Shown piece after piece: positions 1 through 64,000 of a stretch of DNA of 64,000 nucleotides. The DNA is from Pelagomonas calceolata. Its lineage: Eukaryota. A program made the translations under genes and the position numbers. The notes beneath the pieces were generated by a model, which was not told where the DNA came from, ran no database searches, and saw only the letters and a program-made list of their open reading frames with translations. The stretch covers positions 1,984,001 through 2,048,000 of the forward strand of contig CAKKNE010000006.1 in NCBI GenBank assembly GCA_918797485.1, written 5' to 3'. Every line of letters begins with the position of its first letter. Positions within the stretch are counted from its first letter, which is position 1.

Positions 1-261
1 TTGCGCTGGGCGGCAGAAAGGACGGACGACATGCCCGAGAATCGCCCCGTCGGGATTTCATTAACGTCCGGTCCGTCGTCGAACTGGCGGGTGTTCATCG
101 CGCGCACGCATCTCGGCTGCTATCCCTCCGCGGCCCAAGCGTGGGCCGCGTACCCGAAGGCTACTGCCGACGACGACTCCGAGTCCGACAACAACTCGAT
201 CACGCTCGACCAGATGCGCGAGAACGCGATGCTGCCGCCGGCGAAGCGGCATCGCTCGTGA
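1..261 (+). CDS. 3' end of a gene entering from the left edge; possible AP2-like DNA-binding motif
   Basis: Frame is open from base 1 to TGA 259-261. WRVFIARTHLGCYPSAAQAWAAY loosely resembles the AP2 W.A.I...LG.F.T..EAA.AY pattern. Basic C-terminus PAKRHRS is NLS-like. Confidence 0.35.
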   Translation: MRWAAERTDDMPENRPVGISLTSGPSSNWRVFIARTHLGCYPSAAQAWAAYPKATADDDSESDNNSITLDQMRENAMLPPAKRHRS

Positions 262-452
262 TAAGTGTGCTATTTGTTAGCTTGCCTCCCAGAGACGAGA
301 GAGAGAGTAGCTTGTGCCTCCTTGGCGGAGACTTGACTACAACTGTAGCCATAGCGGCTACGCATCCGTACGCGGGGCATTGCGACTTATCTGCTCCGCA
401 GCCAACAACCCAAGCTTGACCCTTTGCAGAGAGAGGACGCCACAGCTGCAAC

Positions 453-1304
453 ATGCGTCTCCTTGCAGTGCTGAGCACGGCGGCGGCGCTGGTGGCGCCG
501 CCGGCCCGCGTGGCGCGGGGCCGGACCTGCGCGCTCGCGGCCGAGCGGGGCCACGAGCGGCGGCGGCGGCCCGAACTGAGGGCGGCCGCGGCGGCCGCGT
601 CGCTCGCGGCGCTGCTGCCGGCGGCGGCGCACGCGGCGGATTTATCGACCATGGCGGCGCCGCTCGACTCGACGTTCCTGCAGTCGACGTCGCTCGTCTT
701 CCTGTCGGAGATCGGCGACAAGACCTTCTTCATCGCGTCGATCTTGGCGGCGAAGGCGAGCCGGCTCGTCACGTTCGTCGGCAGCTTCGGGGCGCTCGTC
801 GTCATGACGGTCATTTCGGTACTGATCGGCCAGGTCTTCCACCAGGTGCCGGACTCGTTCACGGGCGGCCTGCCCATCGACGACTACGTCGCGATCGCCT
901 CCTTCGTCTACTTTGGCGCCAAGTCCATCAGCGACGCGCTGGGCAACGAGGACGCGGGCGCAGGCATGGCCGAGGAGTTGGACGAGGCGGAGCAGGTCCT
1001 CGCCGAGGGTGACGTGCTCGAGAAGACGCGCGGGAAGGCCCTGAGGCTCGCGGGCGAGGCCTTCGCGCTGACGGTGGCGGCGGAGGTCGGCGACCGGTCG
1101 CAGCTCGCGACGATCGCCCTGTCGGCGGCGCAGAACCCCTACCTGGTGTGCGCGGGCGCGTGCTTCGGCCACGGCCTCGCGACGGGCATCGCCGTCGTCG
1201 GGGGCGCGTTCATCTCCAAGTACACGAACGAAAGGACCGTGGGCCTGGTGGGCGGCGTCCTCTTCCTGGTGTTCGCGGCGACGACGGCGCTCGGGACCTT
1301 CTAA
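453..1304 (+). CDS. GDT1: GDT1/TMEM165 (UPF0016) Ca2+/Mn2+ transporter, probably plastid-targeted (PAM71-like)
   Basis: Two family motifs, EIGDKT and EVGDRSQ, with hydrophobic helices and an acidic central loop. N-terminal signal peptide is followed by an Arg/Ala-rich transit-like segment. Confidence 0.9.
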   Translation: MRLLAVLSTAAALVAPPARVARGRTCALAAERGHERRRRPELRAAAAAASLAALLPAAAHAADLSTMAAPLDSTFLQSTSLVFLSEIGDKTFFIASILAAKASRLVTFVGSFGALVVMTVISVLIGQVFHQVPDSFTGGLPIDDYVAIASFVYFGAKSISDALGNEDAGAGMAEELDEAEQVLAEGDVLEKTRGKALRLAGEAFALTVAAEVGDRSQLATIALSAAQNPYLVCAGACFGHGLATGIAVVGGAFISKYTNERTVGLVGGVLFLVFAATTALGTF

Positions 1305-1327
1305 TATTTAGTATTATCCGGAAGCAC

Positions 1328-3754
1328 TTACTCGAACATGGCCTCGTCGCCGTCGTCGTCGAACGAGAACGCCTTGGCCGGCTCGCCGTCGACGGCGTCG
1401 GCCGATACCTTTTGCTTGGCCGCGTAGGCGTCGTACTTGGCGAGGTCCGCGTCCGTGACGGAGCGCCGCGCCGTGGCCATGGCCTCCTCGAAGTGTTTGG
1501 TGGAGACGGCCGTCGGGCCCTCTACTCCTTCCGCCGCCGCGTGCACGGCGTCCCGGATCGCGCAGCGCGCGGCCCGCTTCGCGACCTCGGCGCAGTCCGC
1601 GCCCGAGAAGCCCGGCGTGCACCTTGCTAACAAATCAAGGTCCACCTCATCAGAAACGGGCGAGTTCCGGAGCGCCGCGCGGAAGACCGCCGCGCGCGAC
1701 GCCTCGTCGGGCAGCGGGATATACACTAAAGTATCTAAGCGTCCCGGCCGCGTGATCGCCGCGTCCAAAACCTCCGGTCTATTGGTCGCGCCGATGACGA
1801 AGACGTCCTTCCGCGCGCCGACGCCGTCGATCTCCGTCAGGATCTGGTTGATGACGCGGTCGCCGGCCTCGGACGCGCCGCCCTGGCCCGAGCCGCGCTG
1901 CTTCGCGATGGCGTCGATCTCGTCGAAGAAGAGGATGCAGGGCGCCGACGCGCGCGCCTTCTCGAAGAGCGCGCGGACGTTCGCCTCGCTCTCGCCGAAC
2001 CACATCGTGAGGAGCTCGGGGCCCTTGATGCTCACGAAGTTCGCGCCGCACTCGTGGGCCACCGCCTGGGCCAGGAGCGTCTTGCCGCAGCCCGGCGGGC
2101 CGTAAAACAAAACGCCCTTGGACGGGGGCAGCCCCACGGCCTTGAACTTCGCCGCGTGCTCGACGGGGTACTGCACCGTCTCGTGGAGCTCCCGCTTCAC
2201 GTCTTCGAGCCCGCCGACGTCGGCCCACGACGCCTTCGGGATCGAGGCGGCCGTCTCCCGTAACGCCGACGGGTTCACCCTGTCTAAAGCTTTCGTGAAG
2301 TGCTCCATTTTGACCTTTCTGGACGCACCTTCGTCCGCGTAGCCGCAGAGGAGTTGCGTCCGCGCGTCCGACCCCGCCGGGAAGTGCTCGCGCACCGTCT
2401 CGTAGGCAGCCTCGAGGCATAACTGCGCGACGTCCGCACCGACGAAGCCGTGCGTGTCCCGCGCTAGCCTCTCCAGGTCCACGTCGTCATCCAAGGCCAC
2501 GTCCCGCGTGCGCACCCTCAGAATATCCAACCTCGCGTCGGCGTCGGGCGCCCCGACGTCGACCTCCTTGTCCAACCTCCCATATCTCCGCAACATGGGA
2601 TTCACCGAGTTCGGCCGATTCGTCGCCGCCATGACGATCACCGCCGCGTTCGCGTGGTCCCGTTCGAGTTCGTCCAGAAGGTCGCACAGCGTCCGCACCA
2701 CGCGCTTCTCCTCGGCGCCGCCGCCGCCGCCCTTGTCCCGCCGCGGCGCGATCGCGTCGACCTCGTCGAGAAAGACGATCGCCGGCGCGTGCGCCCTCGC
2801 TTGATCGAAGGCCTTCCGCAGGTTCGCCTCGGCCTCGCCGGGCTGCTTGCTCAGGATCTCCGCGCCGTTGATCAAAAAGAAAAACGCCCCGGTCTCTCGC
2901 GCCACGGCTCTCGCCAAACTAGTCTTGCCGCAGCCCGGCGCGCCGTGCAGCAAAACCCCCCTCGGCGGCGCGACGCCGACCGCCTCGAAGAACTCCGGGC
3001 GCTTCAGCGGCGCCTCCACCAACTCCCGGACCGTCGCCACGGCCTTGTCGATACCCCCAAGATCGTCGTAGCCAATCTCGTCGACTTCCTGACTCCGTAG
3101 TAACCGCTCCTCCTCTATAATAATCTCGCACCCGCCCTCGGGCACGACGCCGCCCTTATCGTCCGACGCCGTCAGGGCCGTGTCCACGTCAATCACCTTG
3201 AATTCGACGCCGTTCGCCTCGATCCGGTCGCCCGCTCTTAATGGAACGTTGCCTCGCTCCAATCGCGGCGCGAGGCACTTTTCGACCAATTCCTGGTCGG
3301 AGACGTCGCTTTTGAACCCCGCGGCCGCCAGCGAGTCGAGGAAGGCCGCGACATACACGTGCGTCGCCGCCGCGACGCCTTCGGAGGGAGGCGTCACCGT
3401 GACGACTCCTCCCACTCTTACCGCGGCGTTCTGCCGCGCTAATCTACCTAACGCACAAGCGTCTCCATCCTCCTCGCGCTGCTTCACGACACACAGCGTG
3501 TGCGCGCCCTTGGCGCCGCTCACCTCCACCACATCTCCTTCAAAAACGCCGCACGCGTCCATCTGGCCCTCGGGCAGCTCGATGCCGCTCGCGTCGAAGT
3601 CCGCGGCGTCCTCGACGGCCGCGTCGACCTCCAATCTTATCGAGGCCGGCTCGTCCTCCTCGACGGTCTTCTTCGCGCCTCCCCTACTCGCGAGCCAGCG
3701 CGTCGGCGGCCGCGCCGCCGCGGCGGCGGCGACAACCAGCCAGAGTCCGCGCAT
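1328..3754 (-). CDS. CDC48: CDC48/p97 AAA+ ATPase with N-terminal signal peptide (candidate periplastid/SELMA Cdc48)
   Basis: N domain, D1 (GYDDLGG, GAPGCGKT, IVFLDEVD) and D2 (WADVGGLE, GPPGCGKT, FFDEID, RPGRLD). Leader MRGLWLVVAAAAAA-RPPTRWLASRGG. Confidence 0.93.
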   Translation of the reverse strand: MRGLWLVVAAAAAARPPTRWLASRGGAKKTVEEDEPASIRLEVDAAVEDAADFDASGIELPEGQMDACGVFEGDVVEVSGAKGAHTLCVVKQREEDGDACALGRLARQNAAVRVGGVVTVTPPSEGVAAATHVYVAAFLDSLAAAGFKSDVSDQELVEKCLAPRLERGNVPLRAGDRIEANGVEFKVIDVDTALTASDDKGGVVPEGGCEIIIEEERLLRSQEVDEIGYDDLGGIDKAVATVRELVEAPLKRPEFFEAVGVAPPRGVLLHGAPGCGKTSLARAVARETGAFFFLINGAEILSKQPGEAEANLRKAFDQARAHAPAIVFLDEVDAIAPRRDKGGGGGAEEKRVVRTLCDLLDELERDHANAAVIVMAATNRPNSVNPMLRRYGRLDKEVDVGAPDADARLDILRVRTRDVALDDDVDLERLARDTHGFVGADVAQLCLEAAYETVREHFPAGSDARTQLLCGYADEGASRKVKMEHFTKALDRVNPSALRETAASIPKASWADVGGLEDVKRELHETVQYPVEHAAKFKAVGLPPSKGVLFYGPPGCGKTLLAQAVAHECGANFVSIKGPELLTMWFGESEANVRALFEKARASAPCILFFDEIDAIAKQRGSGQGGASEAGDRVINQILTEIDGVGARKDVFVIGATNRPEVLDAAITRPGRLDTLVYIPLPDEASRAAVFRAALRNSPVSDEVDLDLLARCTPGFSGADCAEVAKRAARCAIRDAVHAAAEGVEGPTAVSTKHFEEAMATARRSVTDADLAKYDAYAAKQKVSADAVDGEPAKAFSFDDDGDEAMFE

Positions 3755-3970
3755 GGTGTTGGATCTACCTGTTTTTGTACGGCGTCGGCGCTCTGCCGCG
3801 TAGGCTCCGCGTGGCGATATCGCCTTGCTGCTACGTCGTGTCAGCAGATACGCGAGCAGAGCGACTCGTATCAGCCTTCGCAGGCAGCGAAACTGGGCCT
3901 CGCTTCACTCTGGGCATGCAGCGAGACCTAGCTCAAGCCGCTCCTCCGCACTTCAATGGCGTCACGCAGG

Positions 3971-3991
3971 CTAGCGGCCGTAAGACACTAG
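3971..3991 (+). promoter_or_regulatory. Recurrent intergenic CTAG-bounded motif (ctagcggccgtaagacactag)
   Basis: Near-copies at 16739(-), 25242(+), 32226(-) and 38820(+). Confidence 0.55.
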
Positions 3992-4241
3992 GAAAACTGG
4001 CACCGCACAGGGCTCCGCCCACTAGTCCTAGCACCGTAACATGATGAGTACCGATGGCTATCATGGCGACGGGGCTAACTCGCGGGCTTTGGGTGTCTTC
4101 AGGGTGTCTTCAGGATGTCTCCCCACGGGCGCGCGGGCCCGTGGACGAGTCCCAGCACCGCAACAGATCGTGACTCGGACACCTAGACTCGGGCTCGTTA
4201 GACGCGCGGGGGATGTGCGGGGGATGCGCTCATAACAAGGC

Positions 4242-7133
4242 CTAGGGCGCCATCTCGCGCGGCGCCATGCCGAGGGAGTCCGTCGCGTCGGGGTCCGCGC
4301 CCTCGCGGACGAGGAGCGCGACCATGTCGGGCCGGTCGTACTCGTAGGCCCACCAGAGCGGCCCGCGGCCGTCCTCGGCCCGCAGGTGGATCAGCCCGGG
4401 CGCACGTTTCAACCATGCCTCCAACTCAGAGACCTCGCCCGAGCTCACGATCTGCCACATGAGCGTCGTATCTTCTGAGTTCGACCAGCGCGCCCACTCC
4501 TCCTTCTGGGCCTCGACGGACGCCCGCGCGCGCTCCTCGTTCTCCTTCTGCGACGCGGCGTAGGCCTCCTCGTCGACGGCCGGCACGTCGTCGTCCTCCT
4601 CGTAGTCGTCCTCGTCGACGTCGGCGACCTCGAAGTACTTCGGGGCCTCGTAGCGGCCCGCCGACGACGCGGCCCGGCCCTCCATGCGCGCCATGTACTG
4701 CGCGACGTACGCGTCGGCGTCGCCCCCGCGCTGCTTGTTGAAGTCCTCGAGCTGCGCGAAGTCGATGCGCCTCGAGATCAGCTCGCGCAGGGCCGGCGGG
4801 TACTGGCCGACGCAGTACCAGGACCCCGGCGCGTCGCAGATGCGGTTCGCCGGGTCGCGCGTCCACTGCTTCGAGGTCTTGGACACCTTGAGGACCTTGA
4901 AGATGCGCACCTTGTTGAAGCGCGACGTGTAGGCCTCGCGGAACAGGGTCGGGTCGGCGGCGACGCCGGGGCGCTGCTGGTGCGAGTGGAGCTTGTATAG
5001 TAAAGATTCGGCCATCATGGGCGTGGGCGTGCCCTGCCTATCGGTAAAGCCGAAGGATCTACAGGTAGGGTCGTCGGGGCAGATGTCTCTGTACACAGAA
5101 TTGCCAATCCGAGCCATATGTGGTGACTTAGCTAGGTCATCCCCACCACCACCGGTCCAGACCAAGACGTAGTCCGCGAGGTGCCGCACGATCTTGTGGG
5201 CCTGTTTTTCGGGAGAGGTCAGACACCGCCCGATCGTCGCGATGTGCTCGTGGTTCCACGTGTTGCCGTCCGCTAAGGTCGTCCTGTTAGCTAAACCGGC
5301 GATCTGATACCCATAATCCCACCAGGCCAATACCCTAGCGTCCTCGGGCGTGTTGTCCCGCAGCCACCAGTAGGCCTCCCTGTAATCATCGACGATGACC
5401 GGCTGGCCGTTCCGTAAATGGGCGCGGAACATGATGGAGGGCTGGCTCATGCCCTCGGACAGGGACCAGGCGTAGTCGCTGAACTGCTTGTAGTAGTGGA
5501 TCGACGCCGCTATTAAAGCAGCAGCTAACACCGTCCGTACGACCTTGAGCCCCGGCGCCTGCAGCGCGGTCGCGAGCGGGCTCAGAGCCTGGGCCGCGGC
5601 CTCGTAGAGGCCCTGGACGAGCTCCTCGCCGCCCTCGATCATCGAAGCGACGATGGAGCCCGCGTTGATGGACGTCGCCTTGCGCTCTCTACCTCTTCGC
5701 GCGGCGGCCGCGGCCGCGGCGCTCCGTCCCGAGATTTTTCTAGGCGGCGACTTGTCCTTCTCCACCCTGGTGGGCTTCTTCTTCGTCTTCTCCTTCTCTT
5801 GATCCTCGTCGGCGGGCCCCAGCAGCGCTTCGAGTAATGAGGGAGCGGTCGCGTCGACGGCGGCGCCGAGCGCGACGCCGGCGAGAGCCGAGGCCACGGG
5901 GCCCAGGAAGATGATCAGGCGCACCATCTTCGAGGAGAAGAAGTAGGCCACGAGCGCATAGACCGCGATGAAGCACCGCGCTTCCAATCTAAACCCTCCG
6001 CTAAAGAGGACGAAGAGCCCGACCGGGGCGGCGTAGCACGTCGTATGTAAATAGTGCCAGTAGGCGTTCGCCGACGCGGGCTGGTGCTCCGCTACTGAAT
6101 CAACGAGAGGATTGCCCGTTCTAGTGTGCTTCACAAACAAACCTCGGACCCTCGATGATATAGGGCCAAAGTAGCCGACGCTAAAGAGTAGCACTAAAAC
6201 CAGCAGCCCGGCGCCCGCCGCCGTCGCGTAGACCTTCAATCTCCTATTCCAGGCCTCGGCCTTGGACAGGGGTCTCGCTTTTTCTACTGCCTTCTCCCCG
6301 AGCATCAAAACCTGCAAACCGCCGAACGTCAATAACGGCGCGATCTGCTCCAAGCTTCTTAGGGGCCCCATGCCGACGACGGGCACGCGCGTCGCGCCCA
6401 GCGTGCCCACGACGAAGAAGAGGGAGAAGGCCCGGTGGAGCTTGTCGCCGTACCGTCCCAATAATACTAGTACGAACGCGTGTAACGCGACCAGGTTGCC
6501 GACGAAGACGAACCCGCCCCAGGCCGCCGCCATGTTCACGTAGGCCAAACCCGCGGCCGCTCCCAGCGGCCAGGAGTCGTCGTTTCTCAAGGATCGACAC
6601 CACAACAAAAAGACGAGGCACATGGCCGTCACCGCCACGGACTCGTTGTCGTAGCCGCCGCCCACACTTCGCATCAAATGGGCCGGGACGACGGCCATGA
6701 TCAATGTCGAGGCCACGGCGGCGTTCGCCGACTTGGAGCACTCGAACGTGAGCAAGCCCAGTAACAGCGTCGCTAGAACCCCGAACCAGACCGGCACGTA
6801 CACACACACGTCGTTCAGCGACATGTCGCTCCCGACCAACCCGAGCATCCTCCAGATGAGCACGGACGTGATCTGCATGCCCGGGTAGATCGTCGTCCCT
6901 ACCGGTCGTCCGAGAGGATACCAGCTCATGTGGTCGAACCACGTGAAGAACTTGCCCCAGCCGTTCGCCGCGAGGTACTCCGTCGCCCGATAATTGAACC
7001 ACGGGTCGAACTCGTGGATGACGGGGCCGTACGTCCGGACGGCGTGCATGCGGATCTCGTACGCGTTGTGGCACGCGAGGGCCAGGAGGAGCGCCCTCAG
7101 CACATGGCCCGCGGCGCCGGCGGACTGCGCCAT
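4242..7133 (-). CDS. STT3: Oligosaccharyltransferase catalytic subunit STT3 with C-terminal ankyrin repeat
   Basis: IHEFDPWFNYR, GGYDNE, SVAEHQP and WWDYG motifs, many TM helices. C-terminal GRGPLWWAYEYDRPDMVALLVREGADPDATD is an ankyrin repeat. Confidence 0.95.
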   Translation of the reverse strand: MAQSAGAAGHVLRALLLALACHNAYEIRMHAVRTYGPVIHEFDPWFNYRATEYLAANGWGKFFTWFDHMSWYPLGRPVGTTIYPGMQITSVLIWRMLGLVGSDMSLNDVCVYVPVWFGVLATLLLGLLTFECSKSANAAVASTLIMAVVPAHLMRSVGGGYDNESVAVTAMCLVFLLWCRSLRNDDSWPLGAAAGLAYVNMAAAWGGFVFVGNLVALHAFVLVLLGRYGDKLHRAFSLFFVVGTLGATRVPVVGMGPLRSLEQIAPLLTFGGLQVLMLGEKAVEKARPLSKAEAWNRRLKVYATAAGAGLLVLVLLFSVGYFGPISSRVRGLFVKHTRTGNPLVDSVAEHQPASANAYWHYLHTTCYAAPVGLFVLFSGGFRLEARCFIAVYALVAYFFSSKMVRLIIFLGPVASALAGVALGAAVDATAPSLLEALLGPADEDQEKEKTKKKPTRVEKDKSPPRKISGRSAAAAAAARRGRERKATSINAGSIVASMIEGGEELVQGLYEAAAQALSPLATALQAPGLKVVRTVLAAALIAASIHYYKQFSDYAWSLSEGMSQPSIMFRAHLRNGQPVIVDDYREAYWWLRDNTPEDARVLAWWDYGYQIAGLANRTTLADGNTWNHEHIATIGRCLTSPEKQAHKIVRHLADYVLVWTGGGGDDLAKSPHMARIGNSVYRDICPDDPTCRSFGFTDRQGTPTPMMAESLLYKLHSHQQRPGVAADPTLFREAYTSRFNKVRIFKVLKVSKTSKQWTRDPANRICDAPGSWYCVGQYPPALRELISRRIDFAQLEDFNKQRGGDADAYVAQYMARMEGRAASSAGRYEAPKYFEVADVDEDDYEEDDDVPAVDEEAYAASQKENEERARASVEAQKEEWARWSNSEDTTLMWQIVSSGEVSELEAWLKRAPGLIHLRAEDGRGPLWWAYEYDRPDMVALLVREGADPDATDSLGMAPREMAP

Positions 7134-7687
7134 GGGTGGTGCTGCGGTCGCGCGGGATGCGCGTGCAGCTGCTGGGATGTTACAGCCTTACAGCGACGGG
7201 CTAGCGCGAGATCGCTGTGCAACCGCGGCTGCTGAGATTTTGCTGCCAGTTATCGCGCTGCCTGCTGCGTATTTTGCAGCGGCGCGCGGTAGCTAGCTGC
7301 GCTAAAAAGGCTGTCGGCCGTCTTCTCTACGAGCTTGTACAGCACAGGTACTTTTTACCGGTACTAGACAAGCAGGAGTCCTCCTTGTGGAAACAAACTT
7401 CAATGCGGGTTTCAGTACAAGAAACAGGGTGAAGAGGATTCCTTCTCGGGGGCGAATCGGATATGGCCCTCGACGATGCGGCGAGAGGCGTAAGCCCCAG
7501 CACAAATTATCGGGTGAGCTGTCGCTGGTAAAAAGTTATTGATAGCAGCAGGAATCACAGATCAGAGTTCTTATTACAGCTCCGCGCCGCTGACGCTTCG
7601 CAGGAGCTGTTTACGTGAGCAAAAAGTGCGTTGACGGCACCTTGCATTTGCTGCATTTGCTCGACGTAGCACTGCAAACGAATAACC

Positions 7688-10600
7688 ATGGCCGAGGTTA
7701 AAAAGGAGGTGCCGCGCATCCCGCGCGTCGTGTTTGACTGGGAGAAGAACTACGTCCCCCGGAAGCAGACGGAGCCGCCGCTGCCCGTGTCGAAGCCCGC
7801 GCAGCAGCACACGCCGAACCCCTACGTGTACGACGCGCTGGCGAGCCCGCGCGTGGTCGAGGCGCGCAAGAAGCGGCCCTCGTTAGAAACGTCGCAGTTC
7901 GGCGACCTGCGGACGACGTGGACGCAGCCCGCGGACCTCTACCCGCGGGGCTTCCCGTACTTCGTGCGCGGGCGCGACTCGGCGCGGTCGTACATCTCGG
8001 AGCTGTTCCAGACGCGCATCACCATGTACGACGGCGCCATGGGCACGATGATCCAGAAGCACAAGCTCGAGGAGGACGCGTTCCGCGCGGAGCGGTTCAA
8101 GGACTACGACATGCTGATCAAGGGCAACAACGACCTGCTGTCGATCACGCAGCCGCAGATCATCAAGGACATCTACAAGAAGTACCTGGTCGAGGGCGGG
8201 TCGCAGCTGATCGGCACGAACACGTTCTCGTCGACGACGATCGCCCAGGCGGACTACAAGATGGAGGACCTGGTGTACGAGCTGAACTACGACTCGGCGC
8301 GCCTGGCGCGCGAGGCCTGCGACGAGGTGACGAAGATGGACCCGACGAAGCCGCGCTTCGTCGTCGGCGCCATCGGCCCGACGAACCGGACGGCGTCCAT
8401 CTCGCCGGACGTGAACGACCCGACGGCGCGGAACTGCACGTTCGACGAGCTGGTCGAGGCGTACTACGAGCAGTGCGTCGGACTCGTGGACGGCGGCGCG
8501 GACATCCTGATCGTGGAGACGATCTTCGACACGCTGAACGCCAAGGCGGCGGTGTACGCGGTGAACGAGTTCCTGGAGGACGCGGGCATCGACATCCCGC
8601 TGTTCATCTCGGGCACGCTCGTGGACCAGAGCGGGCGGACGCTGTCGGGCCAGACGGGCGAGGGCTTCTACGCGTCGATCCGGCACGCCAAGCCCATGTG
8701 CGTCGGGCTGAACTGCGCCCTGGGCGCGTCGGCGATGGCGCCGTTCCTGAAGCGCCTGTCGGACTGCGCGGAGTGCTTCGTGCACGTGTACTCGAACGCG
8801 GGCCTGCCGAACGCGATGGGCGGCTACGACGACACGCCGGCGGACATGGCGCGCGAGAACGTGGTGTTCGCGAAGAACGGGTGGGTCAACATGATGGGCG
8901 GGTGCTGCGGCTCGACGCCGCCGCACATCAAGGCGATCTACGAGGCCTGCAAGGACTTTGCGCCGCGGCCGCTGCCGACGCTGGGCCCGCCGCAAATGTG
9001 GCTCTCGGGCCTGGAGGACTTCAAGATCGGCCCGGACACGTACAACAACTGCGGCCTGCCCTTCGTGAACGTGGGCGAGCGGTGCAACATCGCGGGGTCG
9101 CGCAAGTTCAAGCGCCTGATCATGGAGGGCAAGTACCCGGAGCTGATGGACATCGCCAAGGACCAGGTCGAGGCCGGCGCGCACGTGGTGGACATCAATG
9201 TGGACGACGGCATGCTGGACGGCCTGGCGGCCATGCAGAAGTTCGTCAAGATGGCGGTGACGGAGCCGGACGTGTCGCGCGTGCCGTTCATGATCGACTC
9301 GTCCAAGTTCGACATCGTGCTGGCGGGGCTGAAGTGGAACCAGGGCAAGGCGATCGTGAACTCCATTTCGCTGAAGGTCGGCGAGGAGTTATTCATCGAG
9401 CACGCCACTTTGTTAAGAAAGCACGGCGCGGCGGTCGTCGTGATGGCGTTCGACGAGCAGGGCCAGGCGGCGACGAAGGAGGACAAGGTTCGTATTTGTA
9501 AAAGAAGCTACGACATCCTCGTGAACGAGCCGGTCTGCTTCCCGCCCGAGGACATTATCTTCGACCCGAACATTTTGACGATCGGCACCGGCACCGAACC
9601 GCGCCCCAAGGCGCCTTCAACCGACGGATCGACCGCAGCATTTTATTCACAAACCTAGCCCGCGCGACCACGTCGGCGCCCGACGCGCGCGAGGCACCGC
9701 ACCATATACGTACATATATACATATGGTATATCGACGCAGGCATCGAGGAGCACAACGCGTACGGCGTCGACTTCATCGACGCGTGCAAGACCATCAAGG
9801 AGATCTGCCCCTGGTGCAAGATCAGTGGCGGCGTCTCGAACCTGAGCTTCGGGTTTAGGGGCGCGAACGTCATCCGCGAGAGCATCCACGCGGTTTTCTT
9901 AACTGAGGCCGCCAAGAGCTCGGGCATGGACATGGGGATTGTGAATGCGGCGGAGATGCTCGCGCTCAAGGACGTCGAGGAGGACCTCCTCGAGATGTGC
10001 ACGGACGCCGTCATGAATAGAACGGATAAGGCGACCGAGCAGCTCACGGAGATGTCCCAGTGGTTCTTCGACTGCAAGCAGGCGAAGAAGGATGGTACAC
10101 AACCGCCGCGACGGCCGCGCTTCTGCAAGAAGCAGCCGCGCGTCGTGTTTGACTGGGAGAAGAACTACGTCCCCCGGAAGCAGACGGAGCCGCCGCTGCC
10201 CGTGTCGAAGCCCGCGCAGCAGCACACGCCGAACCCCTACGTGTACGACGCGCTGGCGAGCCCGCGCGTGGTCGAGGCGCGCAAGAAGCGGCCCTCGTTA
10301 GAAACGTCGCAGTTCGGCGACCTGCGGACGACGTGGACGCAGCCCGCGGACCTCTACCCGCGGGGCTTCCCGTACTTCGTGCGCGGGCGCGACTCGGCGC
10401 GGTCGTACATCTCGGAGCTGTTCCAGACGCGCATCACCATGTACGACGGCGCCATGGGCACGATGATCCAGAAGCACAAGCTCGAGGAGGACGCGTTCCG
10501 CGCGGAGCGGTTCAAGGACTACGACATGCTGATCAAGGGCAACAACGACCTGCTGTCGATCACGCAGCCGCAGATCATCAAGGACATCTACAAGAAGTAC

Positions 10601-13600
10601 CTGGTCGAGGGCGGGTCGCAGCTGATCGGCACGAACACGTTCTCGTCGACGACGATCGCCCAGGCGGACTACAAGATGGAGGACCTGGTGTACGAGCTGA
10701 ACTACGACTCGGCGCGCCTGGCGCGCGAGGCCTGCGACGAGGTGACGAAGATGGACCCGACGAAGCCGCGCTTCGTCGTCGGCGCCATCGGCCCGACGAA
10801 CCGGACGGCGTCCATCTCGCCGGACGTGAACGACCCGACGGCGCGGAACTGCACGTTCGACGAGCTGGTCGAGGCGTACTACGAGCAGTGCGTCGGACTC
10901 GTGGACGGCGGCGCGGACATCCTGATCGTGGAGACGATCTTCGACACGCTGAACGCCAAGGCGGCGGTGTACGCGGTGAACGAGTTCCTGGAGGACGCGG
11001 GCATCGACATCCCGCTGTTCATCTCGGGCACGCTCGTGGACCAGAGCGGGCGGACGCTGTCGGGCCAGACGGGCGAGGGCTTCTACGCGTCGATCCGGCA
11101 CGCCAAGCCCATGTGCGTCGGGCTGAACTGCGCCCTGGGCGCGTCGGCGATGGCGCCGTTCCTGAAGCGCCTGTCGGACTGCGCGGAGTGCTTCGTGCAC
11201 GTGTACTCGAACGCGGGCCTGCCGAACGCGATGGGCGGCTACGACGACACGCCGGCGGACATGGCGCGCGAGAACGTGGTGTTCGCGAAGAACGGGTGGG
11301 TCAACATGATGGGCGGGTGCTGCGGCTCGACGCCGCCGCACATCAAGGCGATCTACGAGGCCTGCAAGGACTTTGCGCCGCGGCCGCTGCCGACGCTGGG
11401 CCCGCCGCAAATGTGGCTCTCGGGCCTGGAGGACTTCAAGATCGGCCCGGACACGTACAACAACTGCGGCCTGCCCTTCGTGAACGTGGGCGAGCGGTGC
11501 AACATCGCGGGGTCGCGCAAGTTCAAGCGCCTGATCATGGAGGGCAAGTACCCGGAGCTGATGGACATCGCCAAGGACCAGGTCGAGGCCGGCGCGCACG
11601 TGGTGGACATCAATGTGGACGACGGCATGCTGGACGGCCTGGCGGCCATGCAGAAGTTCGTCAAGATGGCGGTGACGGAGCCGGACGTGTCGCGCGTGCC
11701 GTTCATGATCGACTCGTCCAAGTTCGACATCGTGCTGGCGGGGCTGAAGTGGAACCAGGGCAAGGCGATCGTGAACTCCATTTCGCTGAAGGTCGGCGAG
11801 GAGTTATTCATCGAGCACGCCACTTTGTTAAGAAAGCACGGCGCGGCGGTCGTCGTGATGGCGTTCGACGAGCAGGGCCAGGCGGCGACGAAGGAGGACA
11901 AGGTTCGTATTTGTAAAAGAAGCTACGACATCCTCGTGAACGAGCCGGTCTGCTTCCCGCCCGAGGACATTATCTTCGACCCGAACATTTTGACGATCGG
12001 CACCGGCATCGAGGAGCACAATAATTATGGAGTGGACTTCATCGAAGCGACGAAGACCATCAAGGAGCTGTGCCCCTGGTGCAAGATTAGCGGCGGCGTG
12101 TCGAACCTGAGTTTCGGGTTTAGGGGCGTCAATGTCGTCCGCGAGTCGATCCACGCCTATTTCTTGCACCATGCGTGCGTGTCGTCGGGCATGGACGTCG
12201 GGATCGTGAACGCGGCGGAGATGCTCCACCCCGTCGAGGTGCCTCCGCAACTGCGAGAGGTGTGCGAGGACGCGGTGCTGAATCGGCGGCCGGACGCCAC
12301 GGATCGCCTATTAGCAGCGACAGAAGCCGAGAAGGAGGCCATGGAGCTGCGGAAGCGCGGCGGCGGCGCCGTCGCGGTCAAGAAGAAGAGCTGGCGCGAC
12401 CTACCTATCGCTGAGAGACTCACCCATGCATTGGTGAAGGGCATCAGCGAGCACGTCGACAAGGACACGGAGGAGATGCGTTCGGAGATCGAGCAGCGGG
12501 GCGGCAAAACCCTGGAAGTCATCGAGGGGCCGCTGATGCAGGGCATGAACGTCGTTGGTGATTTATTTGGAGCTGGTAAAATGTTCCTGCCGCAGGTGAT
12601 TAAGAGTGCGCGGGTGATGAAGAAGGCCGTGGCGTACTTATTACCGTTCATGGAGAAGGAGAAGCGGGACAACTTGATCGCGCAGGGCCTGGACCCGGAC
12701 GCGCAAGGGGATGACGATTCGCAGTACGCGGGCAAATTCCTCATAGCGACGGTCAAGGGTGACGTCCACGACATTGGGAAGAACATCGTCGCGGTCGTCC
12801 TAGGGTGCAACAACTACAAGGTCTACGATATTGGCGTCATGTGCACGTGTGAGAGTATCTTAGATGCGGCCATCGAGCATGATGTGGATGCTATTGGCTT
12901 GTCCGGTCTCATCACACCGTCGCTCGATGAAATGGTCGACGTCGCCAAGGAGATGGCGAAGCGGAATTTCAAGGTACCCTTGCTGATAGGTGGGGCTACG
13001 ACCAGTAAGATGCACACCGCAGTCAAAGTGGCCCCGCAGTACGCCTCGGACGAGCACCCCGTGATCCACGTGTTAGATGCCAGTCGCGCGGTTACTGTAG
13101 TAAGCTCATTATTGTCTGATGAGTTGAAGCCCGACTACGTCGCGGACGTCCAGGACGAGTATGCTGAATTGAGAGATGAGTACTACGCGTCGCTAGAAGA
13201 CAGGAAGTACTTGACGCTGGACCAAGCCATCGCCAAGCGCGGCGACGTAGCGATAGAGAAGGTAGCACCGGTACCGACGCATCTCGGCGCCCGCGTCGTC
13301 GAGGAGGACCTCGCGGCGGTCGTGCCGTTCATCGACTGGAACCCCTTCTTCCAGACCTGGGAGCTCCGGGGGAGGTACCCGAACCGAGGCTACCCGAAGA
13401 TCTTCAATGATGAGACGGTAGGAGCGGAGGCCAAGAAGCTCTTCGACGACGCGCAAGCGATGCTGAAGAAAATCGTGGAGACGAAGGAGTTGTCGCTGAA
13501 GGGGTGCTACGGCTTGTATGCGGCGAACCGGAGCGACGGGGGCGAAGACGTCGACGTGTGGGAGAATGAGAGTGAACGCGGCGGCAAACCCGCAGCCACC

Positions 13601-14200
13601 TTCTGCATGCTAAGGCAGCAGGCGGAAGTCGACGGCCAGCAGCATTACTTATCGCAGGCGGACTTCGTCACTCCCCGAGGATCGCGGGACCACCTGGGCA
13701 TGTTCGCCGTGGCTTGTTTCGGGGCCGAGGCCGCCGCGAAACGCCACGAGGACGCCAATGACGACTATTCGAAGATCATGGTCCAGGCCTTGGCCGATCG
13801 CCTCGTCGAGGCCTTCGCCGAGAAATTACATAGGGACATGCGCGTGGCGCACTGGGGCTACGCCGCTTCCGAAAGTTTATCGCATGACGACTTATTGAAG
13901 GTGAAATACGATGGTATTAGACCGGCGCCGGGCTACCCGTCGCAGCCGGACCACACGGAGAAGCGCACGATGTGGGATTTGATGGACGTGGAAAAAAGGT
14001 GCGGCATCAAGCTCTCCTCGTCATTGTCGATGATGCCGGCGGCGTCGGTGAGCGCGCTGGTCTTCGCCCACCCGGACGCGTCGTACTTCGCCGTCGGCAA
14101 GGTCCAGAAGGACCAGGTCGAGTCCTACGCGAAGCGCAAGGGCATGGAGCTCGAGGTCTGCGAGCGCTGGCTCTCGCCCATCCTGAACTACGACCGATAG
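7688..14200 (+). CDS. METH: Cobalamin-dependent methionine synthase, two exons (7688-9590, 9741-14200), ~2,120 aa, with duplicated Hcy-binding + folate-binding module
   Basis: Both modules have YDGAMGT, GLNCALG, GGCCG and GERCN. The single C-terminal part has the cap ([14 protein letters not shown]), GDVHDIG B12 motif and GIRPAPGYP. Splicing out 9591-9740 restores IGTG/IEEHN as in the uninterrupted second copy. Confidence 0.88.
7721..9593 (+). repeat. Direct repeat copy 1 (1,873 bp) within METH
   Basis: Matches 10136-12008 at offset 2,415. Shadow ORFs in other frames translate identically at the same offset (7918/10333, 7883/10298, 8938/11353). Confidence 0.95.
9591..9740 (+). other. Spliceosomal GC-AG intron (150 nt) in METH
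   Basis: Begins gcaccg and ends acgcag. Contains in-frame TAG 9656-9658. Absent from the homologous position (12005/12006) in copy 2, and removal keeps the frame. Confidence 0.8.
10136..12008 (+). repeat. Direct repeat copy 2 (1,873 bp) within METH
   Basis: No difference from copy 1 found by eye. Confidence 0.95.
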
Positions 14201-14417
14201 ATCCACCCCCCCTCTCCGAGCCGCGCTGCCTGTCGCACCGCGCCTCGCCTAACGATCGGTTTTATAAATTCGCGTGCCCCTACCCCCGAGGTATAAGGTA
14301 CATACGATACCTTCCTGAGGGTGTCGTGTTTTGTCTGCAACTAACCATCACACAGGATTGCACGCTGTGTCGCAGTCTGCCACTGTAGAAGTAGAAGACA
14401 AGTACAACACAGCAGCA

Positions 14418-14822
14418 ATGCTCATGACGCGCGTAGCATTCCTTGGCACGGTAGCCACCGCGCTCCGCGCCGGCAGCGCACGGAGAGCGCCGTTCTGGCG
14501 GCGGTCCCAGACCACCATGTCCTTCAGCATTCAGGACACGGTCGCGGCGTCGGACGTCGTCGTCTTCTCGAAGAGCTGGTGCCCCTTCTGCCAGAAGACG
14601 AAGAAGGCGCTCACGCTCGAGGAGATCCCGTTCACGGCCGTCGAGCTCGACGAGCGCGACGACGGCCAGGACATCCAGGACGCGCTCGCCGAGATGACGG
14701 GCCAGCGCACCGTGCCCTCGGTCTTCATCAAGGGCACGCACGTCGGCGGCAACGACGACACGCAGCGGGGCCTGCGCGACGGCTCCGTCCAGCGCATGCT
14801 CGCCGAGAAGGCGTCCTCGTGA
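14418..14822 (+). CDS. Dithiol glutaredoxin (CPFC), probably plastid-targeted
   Basis: FSKSWCPFC, QRTVPSVFIKG and VGGNDD motifs. Signal plus transit-like leader from ATG 14418. Confidence 0.9.
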   Translation: MLMTRVAFLGTVATALRAGSARRAPFWRRSQTTMSFSIQDTVAASDVVVFSKSWCPFCQKTKKALTLEEIPFTAVELDERDDGQDIQDALAEMTGQRTVPSVFIKGTHVGGNDDTQRGLRDGSVQRMLAEKASS

Positions 14823-14833
14823 GCCTAAGTCTA

Positions 14834-16645
14834 TTACTCGACGCCCATCTTCGCGAACCGCCCCCGCAGCTTCGCGAGGTCGTCGCTCTCGAGCCGGTTC
14901 AGCGCGAGCGAGAAGTCCGGCACGCCGGCCATACCTGCCAAAATCGCGCGCGACGCCTCGGGCAGCTCCTCGGCCTCCTTCCTCAATTCGCCCACGTCGT
15001 CCGAGGCCAGGTTCGGGTCGCAGAGCTTCTCCGCGAACATGCGCGCCGCCGCGCGCTCGTCGTCCGACGCCTTGAGCGCGTCGCCCGTCGCCTCGGACTC
15101 CTTCGCGCGCGCGACGGCCTCCTTGCGCTCGGACGCCGAGTAGTACCAGAGCGTGACGGACGCGCGCGGCCGGTGCGTCGGCCGCACCTCGTGCTTCATG
15201 AGGTCGGAATAGAAGCACGCCAACCGACCAGCTTTCGGTAAAACATCGACGGGGCCCGTCGCGCCGTGCAGGCGTAACGCCCCGCCGTGGTCCTCGTGCC
15301 ACTTTTCATTAAAGTAGCACAATACGGTCAACCTTCTCCCGTCATCCGTCGTGTTGTCGACGTGGGCCTGGAAGCGCGCGCCGCCGCCGGGGTAGATGGC
15401 CAGCATCCCATCTGAACGACTGGCGCAGTCGTTCAACCGCTCCACCCTCGGACAGAGCTCCTTCAGCACGAAGGCGTCCATGGCCTTGAAGAGGTCGCGC
15501 ACGGACGGGAAGCGCGCCACCTGGCTGCGGTCGATCTTCGAGACGCCGCCGCCCTTCGCGAGGGCGAATTTCCGCTTGACGTCCGTGTCGCAGGGCTCGA
15601 CGCCGCCCTTCTCCCTTATAGCTCTTGAATTCGCGTCGCCCTGCGCCTGGGGGTGCGCGCCGCACATCCAGAGCACCTTGTCGCCCCGAACGCTCGGTAC
15701 GACCACTTGCGCGCCGACCGTCGACGACGACCCGACCCAGATCTCCGACGGGTCGTAGAAGGGCTCCAGGCCCCCGATCTCCCGTAACACTCGTTGCACG
15801 AGGTCCGTTCCACAAAAGCCGTCGAGGCACGCCCAGCCCCGCTCCTGCAGACTTTCCGCGACGCCGTCCGCGGCGCGGCCGACCCTCAGCTTCGCCGTCC
15901 GCTTCGTGGCCTTCTTCTTCGACAGGTCCGCCCGCGCCATGACCGTCGTGAGGTCGGACGCCTCCACCAACAACTCCTCGGCCTCGGCATCCAACGCACT
16001 CGCGAGCTCCTCCTCGTCGTCCAGATCGGCGAAAGCGGGCGCGTGCGCCTGGCCGCCCACCTCCACATTAACAACAGGCGCCGCGGCCTCGAGGAAGCAC
16101 GTAGAAGCTCTCGGGTCCTCCTTCCGATCGAGCGTCGCCCGCGCCGCCTCGATGACATCCGTGGGCACGCCGTTCCGCTGCAAGTACGCGTTTATCGTAT
16201 CCCGGTCCCGCCCACTAATGTCGGGCTTCAGCAGGAACGCGCACGTCGCGAGGTACTGCTTCCGCCTGTCCAACCCCCCGGCCGACGTCGCGTCCACCAC
16301 TTGGGGCTTCGCCGCGCGGATCTCCTTCACGCGCTGGAGGACTTGCTTTTGTACTTTTGGGTCGTCAACACAAGACAGCAGGTCCCGCAGCGCGATGCGC
16401 CCGTCGCAGCCCGCGGCCACGCAGCCCATGGACCCGTCGTCGCGGTCGATGGCCCCGCGGCCCTGGGGCCGCGCGAGGGCCATGGCCATGCACTTCTTGC
16501 AGGCGCCGTGGCGCGGGTGCTGGCAGGACGGGGCGAGCAGCTCGTCGCTGGTCCGCGGCGTCGCGCAGATGGCGCAGGGCGTCGTCGGGGCTGCCGACAG
16601 GTCGAAGCCGCCCCGCTCGTTGGCCTCCAGGACCTGGGCGGCCAT
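14834..16645 (-). CDS. EGLN/PHD-like 2OG-Fe(II) prolyl hydroxylase with N-terminal RING-like and Pex14N-like domains
   Basis: YPGGGARFQAHVDNTTDDGRRLT...HEVRP...RASVTLWY parallels PHD2 (HxD...H, 2OG-binding Arg), with VRGDK upstream. N-terminal CAIC...CQH...CKKC...CVAAGC. Confidence 0.85.
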   Translation of the reverse strand: MAAQVLEANERGGFDLSAAPTTPCAICATPRTSDELLAPSCQHPRHGACKKCMAMALARPQGRGAIDRDDGSMGCVAAGCDGRIALRDLLSCVDDPKVQKQVLQRVKEIRAAKPQVVDATSAGGLDRRKQYLATCAFLLKPDISGRDRDTINAYLQRNGVPTDVIEAARATLDRKEDPRASTCFLEAAAPVVNVEVGGQAHAPAFADLDDEEELASALDAEAEELLVEASDLTTVMARADLSKKKATKRTAKLRVGRAADGVAESLQERGWACLDGFCGTDLVQRVLREIGGLEPFYDPSEIWVGSSSTVGAQVVVPSVRGDKVLWMCGAHPQAQGDANSRAIREKGGVEPCDTDVKRKFALAKGGGVSKIDRSQVARFPSVRDLFKAMDAFVLKELCPRVERLNDCASRSDGMLAIYPGGGARFQAHVDNTTDDGRRLTVLCYFNEKWHEDHGGALRLHGATGPVDVLPKAGRLACFYSDLMKHEVRPTHRPRASVTLWYYSASERKEAVARAKESEATGDALKASDDERAAARMFAEKLCDPNLASDDVGELRKEAEELPEASRAILAGMAGVPDFSLALNRLESDDLAKLRGRFAKMGVE

Positions 16646-16738
16646 CCTGCCCGGGCTGCCCTCTTTTTGATTTATGGTCGGCCGAGCTGCCCTTTTAATG
16701 CCTCGGGCGTTTGCCTGATCTTTTTTCTTCTCGTGTTC

Positions 16739-16760
16739 CTAGAGTCTTACAGGACGCTAG
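16739..16760 (-). promoter_or_regulatory. Recurrent intergenic motif (ctagcgtcctgtaagactctag)
   Basis: Reverse-strand copy in a divergent intergenic region. Confidence 0.5.
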
Positions 16761-16835
16761 CTAGCTACCGCGACGCTCCTGAAAGCTCAACGGGGCGGCA
16801 CACCTGACAGGCAGCGCTGCCGACAGCAAAGGGTC

Positions 16836-18248
16836 ATGTCGCGGGCCGAGCGCCAGGCCGCCCGCTGGCAAACACTAGGCAGCAGTGCTCGATCTACGCC
16901 GACAGCATCACTGCAGAGCATGCAGTTCGAAGCCGTGCTCGCGTCGGCCGGTAGCAAAGGCGACGCGCCGAGCCGCTTCGAGCTGCGCAGCAACCCCGCG
17001 ACGGACGAGGTCGTGTTATACGTGTTGCCGGACCCGGCTCTCCCGCAGAAGCCGCGGCACTACTCGCACGCGTCGCGCGGCGGCAATCGGTGCGCGACGC
17101 GGGCCCGGCCCGCCGTCGACGCGCGGTGCCCGTTCTGCCCGGGCAACGAAAAGCTCTGCAACGCGGACCTGGCCACGGTGACGACGAACGGCGCGTGGAC
17201 GGCGCGCGCGTTCGAGAACGCGTTTCCCATCTTCCACGCGCTCGACGGCGCCGGCGCGGGCGACCGCCTGGGCGCGGGCGACCGCCTGGCGGCGCGCGGA
17301 GCGATGGAGGTGCTCGTGGCGGCGCGCGGCCACAACGAGGGCCTCGCCGACCTCTCGCCCGCCGCCGCGGGCGAGCTCGTCACGCTCGCGCGCGACCGCT
17401 TCAACGCGCTGGCCGCGCGGCGCGGCGTCCGGTCCGTGCGCGTCTTCCAGAACCACGGCGCGCGGGCCGGCGCGTCGATCTCGCACGCGCACTGGCAGTG
17501 CGTGGCCCTGGGCTTCGTGCCGCCGAACGCGCTCCGTCGCGCGGCGGCGCAGGCCCGCGGTGACGCCTGCCCCGTGCGCGCGCTGATGGACGCGCCGGAG
17601 ACGCTGGTCTGGGAGGACGCGAACGCCAGGGCCTTCGCGGTCGTCGCGCCGCGCAGGGGCACGGTCTGGGTGGCGCCCCGGCGGCGGCGAGCGCGGATCG
17701 GAGAGCTGACGGACGACGAGTGCCGGAGTATAGGAGAAGGCCTGCGGACCGTCGCGCGGGCCATGTGTCAAGCTTGGGACGACCCCGACTTCAACCTCGT
17801 CGCGCACTCCGCCTCTCTACAATCCACCGAGCGCTTCCACGCGTATTTCGAAATTGTGCCGCACCGCCGCGAGGACGCGTCGCTCGGCTCACTCCAGTAC
17901 GACGTACCAATCTCCCACCTGCCGCCGGAGCAGTGCGCCGCAGAGTTAAATTCAGTTGGATGTTACCCGAACCCCAGGCACTGGATCCCCACGCTCCGGT
18001 CGCGCGGCCCGTCCAAATCGACCAGCATCACCGACTGCCACTGGCCCAGCACCAGCGCGCCGTCCACGACCGGAATCGATTCTGATGAACCAAGCAGCAT
18101 GCTCCCCAAATGGGAGTGCGCGTTGATCGGCTCCTGGTCGCGCCACCGCTGCAACTCCTCCTCATCGTCGACATTCCACCCGTTCTCCAGACACCTCAAT
18201 CGTTCGTCCTCGGAGTCGGGCCGCACCTCGATGTCGTTGTGTTTGTAG
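16836..18248 (+). CDS. GalT-like (galactose-1-phosphate uridylyltransferase / ADP-glucose phosphorylase family) nucleotidyltransferase; 3' end uncertain
   Basis: CPFCPGNE, ENAFP and FQNHGARAGASISHAHWQ (HxHxQ). Recognisable domain ends near 17950 but the frame continues into the antisense gene. Confidence 0.8.
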   Translation: MSRAERQAARWQTLGSSARSTPTASLQSMQFEAVLASAGSKGDAPSRFELRSNPATDEVVLYVLPDPALPQKPRHYSHASRGGNRCATRARPAVDARCPFCPGNEKLCNADLATVTTNGAWTARAFENAFPIFHALDGAGAGDRLGAGDRLAARGAMEVLVAARGHNEGLADLSPAAAGELVTLARDRFNALAARRGVRSVRVFQNHGARAGASISHAHWQCVALGFVPPNALRRAAAQARGDACPVRALMDAPETLVWEDANARAFAVVAPRRGTVWVAPRRRRARIGELTDDECRSIGEGLRTVARAMCQAWDDPDFNLVAHSASLQSTERFHAYFEIVPHRREDASLGSLQYDVPISHLPPEQCAAELNSVGCYPNPRHWIPTLRSRGPSKSTSITDCHWPSTSAPSTTGIDSDEPSSMLPKWECALIGSWSRHRCNSSSSSTFHPFSRHLNRSSSESGRTSMSLCL

Positions 18249-18574
18249 AAGATCTTCTGATCCGTACCGATAAAACTTCTGTCGTCCGGGGGTGCGAGCT
18301 TCAGCAGCCACGCCCGCACGTCCCTCACGAGCCGCGACTCCCACTCGTTGATGGTTATCGCCGTCGTCGTGTGCATGCTCACGACGTTGACGCAGCCCTG
18401 TTTCATACCAGACTCTTTCACTAGTCGGTGCAAGTGGGGCATCAGGTCCACGACCGTCACCTCCTGGCGCGGCGCGTAGGCCTCGGGCGATTTTATGGAA
18501 ACTTTTTCGAAGTGCGCGATCTGCTGCAGTTGGAGGGCATGCGCCGTGGCGGCGAGCGCGACGACGCGGCGCAT
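17963..18574 (-). CDS. YjbQ/UPF0047 family protein with N-terminal targeting peptide
   Basis: HTTTAITINE, YKHND, NAHSHL and LVLGQWQSVMLVDLDGPRDR motifs. ATG 18574 gives signal-like MRRVVALAATAHA. Confidence 0.88.
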   Translation of the reverse strand: MRRVVALAATAHALQLQQIAHFEKVSIKSPEAYAPRQEVTVVDLMPHLHRLVKESGMKQGCVNVVSMHTTTAITINEWESRLVRDVRAWLLKLAPPDDRSFIGTDQKIFYKHNDIEVRPDSEDERLRCLENGWNVDDEEELQRWRDQEPINAHSHLGSMLLGSSESIPVVDGALVLGQWQSVMLVDLDGPRDRSVGIQCLGFG

Positions 18575-19045
18575 CTGTCTCAGACTCAGAGAGCACTTTG
18601 TCGTTTCACCCCTTACAGATGCAATCTGGCGCAGCTTTGACTGCAGAGCGCTCGACCGCTTCGACGGCCCGCTGTGACGAGCCGTCCTGCAATGATGTCG
18701 ACGGGAATGCAATGGTTGCAAGCCACAGTGAGGCTGGCTGCTTTGCCAACTGGAGCCCGAGACGGCGCCTGGGCTCGGTTGCTCGACGACGGATCTGCGC
18801 CTTGCAATCGACGCCTGCAGAAGCCGCAAGACCCGTGCTAGCTAGCGTAATCGACATACTAGTTAGCGACGAGACGGATTGTCATCAGCGCGGCATTTTT
18901 TTTGCAAAGGACGCGGTGCATTAGCGACATAGTTCGTTGCAATAGCCGGGTCGACGAGGCCTGAGCACGCATAAGCCCTCGACGACGTAGCCCGCCACGA
19001 GCGGCTCCCGCCCCAGGACTCCACGTAGACCGCAACCCTGCCACG

Positions 19046-20254
19046 ATGGTCCGGCGGCGCGCCGCAGCGCTGGTCCTGGGCCTGCTCCATGCGGCGAATC
19101 CCTTCGTCCTGCCCGGGCCGCGCGTCGCGGCCCTCCACATGCCGCGCCGGCCACAGCTGCGACCACCGACCGCGCTGCAGATGGCCCGCGACCTCTACGA
19201 GACGCTCGGCGTGCCGCGCGGCTCCGACGAACGCACGATCAAGCGCGCCTTCCGCGACGCCGCGAGAAAATGGCATCCCGACGTGAACGACACGCCGGAG
19301 GCCGCCGAGCGCTACAAGGAAATTAGTCAAGCGTACGCGACGCTGAGCGACCCGGACAAGAAGCAGCGCTACGACATGTACGGCGAGACGGGCCTGGGCG
19401 GCGGCGGCGGGCCGGGCGGCGGCGTGGAAGTGAACCTGGAGGACATTTTTGATAGTTTCTTCGGCGGCGGCGGCGGCGGCGGGTTTGGGGGAGCTAGGCG
19501 GCAGCAGAACGGTCCGATCCAAGGCGACGATCTGAGAGCCGATCTGGAACTAGACTTCAAGACGGCGTGTTTTGGTGGGCAAGAAAAAGTGCGAATCAGT
19601 CACTTGGAGAAGTGCGAGACGTGCGAGGGCTCGGGCGTGAAGCCGGGCGCGCAGGTCCGGTCCTGCGCGACCTGCAAGGGGAGTGGAGTGGTCATGCAGG
19701 TCACGCGGACGCCTCTAGGGAGTTTCCAGACGCAGACGGTCTGCCCGACGTGTCGCGGCGGCGGCCAGAGCGTCGACGCGTACTGCACGCAGTGCTCGGG
19801 CCAGGGCGTCTCCAGGAAAGCGAAGCAGGTGTCCGTGACGATCCCCTGCGGCGTCGACACGGGCAACAAGCTCCGCGTGGCCGGCGAGGGCGACGCCGGG
19901 TCGCGAAACGGCCCGGCGGGCGACCTGTACATCTTTCTGAGCGTCAAGAACCTGAATGGTTTCGAACGGGACGGCGTGGACGTCACGACGCGACTGTCCG
20001 TCGACGCCTACGACGCGATCCTAGGCTCTTCAGAAACCATCGAAACGTTGGACGAGCCCTCGTTCAGCGTGGACGTGCCGGCGGGCACGCAGCCGGGCAC
20101 GAAGCTGCGGCTGAAGGGCAAGGGCGCGCCCGCGTTGGGGAAGGCGACGCAGCGCGGCGACCACTACGTCGTGGTGGACGTCGCGATCCCGAAGAAGCTC
20201 GACGGCGACTCGAAGAAACTCGTGGAGGAGCTGCGGGACAAGCTGCGCAAGTAG
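19046..20254 (+). CDS. dnaJ: Type I DnaJ/Hsp40 co-chaperone, plastid-type
   Basis: J domain with HPD, G/F-rich region, four CxxCxGxG repeats and C-terminal domain, preceded by a bipartite leader. Confidence 0.95.
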   Translation: MVRRRAAALVLGLLHAANPFVLPGPRVAALHMPRRPQLRPPTALQMARDLYETLGVPRGSDERTIKRAFRDAARKWHPDVNDTPEAAERYKEISQAYATLSDPDKKQRYDMYGETGLGGGGGPGGGVEVNLEDIFDSFFGGGGGGGFGGARRQQNGPIQGDDLRADLELDFKTACFGGQEKVRISHLEKCETCEGSGVKPGAQVRSCATCKGSGVVMQVTRTPLGSFQTQTVCPTCRGGGQSVDAYCTQCSGQGVSRKAKQVSVTIPCGVDTGNKLRVAGEGDAGSRNGPAGDLYIFLSVKNLNGFERDGVDVTTRLSVDAYDAILGSSETIETLDEPSFSVDVPAGTQPGTKLRLKGKGAPALGKATQRGDHYVVVDVAIPKKLDGDSKKLVEELRDKLRK

Positions 20255-20257
20255 TTT

Positions 20258-20818
20258 CTAGGTAGACTTTAAGAGGGTGAGACTCTGGCCGACCGTCAGC
20301 AGCTCGACCGCGCCGACGACGGGTCCCGTGATGCGTCCCGCGGGGAAGCCGCCGGCCAGCAGCACGCCATTCTTCGAAAAGGCGAGGGACCCATCACCTA
20401 GGTTCAGAGTCACGCCGATCTTGTCACCCACCACGAAGCACTTCTCGACGGGCGTCTGGTCCGACGCCTCGGCGACGCCGCTCCCGTACAGCGTCCCGTT
20501 GTCCGTCCGCAGGTACCACGCCTTCCCGGACTTCGAGTGGCCGCCCTTCTCGACGTCCAAACCCTCCTGGGCCACGCCGACGTACATCGTCCTATTCCCG
20601 TTCGCCTTGGCCGCCGACGTGAACTCGTACTCCCAGACGTGTAAACCGGTAGTGAGTAACCTACCGTTCGTCGCGTGGCGCGGGTAGCTGCCGCCTCGCA
20701 CCTTCGTGAGGACGGCGCCCTCGGCCTCGCAGGTCTTGCCGAGGCGCGTCCAGGCCAGCTTCGTCGCCTCCGGCGTCGAGAGCGCCTCGAGGGAGCTGTA
20801 GATCGATTGGGCCGCCAT
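20258..20818 (-). CDS. SPRY/B30.2 domain protein
   Basis: TGLHVWEY, MYVGVA and GDKIGVTLNLGDGSLAFSKNG match the SPRY pattern. Confidence 0.8.
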   Translation of the reverse strand: MAAQSIYSSLEALSTPEATKLAWTRLGKTCEAEGAVLTKVRGGSYPRHATNGRLLTTGLHVWEYEFTSAAKANGNRTMYVGVAQEGLDVEKGGHSKSGKAWYLRTDNGTLYGSGVAEASDQTPVEKCFVVGDKIGVTLNLGDGSLAFSKNGVLLAGGFPAGRITGPVVGAVELLTVGQSLTLLKST

Positions 20819-21112
20819 CTCGCTGTGCGCGAATCGACCAGCAGGATTCAGCAGATTCCTGCACTGACACTGGAACACACTCTCCCCGAGCTCTTGGAGG
20901 TGAGAGAGAAGGTTGGGGCGGGCTGCCCTTTGGATGCCGCGCGACGCACCGCGTGGGGAGTTCGTCCGTCCCGTGCAGCGGCCGGGCCTGGCCGCTCCGT
21001 CTTAATAAAGGGCGTGCGCACAGCAATACAAACCCGAACAACCCCGTCATTCGCGGAGGATAATGATTCGTCAAGGCCGCCACGCCATCGATGCGTCCCA
21101 CGTACCAACACG

Positions 21113-21661
21113 TTATCTTTTACGCAGTCTCTTCGCGAGCCGGAAGCTCGCGCCGGCGAGGAGCGACGCGCCCGGCGCGGCGGCGGGCGGCGCGACGGGC
21201 GGCCGCGGCGGCGGCGCCGGCGGCGCGCAGGCCTCGTCGAACTCGGCGGTCCGCCGCGCGTCGCGCAGCAGGGCCCGGAGCGCGGCCTCGTCGTTCGCCG
21301 CGGCCCGCGCGGCGTCGTCGTGCCGCGGCTGCGCCCCCAGCGCGCCGGCGACGTGCCGCGCGGCCGCGGCGGCGTCGACGCGCGGCCGCAGTTCCGCCTC
21401 GGCCGCGCGCGCGCGCACCATCAACGCCTTGCAGCGCTGCAGCTCCGCGTGCACGGGCCAGCCGCCGGCCAATCGATGCTTCGCGTGCAGTGCCGCGCAG
21501 AGCGCGAACGCCGCGGCGACGTCGCAGCTCGCGCGCGCCGCGGGCGGCAGCGCGTTGCGCTGCTCGTCGCGCGGCGGGAGCGCGGCGAGGGCTTTGCGCA
21601 GTCGTTTGAGGGCTTTCCTTGCGGTGGAGGCTGCGTCGTCGTCGTCGTCGGAGGAGGACAT
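21113..21661 (-). CDS. C1D/Rrp47 (Sas10/Utp3/C1D family) exosome cofactor-like protein
   Basis: LPPAARASCDVAAAFAL...WPVHAELQRCKALM...PRVDAAAAARHVAGAL parallels the C1D consensus (HPV..EL.R.K.YM...LD..AA.RF...AL). Basic C-terminus. Confidence 0.7.
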   Translation of the reverse strand: MSSSDDDDDAASTARKALKRLRKALAALPPRDEQRNALPPAARASCDVAAAFALCAALHAKHRLAGGWPVHAELQRCKALMVRARAAEAELRPRVDAAAAARHVAGALGAQPRHDDAARAAANDEAALRALLRDARRTAEFDEACAPPAPPPRPPVAPPAAAPGASLLAGASFRLAKRLRKR

Positions 21662-22472
21662 CGGCAAACCAGTGCTGCTGCTGGCACTGCCGCTGGCACT
21701 GGGTGCTGGAGGGCTACACCGATAAAGTAGCGAACACTGAGGCAAAGGGTCCAAGCGAGCTTTGCGCGCGACGGGCGCACTGCTAGCGCATCATGCGGAC
21801 ACAAGCGCACAAGCGCTCAAAGGGAGGCAAAGATGAATGCTGATAGCAGCTTCTTTTAATGGGACGGGTTTCACCTCAGCTGTTCCTCTTCTTCGGGCCG
21901 TATTGTCCTACGGCGCCCACCGTGCACCGCCTCGAGCCTCTTCGCGCGTCGTGTGTCATAGCAGGGGGCGAAACGCACGAACGGACACCGCGTTTTGGCG
22001 GCTATCTGATGAGCACACGGGCTAATTCTTCACTTTACCTAGTCTTGCGCTATAGAGGCCCCGCCCGTGTCGACGGGGATACTCTTGCTCGACGTCGTCA
22101 AAGATGAATGCTGAGCGGCCGACTAGACTAAGGTGGAGCAGAGCGTTATGTAGATGCCCTCCTTGGTCCAGAGAGGCATCCCGGAGATTAAAAAAAAGCG
22201 TTCGGGTTTCGATCAAGGTCCAGTGCGTGTGCTGGCTGGCTGTCTGTCGGCCCACCCGCTGCGTAAAACCGCTCTGGGGAGCATCGAGCAAGCCCAACGC
22301 AGCACCGACACGCCCGCTCGGTCTCAGCTCGACCGCGTGCGCCTGCGGCAACGTCACGCAGCGCTCTTTTGCCGGCGCTCGGCCCAAACGCCCGCCGCCG
22401 CGGGTCGCCGTGGCCGTCCGTTCCGTCGAGGTACGCCCGCGCGCCGCGCAGCCCAAGAAAACGCAACCAACC

Positions 22473-23261
22473 ATGCCGCCGCGCCGCAAGAAGGACCCGC
22501 CGTCCTTCAAGCCGAGCGCGGAGACGCTCAAGAACTTCCAGATGCCCGAGGAGACGCCGCAGCTCGAGCTCCTGCCGAGCGGGCCCAAGGGCGACATCCC
22601 CTCGACGTACACGGGCGAGTGTCGCGCGTTGAACCAGCCCGCGGTCCTCCCGCCGCCGCCGCCGCCCTCGCGGAAGGAGGAGCGGCCCTCGGCGTCGCGC
22701 TTCTGGACGTCCTTCGCGGCGGCCGCCGCGCGCGCGACCAAAAAGAAGTCCGGCGACGCCCAGCACTGGGCGCCCGCGCGGCCGCCGCCGCCGCCGCCTG
22801 ACCGGCGCGCGGGCCAGGCCAAGAAGAAGTCGCCCAAGGGCCGGCCCAAGGTCAAGCGGGGTTTATCTGATGAGGGTCGCACGGTCTTCGCCGACGCGAC
22901 GACGCGCAACTCCGACGAGCTGCCGCCATCAGCGTTCCCGGCCGGCAGCGACTTCGCGGCGGCGGCGGCCGCCGCGGCCGCGTCGCGGGACTCCTTCCCG
23001 CCGCGCTTCAGCTGGGACGACCCGGCCGCGCGTTCGTCCTCGAAGAGCGTCCTGAGCGACGCCGGCTCGGTCGGCGCGCGACACAGCCTCGCGCAGCAGG
23101 AGTCGCCGCGCCACTCGCGCAACTGGCAGCAGTACCACGCGCCCGTCGACGGCGACCCGCTCGAGGTGCCCGCGAACTTCAGCTGGGCGGACGGCATGGC
23201 CCTCGGGAGCTTTGCTGATGATGACGGCATTGACCTCGGGCCGCTCGACCTGTCCAACTGA
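22473..23261 (+). CDS. Hypothetical low-complexity Pro/Ala/Lys-rich protein
   Basis: ATG in aaccATGc context, GC3-rich codons, converges tightly on the next gene. No recognisable domain. Confidence 0.55.
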   Translation: MPPRRKKDPPSFKPSAETLKNFQMPEETPQLELLPSGPKGDIPSTYTGECRALNQPAVLPPPPPPSRKEERPSASRFWTSFAAAAARATKKKSGDAQHWAPARPPPPPPDRRAGQAKKKSPKGRPKVKRGLSDEGRTVFADATTRNSDELPPSAFPAGSDFAAAAAAAAASRDSFPPRFSWDDPAARSSSKSVLSDAGSVGARHSLAQQESPRHSRNWQQYHAPVDGDPLEVPANFSWADGMALGSFADDDGIDLGPLDLSN

Positions 23262-23292
23262 GCGGGGGAGGACTCTGTGTAATACGTAAAAA

Positions 23293-24897
23293 TTAGTCAG
23301 CAAAGGGGAGGAGGCTCGCCGCGGCCGGCGGCTCGTCGAGGGCCTTCTTCGCCCGCTCGGCGGCAATTTTAAAATCTTCGGCGTCGACCTTGCCGTCGCC
23401 GTTGAGGTCGAACGCGTCCAGGGCCGCCCTGTGGACCTCGGCCTGGGCCTTCTTGACGCCCTTGTCCGCGCGCCGCGCGAGCTCCTCGACCGTCGCCTCG
23501 GCGACGTCGACGGCCGTCGGCTGCGCGTGTGCCGCTGTCGCCGCGTCGTGCTTCGCCGCGACCTTCTTCTGCGTCTTCGCGGCGATGCCCTTCTTGATGC
23601 CCGCGAGCTGGCGCTGCCACCGCGGCGGTTTCGTCTCCTCCCGTCGCACCTCGGGCGGGTTGAGCTCGATGAGGAAGGCCTTGGCGTCGTCCTTTTCCTC
23701 TTCATTTACTCCCAGCACGCTCCGCTTTTCTTCCAACTCCCGCTCCAACCGGAGTAACGGGTCGTCATCCACTAACCCCGCCAATTGATCGGCCGACAGC
23801 AAGGGCCGCCCCGTCTCGTCGTCCGCGGGCGCCACGACCCGTTTCGGCCAGAGCATCGTATCTTCGAGACCCTGTAGAACGCCGCCCTCGAGCTCCTTCT
23901 TGAGCCACGGCACCTTCGTGACCTCTCCACCGGCCACCCGCAAATCCAACCCGATCGCGGGCTTCTTCGCGAAGCTGAGTAGAGACGCCCCGAAGCCCGG
24001 CCCCTCCGACCCGAGCGGCGTCAGCACGAGCCGGACCGTGCCCTCGACGCGCGCGTTTTTCAAGGAAACGGGCACGGACCCCGCCTGGATGCCCATCGGG
24101 CCTTTGAGATGGGCTTCGATATTCGCGTCCAGCTCGCTCTGCCACTTGACGTCAAAGTCGAAGGCCATCGCGTCCTTGCCCACGTCGTACGCTCTCGCCG
24201 CTTTCAATTGAGGCGGCTTCGCGCCCATCTGAAACGATTTCAGCTCGAGTTTGCGCGCCGACGGGTGCTGGAAGTCGGCGCACGCTCCTTTTATCGCTTC
24301 CTCGCAGGCCGCGGCGAGCTTCAAGGGCGTCAACCGGTCGACGATGTGATTCAGGAACTGGAGCCCCGGCGCGCCCAGCGCGAAGGCTTGCAACCTAGCT
24401 TCCGCCTTGATGGCTTCGACACTTTCTCTCGCCGCTTTTCGCGCATCAAGAACGCCGGAACCAATCCTATTCCACGCCTTGCGCCACCTTTTTCTGCCCG
24501 CACCGGGCGTCAGGAACTCGTCCTTCGCCGCGCCCAGGCCCGCCACGAACAACTCCCAGCTCCGCAGGATCATCCTTCGGACTAGCTTCAGCCCATACCT
24601 CACGTTCTCCTCACCATAAGTATATACGGCTCCCGCAAACGCGGCAGCAGCCGAGAAGAACAGACCGCCCGCGATGAACGCCGTCGTGACCTCCCAGAAG
24701 GTCGAGGACTTCGCCGTGGCGAGCGCCGCCTTGACGGCCGCGTCGACGGCGGCCTCGACCTCGGCCGGGCCGATCGGCGCGCCTCTCAGTTTCGTCGGTG
24801 GTCGGCGTATGCGCGTCGACGCGGGCGGCCGGCGCAGCCGTGGCGTCTGGAACGCCGCCGTCTGTAAGAGCGCGAACGCCGTGAATACGGCACGCAT
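23293..24897 (-). CDS. SMP (synaptotagmin-like lipid transfer) domain protein with TM helix and C-terminal EF-hand, plastid-type leader
   Basis: Leader MRAVFTAFALLQTAAF-QTP. SMP-like FLNHIV...FQMGAKPP...EGTVRLVLTPL...FGA..LSF..KP...VPWL...MLWPKR. EF-hand DLNGDGKVDAEDF. Confidence 0.8.
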   Translation of the reverse strand: MRAVFTAFALLQTAAFQTPRLRRPPASTRIRRPPTKLRGAPIGPAEVEAAVDAAVKAALATAKSSTFWEVTTAFIAGGLFFSAAAAFAGAVYTYGEENVRYGLKLVRRMILRSWELFVAGLGAAKDEFLTPGAGRKRWRKAWNRIGSGVLDARKAARESVEAIKAEARLQAFALGAPGLQFLNHIVDRLTPLKLAAACEEAIKGACADFQHPSARKLELKSFQMGAKPPQLKAARAYDVGKDAMAFDFDVKWQSELDANIEAHLKGPMGIQAGSVPVSLKNARVEGTVRLVLTPLGSEGPGFGASLLSFAKKPAIGLDLRVAGGEVTKVPWLKKELEGGVLQGLEDTMLWPKRVVAPADDETGRPLLSADQLAGLVDDDPLLRLERELEEKRSVLGVNEEEKDDAKAFLIELNPPEVRREETKPPRWQRQLAGIKKGIAAKTQKKVAAKHDAATAAHAQPTAVDVAEATVEELARRADKGVKKAQAEVHRAALDAFDLNGDGKVDAEDFKIAAERAKKALDEPPAAASLLPFAD

Positions 24898-25241
24898 GGT
24901 CGGAGCTACTGATGGGGTGTTGAGCGGACGCTGCGCCACGTACGGGGACGCACTGCTTGTAACGCCTCCTTGTTGATGTTTTGTTGTTTTAAGCCGATCC
25001 GAGACGCGCTACCTCGAACCCAGCGTATCGGCTGGGGAACTGGGTCGCCGCTTACTGCCTTGGGCCCTCCGTGAGACCTTTTGGCCGCGGGTGCGCCGCC
25101 TAAGCTGGCTTTTTGCTCGTTCTCAGCCAAACTTGTGTCCAGTGTGTCCAGTCGCCCGTCGAGCCGTCGACAGCTCGAGCGCGGTTGAACCACGTAGATC
25201 GTGCGCAGGCAGCTTTCCTGAGCCATAGAAGGGTGTTGCGC

Positions 25242-25259
25242 CTAGCGGTAAGACACTAG
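25242..25259 (+). promoter_or_regulatory. Recurrent intergenic motif (ctagcggtaagacactag)
   Basis: Copy in the divergent SMP/LOTUS intergenic region. Confidence 0.55.
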
Positions 25260-25459
25260 CGAGCCTCATCGATCTCTTTCGCCTTGGGCTGCGGGAGCTG
25301 CACGCGCTGGCCTGGTTGCAGCCAAGGTCTCTGCGTGCTCGTTGCGCAGTCTAGAAGCATTTGCGAGCCAGCGGTGTGTGTGGCAATCACGAAGTGGAGC
25401 AGCAGCCAGGCCATCTAGCCCCTCCCGAGAGCGCGCGCAGAGCAGTCCTCGGCATCAGG

Positions 25460-26290
25460 ATGGAGCTCTTCGCCCAGGCCGCGAGCCAGACGGCCGTCGA
25501 GCAGAAGGCCATCCAAGTCCGATTAAACGCGGTCGAGGAACGCATGGCGTCGATCGAGGCGCAGCTCGCGGAGGAGCGAGCGGGTAGGGCCCAGGACGCC
25601 GCCGAGTACCAGCAGCGCCTCCACGCCATGGAGAGCCATTTTGAAGCGGAACTCAATGGCAGGAGAGCTTTGGCGCGGCGCGTCGCGGAGTTAGCAAGGG
25701 AGGTCGCGGAAGATAGATGCGCGCGCGCCGACGACCACCAGCGCTTGCTCAAGATGGAGACGAAGGGCCAGGCGCCGCCCGGCTTCTCCGAGGAGGAACA
25801 ACCGGTAAAGAAGCCGCCGTCGCAAAAACACAAGGCGCGGTCGGCGTCGCCCCGGGGTGACGTGATGCTCGGCTCCGCGACGGACGCGGAGCTCGACGTC
25901 ATGCTCGAAGAAATACTCGAGGTCATCGACGCGCACGAGGGCCAGGTGCTCGCGAGCAACTTCCCCAAGTGCTACTACAAGGTGCACGGCAAGCCCCTGA
26001 ACTTCAAGGATTTGGGCTACAACAAGCTCAGCGACCTCATCAGACGCTTACCGGGTGTGTATGTGGAGGCGGGCTCGCACGCGTTCGTCCGCCGCGCGGG
26101 CGTCGTGGAAGAGGCGGCGCCTTTGGATTACGACCTGCCGCCGTTGGATGCTAGGGTGACGGAGCCGTTCCCGGCTCCTACGGCGGACGCGCCGCCGGCG
26201 CCGCCGGCGGCGCGTTTGGGGTTTGTGCCGGCGGCCACGAGCGGCGGCGCCATGTCGTGGAGCGCCGTCGCCGCGGGCGCCGCGCCCTGA
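25460..26290 (+). CDS. Coiled-coil + LOTUS/OST-HTH domain protein
   Basis: VLASNFPKCYYKVHGKPLNFKDLGYNKLSDLIRRLPGV is the OST-HTH pattern. N-terminal heptad region. Confidence 0.75.
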   Translation: MELFAQAASQTAVEQKAIQVRLNAVEERMASIEAQLAEERAGRAQDAAEYQQRLHAMESHFEAELNGRRALARRVAELAREVAEDRCARADDHQRLLKMETKGQAPPGFSEEEQPVKKPPSQKHKARSASPRGDVMLGSATDAELDVMLEEILEVIDAHEGQVLASNFPKCYYKVHGKPLNFKDLGYNKLSDLIRRLPGVYVEAGSHAFVRRAGVVEEAAPLDYDLPPLDARVTEPFPAPTADAPPAPPAARLGFVPAATSGGAMSWSAVAAGAAP

Positions 26291-26690
26291 CCGGTTTTTT
26301 CCTCGACGGCGTTTGCTAGGAAAATAAATACGTCACCGCTGAAATCTCGAGTCGCAGCTAGCATGTAGACACACTAGCAAGCGTTTTTAATTTTTACTAT
26401 AGCTAAGGTGTCGCGGCCAGTGGCAGTGGACAAAGCTCGGAGCCGTGGCAATCGCATACTCAAGCGGACATCCGTAGTAATCAGGTCCGCTCACTCCGCA
26501 ACTCCTACGCGCAAGTAGCGGCAGTGCACGGCCGTTTCAAGCCAACAACTGCTGTCTGCTGCGCGGCGACTGATCGCCTGGTGCGCGCGAGTCCAAAGCG
26601 GGTGCAAGCAGACAACCGCTGCGCGCGGCATCGCTGTCTGCGGCGCCGCGCAGGCGACCGAGGCCACAAAGCGGTTGCGAGCAAACGACG

Positions 26691-27614
26691 ATGGCGCCCT
26701 TCTGGCAACAAACAACAACAACGACGACCCAGCCGCCGGCCGCGCGCGAGTGGTACGACTACCCCGGCCGCATCCTCGCCTGGTATCAACGAGGAGGCGC
26801 GCCGCCGCCCGAGCCGCCGCCGTACTCGCGAAACTGGCACAACTCCGGCGTGTTCCTCACGGCTCTGCTCGTCGTCTGCGCGACGCTGGGCGCGGGCACG
26901 ATGGGCCTGCTGCACGAGGACACGTACCCCAGGAGGCTCACGCGGCTCCTCACGGACGCGGGCGTCGCGTTCCAGCGGACGGCGCGGACGATCCAGGAGA
27001 TCGAGCGCAAGCTCTTCCACTGCCTCGGGTTACTCGTGCCCTGGGGCTACTACACGCTCTCGACGACGTACAACTACCCGAAGGAGACGTGCGTCTACCT
27101 CTGCGTGGCCATCACGTTGCTGGGCATTTGTTTCGATCTGCTGAGGATACGCGTCTTCCCGGCGATCAACGACCTGGCCTTCGTCCAGAAATTACTGAGG
27201 TCCGAGGAGCGCGACACGCTCTGCGGCTGCTCGTTCTTCGCCGTGGGCAACAGCATGGCCATCATGCTCGCGCGGCGGCCGGCCGTCGCCGTCACGGCGC
27301 TCATGTACCTCACGCTCGGCGACACGGCGGCGGCGTTAGTGGGTGTGGCCTTCGGGGCGCACCCCATCAAAATTAGCAAAACGAAGAAGAAGAGCATCGA
27401 GGGCTCGCTGGCCATGTTCGCCGTGTGTTGCGGCTCGTGCGGCGTCATGCTCGCGGACGTGACGCTGGTGGAGTACGTGGCCGTCTTCTCGGCGCTCGTG
27501 GCGACGCTCGTGGAGCTCTACGCGCCGTGCGGGGTCAACGACAACCTGGCCATCCCCGTATTATCTGTGGTGGCGCTGGACTTCGCGCTGCAGCGCGTCG
27601 GGGCCTACGGGTAA
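26691..27614 (+). CDS. CTP-dependent lipid kinase (DGK1 / phytol / dolichol kinase family)
   Basis: RKLFH, LGDTAAALVG..FG, KKSIEGS and NDNLAIP motifs, multiple TM helices. Confidence 0.88.
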   Translation: MAPFWQQTTTTTTQPPAAREWYDYPGRILAWYQRGGAPPPEPPPYSRNWHNSGVFLTALLVVCATLGAGTMGLLHEDTYPRRLTRLLTDAGVAFQRTARTIQEIERKLFHCLGLLVPWGYYTLSTTYNYPKETCVYLCVAITLLGICFDLLRIRVFPAINDLAFVQKLLRSEERDTLCGCSFFAVGNSMAIMLARRPAVAVTALMYLTLGDTAAALVGVAFGAHPIKISKTKKKSIEGSLAMFAVCCGSCGVMLADVTLVEYVAVFSALVATLVELYAPCGVNDNLAIPVLSVVALDFALQRVGAYG

Positions 27615-27668
27615 GGGTATTTATCAAATCTCCTCCGCGCGATCGACGCGACGCGTCCCTCGAAGATG

Positions 27669-28776
27669 TTACGCGCTCCCCGGCGGCGGCGTCTCGCGGG
27701 CGCGGAGCGCGGCTCGGACATCCCCCAGGTTGCGCTCAACCTCCACCGTGAACGGATGCGCGCCGCCGAGCACGCGCCGCGCGGTCGGTAACGTCTCCTC
27801 GAGCGTCGTCACGGCCTCGCGGACATCGTCGAGCGTGGCGGCGGTGTCCCAGCAGAGCGCCTCCGCGTATCTCCACCTCATCCTGAGCGTGACTTCAGCA
27901 TCCTCACCGGCCACGCGCTGTGCCACGGGTATCGTTTTGCGCATCAGTGACCTGGCTTCTTCGAAGCGCTCTAGACTGATAAAGGACGACGCGAGGTTGT
28001 GAGCTTCTAAAAGGGAATCTCTATCTTCTTCGCCGTTGATCCTCAAGAGTCCAGAGTATACGTCCTGCCGCATGCGTAGGGCCTGTTCGAGTCGTCCGAG
28101 CTGTAGATAAGTGGTCGCGAGATTACCCTGCACGGATAGGATGTGGTCTTCGTCAGCGCCAAGGCGCCGCCGCATGGACAACTCGGCCTCAAGCACGGAC
28201 AACGCGTCCTCGTAGTGTTCTGCCTCGAAGAAACCGAGCCCAAGCACATTCATCGCCCCAGCTCGAGCCCAGTCCGTCTCCGGCCGCCCCACGTACGTCT
28301 TCCAGCACGCCCACCCGAGCGCGCAATACACGACGCCGTGGTACGTTTGCTCGCACAGGCCGCACGTGTACCACCGATCCCACTTGTCATCATCCAAGTC
28401 CCTTGCCTCGGCGTCCTCGACTAAAATCTTCGCCTGCCGCACCAAGCACGAGACGTGTGCAAAGCCCGCCGCCCCGCGGCACGCGCACCCGCGCACGAGG
28501 CCCTCCTCCGCGTCGCCTTCGAAGCAGACATAGCACCTTTGACCGGTCGTGTCCTCGGCGCACGCCTTGACCGCGACCGCGACGGCCCACTTATATTTTT
28601 TCTCGGCGTGGTATTGTTCCGCGTCGCCGCCGCGGTGTATAATCTCGCAATTCTCCTGGTGCCCGCTGCGCCAGTAGTGTTGCTGACAGTCCTGACGACT
28701 ACAATATCTCAGTTGACACCGTACACAGATGCGGCGCGTCGTGGGCGGCGCAGACGGCACAATTTGTGAGGATCAT
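27669..28776 (-). pseudogene. zf-MYND + RING-v + TPR protein with a 1-nt frameshift near codon 16 (pseudogene or sequence error)
   Basis: ATG 28776 reads MILTNCAVCAAHDAPH and then hits a stop. The adjacent frame continues CVRCQLRYCSRQDCQQHYW, CYVC...CACRG..GFAHVSCL and TPR-like repeats. Confidence 0.7.
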
Positions 28777-28851
28777 CTTGCGTTTTTTGCGGTGACCTAT
28801 TATTGCGGCTGACTCGGCTTGGCAAACCCGTTTTTTAGAACGAGGAGATTA

Positions 28852-31800
28852 CTACCGCCCCCCCGCCCGGCTCGTCGGCCGCGACCGCGTCCCGTTCAGC
28901 GGCGGGTAGCGCCCCAGCAGGTTCTGCGACGTGCCCGGCGGCGGCCGGAGCAACGGCGCGTGCGCGGACCGCGGCCGCGCGCCCGCGGCGTACAGCGCGT
29001 CGAGCGGCGTCGGCCCGCGGCCGAGCGACTCGACCTTTGATGGTGCGGCGCCCGCGTAGGCGGCCGGCGGAAAGATGCCGGCCTCCGTCCGCGGCGCCAT
29101 GGTCAAAGGCCGGTCGCAGCTCAGGCATTTCAACGCGGGCACTTGTTGTTTGGCAACTAAGGTCGGATCCAGGTCGTCGTCCTTGTCGCCCGCGAGGCGC
29201 GCGGCGATGTCGTCGATCTCGTCCCTATCCACCTTACCCTTGAGCTGCCGCTCCATCTTGCCGCGGTCGGCCTTGCTGTGCTGCATGGACGCGAGCTGCG
29301 ACCCGAGCAGCGTCAGGGCGTCCCGTAATTCAGGCACCTTTTGGCCCATGTCCGATGAACTCGCGGAGAGCTCCGCGAGCCTGCCCTCGACGGACGAGAG
29401 GGCCTCGACCAGGCGCTTCTCGAGGGCCTTGACCTCGTCCCTGGAAGCCCCGGCCGGCCCCTTGAACTTCTCGACCAGGTCGAAGGTGTCCGTGCCCGTC
29501 TCGAAGGACTCGATCGAGGGCCGCTCCTCGATGGTTTGGGTTTCCTCCTCGACGGGGATGGGGCTCGCGGCGCGGTCCACGCGCCGCGCGGCCTCCTCGG
29601 CGGCCCGGCGCTCGGCCTCGGCCAGCCGCTGGGCCTCGAGGCGCTCCGCTTCGAGGCGCTGGGCCTCGAGGCGCTCCCGCTCCAAGCGCTCCGCGTCCAG
29701 GCGCGCCTTCTCCGCCTCGGCGGCTAATCTATCAGCCTCGGCGCCCTCGGCCGCCAGACGCGCGGCCTCCAACCTTTCGATCTCGGCCTGCATGCGTTCC
29801 GCCTCCAGGCGCTGGCGCTCGGCCTCGGCCGCGGCCTTGGCCTGCGCCTCGGCGGCCTTCGCTTTCTGGGTTGCGTCGTACCAGCAGTTCCAGACGCCCC
29901 AGACCTTGACGTTCGCCATCCGACTGAGAATCTTGACCATGAGCGCGCGCTGCCGTTCGAGCGTCTCCTCGGCCGTCGGCGGCCGGACGGGCTCGTAGAG
30001 GTCGTCGAACAACTCCTGGGGGTTCTTGGGTCTCCTTTTAATATTCTGCTTGGGCTTGAGCAGGTAGCCGGCCGGCGCCGATTCTTGGGTCGCGAAGGAC
30101 GCGTCGTCCGCGGCGGCGGCGGCGGCCGCCGCCTCGGCCTCGCGCAGGGCCCGCCGTTTAGCTTTGGCGGCCTCGGCCGCGGCCTTCTTCCGCGCGCGCT
30201 CCGCCGCCTCCCGCGACTGCTCCTGTCGGAACTCCTCGAAGGCCGACCGCGGCAGCGCCTCCATGGACCGCCGCTGCGCGTCGTCGGCCAGGCTGGCCAC
30301 CTGATCCAACTTCCGTACCAGCGCGTCGCCGGCCGCGTTCGCGCCCGGCGTCCGCGGCCGCTCGGCGGTCCGCGGCCGGTTGGGCGAGGGAGAGCGCGGC
30401 TTCGCCCGGGCCGCCGCCGCCTCGGCCTCGATCCTATACTCGAGCGCGCGCACGTCCTGCTCGACGGCATTCAATCCACTCTTCGACGCCTCCTCGAGCT
30501 CCGAGGCGCGCTCCTCGAGCTCCCGGCGCGCCTCGGCGTCCTTCTCCTCGACCGCGCGCACGTCCGCGTTTAGCGAAGCGCCGAGCGCGTCCATCCCCGA
30601 CTTCGCGTCGCTCTCGAGTGCATGGAGATCCTCCCGGACGCTGGACACGCGCGCCGAGCTCCGCGTCTCCAGCGCGCGCACGTCGAGCTTCACCGCCGCC
30701 GGAGACGTGACCGTCTCCAGAGCATTTAGCAGGGCGTCGTAGACGGCCCGCAGCGTCTTGCCGAAGGGCCCCCGCACGGCCGTCCGCGGGCCCTCGTACT
30801 CTTCCAGAAGGTCCTGGACGTCCGAGTCCAAGAGCCGGTAGCAGGCCCAGGCCAGCCGCTCGACGCTCGGCGCGCTCGCCGCGTCGCAGATCGTCGGCTT
30901 TACGAATAACGCGGCGTCCTCGCCCGCGTCGGCCGCGGCGTCTTGTAGAGCAGCCTCGCCCACGAGGTCGCTCACGAAGGCGACGAGCGGCGCCCGCCCC
31001 TCGATTATGGGCACGGCGTCCCTCGCGAGGCCCTCGAGGGTCTGGACCTCCTGCGTGATGTCCTTGGGCGTCGAATGAGCGAGCTGCGCCTCCCGCAAGG
31101 CCCCGAGGCCCTCGATGGAGCCGGCGACGTCGCCCGAGAGCTGCTCGACGTTCGTCGAGACCTCGCGCAGCCGACCATCGATGCCGTCGACGCGCTCGCC
31201 CAGACCACCCACGGTTTCCGCCTGCTTCTCGAGCTGGTACTCGAAGCGCAGCATCGCGTTCTGAGTATCAGCGTCGGGGCCCGGCGACTCCGCCCGCGTC
31301 TCCTCCTGCTTCTCGTAGTACTCGATGCGGTTCCTCAGGTTCCCCACCAACTCCTCCATGGCCTTCAAGCGCTCCGCGACGCTGTTCCGCGGCGCGCAGC
31401 GCACGTCGGCGCCCAACTTCGCCAGCTTCCGCTTCAGCTTGATCTGACGGAACGCCCAGTGCCACCGTTTAATGGCCTCGGGGTTCCGCGGCGCCCCGTC
31501 GGCCTTGAAGCCCGCCCCCAAATCCGCGGGCTCCTCGCCGGATTCGCGCGCCGCGGCCAACCGCTGGCGCGCCCGCTCCGCCGCGGCCTTGGCCCCGGCT
31601 TTAATCTTGGCCATGCCCGCGAGCTGCCTCCCGAGCAGCAGGGCCTTGTACCGCTTGCGCTCGGCCTCCTCCTTGGCGCGCCGCGCGGCGTCGTCCGCGA
31701 CGCCGCTCAGGTTGTGCGAGAGCGACTCGATCTGCAGTTCCATGCGGTCGAGCCTCTCACTCTTCTCGGCGTCGGCCCTCTCTAATTTCTCGAGCCTTTC

Positions 31801-31926
31801 CAGAACGCCCGCGGCGGCGCGGTTCGCCTCGAACTGCTTCGCGATGGCCTCGATGGCGCCCAACGCGGCCCTGGCGCCGCCGCCCACGCAGGTGAGGGCC
31901 GCGTCGTCGTCGTCCAGGGCCACCAT
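28852..31926 (-). CDS. Large coiled-coil protein with RLEAE/Q repeats and C-terminal CLSCDRP motif (QRICH2/DUF4795-like)
   Basis: Long ORF of helical composition. First ATG at 31926. KAD...KVD...KCLSCDRPL near the C-terminus. Confidence 0.75.
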
Positions 31927-32225
31927 TTTCCTTAGATGCGACTCGTCGCGCGCCGGCAATGCCGGTGGTAGGGGTCTATTCGATTAGGGGGCGCGTCGGA
32001 TGACCGCCTGGCTGGCGCGCGCCGGGGCAGCCCCGCTCGCGCTACGACCGGTCCTCCCCGGCTGCGCGTCCGGCCCGCGCGCCCGCAAATGCGATGTACT
32101 GCGGAGGGAGAGCGCGCGGCGCTGAAGGCTAGAGGCCGCAACAAAATCTAGTCAGATCCACCAATGTAACTCTCGGATAGGTGGGGGCAGGTGGGGGCGG
32201 CTCGGCGGCGGCCGCAGCAAACCTA

Positions 32226-32247
32226 CTAGTGCCTTACAGACCGCTAG
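32226..32247 (-). promoter_or_regulatory. Recurrent intergenic motif (ctagcggtctgtaaggcactag)
   Basis: Reverse-strand copy in a divergent intergenic region. Confidence 0.5.
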
Positions 32248-32319
32248 CCCGCACGGGATTAAAGTCCTCGCTGCCGCGCAAGCGCTGTGGGTACGCTAGA
32301 CGCTGCGCGCGGCCTTTGA

Positions 32320-33956
32320 TGGCGCGCCACTTTTCGGAGTCAGCGCGCTGGCCGGACGGCCAAGAAACACAAACTCAGGGCCAAAAGAGACTCTAAAAAG
32401 AAAAAAGCGAGTGCCACCACCACCGCCACCAAAAAAACACAAGCCAAAAAAGCAAAGAAGAAGAAGAGGGCGCCGCCAAATGAGTTCGTTCCTAGCAAAT
32501 ACAAGGACTCCGAGGGCAAGCGCGTGATATACTTTAACCCCTACAATGCCGTGGACATCAAAGATAGCGCCGAGTACTGGGAAGTCACCGCGCTGCCGGA
32601 AGGGTGCAACACGCCCGACGGCTATATTAGGGTGCGCTTCGAGGAGGACGGGTCTGTCTCGCACTACGACCCCGGCTTACTTACGCCCCGTTTTGTAGAG
32701 CTGCCTGAAGGAACGCCCGTCGACGTGAGCGGGTATCCCGTGAACTCCCAGGACTCCCAGGGCTTCTGGGAAATCGTCGAGTCAAATCCTGATGATCAGG
32801 TTTACGTCGTCAACAGGGTCCGCGCCACGAACGACTTGGAAGAAATGTCGGTCGACTTCAAGAAGGTGCGACAGCGCGTTCGTGTCTTCTCCAAGGTTGA
32901 CCATCCGGAGTATTATACTAAAAGTTCGGGGCAGCCAAACAGCAAGCACCCGGACTACCTCCACTCCGCCCCATACCGTCTGCATATGTTTGCGAAAAAA
33001 AGACGAGAAGCCCAAATCGCCTCGGGCTCCATGCCCCCCAAGAAGAGGGACGACGAGGAGGGCTACCTCGATCATCCACACACCAAATACATGAAGCAAC
33101 GGCATGAAGATAATAAAGATCGGATGAGAGAATGGAGAGAGAACTACGAACCGTATTGCTGCTTCTGTGGCAGGGCTTGCAAGGTGTCCGCTTGCATTTG
33201 CGGTGGAAAGGGTACTGGAAAGAAACAGCTAGCCCAAGTTGTCCGGCGGAGCCTCAATCTCGCAATAACCGACGCTCTGGGCGGCGACCTCACTGATGAA
33301 AATTGCAGACTTCTCACGGGCTTCCCTGCGGGTGAGGTCCAGCAAATCCTGCAAGCATCCATCCCTGATGACGTGAACATCGAAGAACTACTGGAGAAGA
33401 AGTGCATGCAGCGCCAATTTCGGCACCCGGTATGCGTGATCCACAAGGACCACATCAAGGCGGTTAGACCCGGCGTCCATCATTGCGGGTACGCCATCGA
33501 CGCGACGCGACGCTGTACGCCGCGTGTCTACTCGACGCGACACTCACGGTCCACGTTCCACAGGTCGCTCAGTGGCTCCGCGAGCTGCGCCAGAAGCCTG
33601 GCTGGAACCGCGACAAGACGCCGAACGACGCTTTGCGGTTTATCAACCGCATCGAGAACCTGCAGTATCTGATCTGGCGCGCGAACTTGGACAAGGGCTC
33701 CGACTACACCGAGGCCATTCGGAACGACCTGGCTGAGTACGAGAAGTGCTTCTACAGCGCAACCCAGCTCAGAGAAAGCGACGTGTTGAGCCGAAAGTAT
33801 TTGCCGTTGTCGAAGGTCTTAAAGAACGTGAAGGCGTGGGCCGCGCGGCGCGGCGGCGCGGGGGCCTGGCAGCCCATCGGGGTCCTCCCTCCCGGCCGTC
33901 TCCCACTCGTCCCGCGAGGTGAACAAGCTTATGCGGCTGTGAGGTGTTTAGTGTAA
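32320..33956 (+). CDS. Two-exon gene (..33462, 33564-33956) encoding a Lys-rich N-terminus, Cys cluster and virus/phage-type HNH endonuclease domain; start unresolved
   Basis: Splicing gives IHKDHIKA/VAQWL...FINRIENLQYLIWRANLDKG. Frame is open from 32320; first in-frame ATG is 32845. Confidence 0.65.
33463..33563 (+). other. GT-AG intron (101 nt)
   Basis: gttaga...ctcac (branch-like)...ttccacag. Joins ORF 32524 and ORF 33483 in frame and completes the HNH motif. Confidence 0.75.
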
Positions 33957-34221
33957 GATTGGTCTTGTACACCCCAGCCAGAAGCGGTCTAGTAAATCTA
34001 GTAAATGTGCCCACTGGCAGGCATTTTTTTCGTGAAAATTTCGCACCCGTGTACAGATACCTCCGCGCGGACCGAGTGCGCGCACGGATGCGCCCAAATG
34101 TTTCCGGAGCATCCGCACAGTTGTGCTGCCCAACGCGACCGGCTCGTTGTGCCCGTCGCGGCGCACGCCTAGGCCTGGGCGTCGAGGCAGCCGTCGACGG
34201 CCGCAAACCGGCACGCTGGCG

Positions 34222-37200
34222 ATGCGCGCCACCCGCAAGCCCGGCGCGCAGCGCCACAAGAAGTCGCGCCGGGCCCCAGCGGCAGTCACCACAGCCCCCT
34301 CGACGCTGACGGAGGCGACGGCGGCGACGCCGATGACCGCGCCTCCCACAACGGACAACACGTCGTGGACTGCGGCGGCGCGCGCCGGCGGCGCCGAGGA
34401 CCAGCGGCTCCTCGCGCGCCTCGCGCAGCGGCAGCGGGCCCTGAGCCAGGTCGCCGGCGTCCTCGGCCAGCTCCAGGCCACGAGCACGGCCGAGCAGCGC
34501 GCCTCGACGGAGGCCCAGAAGGAGGCCGAGGACGCGACGCGGCGCGCCGAGCGCGACGCGACGCTGCGAGCGGCCGCCGAGCAGAAGGCCGACCGGGCCG
34601 CGCGCGAGCGGCGCGACGCCGAGAAGGCCGCGGCGCGCCTGAAGAGCGACGTCCAGCGCCGCGACGAACAATTACGGTCGCTGCACGCGGAGCACCAGGC
34701 CCAGCAAAGCAAAGTGGACGCGTGGCGCGACCGCTGCGAGGCCGCCGAGGCCTGCGCCCTCGCGCGGGGGTCGCTCCACCGCGCCGAGCTCGCGCGGCAC
34801 CGCGCGACGCTCGACGAGCAGAACCTGGCCTTAGGGAGCGCGACGGGCGCCTTGGAGGCGGAGCGCAACGAGAGAAGAAGAGCGGAGCTGACGCTCGGCG
34901 CCGAGGTCGACGCGCTGAGGAGGGGGCTCGCCGCGGAGCACGACGCGGCGCGGGCCGCCGTCGAGGAGGCCGTGCAGCAGCGCGACGCGGCGGTGACGGA
35001 GCGCGACGCGGCGTTGCGCGACGTGAGCCGCCAGGCCGAGGCCTTTTCGCGGCGCCAGGACGAGCGGGACGGCGCCCTGTTGACCTACCAGAAGGACGCG
35101 GACAACGCCCTGGATCGGAGCTCGGCCGCGGCCGCGGCCTGCGCCGCCGCTTTGGCCGACGCGGCGCGGTGCCGCCACGCGGCGGACCTCGCGCATACGG
35201 AGGCCCAGACGAGAATAGACAGGGACACGGCCGACGCGACGGCCGCGACGCGCGACGCCGCGGCGACCATTAAAAGAGCGGCCCAGGAGGCGGCGCTCGC
35301 GCGGGCCGCGCAGGCCGCCGCGGACGCGAGAGCCAATCGCAGCGACCTGCAACGGGACGCGGCCGAGGCGAGTAGCGCCGCGTCCGCGGCGATGCGCGCC
35401 GAGGCCGTGGGCTACGCCGCGGACCTGACCGAGGCCAAGTTGGTCGCCGACGAGGACCGCGACGCGGCCAAGGCGGCCTCCATGCGCGCCGCGCAAGCGA
35501 AGGCCGACGCCTTGCGGGACCGCGACATGTTAGCTGAAGCCTTGCGCAGCGCCGAGGCCGTCGAGGACCGGCTCCGCGCGAGCGAGGCGGCCCTGGGCGC
35601 GCGCTGCCTCCAGGAGAAATCTGAGAGGCACAAGGCCGATATGAAATTGGAGGAAGTCACCAAGGGCGCCGACGACGCATTAACCGTGGCCGCGACGCAG
35701 CAGCGCGAGCGCGATCTTAAGTTGCGCGAGCTCGACGCGCTGTCGGCGCGCCTCGCGCAGGAGCTCGAGACGCGCGTCGGCGAACTGGTGGCGTCGAAGC
35801 AGAGCCTCCAGGAGCTCGAGGCCGCCTCGAAACGCGCGGCCGAGAAGCGGGCCTTACAACGGCGCTCGGACGACGCCGCGGCGTCCGAGCGCGAGGAGGT
35901 CCACCGGTCCGAGAAGCGCATGCTAAGAGCGGAGTGTGATCGGGCGCTGAAGCGAACTCTGGATTTGGAACAGGACCGCAAGTCCGGCTTCGACAGGGTA
36001 CTGGCGCTGGAGGCGGCCGTCGCGTGCGCGGAAGCGTCCAGGGACCTGAAGCAGCTGGAACTCGTCGACCAAGTGGACCGGACGGACAAGGCCGCGGCGA
36101 CGGTCCAGGATTTGGTGGCCGAGTGCACGGCCGCCCAGAACGAACGAGACGCGGCGCGCGCGGCGCGCGACGCCGAGCGCGCGCGGTCGCGGTCCCACAT
36201 CGACGAGCTGCGCGAGGCCTCGGACAAGGCCCGCAAGGATTTAGCCAGGGCGACGAAGGCCGGCGCGAAGCGCTGCGCCGGGATGCTGGCGTCGAAAGAC
36301 AAGGCGCTCGAGGCGCGCGCCGCGTCCGAGACGGCCTTCGCGGCTTTGAAAAGCGAGCTGCGCGCCTTCACCGCGGCGTCCGAGGGCATCCGCAAGGACG
36401 CGGCGCGGTGCCGCGACGCGGCGCGCAAGGCCGACGAGGTCCTGGAGCGGGCGCGGCGCGCGCGGAACTTCATCGGCGCGACGGAGGGGCGGACGGCGGA
36501 CGCGGCGGACGCGGCGCGGCGCGCCGAGGGCGCCGTGAGCCGCGCGCGGGAGGCGCTGGGCCGGGCGCGCCTCGCGGCGCTCGAGGCGGACGCGCGCGAC
36601 GCCGTCGCGGCGCGCGAGGCCGACGCGCAGCGCGCGCGCGCGGACGCCGCGGCGGCGCTCATGGAGGCGCGCGGCGATAGAGATAGGATCGCGGCGGCGG
36701 CGGCGCGCCACAAGGAGGCCCACGAGGCGTCGAACGCCGCCCTGCGGCGCGCGACCGACGCCCTGGCCCGCGAGAAGGACTACGGGGCTCGGTTGGAATC
36801 GGAGGGCTTCGGCGAGCTCAAGGCCGCGCGCGCCAAGACGGAACAGCTCGAGCAGCACGTGTCCGAGCTGCGGTCGAAGCTGAGGGAAGAAGCGACGAAG
36901 AACAAGAGCACGGAGGTCGCTCTACGCGATGCGGGCCGGCGCCGCCAGGCCGAGGTCGCCTCGCTCGAGGCTAAATTACGGGCGGCGGAGCGCGCGAACG
37001 CGAGTGACCGGGAGCGGCGCGACGCGGAGAGCTCCACTTTGAGGGATGACATGGCGCGGGCGCAGCGCGAACGCACGGACGCGCGCGCCGAGGCGGATGA
37101 TTTGCGGAGCGACCTCGCGCAAGCGCGACGGGTGGGCTGCGATGCAAGGGACGAGGTCGCGGCTCTGCAGCGGACGCTCGACGAGCACAAGCTCCAGATG

Positions 37201-38226
37201 GACGAGTTGAGGCGGGAGGTCGAGGACCTAAGGGCGCAGGCCAAGGAGGCGAGCGAGGCTCGCAAGAGCTTTGAGACGGAGGCGCACGAGCTCAAGCAGG
37301 CGACGCGCTTCACGACACGACTTTCATGCGACGACCAGGCCGAGTTCGAGTCCATACGGAGGAAGCTGCGCGGCGAGGACACGCCCCAGAAAGAGGCAGC
37401 GGATCATTTGGCGTCCGTGCAGTACGAGGCCCTCGAGGAACAGCCGAAACAACCTCGAAAAGTTCTGGGCAGGGCCCTGGACGCGGCGCGCGCGGCGGCG
37501 CGGTTCCAGAAGCAACAGCGCCCGTCGCTCGGTGAGACCGATCAGGATGAGGTGACGGCCGCGCCGGGCTGGGACGCCATGGGCACGAGACGCGCGTCGG
37601 ACGACCCCGAGCTCGCGGACCACCTGGCGCGGCGCGACGAGGCCATCGCCATGGGTTTGGTCGATGCGCCTCCCGATGAATGGACGGAGGAAGAAAGGCC
37701 GGAGGAGCCCGAGACCGAGGCCGAGAGAAAATTAAGGGAGCTGGAAGAGCGGGCCTTCGACGGCGCCGCGGTCCAGGACGAGGAGGCGGCGCCCTGGCCC
37801 CGGGCGGAATCGTTGGCGCAGTCGGCGGCGCCCTGGAACCACGCGCGCCAGCGCGACCGCGCCGCGCGCGGCCTCCCGCCGCCGGCGCCGTTACCCCTGG
37901 AGATCCCCGAGCCCAGCGACCACACCACGGCCCACGGCGAGCGGACGCCGGGCGCGCCGCGGCCCGACCCCCAGGCCACCATCGACGCCACCGCCGCCTA
38001 CCTCCAGATGCGCCGCGACCGCGCCGCGACGAGCGTGCCGCGCGCGGCGGCGACGCCGCCGCCGCCGAGCGAATCCGCGGGCGACGACGACGCCGCGGCG
38101 CGCGACGAGTCCCTCGAGGACGCCTTCGGGGCCATGTACGCCTCGCGGCCGCCCGCCGGCGCCGGCTCGGCGCCCGCGCGGGCGCGGCGTCGCGGGCGGC
38201 CCCTGCCGCAGACGAGTCGGAGCTAA
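34222..38226 (+). CDS. Very long Ala/Arg/Glu-rich coiled-coil protein
   Basis: ~1,330-codon ORF with GC3-rich codons and heptad-like helical composition. Confidence 0.8.
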   Translation: MRATRKPGAQRHKKSRRAPAAVTTAPSTLTEATAATPMTAPPTTDNTSWTAAARAGGAEDQRLLARLAQRQRALSQVAGVLGQLQATSTAEQRASTEAQKEAEDATRRAERDATLRAAAEQKADRAARERRDAEKAAARLKSDVQRRDEQLRSLHAEHQAQQSKVDAWRDRCEAAEACALARGSLHRAELARHRATLDEQNLALGSATGALEAERNERRRAELTLGAEVDALRRGLAAEHDAARAAVEEAVQQRDAAVTERDAALRDVSRQAEAFSRRQDERDGALLTYQKDADNALDRSSAAAAACAAALADAARCRHAADLAHTEAQTRIDRDTADATAATRDAAATIKRAAQEAALARAAQAAADARANRSDLQRDAAEASSAASAAMRAEAVGYAADLTEAKLVADEDRDAAKAASMRAAQAKADALRDRDMLAEALRSAEAVEDRLRASEAALGARCLQEKSERHKADMKLEEVTKGADDALTVAATQQRERDLKLRELDALSARLAQELETRVGELVASKQSLQELEAASKRAAEKRALQRRSDDAAASEREEVHRSEKRMLRAECDRALKRTLDLEQDRKSGFDRVLALEAAVACAEASRDLKQLELVDQVDRTDKAAATVQDLVAECTAAQNERDAARAARDAERARSRSHIDELREASDKARKDLARATKAGAKRCAGMLASKDKALEARAASETAFAALKSELRAFTAASEGIRKDAARCRDAARKADEVLERARRARNFIGATEGRTADAADAARRAEGAVSRAREALGRARLAALEADARDAVAAREADAQRARADAAAALMEARGDRDRIAAAAARHKEAHEASNAALRRATDALAREKDYGARLESEGFGELKAARAKTEQLEQHVSELRSKLREEATKNKSTEVALRDAGRRRQAEVASLEAKLRAAERANASDRERRDAESSTLRDDMARAQRERTDARAEADDLRSDLAQARRVGCDARDEVAALQRTLDEHKLQMDELRREVEDLRAQAKEASEARKSFETEAHELKQATRFTTRLSCDDQAEFESIRRKLRGEDTPQKEAADHLASVQYEALEEQPKQPRKVLGRALDAARAAARFQKQQRPSLGETDQDEVTAAPGWDAMGTRRASDDPELADHLARRDEAIAMGLVDAPPDEWTEEERPEEPETEAERKLRELEERAFDGAAVQDEEAAPWPRAESLAQSAAPWNHARQRDRAARGLPPPAPLPLEIPEPSDHTTAHGERTPGAPRPDPQATIDATAAYLQMRRDRAATSVPRAAATPPPPSESAGDDDAAARDESLEDAFGAMYASRPPAGAGSAPARARRRGRPLPQTSRS

Positions 38227-38301
38227 TCACTCAAGAATCATTACACACTATTCATTCATTGCGCTCGCGGCTTGTTGGCGTCGTGCACTGGCAGCCCGGC
38301 A

Positions 38302-38622
38302 TTATTCATTGCGCGGCTTGTCGTACAGCCCGGCCTCCTGCCAGTAGTCCTCCTCGCGCTTCCGCCGGGGGCCGCGGCCGCGGGGGCCGTCGACGCGCGG
38401 CTTGCGGTTCACCGTCCGCGACTCGAGGTCGCGCCAGTACTGCGGCAGCTCGTGCTCCACGGGGGGCTCGTCGTCGGCGTCGTCGTCGTCATCGTCGGGC
38501 GTGCTCGGAGGCGCCGCCAGCGCCCGGCGTGCGCTGGGGAGGACGCGTCGCGGCACGGCGCCCCGCGCAGCCGGCACCAACGTCGCGGCAGAAAGGCGCC
38601 GCAGGACCATACGCAGAGCCAT
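38302..38622 (-). CDS. Small hypothetical protein with mitochondrial-presequence-like N-terminus
   Basis: Arg-rich, acid-free leader MALRMVLRRLSAATL, then an acidic stretch and YWRDLESR...EEDYWQEAGLYD. Confidence 0.6.
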   Translation of the reverse strand: MALRMVLRRLSAATLVPAARGAVPRRVLPSARRALAAPPSTPDDDDDDADDEPPVEHELPQYWRDLESRTVNRKPRVDGPRGRGPRRKREEDYWQEAGLYDKPRNE

Positions 38623-38819
38623 GAGAGATGTTTTTGGGTTGCTGGCCGGCAACTCCGCACTGGCGTAACTCCTCAGGAGGGCCTGCTATGTCCTTGCGAA
38701 ATTTCGCAGCGTGCGTGCAGTTGAGCGCGCTGGCAGTGGGTGTGCGACTCGTGCGAAAGCCTCCGTTTTCGGCCTTGCGGGCTAATGCGAGCAGTGGAGC
38801 TGTCTGGGTCTGGGTCGAG

Positions 38820-38840
38820 CTAGCGACCGTAAGACACTAG
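38820..38840 (+). promoter_or_regulatory. Recurrent intergenic motif (ctagcgaccgtaagacactag)
   Basis: 20/21 match to the copy at 3971; both are followed by gaaaac. Confidence 0.55.
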
Positions 38841-39014
38841 TGAAAACGACATTGTTTTTACTATCCATCTTAGGACAAAGTCGTGCATGAACCCGTCCAT
38901 GCGCTACGGCGTTACACCGCTCTCGCCCAGCTATAGCGGTTGCAAACGATGCTCATGCGCCACGGGCCAAAAAATTACGATAGGTCGAGCCGGGGCCGCT
39001 GCTTAAGCACGACG

Positions 39015-40220
39015 ATGCTGCTCTACCTATTGCTCGGGCTGCCCCGCATCAAAGGCGACGACGTCGCCGCCTACGTGGACGCCTTCCCGTCACCAATACC
39101 GCACTGCGACATGCGCGGCCTGCCCCCGGCGGCCCTCTCGTGCGTCCACCTCGCGCCCGACGGCTCGCTCGTCCACGCGAAGGATCTGCGGAGCACGGCG
39201 GGCTCCGCGAAGCAGATGCTCATGGACATGCATTTGCGGGGCGTCGTCGGGAAGCTGCGGGCGTCGCACCGGCTGCCGGGCCGCTGGGTGAGTTTCCTGA
39301 GCGTGTACACGGCGTCGGGGCCCGCCACAAAACGCAATTACCCGGTCGTCGGCATCGGCAAGCGGGACCCCCGGCAGCCGGGTCTATTGATGCCGAACCC
39401 GTTCTTCGTCGCGCCGGACTGGTGGGACTGGTACTCGCGGCGGACCCAGGCCGTCGCCCGGAAGCGCGAATTCGATAAAAGAAGGGACGTGCTGCTGTTC
39501 CGGGGCGCGTGCGGGCCCGGCGGCCACGAGCGTTTGAAATTGATGCGCCTGGGGACCTTGAACGGCGCCGTCGACGCGGGCTGGACGAGCGTCGACGGCT
39601 ATACGGACCTAGAGACCTGCGTCGCGGACCTCTCGAACCAGCTGGGGGCGAAGCGGCGCAAGCGAGACAGCGAGCTCTCGACGCGCGTGCCGATGGTCAA
39701 CTACAGCCACTACCGCTACTTGCTGCACATGCCCGGCAGCGCCACGGGCAGCTACTCGCGCAATTTACAATATCTGTGGTCCCACGGGGCCGTGGTCCTG
39801 ATCTGGAGGCACGACGCCCTCGAGTGGTACTACCCGTTTTTGAGGGATGGTGTTCACTACGTGAGCGTCGACGAGACGGACCTGGAGCGGAAGCTTGTGG
39901 AGTTGAGACGCGACCCGGAGCGAAGACGGCGGCTCGTCGCGGGGGGCGCGGCGTTCTTCGAGGCGCACCTCCGGGGCGACCGGCTCGTGGACCGGTGGCG
40001 GCGGCTCTTCGACGGGCTCGCCGCGGGGCAAAGCGACACGCCGCCTTTGGTAAGTCAAAGCGCGGCCTGCAGCTGCGACGCCGGCATGGCGGCCTACGCG
40101 AGCTGCGAGAAGTGCGAGATCACGCGGAAGCGGGGGAACACCGTGGCCAAGTTCCTCGGGCTCATCCCGAAGCGGCCGCCCGCGGCGCCGGCCGTCGAGC
40201 ATCGGGTACACGCGGGCTAG
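39015..40220 (+). CDS. Glycosyltransferase family 90 (CAP10-like)
   Basis: Signal peptide, then KR..LLFRGA, YRYLLHMPG...SYSRNLQYL and EWYYPFLRDGVHYV. Confidence 0.85.
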   Translation: MLLYLLLGLPRIKGDDVAAYVDAFPSPIPHCDMRGLPPAALSCVHLAPDGSLVHAKDLRSTAGSAKQMLMDMHLRGVVGKLRASHRLPGRWVSFLSVYTASGPATKRNYPVVGIGKRDPRQPGLLMPNPFFVAPDWWDWYSRRTQAVARKREFDKRRDVLLFRGACGPGGHERLKLMRLGTLNGAVDAGWTSVDGYTDLETCVADLSNQLGAKRRKRDSELSTRVPMVNYSHYRYLLHMPGSATGSYSRNLQYLWSHGAVVLIWRHDALEWYYPFLRDGVHYVSVDETDLERKLVELRRDPERRRRLVAGGAAFFEAHLRGDRLVDRWRRLFDGLAAGQSDTPPLVSQSAACSCDAGMAAYASCEKCEITRKRGNTVAKFLGLIPKRPPAAPAVEHRVHAG

Positions 40221-40272
40221 TGCTAACATATACACAGTACGCATGCGAAAACCCGAACCCGAACCACATGAC

Positions 40273-41163
40273 TCATGTCTTACCCTCCACTTCTTCACAA
40301 CTCGTCATGAAGTCCAGCAAGGGGAACTCCTCGTCGAGGTACGCCGCGCCCCGCCGATAAATCTGGCCCTGCGCCGGCGCCCGGCCCCCGAAGGCCCGCA
40401 TGTCCCCGTACCCCGCGTAGAACCGGTCCAGCGCCGCGTACGACGCCTCTCCCACCAATTCCCCGAAGGGCACCTCCCAGGGCTGGAAGCCCAATTTCAA
40501 ATCCCGGAACGCGAAAAAGAACTCCGTCGTCCGACTGTCCGGGCCGGACCCCGCGAAGGCGAGGTAGCCCCGTTTGAGAGCTTGTTTTTGGCCCGTCAGA
40601 TCCAACCACTGCGGGTCGTCCTTGATCCTTCCCTTCTGGCGCCACTGCTGGTGGACCGCCGGATCCCCCGGCACGCCCGTCTGGCACAAAAAGTTCTTGA
40701 CGGCTCGGAACAATCCGACTCTACTGGAAAAGAAGCCTGTGTTCACCATGTCCAGGAACCTCTGACTGCCTAGCGGCGCCCAGTTCTCGTGGATATCAAT
40801 TGTGAGGGGTCCCGCCGTCGTCTCGCAGTGCAACCGCGTCGTCGCGCCGCGCGCCTTCACAAAGGTACTCGGGTTTTCTGGGCCCGGCGGCAGGCCCGGA
40901 ACTTGTTGGAGCGGCCGTCTCAAATACAAATTCTCCGTCGGCGGCGGCGTCGGCTTCGTATGGAGCGTCAGCCAGGCGTGCTGCTTCGTTTGCGGCGTGA
41001 GGCACAGCAAGACGCCGACCATGACGAGAAACAGCGCGCCGAGCGCGACGGGAAACCAGAGCGGCCCTTTCTCGCCGTAGCGCACCTCGTTGCTCGACAG
41101 CTGGTTGCTCTCGACGTCGTCCTCGCCGGCGCGCGGCTGGTGGCGCCGGGCCTTCATGTACAT
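40273..41163 (-). CDS. Membrane-anchored cyclophilin-type peptidyl-prolyl isomerase
   Basis: Single TM helix, then WAPLGSQRFLDMV..GFF, FRAVKNFLCQTG, AFAGSGPDSRTTEFF and PFGELV. Confidence 0.88.
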   Translation of the reverse strand: MYMKARRHQPRAGEDDVESNQLSSNEVRYGEKGPLWFPVALGALFLVMVGVLLCLTPQTKQHAWLTLHTKPTPPPTENLYLRRPLQQVPGLPPGPENPSTFVKARGATTRLHCETTAGPLTIDIHENWAPLGSQRFLDMVNTGFFSSRVGLFRAVKNFLCQTGVPGDPAVHQQWRQKGRIKDDPQWLDLTGQKQALKRGYLAFAGSGPDSRTTEFFFAFRDLKLGFQPWEVPFGELVGEASYAALDRFYAGYGDMRAFGGRAPAQGQIYRRGAAYLDEEFPLLDFMTSCEEVEGKT

Positions 41164-41532
41164 GGCTGCGCTGCCAGCAAGGGCTGTGCTAGGCCGGAGG
41201 CTGTCTGCAGCGTGTAATCGGTGCTGCCAGTATATTCAAGTGACAGCGCTATTGCGTAGCAGCGTGTAATCGATGCTTAAGCCACCAATTCGGCTGCCGC
41301 GGCGAGCCGAGACGCCCGGGCTACCGTAATCCCACTAGCAACCCGACTTCCGCAAACGCCGCCCCAACCCTCCGCCGAGCCCTGTTCCCACGTCTCGCCC
41401 CAGCGAACAGAAGAATCAAACAATGCGACCGGGCTTCTCCCGGGTTTGGGCCCAGCGGCACCAAAGCCAGCTTTGGGGCAGCAGCCAGCCTGCCTCGCTG
41501 CATGCGAAAGCGATGAAGTTACATTGAGAAAC

Positions 41533-44500
41533 ATGTTTCTATGGCTGCTGCTGCTCAGGGCAGCCATAGCCCAGAAGGTGGTACCCATACCTCGAGCCCA
41601 GACGCTCCAGGTAGCCGGCCCCATCGACGAGCCCACAAGTATCGAGCTGAGGAGCGCACTCGAGATTCCGGACGAGGGCGAGGCCCAGCTCCCGATCATC
41701 GTCGAGCCGCGGGCCGTATCGATACAAGGAGACGGCGCGCCGCGGATCACGCGCGTGGGCACGGACGCGCCGGACGGCATCTATTCGTCTGGACAGAATA
41801 TTACCGTCACGTTATCGTTCACGAGTCCCGTGGAGATTGTGGGCGATCCCGACGCGTTAAAGCTCGAGCTCGACACGGGATGCAATGACAACGCCTGCGC
41901 CATTCGTGAAGAGCAGTCCTTCACGTGCAAGGCCGACTACGGCGAGTTCGCCCTGACACTTTATGATAGTATAAAGGCGAACGTGTCCTCTACCTTTTCT
42001 GAAACGCGGGGCCCGTCCGACCCGAAGATGTGGGCGCCTTCCGGTACCGCTAGAAACGTCGGTGCTCTAGATGATCAAGAATTAGTCAAGCAGAAGCTCG
42101 AGACCATCGACGGCATCGAGAACGTGACTGTCTTTTTCGGCGACGAAGACGACCGGGACTACTCCGGTGGTAGGCGAGCCTGCACGTCCAAGGGCAATTT
42201 GATCGTGATCACGTTTGAAAGGTGCTCCTACGCGGACCAGTTCGACGGAGATGTCCCTGAACTGCGGTTAGACGCTACTAATGCGGTGTTGGATCCGAGG
42301 ACCATGCTGCCGGTAGGTGATGGTGTCTACTTGACGGGACGGACAGCTGGTAGTACGGTGTTCGTGGATCCGGTCGCTACGGAACTTACGAAAGGTGTCC
42401 GTCGAAGAAATGGCCTCGCGAATTATATAGGAGGTAACGGTACGGATACATTAACTTTTGTGTATGACGTCATGCCCGGCGACGCCGCCAATCCGTTAGA
42501 AGCGGTCCAATTACTCGATATTAATGGAGATAGTGTGGTCGTTCGAGCAGCAGCATACCCTTATGCGCTTATAGATGCTTCATTACCTCCAGCAAGGACC
42601 GCAGCCCGATACTCGTCGGGCACGGCCAATGCTCTAGGCGCGTCAAATGATGTGATCGTGGACGTCCGTTCACCATTAGTCGTCGACGTGACCTCACCAG
42701 AGGTCGACGGGGAATACGGCGTCGGGGCCGTCCTGCGAATCTGGGTGACCTTCGATCGACAGTTGGCCGTCGGGGGCGAACCGCGCCTGGTCATGGCGAC
42801 GGGCGCTTCCAATAGTTACGCGTTATTCACGCAAGTCTTGGGGGGAGGGTATACGGCGGAGTTCGAGTACACGGTCGGCGAGGGCGACGCGAACCAAGAT
42901 TTAGATTACTTCGCTACCAATTCATTGTCCGTGGCTTCACCTGGTTATATTGTTCGCAAAGCTCGCGATGTTACCGTGTCTGCAGTTGCGGTGTTAACTC
43001 TACCGGAGCCGGGCAAGCCGGGGTCCCTCGCTCACAACAAGAACATCATGGTCGATACGAGCATACCCTACGTCTTAGATGTGTCGTTAGCGGGCGAAGT
43101 CGCGTCGCGGGACGTGGCCGCCGGCGACGTTTTGGACATCCAGGTCTACTTTAGTAGAGCGGTGGCGATCCGAGGAAGACCTCGGTTATTACTCAGGACG
43201 GGCCGGTCACCAGTTTTCAGAGGAGTCGTGGAGACGCCCGTCGGAGAAAACGGCGTGGTCGCCGCGGCACCTCGAGCCTCCGCAGCGGCCGCTATTCAGA
43301 TCGCGTTCACTTTGTCAATTCCGGCCGTCGTCGGGGATACGTTGAGGATCGCGCTCCCGGGCTTCTCGGGCAATGCGGCCGAAAATTGTTCGTCCGTCGA
43401 CGGCACGGACGCGTGGGTCGCCGGTTTTAGCGGTGCGGGTCGCGACGCGGAGCTTTTGTTGATTGCCGCGCGCGCGTCGCCGGCCCGGACGGCCTTCGAC
43501 GTGCGCGTGCTGTCGCGGTGCTCCTACCTGACACCATCAGCCGGTCTGCGGAGCGGCGCAGACGCCGGGATCTTCGTGAGGGGCACGTTCGCGTCCGGTA
43601 TCATGAAACGCCATAGGGTCGATAATGCGGGCGGCGTCGCGTTGAGTGACGCGTCCGTGACGTACGCTCCCCTGATTGCGGGCGAACCGACGCAACTCTC
43701 ACTGACCTTCACGTCGTTAGCGGCCATCGCGCGCAACGAGACGATAGATTTGGTCTTCTCCGATAGTCTCTTCATCCCGAACTACACGTTACCCAAGTCC
43801 GTGGACCGCAAGTTCTCGTGGGTTGCGAAAAACACGACGGAGCAGGCGCTGGAGGCCGACTCGGCGGACTTCCGCGCGGCGTGGGTCCCGGACCGCGTCG
43901 TCCCGCGGCTGCGGTTTCGGGCGGCGCGCTTACTCGACGCGGGGACCTACACCGTCGGCTTGACCTCGTCGAAGGTCCTGGAGCTGCCGGCGGGCGGTCT
44001 CCACGCCGACGACGCGCGCATCACGCTGGCCTCGGACGCGCGCGCGTTGGGCGCGCTCAGCGGCTTCGTACCGACGAGTCCGGCCGTCGGCGCCTTTGGT
44101 AGTACTTCATTGACAATTACGAGTGAGGATGGAGGCCGGACGCACGGCGGCGGCCGGTGTCGCATCTCCTTAAAATTCGCCCTGGGCCCGGGCCACGCGT
44201 CCGCCGGCGACGTCATCACCTTAGCCTTGGACGTGGCGGGTCCCGACGACGAGGCTTATATCGGAGAACCACTTATTAGTGAGGGATTTAGTGTATCAAT
44301 CGTGGAGAATGCCATCCGGCTGACCGTGCTGAACGACAATGACATTGGCGGCGGCGCCGGACGCATCGTGACGGTCTCCAATCTGGTCCTGGCGCCGGGG
44401 GGCGTCGCCCAAGATTCATCGTCCATAACGTTGACGTCTTCCTCGGCCCACGTGCCGACGACCGCGATTCCCGTTCTCAAGACCACGGCGGTGGCCGGTA

Positions 44501-47500
44501 TTAGCGACGTGGCCTGGACCTGCCTCCCGGAACCGTGCTCGTTGGACGTTCCCAGCGAGTGGACCCTCACACTGTCGTATGGGTCGACGGGAACCATTTC
44601 CAGAAATTCAACGCTCTCCATCGGCGTGCCGTTCTTCCGGAGCCTCAACGCCTCGAAGAACGTCACGCTGTACCGAGACGTCGACGCCGTGTCGTTACCG
44701 TACAAGGACCACTTCGTGACTACTGATTTAGGAAGACCTCACGTTTTACGGTTGGCGGCGGCGACGGTCGACGGCGCGGACTTCAACTTCAACTGCACGC
44801 TCTACGGGTCGTCCACCAGAGAAGCAAGGATCGACTTCGTCCCTTTGCGGGACCTGCCGTCGCCCGGGGCCTTGGTCTTGACCATACCGAGGAAGAGCGG
44901 CCTCACGGCGCCGCGACGGGGCTTGCGGCCTTCCGATCTGTTGGAAGTGTCGGGCAACGCGCCGGGCTTTGAGTTCGGCGACGCCGTGCCAGCAACGCCC
45001 TGCGCCGGGCTCTGTGCGACGTCCTATACCTGGTCCGCCACCCGAGGCAACGAGACCCTCACGGCTACGCTTACATTCACCTACGTCGGTGCAGTCGAGA
45101 AGGGCGACGCGCTGCGGGTGACCTTACCCGGTTTCAAGAGGGAAGCGGAACTCGTCGTCAAGTTAGGAGACTCCTCCACGTTGGTTCAGGTCCAGAGCTG
45201 GTCGTCCGACGACGTCCTTACGCTGGTCTTCACCGCAGCCGTTTCACTGACGGACGCCGGGACCACGTTACAACTGATTGGCTTCCGGGGCCCGACACGA
45301 GGTATCGTACAGAACCAGAGGAACTTCACGCTCCAGTACAACATCTCGGCCATCACCGCCGACTGGTCGGAGGCGAGAGCCGTCGAGACGGTGCCGCCGA
45401 TGGAGAAGGCCGCGGTCGTCACGAATTTGCGGATGGCGTCATTAAATGCGTCGTCCACGAAGCAGTACCTCGGCTTTCGATACGGAAGGCCCCTCTCGTC
45501 GGGCGAGGCCGTGACGGTCGTTTTTAGCGGAGGCTTCACGGGCAAGCCCTTCATCGGCGAGAACACCACAGAAATCACCAGACAAGGCGGGCCGGACCCG
45601 TATTCATTCAGGGTGGCGAGCTGGGACCAAGCGACGGAGACGTTGGTCCTAAGGTGCAACCAGGACATCCCTGCCGAGGAGGACGTCTACGTCAATATTA
45701 CGAATCTGAACGCACCGTCGACGGGCGTGCTTCCCCGGTTAAGGCAGGGCATCACGTTATCTACGGACGAAGACTTTGGCACCTTGGCGTTCCGAGGCGT
45801 GAAGGTCGGGCGGCCGATCCTCGTCGCGTCGCAGGCGGCGGTCACGTGGGTCGAGGACGAGCTGGGACGGCAAGAAGCGAGGAGGGACGTCGGGCGGCCC
45901 GGCGAGAGGGTGGTGGCGGACCTGTCCGTCCGGCTCGACGGCGCCGACCTGCGGCACGGCGACACGATGGCGTGGTATTTGCCTAGGTTGCACGTCCCCG
46001 ACTGCTGGGCCGACGTCTGCGGGCTGTACGTGAACGCGACGTCGGCTCGGGTCAACGTCACGGCCAACTACGACCTGACGACGGAAATTGTCACCTTAAA
46101 TATTTTGGGCAATATTACGGCGGGCGCGCACCGCACGTTTAGGGTGGGCCGCGTCGCCGTCGACCGCAACCTGACCGATACCATAATTCCGGGCGTGCGG
46201 AACCGGACGCTGGCCCTCCCGTCCGACGGCTGGCCGTCGTCGCGCGCGGCCCATGTCACGATCTCGAGCGGCGACGATTCCTGGGACACCATAGACCAAC
46301 TCCCCGTGACCGTGCCTTGTGCCGGTTTGTGCGCCAGTGCCCTGTCCTTCGAAGAGCCTAGAGCAGGCGCGCCCACCTCGGTCGCCATCCAGTGGTCTAC
46401 CTCCTTCGCGCCCAATTCGGGCGACTCGTTCCGCGTCTCCTTCAACGGTGGTGCTGACGCGGACTGCGGCGTTTTAATGAATGAGGGCGATTGTATACGA
46501 AGACTAAGGGCGGGCGGCGGCCGGTCCAAAACGCCGTTGCAAATCGGCGGCGTTGATGGAAGGAGCTTCGCGGGGACGTGGATCGCCAACACGTCGTCCG
46601 TCCAGCTGATGACGACGGACTATGGGATTGCCTCCTCCAAGCGAAGCTTCTCCATCATCGTCGAGTACGGCTCGTACCTCGCCTTACCGGTCGCTGGCAT
46701 ACCTCAGAACGACGCCTCGATCAGTCTAGGCTACAATTCCAGTAGAGCGGGAAGTACGCCATCGTCATATCTACCGTTCCGGGGCGTGGGCACCGTGCCC
46801 TCTTCCTCGTCGCCGCGGTCGGACTGCGCCTTGCCGTGTTTTACATTCCTAAGTCGGGACGTGTCGCCCGGCAGTGTCACGGTGATCCGCGTGATCTTCG
46901 CCTACGGCGACGCTTTGGCAGAAGGAGATTTACTGAATGTTTCGCTGCCGGACTTCTTCCGCCTGGGCTTCTGGAAGTCTGGGGCGTTCAGTGTGTCGCA
47001 CGGCCACGCCGGTACGTGGGACGCTACATCTCATATCGTTTCTGTCACACTCGGCGAAGCATTCGCTGCACGTAAACCGATCGAGTTCAACATCACGGGC
47101 CTGCACCTCCCAACTTCACCATTACTGGAGAACGACGAGCGGCTGCGCGTCTCGGTCGACGGCGCCGCGACGGCGCACACGTCCGTGAGCGCGGCGTCGT
47201 CGCCGCCCGTCGGCGTCCTTGAAAGTTCTTCACTGCATTGGGTCAAGCCCCGCGTCGCGACGACGGTCGGTTCCGGACTCAATGTCACCATAAGGGCGTC
47301 GTGCGCCTTAGTAGCGAACGACCGGCTGATCGTGGAGCTTCCCGGGTTCAGCGCCTCTGGTAGTTCAATACCGCTCGATGATGATATTTGGGGGTCCTCG
47401 GCGGCCTGGGATTCACAAAGGTTGACGTTCACGCTGCAGCAGGATCAAGTGTATGGTGACCTCACCGCATCAATAAAAGAAGACGCCCTGCTGAAGCCGT

Positions 47501-50500
47501 CTTCAGTGGCCTTTGCCTCGGCCGAATTTAGAATGAGGATCGAGGCGCGGGACTGCCCCACGGGCTGGAGCCACGCCAAGAGCCCGGGCGTCGGCCTCGC
47601 GGATGCAAGAGTAGCGGCCTTCTCCGCGCCGTTCGTGCGCGCGGGCGAAGAAGCGGACGTCGTTTTGAGGTTCGACGCGGCCGAGGCGCCTTTAGTGAAT
47701 GGGGACTCGGTGACGTTCAAGCTGCCCGCGTTCACTAATACTACGGAAGTGAGTATACACAGAGACGACCCGGCTCGAAGGCGGCTGAGCGACGACACGT
47801 GTGCGTTGGACGGCAGCGACTACGACTACCAGGAACGCATCGACACGAAGGCGCGCTACGTGTCCACGTCGCACTGCCCGAACCACGTCCTGGGAGAAGG
47901 CACTTCAGTGAACAAGCTCCCGGCGACGTACGCTTTCCCCCTATATCCAAAGTACGACCCGAACAACCCGACGGACCTAAGCGAGCGCGCGGGCGCCATC
48001 GGCACGTTATTTAACGGCGCCATGCTCCTGTCGGGCTACGGCGGGTCGACGCCGGCCGTGAGCTACCAGACGTCGGCGCCCTATTTGTACGGAGACACCT
48101 TCGACGCCTGCGGGTGCACGGTGCGGGAACAGACGTTGGTCGAGGACCTGCACCCGGAGACGATGCTCCCGACCTACGGCTGCCACGGCCCGCCGACGTG
48201 CTTGCTGCGGCAGCTCGACGCGCAGACCTACGCGCACTCGCCGCAGGTCGGCTGGGCCGCCGACGGCTTTCCTGTGTATGGGCCGCGGGGAGAGCATGGC
48301 ACATTAATGAAGGCCTGCGGTTCAACGATAGACGGCCCCTGCCTCGACGCGTGCGGCGGCTACTACGGCCCGTCGTCCCAGGACGAGTATGTCTATAGAT
48401 ACCATACGACGGGCGAGGCCCACGAGGCCAACACCGAGGCCCAGTGCGCGGCGCCGAACACGTATGGATCAGAATTCTACCCCTTCACGCCGGCGTGCCT
48501 CGCGGGCTGCGTGCCCGACGAGCTCATAACGTCGTCGTGCCCGGACTGCGCGTCCTCGGGGTACGTCCAGACCTGTTCTTCGAATGCCGTTGATGGCTTC
48601 ACGTCACTGTTCACACCGAACGCGACGCGGTTCGGTGCGTCGAAGAAGCTATCGACGGACACGAGCTACTGCAGCACGGGAACTGGCGTGGTCTTAGACG
48701 ACCCGTCACTTAAGGTAAAGTGGAACGCGCCCTACCTCAAGTTAACGATTGACGAGGCCTTCCCGACGGCGTCGCATGTCCTCGCGACGGTGCGCGGTTT
48801 AACACTACCGGAAGATGGCATCGATGGCCCCTACGCGGGCGTGACCGTTTCCGTGAATACGGCCGCGACGGGCCCATTATCCGAAACGGCCGTGGAGAGC
48901 GTGCCCGTCATCGCGGCGCTGCACCACTCCTCACTAGATCTGGCCGAGCCCTTCGCGGGCGTCGCCACACGATTAAAACTGCAGATGAACTTTTCTGTGG
49001 ACGTGCCCAAGGGTTCACGGTTACAATTAACTTTGCCTGCATTCAGCATTGACTCGGCAACCTCTGAATCTGACATATTAGATTACGAGGGCTCGACGGG
49101 CGACGTCCACACCTTCGGCTTTGGTATGGCAGTCGACAAGCGCACCCTGGTTGAGTTATCAGTAAACGGCACGGTACCCGTAGAAGGCGTCGACGGCCTG
49201 GGTGACCACGGCTGCATGTTAACCATGAGTGCTGTAGGCCTGGACGCCACGCCCATTCAACACGTCGAGTCGGCGCCCGGTCTAGTTGGTAGTGTCTCGA
49301 TCAGCTTTGGGAGTTTAGACTTCGGGTTCGCGCGCATCGAACGCGGCGACGGGCTCAAGGTGCGGTTCCCGCCGTCGACGTACGGCGACGCCGACGGTCT
49401 GACGAACGCGGACGCGGGCACGCAGTACCGCGTGGGCGGCGCGCTGATGACCGTGGCTTCTATACAAGGTGATGTTATCACCTTCGCGCCGCCGCACGAC
49501 TTTAATGAGACTTCTGTGGTCGTCGCGACGAAATACGACGAGTACGGTTTAGCAAGAGAAGCCGGTCTCGTGGATGTCACGACGCCGGGCTTCCGGCCGG
49601 CCTACTACTACGCGGGTGATCGGACGTCGGCGCTCATCTTCCGGTACCGGGTCCGGCGGGGTGATTTTAGCGATGATTTGGACTACCTCGCGCTCAACAG
49701 TTTGGGCTGCCCCGGGCCCGCGCGGCAGTGGGCCCTGACGCAGGGCGACGGCGAGGAGTGCTACATCCGACGCGATTCGCCGCGGCCGACGGGCGCCGTG
49801 AACCTGGAGCTGCGGGCGCCGGGCGAGGTCGGGTCGTTAGCGTACAACGCGCGCATTAAAGTGGACACGACGCCGGCGAACGTCACGAACATGAGTACCG
49901 CGGCCGCTCTAGCGTGCCACTGGCCCGCGTACTTCGCGTCCGAGGGCTACGCGTCGACGGCGGCGGCGTGCGTCTATGGCAAAGGTCATTTACTGGACAT
50001 TACGGTCGCGTTCGACCGTCCCGTGAGCGCGGACGTGGCCGGTGCCGTAGCACAGTACAACAGGTCCATAGCACAAGGCAACATCACAGTGACGCGGAAT
50101 TACGCGGTCTTCGCGCCCGCTTATCTAGCGGCCAATGTCGAACTGGACATCACGACGTCTACCACGAGGCCGGCGACGGCCTTCTACGCGTCCGGAAGCG
50201 GGACCAAGGACCTGCATTTCGTCTACGACATACGGGAGGGCGACTCCAACGAGGGGGACCTCGACACGGTACCGACCGTCGACGGGAGACGCGCTCTACA
50301 GCCGGGCTTCGGGGGCATCGTCGGTTATTTGAGGTCGTCCTCGGCATCGCCCGAAACGGATATTAATTATGACTCCGTCCCGGAGCCCGGGGCCTACAAC
50401 TCGCTGTCCGCGTCGCCGGGCCAAGCGCGCGTCATCGTCGACGCGAACGCAGCCATCATCACGGCCATCGAAGCGCCCTCCAGAACGTACTCGCCGGGCG

Positions 50501-53500
50501 ACAACCTGGATATCAAGGTCACGTGGAGCGAGAAGATAGTCCCTCCCAAGAACTGCTCCGGGAGCCATTTCATGCTCTGGTTGGACCTGGCGAACGACCG
50601 ATTAGCAGCGGAACTGGGCGCGCCGAAGTACGTGCCCTACGGCGCGCAGGCCCTGCCGCACAACGGCTCGGCGACGAGATCACTTATGTTTAGATACGTT
50701 GTGCGAGTGGGCGACGAGTCGGAACGGCTCGAGACTGCCTGCGTGCCCTGCGCGTCCGCTGTTGTAGAAACGGCCGCATTGTGGGCCAACGCGTCGTGCA
50801 ACCCCCTGACCCTTTCCACGAACCGCCCCGCGTCGCTCATCCTACCGCTACGAACGGACGACGGCACGCTCGGCAAATCATCGAACGTCGTAGTGACGTC
50901 GGCGATGCCGAAGATCCTGAAGGTCGACGCGGATGCCAGCGACGTCCAGACGGCACCCCTCGCGGCGGGCGACATGTTACGAGTCTTCGTGCGGTACGAC
51001 GCCGCGGTCGTCGTGGCCGGCGACGTCGCGTTTGCCGCGACCAGACCCTACCTCGACGAGGCGCCGCGCCTAGAGTTAACGATAGGCGACGGCCAGGACT
51101 CGCCCTTCCGCGGCCATGATCGAGCCCACCGCTTGATCAGCGCGAGGTACGCGGCGGGCTCGGGGACGTCTATCATCCGCTTCGACTGCGTGGTGCGGGC
51201 GCCCCTGGGCACGGTCCGGGCGGACTACGACACGTCCTTTAGTTTGAAGGGGTCCATGTGGCGGCTCTCGGACAGACCTGTCCTCGAGGCGAACACGACG
51301 TTACCCGCGAGGGGCGGCCCGATGTCCCTCGGAGGGTTCGGGGTGGGCTTGTTCGCCCTGTCGGTGAATACACGAAGACCGGAAGCCCTGAAGGCGTCGT
51401 TATCGAGACAGACGGGCGTCCATTCGCATCGACGCCAGACCCTAGATTTGATCATCCTGCGACGGTGGGCTGCTCCCGACACGCCACCGTCAATCACAGG
51501 AGGGTCGTTTAGAGTAGCTCTCGGGTCCGTCCTGGAGACAGACCCTTGCATTGAAGCTTCGAATGCGTCCGCAGCCACAATCCAAGCGGCCCTCGGCGCC
51601 ACGCACGGCCACCTCGCGCCGCGCGTCTCCGAGCAGCCCGTGCGACGTGGTGATGGATGGCGCCGTCGTTTTATCGTAGAGACGGGCGCCGGCGGCCACG
51701 CTCTGCTGGAAACAGATATTTGTGTGGAGCTACGGTGTTCAGATATAAAGGGCGGCCTGAAGAGAAAGGACGCGGACCAGACGAACGAGACGTGCGCGGT
51801 CGTCGAAGCGAATGCGGATGGAGCCTTTATTGGTGGTTCATCAGTGGACGTCGACGTGGACTATGCTGGATACCCTCTGACGGGACGCGGCGGCCTCGCC
51901 GGCGCATTAAGCGACGGCGGCTACATGACCCGGAGCGCGGGCTCGCTCTTCCAGACGATCGATGTTGGGGTGGACGCCTCGACGCAGATGACGGGCGGCG
52001 CCTTCCAGCTGCTCTACGGGAGCGCGAGGACGGGCTGCATCCAGTACGACGCCGGCGACGGCGGGACGAGATCGGTACGAAACCAGCTCAACCAGTTGGC
52101 CGAGGTGCGGGCTATTGGTGGTGTTAGGAAGGTCTTGACCTACGCACGAGCGAACGGGTATAGATTTGTCGTCGAGTTCGCGGCGGCGCACTGTAGTCCC
52201 CTGAAGCTGCGGCCGGCGGTCGATCGGGTGGGCGAAGAATGTGATCTTCTAGATCCGCCGGACGCCCAGGTCGTTATCGACGCCGAGGAGGTCATTACGT
52301 TAAAGCGAGACGCGCAGCCCGGGTCGTCGTTCGTTCTGAAAGTGGTCAACGGCTCGATCGCCGCGAACGAGACGCTGTCCATAAGCATACCGAGGGTCGC
52401 CACGCCGGTCTACGGCGTCGGCGTGTCCGGGGCGACGTCCTTGCGACCGCGCGTGTGGTCAGCGAGGTCGCCCTACGCTCGGCTCCGGACGGGCGCGTCG
52501 CGATCCGATCGCGCGGTGAACTGGACGTCGGACACGCCGGACGCGTCGCCCGTGGTCCCGGCCTACGTAGCGTTGAAACCCGCTTTACTGGCCTTCGTCG
52601 GCGCCGCCGTGCGCTTCGAGCCCGCCCTGCCGGGCGCGGCGACGTCCATCGACGTGTCCTTCGCGCCGTCGGAACAGCTGTTACCGGGCGACGTCATTAC
52701 GTTGAGGCTGCACCCCCGGGCCGGTGCGTACGGAGGTATGTGTAGAGGCTGCATCCTGGGCAACGCGACGGACGGCTTCGGGTTCGTTAGTGCATCCGTG
52801 GAGAAAGGTTCAATGATAGTCAACGCGACGGTTGCTCGGACGGTCGCCGCGCTGACGTACGTACGCTTCGTGCTCGACGCGAACAACAGTTTGACCCTCC
52901 CGGCGACGGCCGTCTACAGCGTCGACGATTCGGGCGGTTGGCTACGGAGGGATGAAAGAATGCCGAAATTCAGAAATGCGTCCTTCGACGCCGCCACTTT
53001 AGAATTTGACGGCCGAGGCATCCGAGCGGACGCCCAGCCCGTCGAGACCTTGAAGGGCTCGGGCCTGGCCTGGGCCTCGCTGTCTTTTTCTGGAGGTGCC
53101 GCGACGCCCGGCGCCCCGACGGGCATCGACGTGTCCTTCGGCGTCGCCGCGCCCATCCAGTTAGTGGAGTCCCGCAACCGGACGCTGCCAAGGAGACGCG
53201 TCTCCGTCGACGCGAAGATCGAGTGGAGATATCGACCACCGATGCATATCTACGGCGAGGTGCGGCTCGTGTTACCGGGGTTCTTGGATCCAAGGGAACG
53301 GGCGGACATCCTGAGGAGCGGCTCGGACGATTCGAGGGATCTCATACTATCGGGGAGAGACGCGGCCTACTTCATCGGGAGGTGGGGCGGTTTGAGGGAG
53401 AGGGACTGGGAGTGGGAGACGACGGACCAGACCTCGGAGAACAACGCGACGTTGAATGGGACCCTCTCCCTCTACGCGCTGGCGCCGTTGGTACCTAGAC

Positions 53501-56500
53501 CGCAAGGGTACCTGGTGACGGTCGACGGTTTAGCTGCCCCGGTGGACATCACGGCGGCTTCCCGGAAGCAGTTCGAGGCGTCTCTGTTAGATGCGAATGA
53601 GGACGTGCTCGTCGCCAGCACACCGTTAGCTGATGGTGGGCCTAGAATGAACGCTTTAGAAAGCGCACAGCTCGTCCTCGACCCGTCCGACGCGGTCGGC
53701 GTCGTCGTCGCGCTGAATTTGAGTTTTAGCTTCGTGCGGACCGTGGCGCCCGGCGGGCGCGTGCGCTTGTTTTTGCCGAACGTGCAGGCTTGCTCGTCGC
53801 AGGACCCGGCGCCCCTGGTATCGAGCGACGGCATCTGGTCCCTCGACGAAATCCGAAGCGACGACGAGGGGTCGACACTCCTCTTCGCGCCGGCCGTCGA
53901 GGCCACGACCGCGTCGGGTCTAGAAGTCGGGCGTTCGGCGGGCCTCCGCGTCATCCGGGAGCTGGGCATCCCGGAGGACGGGCCCAAGCTGTCGATGATT
54001 GACATCGAGTACGGCGCGCCGCTGGCACCGACGTGTCTGGGGGGTGCGTGCGCGCCGCTCAAGCTCCGGAAAAACAAACGAAGTTTGTTCGTGGGCATCG
54101 GCGCGCTGAACGCGTCGCTCGCCTACACGCGGCCGTGCTGCGCGTTTGATCGAGACGCGGCCCCGCCGGCGCCCGGCAGCGACGCGCGCGTCGAGCTCAA
54201 TTTTACGTATAGTAGTCCCCTCGTCGAAGGCGATGTCTTGGAGGCGCGCCTCGGGGGCTTTGCTGCATTAAACAGCACGGTGACGATCGAGGAGCACTAC
54301 TTTGGTGAAGACGAGGACAGCTGCGAGTTTCAGTTAGGTTTCAACGAAACCGCGGGATGGGCCAACAGCACGCTGACGCTGCTCGTGACGCGGGGCTGCG
54401 CCGCGAGCCAGCCCGGCGGCATCTCCATAAGAGGTCTGACGATGCCGACGTCGTCCCTACGCTTCGACGAGCCTTTCATCACGCTGGCGTGCCCTCGTTG
54501 TAAAACGGCGCGCGCGCGGCCGGCGCCCATCAAGACGCCGGGCTACGGGGTCGCCTTCGCCCAGGCGTTCGTGACCGCGTTGGATGGAGGCCGCGCGAAG
54601 GCGGGCGACACCGCCAGGGTCGTGCTGACGGCGGCCTTCTCCGAAGATGGTTTGGCGGGGGACTACATCGAGTTCTCCGGTTTGGATGGACCTGGCTCCG
54701 ATGGAGGACTGGTGGCGGACGTGGCTCCATCGACCGTAACGTTGCACTGGTACGCTTCTCGAAAGATGGTCCGAATGACCCTGAACGGACGCGTCGCGAA
54801 GAAGGCGCCCATCGAGGCCGTCATCGAGACAGATCTCAAAGTGCCTGCGACGGGCTTAGCTCTCAGAGCCAACCTCGAGGACTCGGTCTGGAGCCCCGGC
54901 GGTGTGAGCGAGTGGCTCGCGGATCCCGTCAAAGTGCACGCGGCTTTGAATCAGAAGATCGGTGCGATTCAAGACGATTATGGTTATGATATAGGAAACG
55001 TGGCCTTGGATAACGTCGAGCACAACCCGACCGCCGACACGACGCCCGTCGGCGCGCTCCTCAATGGGACGCTCGACTTTGGCGCAGACGCGAAGGCCGG
55101 CGCGCCGTCAGATATTGATATTCTCCTCCAGTTCGTCGCGCCGCTCGTCGAGCACGACGTCATTACGATCGACTTCGGTTCCGCGTCGTCGACGGGCGTT
55201 TCGACGACCGAGGTGCTCGGTGCGGACGCCGACAAGGTGGCCGCATCGATAGCGGGTCCTCTGGCGACTTTCACGGTCCTCCAATCCGTCAAGGCGGGTG
55301 CATTCATACGACTCACAATCCCGGCGACGGCGGGCCTCGGCCCGCCGTCGACAGGAATTGAGGACGACGACGTCGGCGCTCATGTTTCGGTCGAGGCGGC
55401 GCACGGCGCCGTCGCCGCCACTTTGCTGACCGTGCGGCGGCCCGTCTGCGCGTTATCCACCGGATCGCTTGAGATCGAAGGCGCCACGGCCCCGGAGCCC
55501 GGGACCCTGCGCGACATTTTACTAGACCTCAAACTGACGCGGGCGGCGTCTTCCGGTTCGCGCATCGAAGTACGCCTGCCCAACTACGCGAACCACACGG
55601 CGACCTACGCCGAGATGGACGACGGCAACGTGACGCTCGATCGGATTCTGAATGGGAACCACACGGACTCCTACCTCCGCATGTATATCAGACCGTTCGT
55701 GCCCCTTTCCACGATTAAGGTGGCGCTGTACCAGGTCAAGCTCCCGTCCGGATCGTCGTACCTCGACCAGCAGGACTTCGTCTTGAGGATAGACGACGTC
55801 AATTCAGAAGGATGCGCGCTGCGGGAGTTTGTGCCTTTGTCCAGCGTCGAACCCATCGGTCTCTCGTCCTCTGCATTAAGCTACGACGACGACGCGCGCG
55901 TCGGGGAAGTATCAGCGTTCGAGCTCAAGTGGGCCTACGGCCAGGCCTTCTTCGGGGGGAAGATCAAGTGGCGCCTGCCGGGCTGGACCCTCGACGGCCG
56001 AAACAACCGGACGGGCACGGCGCGCGTCTTCGCCGGACGGGCCACGGCGCTCGCGAACGTGTCCTTCGACGTCGACGACCAGGTCTTATATCTTGCTAAA
56101 TTACCGAGGGCTCGGAAAGCGCAGACGGAGTTCGTCCTCAAGATGCCGGCCCGCTTCGGCTTGAAGCCGCCCCGGTCGGGCGACGGCGCCGGCCCGAGCG
56201 TCTCGTATCAGATACGGGACAAGTCCGCGGCCTTCACGCCGGTGCAGCGCATGGCCGTGCGCCTCCCGGCCGTCCACTTTGCGCAGCTCGCCTTCCACGC
56301 GCCGCGCCCGGTCGTCGGCGACGCGTCGGGCTTCACGCTCACGTGGAACACGTCTACGGAAAGCGCCAACAACGGCTTCATCCTGAAGGATGGAATCGTA
56401 CTGTTATCCCTACCGGGCTGGCTGCCGCGGGGCGCCGCGGCCGCGGCGCTGGCGTCCCGGGCGAGGGCTCCGTTAAGTATAGGCGGTCTGGATGGCGCGA

Positions 56501-59500
56501 ACTTCAGCGCCGTCCTCACGGGCGCCGCGGCGCTGGAGCTGACGGCGAAGACCAATTTGAGGCAGCTGAACTATGAGATTATCGTCCCGTCGGACGTCGT
56601 CGCGCCGGCCTACGGCCTGAGTTCGTACAACGACGTCGCGCTGCACCTGGCGCCGCGGGGCGCCGCATCGACAAACGAGAGGGACTGGGTCGCGTCCGTC
56701 GACGTGCACTTCCCGACGCCGGTCTGTTCGTTGGTCGACGCGGTCAACGCGTCCGTCTGGATCGGCCGGGGCGCCGTCGACACGGTCATGGAGCGGTTCG
56801 ACCTGGCGGACACCTTCAAGAATCGTGCCTTCGCGAGGACCCCCGCGGCGGCCGACGTTCGTGCCTCTTCGCTGGCCTACGACGCGACGTCCTTCCGGAT
56901 ACGTCGGCCGACGGGCGCCGACACGTCCATCAGCAAGGACCTCCCCCTCAATGTCTACGTGCAGTTCCGGCTGTCCGAGGACTTGGCCCCCGGCGACGAG
57001 GTCGAGGTCTGGCTGCCGCGCTTCCGGCTGTCGAACCCCGACCAGCTGATGCCGTGGGTCCCCATCGACCGGGGCCTCCCGGTCGACACGCGGTGGCAGG
57101 CCCAATTCGTGAGCGTCGCGTCCAGCTCTTTAAGCGCGGCGCGGCCGCGCGAGGGCGAGTTCGGGGTCGTCTTGAGGCTGAACGCCACGGAGGGGTTGCC
57201 GCGCGACGGCTTCGCGGCCGTCGCGGTCGCCACGGCTTTGGAAGGCGGTGTGGACCTGCTCCCGCCGGAGGACCGCCTGCGGCCCTATCGGGCGGAAGGC
57301 CTCGACGACCGCGTCACGCTCTCGTCGACGTCACCAAACTGCCCGCTGCCGCCGACCGTATTACGGGGCGCGCCGCGCTTCGGCCTGCAGGGGGCCTCCG
57401 TCGACATTTATGGATATAGTGGAGGCGCGCGGGACGCGTCGATCGGCATCCCGGGCGAGCCCGCCAACGCTTTGTTGGATACGGCGCCCTCATTAGATAC
57501 TTCCGTGGAACTAGCGCTGACCTTCGACAGTAGCTGCGATTTGACGGAAGGCGATGCCATCACGTTCTCGCTGCCAGCCTTCCGCGGGGCCGACGTCGCC
57601 GACGAGGCCAAGGTCGACTACGCCGGGGCGGACGCGGCGAAGCCGCGCCTGCCGTCGGCGACCTTCGACTTCGCCTTCACGGGCGGCGGCACGGACCAAG
57701 CCAAGGTCGTCCTCACGGCGTCGTCGCACGCGGCCGCGGGACCGCGCACGTTGACGCTAGGTGCTTCTTATGGTTTGAGACCGCCGCCCCAGGGCCTACC
57801 GCGGGGCCCCGTCGGCCTCACGGCGACCATCTCCAGCAATTGCACGGGCGGCGCATTGAATCCCGTGCCGCTCGACGCCGCCCCCTCCTACGGCACGTTC
57901 TCGAACGCTTCCCTAGCCTTCGAGCCGTCGACGGCGAATGCCCTGGCGACGATGGTCCTCGAGGTGGCGCCCACGTCCTCCCTGGAGCCGGGCGACTCCT
58001 TGAATGTCTGGGTGCCCGGCTTTAGTTTCACGGCGCCCCTCGGCGGGTCGCTCGACGACGTCGCCTTCGCCTCGTCCTCGTCCGCGGAGTTGCGCGTGCA
58101 ATACGTCGAGGGGAGCTTCGGGAGCGTCGAACTAGGTGCCCTGAAGGTCGCGGACGGGGGCTACTTGCGACGGGATTCCGACGACCCGGAGACGCCCGCG
58201 GGCCTGGAATCCATGCGCGCGAAGGTCAACGAGGCGCTTGCTTCATCACAATTGTACGAAGAGACGCCGCCGCAAATACTGGACGTACGGGCGGCGTTGT
58301 ACGCGGCGCCCGGCGGCGGCGACGACCAGAGCGCGCTCCGCGGTACGAGTATCTGCGCGGGCGAACTCATCCCCATCTTCGTCGTTTTTGATAAAGATGT
58401 GTCCGTGTATGCGTCCTCGAGAACGTCGCCGCCCTACGCCCTGGAATTAGATGTTGGCAACGGTAGAACGGTATTAGCGCCGCTGTCGACGGGCGTCCAC
58501 GGCTGGTCTACGACGAAGAATCTGGGGAGTAGATATTTGAGGTTTGACTACGTGGTCGGCGAAGGCGACTACTCGAAAGATTTAGCGCCGATCCACACGC
58601 AAGCTTTAGTACGAGACCCCTTACAACCGACGGCCGCGATCAGAAGAGCCGTCGGCGAGGAAGTAGAAGTCCCGGGGCTGCCGGGCCTGTACTACATGCC
58701 CGACGCGTTCCGGACGCCGGTCAACGCGAACCTGAGTCTGCCCATCCTTGGGCGGCTAGCTAGAGATGCGGCCGACGACGCGGCGTTCGGCCGGAGGCCC
58801 CTGCATGTGGACGGGCGGTTCGACGTGAGCGTTGTTTCGGTGGCAACAGCGAAGAACATGAGCACGGCGGAGTGGCCCGTGTTTGGTGCTGGTGAAATCT
58901 TGGATATAGATATCACGTTCGATCGAGACGTCGAGGTCAACGGTGTGCCCACGCTAAACATCCAGGGCGGCGGCGTCGCCTATTATACGAGAGGCGGTTC
59001 CGTACAAATCGTCGACGTCGGGGTAAGAGCGGTACCGGCCATCCAGAGCGGCGCGTGGGAACTTACGTACGGCCCTCTCACGGCCGGCTGTTTAGACTGG
59101 GACGCGACGGCGAAGGACGTCCAGAATGCCCTGGCGAAGATCGGGGTCTTCGTGTCGAATAATTATGATCCGGACAACGCCCCCGCGGTTTTACGATCCA
59201 TCGAGTCGTATTCGCTGGGAGGTGGGAGAAGGACGGTCTTCCACTTCCACCCCGACGCGGCCGCGGCCGCGATTGAGGTGGCGACGCGGCCCTTCTGCCT
59301 TCCCCTGAGTCCCAACTCGCCGGGTGCCACAGCAGCTAGGGCACCCTCACCAGTAGCTACCTTCCGCTACCAGACGAGGAAGGCCGACGCGTTACGGTAT
59401 CTAGCCATTAAATCAGAGGACGCCCTGGAATTGCATGGTGTGTACGTGAAGGACGAGTACGTGCCCGACGAGATTTTAGCGAGGACGACGTACTCGAGGC

Positions 59501-62500
59501 GGCCGGCCTCTCTGGTTCTCCCGGAGGCCACGTGGGACTTGGAAGTTTCCAAAATCGCGGTCAACGGTTCCGAGGCATCGGTAATAGACCTCTCGACGGA
59601 CGCGACGCATCCGCTCGAGGCGGGCGACGAGGCGCACGTGATCGTCATCTTCGACGCGCCCGTGTTCGTCGACGAAGACGCGTTTGATACGTTAAAGCTC
59701 TCGGTCATGGTCGACTCGGCCTTCGGGGTGTCGTTGCCCGAGTTCGTGACGCGCGTCTGCTCCTATAGGAAGGGCAACGGCACGGCCTCGCTCTATTTCA
59801 ATTTTTCCGCGGTCGAGGGCGACTCGGCCGTCGCGGTGCGCGCGGAGGCCGACGCCCTGGTGACGACGGGCTGGGTTAGAAGACGTGCTCTGCCGGTGGC
59901 GACGCAGAGTGTAGATTTGAGGGTGCCCTCCTACAAGGGCTGGCGAGAAATTTTATCTGTTGATGGAACCAAACCAGCAAAAGTTATGACCGTGTACAGT
60001 GTCGACCCCATTGAAGCGTTATATGAGCCGGTGATGCTCGGGTCCGGTGATCTCCTCGTCATAGCCGTACGGTTCAACAAGAAGGTGAAATTTGGACGCG
60101 CGGACGGGTCGCCGGTCGAACCGACCGAAGAACGCTTCGGGGACAAGAGCGACTGGCTGCATCTGACGCTGCGGACGGGCCGCATGCTCAACGGCACGAC
60201 GTGGGTCAACGGCACGTACAACGAAAATGGCACGAAGGCGCAGCCCTACGCCTGGCTCCATGAGTATGATGGAAACGGTACCAATACTTTATATTTTAAA
60301 TATATAGTGCAGCCGGCGGACAACTGGAACGACGGCTACCTGAACTACGCCGGGATGCATTCGTTGGAGCTCGGCGAGGGGGTTATACTGGATACGGACG
60401 CGGTCTCGGGATATGGGGAAGCGAATATCGAATTATGTCCCGCTTGTGCCTCATCAAAAGCATTAAACGTGTCGTCGATGCTTATTATCGATACGGTGTC
60501 GACGCCGCGCATCATCGATGCGTATGGCTCCACCGCCTTAATAGACCCTCTGATCGAGGACGACTCGGAAGCGCTGAAGAACGCCTCGGAACGGGCCGAA
60601 TTCTACCGGCGGGCCGCCATCGACGGGTTGCGGGGGCCCGTGCGGGCCTACGACAAGAAATGGAAGGAGCTGAACTACGAGCCCGTGACCTATACCGTCG
60701 GCGACGTCGTGCGACTCGAGGTGGACTTCACGGCGGGAGTCAGCTGGCTGGCCGAGGAATCGCCGCCGCCTCGCTTATACATCGACGGACTCGTCGGTCG
60801 GTACCGCGAATTACAGGACCTGTTCCCGGACGACTACACGTTCGCGAAGTACGTCTCGGGCAACGGCACGAGGTTCCTGCGCTTCGAGTGGGAGGTGCCC
60901 GACGAGAACCCGCTGGTCCACGCGCCTCTGCCCTCGACCGGTGTGGGGAGGCTCGGGTATCGCGGCGTGCGCGCGCTCGTCGATTCTAACGTGAAACTAC
61001 GTCGAGCGGCCTTCGGCGACGCCTTCCTCGGAACGCCTCTGATCCGGAATCCCGAGCTAGGGTTGTTGTCGATGTACCTGCCGCCCTCGGAGAAGTCGCC
61101 CCTGGAGCACTACTACGAGATTCGCATCGACGGGGCCAAGCCGAAAATTATAGATGTCAAATTATCAAAGCACTCGTCGATGGTGCGAGATGCGGGATTA
61201 GCGGTGGGCGTCAGTGCCTTTACGACGGGCGACACCATAGACATCACCGTCGTCTTCTCTGCGGCTGTTGTGGTTGAGGGCGTGCCGACGCTCCTCCTAA
61301 ATGCGAGGGGCGGCGAGCCGCGGTCCACGGATGAAGACCCGCCCTACGCTTATTATTTAAGTGGTTCGGGGACAAATGAGCTGACCTACAGGTACACGGT
61401 GATTCGAGGCGACGACGTGAATGCGCTAAGTCATGCGACCACGCAACACGAGTGCTTCGCCGGTCTGGTGCGGGAGCAGGAAGGATTGCCACTTACGAGT
61501 GGTCTCAACGACACCGAAAGACTAAGCTTAGCCATGACCGTGCGCTGGCCCCACGGCATCACGTGCCCCCGGACGCTCATTCCGGGCCTGGAGCAGCCGG
61601 TGCTATCCATCCTGCGGAAGGCGGAGACGCCGACGATTTCCGCAGATTTGACACTGCCGATGCCGGGCTACCACGTTTTTGCGTACGACAACAATCAGAT
61701 CGAAGCTGTTACGTCGTTAGAGGCCTCCGAGGTCGCCTTATCGGCCACGTCTCTGGAAGGCGATCTCGTGAGCGTCGACACCGCAGCTCCCGTGGTATTG
61801 CATGTGACCTCGCCGAACAAAGATGACGTGTACGGCGACAAGGCGCTCATCACGCTCTATGTCACGTTCTCGGCGCCCGTCGTGATCACGGGCCACAAAG
61901 TCGTCGGCGAGTTGCAACTAGCCTTGACGACGGGGACGGGCCCTGCCTACTACGTCCGAGGGAATGGTACCGCAGTGCTCGAATTTGAATACAACGTCGA
62001 GTACGGCGATACGACGACCGGTTCTTTGGATTACGCCGCGGATACAGAAAAACTGAAAGCTTTGACTTTCTACGAGACGGGCATACCAGAAACGCAGGAA
62101 GCGAAGGCCAACGAGAACGTCGCGTGCAACCTGCGGGGGAGGCAGTGCGAGTTCGTCGCGCAAGGTGGTACTATTGGCGATAGCGGTCCGGACGGCGGCA
62201 CGTCCCATTCTCTGTATATTAATCAAACTGAATCTTTGATAATAACGCAGAAGGTCGTGCCCATCTATCCCAGCGGCGTGTATCGGAGGTTATTAGCGGG
62301 CGCGGACGTCGGCGAGGCGCGGGCGTCGGGCGTGCTTGCGGAACTCAATCTGCCGGCACCGGGACCTCGGAAGACGGTGGCCGACTATGGCAGTCTAGTC
62401 GGCCAAGGGAGGCAAATCATCATCTCCGCCGTGTCGCTTAAAGTATTAGAGGTCTTCGCGGCGAACGGGACTTATGGCGTCGGGTCGCAGATCCACATTG

Positions 62501-64000
62501 GCGTGCGGTTCGAGCGGCCGGTGAACGCCACAGGAGTCTCTTATCTATTGTTGCATCTCGATTCCGCGTTAGACGAGCCCGCCAAGGCGACGTTGGATCA
62601 ATCCAAGCCGTATGAGTTAAGTGAGGTACTATGGTACGTCTACATCGTCCGAGCCGGCGACGCCACCGACTCGCTGACCTATGTCGCCGCTGACAGTTTG
62701 GACGCGACGGAGGGCGCCATCGTTTCGATAGGAGGCGGCTGCCCGGTCACGATGGAGTACTGCCCCGTCGACACCGGTTTGGCCGGCGTGGCCGCGCCTA
62801 CGACGCTCCCGCACCCCGGCATGCCCGGTTCGTTGTCAGTGACCTCTCAGGTCATCATAAACACGGATCCGACGGAGGCCGTCGCCGTGTCGTTGGCCGA
62901 AGGTTTGAGGAGATCTAGTTACGTGTACGCGCCGGGCGCTTCTGTTCCAATCACGCTCACGACGTCGAACCCCGTACGAAGGGACATGGCGGCCAAGATG
63001 TACGGCGGCTTCATCGACGTGGGCGGCTTCACCGATCATATCGAAAGGCGCGCTTCGTTCTCCGAGGGAGAGACGACTCAAGTTTTATCATTCGATCTGT
63101 CAATCCCACACGGCTGCTCGTCCCAACTCCTGAAGCACGCCGGGGCCGAGGGCGCCCTCCATCTCGGCGGAGGCGCCTTCCTGGCGGACGGCGCGTCGAA
63201 CCTCGCGACGGTGCGCGCGGAAGCGCGGCTGCCGTGCCCGAGCGCGCTGGACTCTTTGGCGTCGCAGAACGCGTCCGTCGACGCCACGCCGCCGCGCGTC
63301 GTGTCCGTACGAGCCGCGTCGTCGTCCTCCTCGTCCGACGCGCAAGTTTTGGCGAGGAACGCCTCCGCTTATCTGGTGGTCGAGTTCGATCGGCCTGTCG
63401 TGGTGTTCGACCGGTTACCGTCATCAGACTCAAAACCCATCTGCGAGACCTGCGACCAGAGCGGGGCGTACGTCGTGGCGGGCACGGCGTCGCCCGACGT
63501 CCTAAGAAATCCGGGGCGGCAGGGGTACTGGTACCCGCTCTACCTCGACAAAGACGCCGCTATCAAAGAGTTCGGCGCGCGTATCATCGAGATCACGTTC
63601 ATCCAGATCCCCCAGGTCGTGTTTTATGGACCGGCCGAGAACCCCGAGGCGAGACGAAGGTTAATGTGCGCGCCGGAGTTTGGGTGGTGCAATAACCCGC
63701 TGACGCCGCGGGTCGAGATGCTGAGCGCAGGGCTGTATAACTGGACGGAAGAGGTGGTGGTAGAGGAAGAAGATAATTACACATACTACGAGGGCGGCGC
63801 GTACCCCGGCCAGGTTCTCGTAAAAGACTATCCGCTCTTTGCCGACCTCATTGATGCGTCTGAACGCTCTAGAGATATGGTCGACGACGGCCTGCCGGCG
63901 CTACGCATGGACCTGAGACAGGGCAAGGCCGAGGCGAGGTACGCGGGCGGCTCTGGAACGCATATCATCTCCATGGTGTATGCAGTAGCCCCTGCGGACG
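41533..64000 (+). CDS. Giant secreted repeat protein (at least 7,489 aa, 3'-truncated by window end) with beta-rich Ig-like repeats and a YHYH-like domain
   Basis: First ATG after TAA 41278-41280 gives signal peptide MFLWLLLLRAAIA-QKVV. No stop was found in the segments I translated. The ORF track lists no terminated frame +1 ORF after 41533, which implies the frame is open to the end. Recurring repeat motifs and many NxS/T sequons. Confidence 0.92.
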   Translation, partial: MFLWLLLLRAAIAQKVVPIPRAQTLQVAGPIDEPTSIELRSALEIPDEGEAQLPIIVEPRAVSIQGDGAPRITRVGTDAPDGIYSSGQNITVTLSFTSPVEIVGDPDALKLELDTGCNDNACAIREEQSFTCKADYGEFALTLYDSIKANVSSTFSETRGPSDPKMWAPSGTARNVGALDDQELVKQKLETIDGIENVTVFFGDEDDRDYSGGRRACTSKGNLIVITFERCSYADQFDGDVPELRLDATNAVLDPRTMLPVGDGVYLTGRTAGSTVFVDPVATELTKGVRRRNGLANYIGGNGTDTLTFVYDVMPGDAANPLEAVQLLDINGDSVVVRAAAYPYALIDASLPPARTAARYSSGTANALGASNDVIVDVRSPLVVDVTSPEVDGEYGVGAVLRIWVTFDRQLAVGGEPRLVMATGASNSYALFTQVLGGGYTAEFEYTVGEGDANQDLDYFATNSLSVASPGYIVRKARDVTVSAVAVLTLPEPGKPGSLAHNKNIMVDTSIPYVLDVSLAGEVASRDVAAGDVLDIQVYFSRAVAIRGRPRLLLRTGRSPVFRGVVETPVGENGVVAAAPRASAAAAIQIAFTLSIPAVVGDTLRIALPGFSGNAAENCSSVDGTDAWVAGFSGAGRDAELLLIAARASPARTAFDVRVLSRCSYLTPSAGLRSGADAGIFVRGTFASGIMKRHRVDNAGGVALSDASVTYAPLIAGEPTQLSLTFTSLAAIARNETIDLVFSDSLFIPNYTLPKSVDRKFSWVAKNTTEQALEADSADFRAAWVPDRVVPRLRFRAARLLDAGTYTVGLTSSKVLELPAGGLHADDARITLASDARALGALSGFVPTSPAVGAFGSTSLTITSEDGGRTHGGGRCRISLKFALGPGHASAGDVITLALDVAGPDDEAYIGEPLISEGFSVSIVENAIRLTVLNDNDIGGGAGRIVTVSNLVLAPGGVAQDSSSITLTSSSAHVPTTAIPVLKTTAVAGISDVAWTCLPEPCSLDVPSEWTLTLSYGSTGTISRNSTLSIGVPFFRSLNASKNVTLYRDVDAVSLPYKDHFVTTDLGRPHVLRLAAATVDGADFNFNCTLYGSSTREARIDFVPLRDLPSPGALVLTIPRKSGLTAPRRGLRPSDLLEVSGNAPGFEFGDAVPATPCAGLCATSYTWSATRGNETLTATLTFTYVGAVEKGDALRVTLPGFKREAELVVKLGDSSTLVQVQSWSSDDVLTLVFTAAVSLTDAGTTLQLIGFRGPTRGIVQNQRNFTLQYNISAITADWSEARAVETVPPMEKAAVVTNLRMASLNASSTKQYLGFRYGRPLSSGEAVTVVFSGGFTGKPFIGENTTEITRQGGPDPYSFRVASWDQATETLVLRCNQDIPAEEDVYVNITNLNAPSTGVLPRLRQGITLSTDEDFGTLAFRGVKVGRPILVASQAAVTWVEDELGRQEARRDVGRPGERVVADLSVRLDGADLRHGDTMAWYLPRLHVPDCWADVCGLYVNATSARVNVTANYDLTTEIVTLNILGNITAGAHRTFRVGRVAVDRNLTDTIIPGVRNRTLALPSDGWPSSRAAHVTISSGDDSWDTIDQLPVTVPCAGLCASALSFEEPRAGAPTSVAIQWSTSFAPNSGDSFRVSFNGGADADCGVLMNEGDCIRRLRAGGGRSKTPLQIGGVDGRSFAGTWIANTSSVQLMTTDYGIASSKRSFSIIVEYGSYLALPVAGIPQNDASISLGYNSSRAGSTPSSYLPFRGVGTVPSSSSPRSDCALPCFTFLSRDVSPGSVTVIRVIFAYGDALAEGDLLNVSLPDFFRLGFWKSGAFSVSHGHAGTWDATSHIVSVTLGEAFAARKPIEFNITGLHLPTSPLLENDERLRVSVDGAATAHTSVSAASSPPVGVLESSSLHWVKPRVATTVGSGLNVTIRASCALVANDRLIVELPGFSASGSSIPLDDDIWGSSAAWDSQRLTFTLQQDQVYGDLTASIKEDALLKPSSVAFASAEFRMRIEARDCPTGWSHAKSPGVGLADARVAAFSAPFVRAGEEADVVLRFDAAEAPLVNGDSVTFKLPAFTNTTEVSIHRDDPARRRLSDDTCALDGSDYDYQERIDTKARYVSTSHCPNHVLGEGTSVNKLPATYAFPLYPKYDPNNPTDLSERAGAIGTLFNGAMLLSGYGGSTPAVSYQTSAPYLYGDTFDACGCTVREQTLVEDLHPETMLPTYGCHGPPTCLLRQLDAQTYAHSPQVGWAADGFPVYGPRGEHGTLMKACGSTIDGPCLDACGGYYGPSSQDEYVYRYHTTGEAHEANTEAQCAAPNTYGSEFYPFTPACLAGCVPDELITSSCPDCASSGYVQTCSSNAVDGFTSLFTPNATRFGASKKLSTDTSYCSTGTGVVLDDPSLKVKWNAPYLKLTIDEAFPTASHVLATVRGLTLPEDGIDGPYAGVTVSVNTAATGPLSETAVESVPVIAALHHSSLDLAEPFAGVATRLKLQMNFSVDVPKGSRLQLTLPAFSIDSATSESDILDYEGSTGDVHTFGFGMAVDKRTLVELSVNGTVPVEGVDGLGDHGCMLTMSAVGLDATPIQHVESAPGLVGSVSISFGSLDFGFARIERGDGLKVRFPPSTYGDADGLTNADAGTQYRVGGALMTVASIQGDVITFAPPHDFNETSVVVATKYDEYGLAREAGLVDVTTPGFRPAYYYAGDRTSALIFRYRVRRGDFSDDLDYLALNSLGCPGPARQWALTQGDGEECYIRRDSPRPTGAVNLELRAPGEVGSLAYNARIKVDTTPANVTNMSTAAALACHWPAYFASEGYASTAAACVYGKGHLLDITVAFDRPVSADVAGAVAQYNRSIAQGNITVTRNYAVFAPAYLAANVELDITTSTTRPATAFYASGSGTKDLHFVYDIREGDSNEGDLDTVPTVDGRRALQPGFGGIVGYLRSSSASPETDINYDSVPEPGAYNSLSASPGQARVIVDANAAIITAIEAPSRTYSPGDNLDIKVTWSEKIVPPKNCSGSHFMLWLDLANDRLAAELGAPKYVPYGAQALPHNGSATRSLMFRYVVRVGDESERLETACVPCASAVVETAALWANASCNPLTLSTNRPASLILPLRTDDGTLGKSSNVVVTSAMPKILKVDADASDVQTAPLAAGDMLRVFVRYDAAVVVAGDVAFAATRPYLDEAPRLELTIGDGQDSPFRGHDRAHRLISARYAAGSGTSIIRFDCVVRAPLGTVRADYDTSFSLKGSMWRLSDRPVLEANTTLPARGGPMSLGGFGVGLFALSVNTRRPEALKASLSRQTGVHSHRRQTLDLIILRRWAAPDTPPSITGGSFRVALGSVLETDPCIEASNASAATIQAALGATHGHLAPRVSEQPVRRGDGWRRRFIVETGAGGHALLETDICVELRCSDIKGGLKRKDADQTNETCAVVEANADGAFIGGSSVDVDVDYAGYPLTGRGGLAGALSDGGYMTRSAGSLFQTIDVGVDASTQMTGGAFQLLYGSARTGCIQYDAGDGGTRSVRNQLNQLAEVRAIGGVRKVLTYARANGYRFVVEFAAAHCSPLKLRPAVDRVGEECDLLDPPDAQVVIDAEEVITLKRDAQPGSSFVLKVVNGSIAANETLSISIPRVATPVYGVGVSGATSLRPRVWSARSPYARLRTGASRSDRAVNWTSDTPDASPVVPAYVALKPALLAFVGAAVRFEPALPGAATSIDVSFAPSEQLLPGDVITLRLHPRAGAYGGMCRGCILGNATDGFGFVSASVEKGSMIVNATVARTVAALTYVRFVLDANNSLTLPATAVYSVDDSGGWLRRDERMPKFRNASFDAATLEFDGRGIRADAQPVETLKGSGLAWASLSFSGGAATPGAPTGIDVSFGVAAPIQLVESRNRTLPRRRVSVDAKIEWRYRPPMHIYGEVRLVLPGFLDPRERADILRSGSDDSRDLILSGRDAAYFIGRWGGLRERDWEWETTDQTSENNATLNGTLSLYALAPLVPRPQGYLVTVDGLAAPVDITAASRKQFEASLLDANEDVLVASTPLADGGPRMNALESAQLVLDPSDAVGVVVALNLSFSFVRTVAPGGRVRLFLPNVQACSSQDPAPLVSSDGIWSLDEIRSDDEGSTLLFAPAVEATTASGLEVGRSAGLRVIRELGIPEDGPKLSMIDIEYGAPLAPTCLGGACAPLKLRKNKRSLFVGIGALNASLAYTRPCCAFDRDAAPPAPGSDARVELNFTYSSPLVEGDVLEARLGGFAALNSTVTIEEHYFGEDEDSCEFQLGFNETAGWANSTLTLLVTRGCAASQPGGISIRGLTMPTSSLRFDEPFITLACPRCKTARARPAPIKTPGYGVAFAQAFVTALDGGRAKAGDTARVVLTAAFSEDGLAGDYIEFSGLDGPGSDGGLVADVAPSTVTLHWYASRKMVRMTLNGRVAKKAPIEAVIETDLKVPATGLALRANLEDSVWSPGGVSEWLADPVKVHAALNQKIGAIQDDYGYDIGNVALDNVEHNPTADTTPVGALLNGTLDFGADAKAGAPSDIDILLQFVAPLVEHDVITIDFGSASSTGVSTTEVLGADADKVAASIAGPLATFTVLQSVKAGAFIRLTIPATAGLGPPSTGIEDDDVGAHVSVEAAHGAVAATLLTVRRPVCALSTGSLEIEGATAPEPGTLRDILLDLKLTRAASSGSRIEVRLPNYANHTATYAEMDDGNVTLDRILNGNHTDSYLRMYIRPFVPLSTIKVALYQVKLPSGSSYLDQQDFVLRIDDVNSEGCALREFVPLSSVEPIGLSSSALSYDDDARVGEVSAFELKWAYGQAFFGGKIKWRLPGWTLDGRNNRTGTARVFAGRATALANVSFDVDDQVLYLAKLPRARKAQTEFVLKMPARFGLKPPRSGDGAGPSVSYQIRDKSAAFTPVQRMAVRLPAVHFAQLAFHAPRPVVGDASGFTLTWNTSTESANNGFILKDGIVLLSLPGWLPRGAAAAALASRARAPLSIGGLDGANFSAVLTGAAALELTAKTNLRQLNYEIIVPSDVVAPAYGLSSYNDVALHLAPRGAASTNERDWVASVDVHFPTPVCSLVDAVNASVWIGRGAVDTVMERFDLADTFKNRAFARTPAAADVRASSLAYDATSFRIRRPTGADTSISKDLPLNVYVQFRLSEDLAPGDEVEVWLPRFRLSNPDQLMPWVPIDRGLPVDTRWQAQFVSVASSSLSAARPREGEFGVVLRLNATEGLPRDGFAAVAVATALEGGVDLLPPEDRLRPYRAEGLDDRVTLSSTSPNCPLPPTVLRGAPRFGLQGASVDIYGYSGGARDASIGIPGEPANALLDTAPSLDTSVELALTFDSSCDLTEGDAITFSLPAFRGADVADEAKVDYAGADAAKPRLPSATFDFAFTGGGTDQAKVVLTASSHAAAGPRTLTLGASYGLRPPPQGLPRGPVGLTATISSNCTGGALNPVPLDAAPSYGTFSNASLAFEPSTANALATMVLEVAPTSSLEPGDSLNVWVPGFSFTAPLGGSLDDVAFASSSSAELRVQYVEGSFGSVELGALKVADGGYLRRDSDDPETPAGLESMRAKVNEALASSQLYEETPPQILDVRAALYAAPGGGDDQSALRGTSICAGELIPIFVVFDKDVSVYASSRTSPPYALELDVGNGRTVLAPLSTGVHGWSTTKNLGSRYLRFDYVVGEGDYSKDLAPIHTQALVRDPLQPTAAIRRAVGEEVEVPGLPGLYYMPDAFRTPVNANLSLPILGRLARDAADDAAFGRRPLHVDGRFDVSVVSVATAKNMSTAEWPVFGAGEILDIDITFDRDVEVNGVPTLNIQGGGVAYYTRGGSVQIVDVGVRAVPAIQSGAWELTYGPLTAGCLDWDATAKDVQNALAKIGVFVSNNYDPDNAPAVLRSIESYSLGGGRRTVFHFHPDAAAAAIEVATRPFCLPLSPNSPGATAARAPSPVATFRYQTRKADALRYLAIKSEDALELHGVYVKDEYVPDEILARTTYSRRPASLVLPEATWDLEVSKIAVNGSEASVIDLSTDATHPLEAGDEAHVIVIFDAPVFVDEDAFDTLKLSVMVDSAFGVSLPEFVTRVCSYRKGNGTASLYFNFSAVEGDSAVAVRAEADALVTTGWVRRRALPVATQSVDLRVPSYKGWREILSVDGTKPAKVMTVYSVDPIEALYEPVMLGSGDLLVIAVRFNKKVKFGRADGSPVEPTEERFGDKSDWLHLTLRTGRMLNGTTWVNGTYNENGTKAQPYAWLHEYDGNGTNTLYFKYIVQPADNWNDGYLNYAGMHSLELGEGVILDTDAVSGYGEANIELCPACASSKALNVSSMLIIDTVSTPRIIDAYGSTALIDPLIEDDSEALKNASERAEFYRRAAIDGLRGPVRAYDKKWKELNYEPVTYTVGDVVRLEVDFTAGVSWLAEESPPPRLYIDGLVGRYRELQDLFPDDYTFAKYVSGNGTRFLRFEWEVPDENPLVHAPLPSTGVGRLGYRGVRALVDSNVKLRRAAFGDAFLGTPLIRNPELGLLSMYLPPSEKSPLEHYYEIRIDGAKPKIIDVKLSKHSSMVRDAGLAVGVSAFTTGDTIDITVVFSAAVVVEGVPTLLLNARGGEPRSTDEDPPYAYYLSGSGTNELTYRYTVIRGDDVNALSHATTQHECFAGLVREQEGLPLTSGLNDTERLSLAMTVRWPHGITCPRTLIPGLEQPVLSILRKAETPTISADLTLPMPGYHVFAYDNNQIEAVTSLEASEVALSATSLEGDLVSVDTAAPVVLHVTSPNKDDVYGDKALITLYVTFSAPVVITGHKVVGELQLALTTGTGPAYYVRGNGTAVLEFEYNVEYGDTTTGSLDYAADTEKLKALTFYETGIPETQEAKANENVACNLRGRQCEFVAQGGTIGDSGPDGGTSHSLYINQTESLIITQKVVPIYPSGVYRRLLAGADVGEARASGVLAELNLPAPGPRKTVADYGSLVGQGRQIIISAVSLKVLEVFAANGTYGVGSQIHIGVRFERPVNATGVSYLLLHLDSALDEPAKATLDQSKPYELSEVLWYVYIVRAGDATDSLTYVAADSLDATEGAIVSIGGGCPVTMEYCPVDTGLAGVAAPTTLPHPGMPGSLSVTSQVIINTDPTEAVAVSLAEGLRRSSYVYAPGASVPITLTTSNPVRRDMAAKMYGGFIDVGGFTDHIERRASFSEGETTQVLSFDLSIPHGCSSQLLKHAGAEGALHLGGGAFLADGASNLATVRAEARLPCPSALDSLASQNASVDATPPRVVSVRAASSSSSSDAQVLARNASAYLVVEFDRPVVVFDRLPSSDSKPICETCDQSGAYVVAGTASPDVLRNPGRQGYWYPLYLDKDAAIKEFGARIIEITFIQIPQVVFYGPAENPEARRRLMCAPEFGWCNNPLTPRVEMLSAGLYNWTEEVVVEEEDNYTYYEGGAYPGQVLVKDYPLFADLIDASERSRDMVDDGLPALRMDLRQGKAEARYAGGSGTHIISMVYAVAPAD

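Follow-up and report, generated by a model that had tools for sequence, protein, structure and literature searches.

Among the systems described so far, the fibrillar adhesins of bacteria (FdeC, invasin, Antigen I/II, PrgB, the MSCRAMMs and the pilins) resemble the giant protein of Pelagomonas calceolata reported here in (probable) secretion, great length, tandem beta-sandwiches and a candidate tip, and the predicted models of two of its repeat units, A and B, match their domains. On the other hand, the Pelagomonas protein is eukaryotic, no anchor was found in its C-terminus as read from relatives, and its domains are nested in other domains. Giant secreted proteins are already known from stramenopiles. 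In Saprolegnia, secreted fibronectin-III proteins of 5,297–9,440 aa are expressed in cysts, and a role in attachment has been proposed for them (PMC5771568); two of these from S. parasitica, SPRG_05384 (6,547 aa) and SPRG_19863 (9,440 aa), are similar to the Pelagomonas protein as secreted, giant, N-glycosylated stramenopile proteins (PMC5771568). The tubular mastigoneme proteins (Ocm/Mas) are likewise structural proteins that stramenopiles secrete, and their known host range is similar; EGF-like domains are present in the hair proteins described so far (PMC3471859, PMC2108286), and Ochromonas danica is a model for tubular flagellar hairs (PMC2108286). Other points of comparison are the F-type lectins, such as eel lectin, FBP32 and the streptococcal fucolectin-related proteins, which have been described in general terms (PMC9316650), and the 'CTE-like domains' mentioned for mycobacteriophage Bxb1 (PMC13252515). 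We found no description of the family of the Pelagomonas protein in the literature covered, a scope that leaves out most subscription journals.

The stretch of DNA analysed here (64,000 nucleotides, hereafter the window) contains a reading frame that the original prediction had described as a giant ORF missed by the ORF track. Frame +1 holds 7,489 codons from 41533 to 63999 without a single stop, while each of the other five frames has 150–326; the ORF was hidden because the window edge cuts it, and it enters the ORF list only if open ends are allowed. Its N-terminus, MFLWLLLLRAAIA, is hydrophobic (19-residue KD mean 1.69), and the alignment with the start of an Achlya orthologue, which carries the source name 'secreted protein', begins at residue 6; from these sequence features the proposed signal peptide at 41533 is likely. 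Two related loci, L001 and L002, were found in 34 candidate stretches. Both carry the frame on to an identical double stop, which places the stop beyond the window as anticipated, and from L001 the full-length protein is likely to have about 9,300 aa. The last 1,813 aa are read from relatives since the window ends before the stop, and the full-length window protein was not among the two matches of a protein-collection search. The size had been predicted to be titin-scale. In fact, titin is about four times as large, so that the Pelagomonas protein reaches roughly a quarter of it and comes close to the 9,440-aa Saprolegnia protein. The features of the locus are as follows:

41533..64000, + strand: giant single-exon ORF, 7,489 aa in the window, about 9,300 aa in total as estimated from L001
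41533..41571, + strand: likely signal peptide, aa 1–13 (sequence, hydropathy, start shared with the Achlya secreted orthologue)
41740..41871, + strand: N-half of A1, a predicted Ig-like sandwich (profile, model)
41872..42408, + strand: C1 unit inside A1, aa 114–292 (alignment; fold like Bxb1 surface domains, Z 5.8–6.8, in a low-confidence part of the model)
42409..42672, + strand: C-half of A1 (profile, model)
42673..43065, + strand: A2, an unsplit A domain (profile, model, fold match)
43066..43212, + strand: N-half of A3, aa 512–560, host of B array 1 (profile, alignment)
43255..49287, + strand: B array 1, 12 domains of about 140 aa inside A3, the 11th split by YHYH (profile, model)
47785..48567, + strand: YHYH domain (PF14240) in the 11th B domain (Pfam, 26.2 bits, cut-off 25)
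49300..49572, + strand: small insert of about 100 aa (alignment with orthologues)
49585..49875, + strand: C-half of A3, aa 2685–2781, about 2,100 aa past its N-half (profile)
49876..51396, + strand: A4–A6, three tandem A domains (profile)
51436..51732, + strand: C2 unit (profile)
51964..52257, + strand: C3 unit (profile)
52585..58095, + strand: B array 2, at least 11 domains (profile)
58267..63999, + strand: run of ten A domains to the window end (profile)
59008..59307, + strand: C4 unit inside an A domain (profile)

Transcription was examined with stranded polyA reads from four raw runs that are one sample on record, 6–12% of each being read, and the strand convention was set by the adjoining minus-strand cyclophilin gene, whose reads flip. 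Sense-strand coverage was found in every bin inside the giant ORF, thus giving the transcript support that had been sought, in short reads that cannot prove one single transcript. Between 41569 and 58900 the sense depth is 0.2–12x in three runs, with an antisense depth of at most 0.35x, and between 56001 and 64000 it is 0.2–41x in two runs, increasing toward the 3' end. Two neighbour genes reach 15–26x, versus 0.2–12x over the 5' 17 kb of the giant ORF, where 3' bias depresses the depth. Six marine RNA runs share 23–35% of words and were not counted as evidence. No GT-AG joint was seen in the reads across the ORF, in agreement with the prediction that it is intronless; three weak joints were rejected as introns, given their non-GT-AG ends and the presence of each in one run only. 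An intronless gene is not odd in P. calceolata, for which a mean of 0.45 introns per gene is reported (PMC9481584), and the oddity is its length. Upstream of the start there are three out-of-frame ATGs, at 41423, 41502 and 41513, one of which opens a four-codon uORF, and the cyclophilin gene, which begins about 370 bases away, runs in the opposite, divergent direction.

The window and L001 have 86% DNA identity and 94.5% protein identity over 3,862 codons, and dN/dS over these codons is 0.071, with 0.11 for B array 2 and 0.044 for the A run. An assembly artefact, a chance ORF or a decaying relic has to be considered in DNA of 60–65% GC, which lengthens chance ORFs. Nevertheless, the other frames are full of stops, a contig from another run is identical to positions 56001–64000 (0 differences), the RNA is in the sense orientation, and dN/dS of 0.07 is accompanied by full-length orthologues; the probability of this explanation is negligible, and we consider it refuted. 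GC3 of the giant ORF (0.77) is near that of four neighbour genes (0.83–0.88). The giant gene is thus confirmed as real, transcribed and under purifying selection, and the idea that it is old and maintained has held, on dN/dS, sense RNA and orthologues across stramenopiles. In a strain contig (run X13), a 1-base deletion and a 1-base insertion lie five bases apart at 58236–58241 and the frame is kept.

The repeat units were counted with profiles built without the window sequence, using ten shuffles and the reversed protein as controls. About 16 type A units had been proposed by eye, and at all 16 starts an N-half or a C-half is in place (14 N-halves and 15 C-halves), with no match in the shuffles or the reversed sequence; the C-half of the unit that starts at 43065 sits at 49600. 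For type B, where about 24 units had been proposed, the 24 profile matches correspond to 23 domains of about 140 aa each, one of them split by YHYH, and there are none in the shuffles. The 'several' units of the form 'Q..G.F.L.YG..T.CI' (type C) turned out to be four, three detected by profile and one, at aa ~120–290, by orthologue alignment. For B and C as for A, neither the shuffles nor the reversed protein produced a match. The units are as highly diverged as had been stated, with mean identities of 26% between B units (55 pairs) and 28% between A units (21 pairs), and DNA self-matches in the giant ORF are limited to three of 35–38 bases. The window part has 92 N-glycosylation sequons.

The chain is a backbone with nested side modules, rather than simple beads on a string. 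The two halves of A3 enclose the whole of B array 1, the small insert follows the array in the same loop, and in the oomycete and Tribonema orthologues this loop holds the small insert alone (about 100 aa), without B. Since both of its ends return to one A domain, B array 1 must close as a loop. In the relative P0312, B array 2 also lies within an A domain, with 13 B units between the halves. No A host of B array 2 was detected in the window by profile, and we infer from P0312 that the array is nested there too, in an A domain too degenerate to be detected. The original prediction had mentioned neither the nesting nor the YHYH domain, nor the C-terminal module that follows past the window edge.

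The YHYH domain (aa 2135–2255) is the only Pfam family matched in the window protein, with 26.2 bits against a gathering cut-off of 25; no match to a Pfam or NCBIfam family was obtained for any of the three repeat types, and A, B and YHYH had no significant counterpart among the PDB sequences. The window protein gave no fn3 match at E values up to 1, nor did the L001 tail up to E 0.05, so that they are set apart from the Saprolegnia giants, which have fn3, by domain content and not by a sequence comparison. EGF-like domains, which are Cys-rich in the Ocm/Mas mastigoneme proteins, were not matched in the window protein or the L001 tail. The same holds for I-set and kinase domains; titin, in contrast, is an intracellular protein with I-set Ig, fn3 and kinase domains, and the Pelagomonas start is signal-peptide-like. 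A second YHYH domain in L001 scores 23.1 bits, below the PF14240 cut-off. The chain could be a scaffold that captures nutrients or metals by holding out, at a distance from the cell, a YHYH domain with catalytic or metal-binding activity, a reading consistent with the pair of YHYH domains present in Pelagomonas and likewise in oomycetes. However, neither the brown-algal nor the Tribonema rows contain the domain, most B-bearing relatives lack it as well, the alignment shows no conservation of its histidines, and Pfam records no activity for the family; we regard such a scaffold as very improbable. RRL motifs occur at window aa 1656, 2083, 6918 and 7375 and at aa 134 of the L001 tail, and those at aa 2083 and at tail aa 134 directly precede YHYH domains; we assume that the motifs next to YHYH may be processing sites. 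At least six YHYH genes are among those listed in the published P. calceolata gene table, and YHYH was not found in the supplements on Aurantiochytrium, P. sojae, brown algae and Saprolegnia.

Structure prediction suggests that A and B are Ig-like beta-sandwiches. The model of A1(C1)A2 has a mean pLDDT of 69, with A parts mostly at 77–97 and C at about 50–60. Its A part was matched to the Ig-like domains of FdeC (Z 7.9, rmsd 7.6, 195 residues aligned over two domains), SbsC (Z 6.5, rmsd 3.0, 95 aligned) and invasin (Z 6.2), and its C part to the Bxb1 tail-tip chain (Z 6.8, rmsd 3.0, 96 aligned, 24% identity), the Bxb1 capsid chain (Z 5.8) and a protein of phage Patience (8giu); all these A and C matches have Z below 8 and may reflect just a common arrangement. 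Taken together, the similarity of C to the phage structures (Bxb1 9d9w and 9d93, Patience 8giu) spans Z 5.7–6.8, rmsd 2.9–3.3, 82–96 residues and 13–24% identity for a low-confidence model; the C unit has no PHROG match, PHROGs otherwise gave nothing useful, and here C sits in Ig-like domains, unlike in the phages. The two-B-domain model has a pLDDT of 87.7 and is closest to YcnI (Z 9.5, rmsd 3.2, 116 aligned), followed by Antigen I/II (Z 9.0) and PrgB (Z 8.7), with pilins and MSCRAMMs also matched. The fold matches of A, B and C are middling and do not demonstrate a function. Foldseek on the model of two A and one C was uninformative, and the viral fold library gave generic Ig-like matches only. 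In the ESM Atlas, B matched unnamed clusters of mostly unrecorded taxa with a score of 0.97 but low recognition, and the best match of the N-terminal block was 0.75; both serve as leads only. The predicted likeness of type A to the Ig-like repeats of giant prokaryotic proteins agrees with the model and with the 31–38% identity that such proteins have to most A–A tandem rows.

The C-terminal part, read from relatives, is in L001 composed of the second YHYH, three more A units, a tip module, a weak Big_9 match and a Cys-rich tail; NCBIfam gave on the tail a weak tandem-95 match only. The tip module is formed by an F-type-lectin-like domain inside a P-domain-like region, the lectin-like domain itself holding a C unit. 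The host region resembles, in our judgement, the P domain of proprotein convertases; with Pfam P_proprotein, the halves had no match and the best relative, P0200, reached E 0.18. The family profile of the tip module matched six fucolectin sequences in the PDB, from E 5.6e-28 (FBP32) to 2.5e-11, the first half of the tip domain being the part that matches F-type lectins, and the L001 tip alone falls below the Pfam cut-offs for this family. The fucose site of F-type lectins follows the motif His...Arg-x-Asp...Arg/Lys. In 13 tip modules, the His is present in 6, the first Arg in 9 and the last basic residue in 4, and all three occur together in 4 of the 13, L001 included, which has Glu in place of Asp. 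Unlike in F-type lectins, the binding loop is broken by the inserted C unit, and the lectin-like domain stands singly at the end of a chain of about 9,300 aa. The Cys-rich tail of L001 has 10 cysteines in 170 residues; 8 of 10 relatives examined have 10–11, and both oomycete rows have 4. The TM or GPI anchor that was to be sought past the window did not appear: none of 13 C-termini (L001 and 12 relatives) has a hydrophobic stretch of this kind, the maximum 15-residue hydropathy in the last 60 aa being at most 1.07 in all of them, and hydropathy revealed no convincing internal TM segment. The protein would work like a fibrillar adhesin, but for want of an anchor it is not filed as one.

A role as filament, coat or adhesin had been put forward, and at a probability of roughly 60% we favour a secreted, adhesin-like surface fibre. 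The product, of about 1 MDa, would probably be secreted and glycosylated: the signal peptide would send the chain through the ER and Golgi, where the 92 sequons point to N-glycosylation. If each Ig-like domain takes up 4.5–5 nm, about 20 A domains could stack into a rod of roughly 90–100 nm. The 12 B domains would close on themselves as a hairpin arm or as a ring, and the conserved B number would set the size of this loop; the second array would likewise be a loop that closes back on the rod. Glycans may be the targets of the lectin-like tip and the C units, whether on particles, on bacteria, on other cells or on the coat of the cell itself. The anchorless protein may be retained through disulfides of the 10-Cys tail or through its attachment to glycans, or it may be released. 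Against a fibre of this kind stand the lack of an anchor, unlike classic adhesins, the incomplete lectin motif in most relatives and the low RNA depth.

A search with the last 1,000 residues of the window protein gave 153 matches, the best 120 of which were listed; among those listed are 11 rows from named stramenopiles (Discosporangium, Scytosiphon, Tribonema, Nothophytophthora, Phytophthora capsici, Pythium insidiosum (2), Achlya (2), Thraustotheca and Thalassiosira profunda) and about ten named bacteria. In the 121 proteins examined, these 120 and P0002, A units are present in all, C in 15, B in 2, YHYH in 8 and the tip module in 13; no named prokaryote carries C, B, YHYH or the tip, so that the named giant prokaryotic A-repeat proteins share only A with the Pelagomonas protein. 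Giant prokaryotic proteins such as P0002, P0064, P0065 and others have 18–27 or more tandem A units. In P0165 and P0179 (Achlya and Thalassiosira profunda), A units are followed by C units and FG-GAP repeats replace the lectin-like tip; they are likely to be a paralogous family. The B profile matched 827 cluster representatives, of which 150 were listed. Many of the 52 listed matches of at least 1,700 aa have 6,000–8,000 aa and the unit order of the window, and others are B-only chains. The order '<C><><[B]><><><>C[B]><C>...tip' occurs in relatives of 7,000–8,000 aa, among them the 7,569-aa protein of Ochromonas danica with its full architecture, and the same backbone occurs without B in oomycetes, brown algae and Tribonema. 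An organism is recorded for 2 of the 20 B relatives looked up, O. danica and Hanusia phi. The B-only giants P0304–P0316 have up to 49 units and 7,659 aa; one of these giants is named from the cryptophyte Hanusia phi, and some end in a C-terminal TM-like stretch.

Both halves of A3 are present in 15 of the 21 B-bearing relatives examined, the other six being cut off, and in those 15 they span 1,745–2,026 aa. The B units detected in array 1 number 12 in seven of the 15, 11 in six, and 10 and 7 in one each. Positional best matches join 9–12 of the 12 units within the P0001 group; between the window and P0359 they join 9 of the 12, and between the window and the P0001 group 1–5. The number of units has therefore been kept, at 11–12 in 13 of the 15, where the single units have largely lost their positional identity. 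It is possible, if quite unlikely, that the protein is part of a cell-covering lattice, in Pelagomonas the perforated theca of pelagophytes and elsewhere the coat of cysts or spores, in which C would join each molecule to its neighbours and the 12-domain loop would surround a pore. The theca is described as a porous, partly fibrous, Golgi-made layer (PMC12168098). The conserved size of the B loop and the modelled resemblance of C to phage capsid and tail surface domains are in line with a lattice; however, the RNA is low for a bulk coat protein, and B-bearing proteins are frequent in the clade of Ochromonas, a chrysophyte that is not known to have a theca.

The tree of the tip region was obtained by a quick search of 39 rows (31 different), is unrooted and has SH-aLRT support only; its supported clades are the pelagophyte pair, the Ochromonas-holding clade, brown algae plus Tribonema, and the oomycetes, with an open backbone. 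It fits vertical descent from an early stramenopile and does not tell gain from loss of the B arrays. The search for tip-module homologues covered proteins of 344–2,000 aa and was crowded by bacterial discoidin proteins, and for these reasons it is silent on absence from any lineage. Family members are publicly labelled hypothetical, 'YHYH domain' or 'secreted protein'. They form a real, ancient, unnamed stramenopile family of giant, probably secreted proteins with an unusual nested design. All named carriers found here belong to groups with flagellated stages in their life cycle, O. danica included, and this distribution suits an unrecognised part of the tubular flagellar hair, such as the base, the terminal filament or the lateral filament. 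Such hairs are assembled within the ER and Golgi, from which they are secreted to the flagellar surface. A constant number of domains in a secreted protein without an anchor would suit a self-assembling part, and the low RNA a minor one. Nevertheless, known hair proteins such as SPRG_05778 have an EGF-like domain and this one has none, oomycetes and brown algae have hairs and no B arrays, and B-only giants exist outside the stramenopiles in Hanusia phi; we regard a hair part as unlikely.

The secreted surface fibre that we prefer would be one of a family of very large, conserved surface proteins whose members range from a picoalga common across the globe to oomycetes that infect plants and fish. 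An array of 12 domains and 2,000 residues inside one loop of another domain is an unusual design; the B count is kept between distant lineages, and the design predicts a shape open to electron microscopy. The family provides candidates for the composition of flagellar hairs, the pelagophyte theca and zoospore surfaces, and for how small algae contact bacteria and particles. More tentatively, and with a doubt that we wish to make plain, the protein could be a building block of a hallmark surface structure of stramenopiles, a flagellar hair or a coat, with the 12-domain loop as a ruler or ring gained or lost in whole lineages.

The neighbours of the giant gene are eukaryotic, mostly single-exon genes that include CDC48, STT3, a B12-dependent methionine synthase, a DnaJ protein and the cyclophilin; one member of the protein cluster of the methionine synthase bears the name Pelagomonas calceolata. 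Two long ORFs have no confident Pfam family, one of 1,035 aa at 28852–31959 on the minus strand and the other of 1,367 aa at 34123–38226 on the plus strand, which is rich in Ala, Arg and Glu and looks coiled-coil-like. The full methionine synthase (1,424 aa, 9926–14200, plus strand) lies just downstream of a truncated copy of 656 aa (7688–9658, plus strand) with the homocysteine and pterin domains only. The copies are 99.95% identical over 1,877 bases; the 656-aa form is found on 86 contigs, and in one public gene model the two are joined as a single protein of 2,120 aa.
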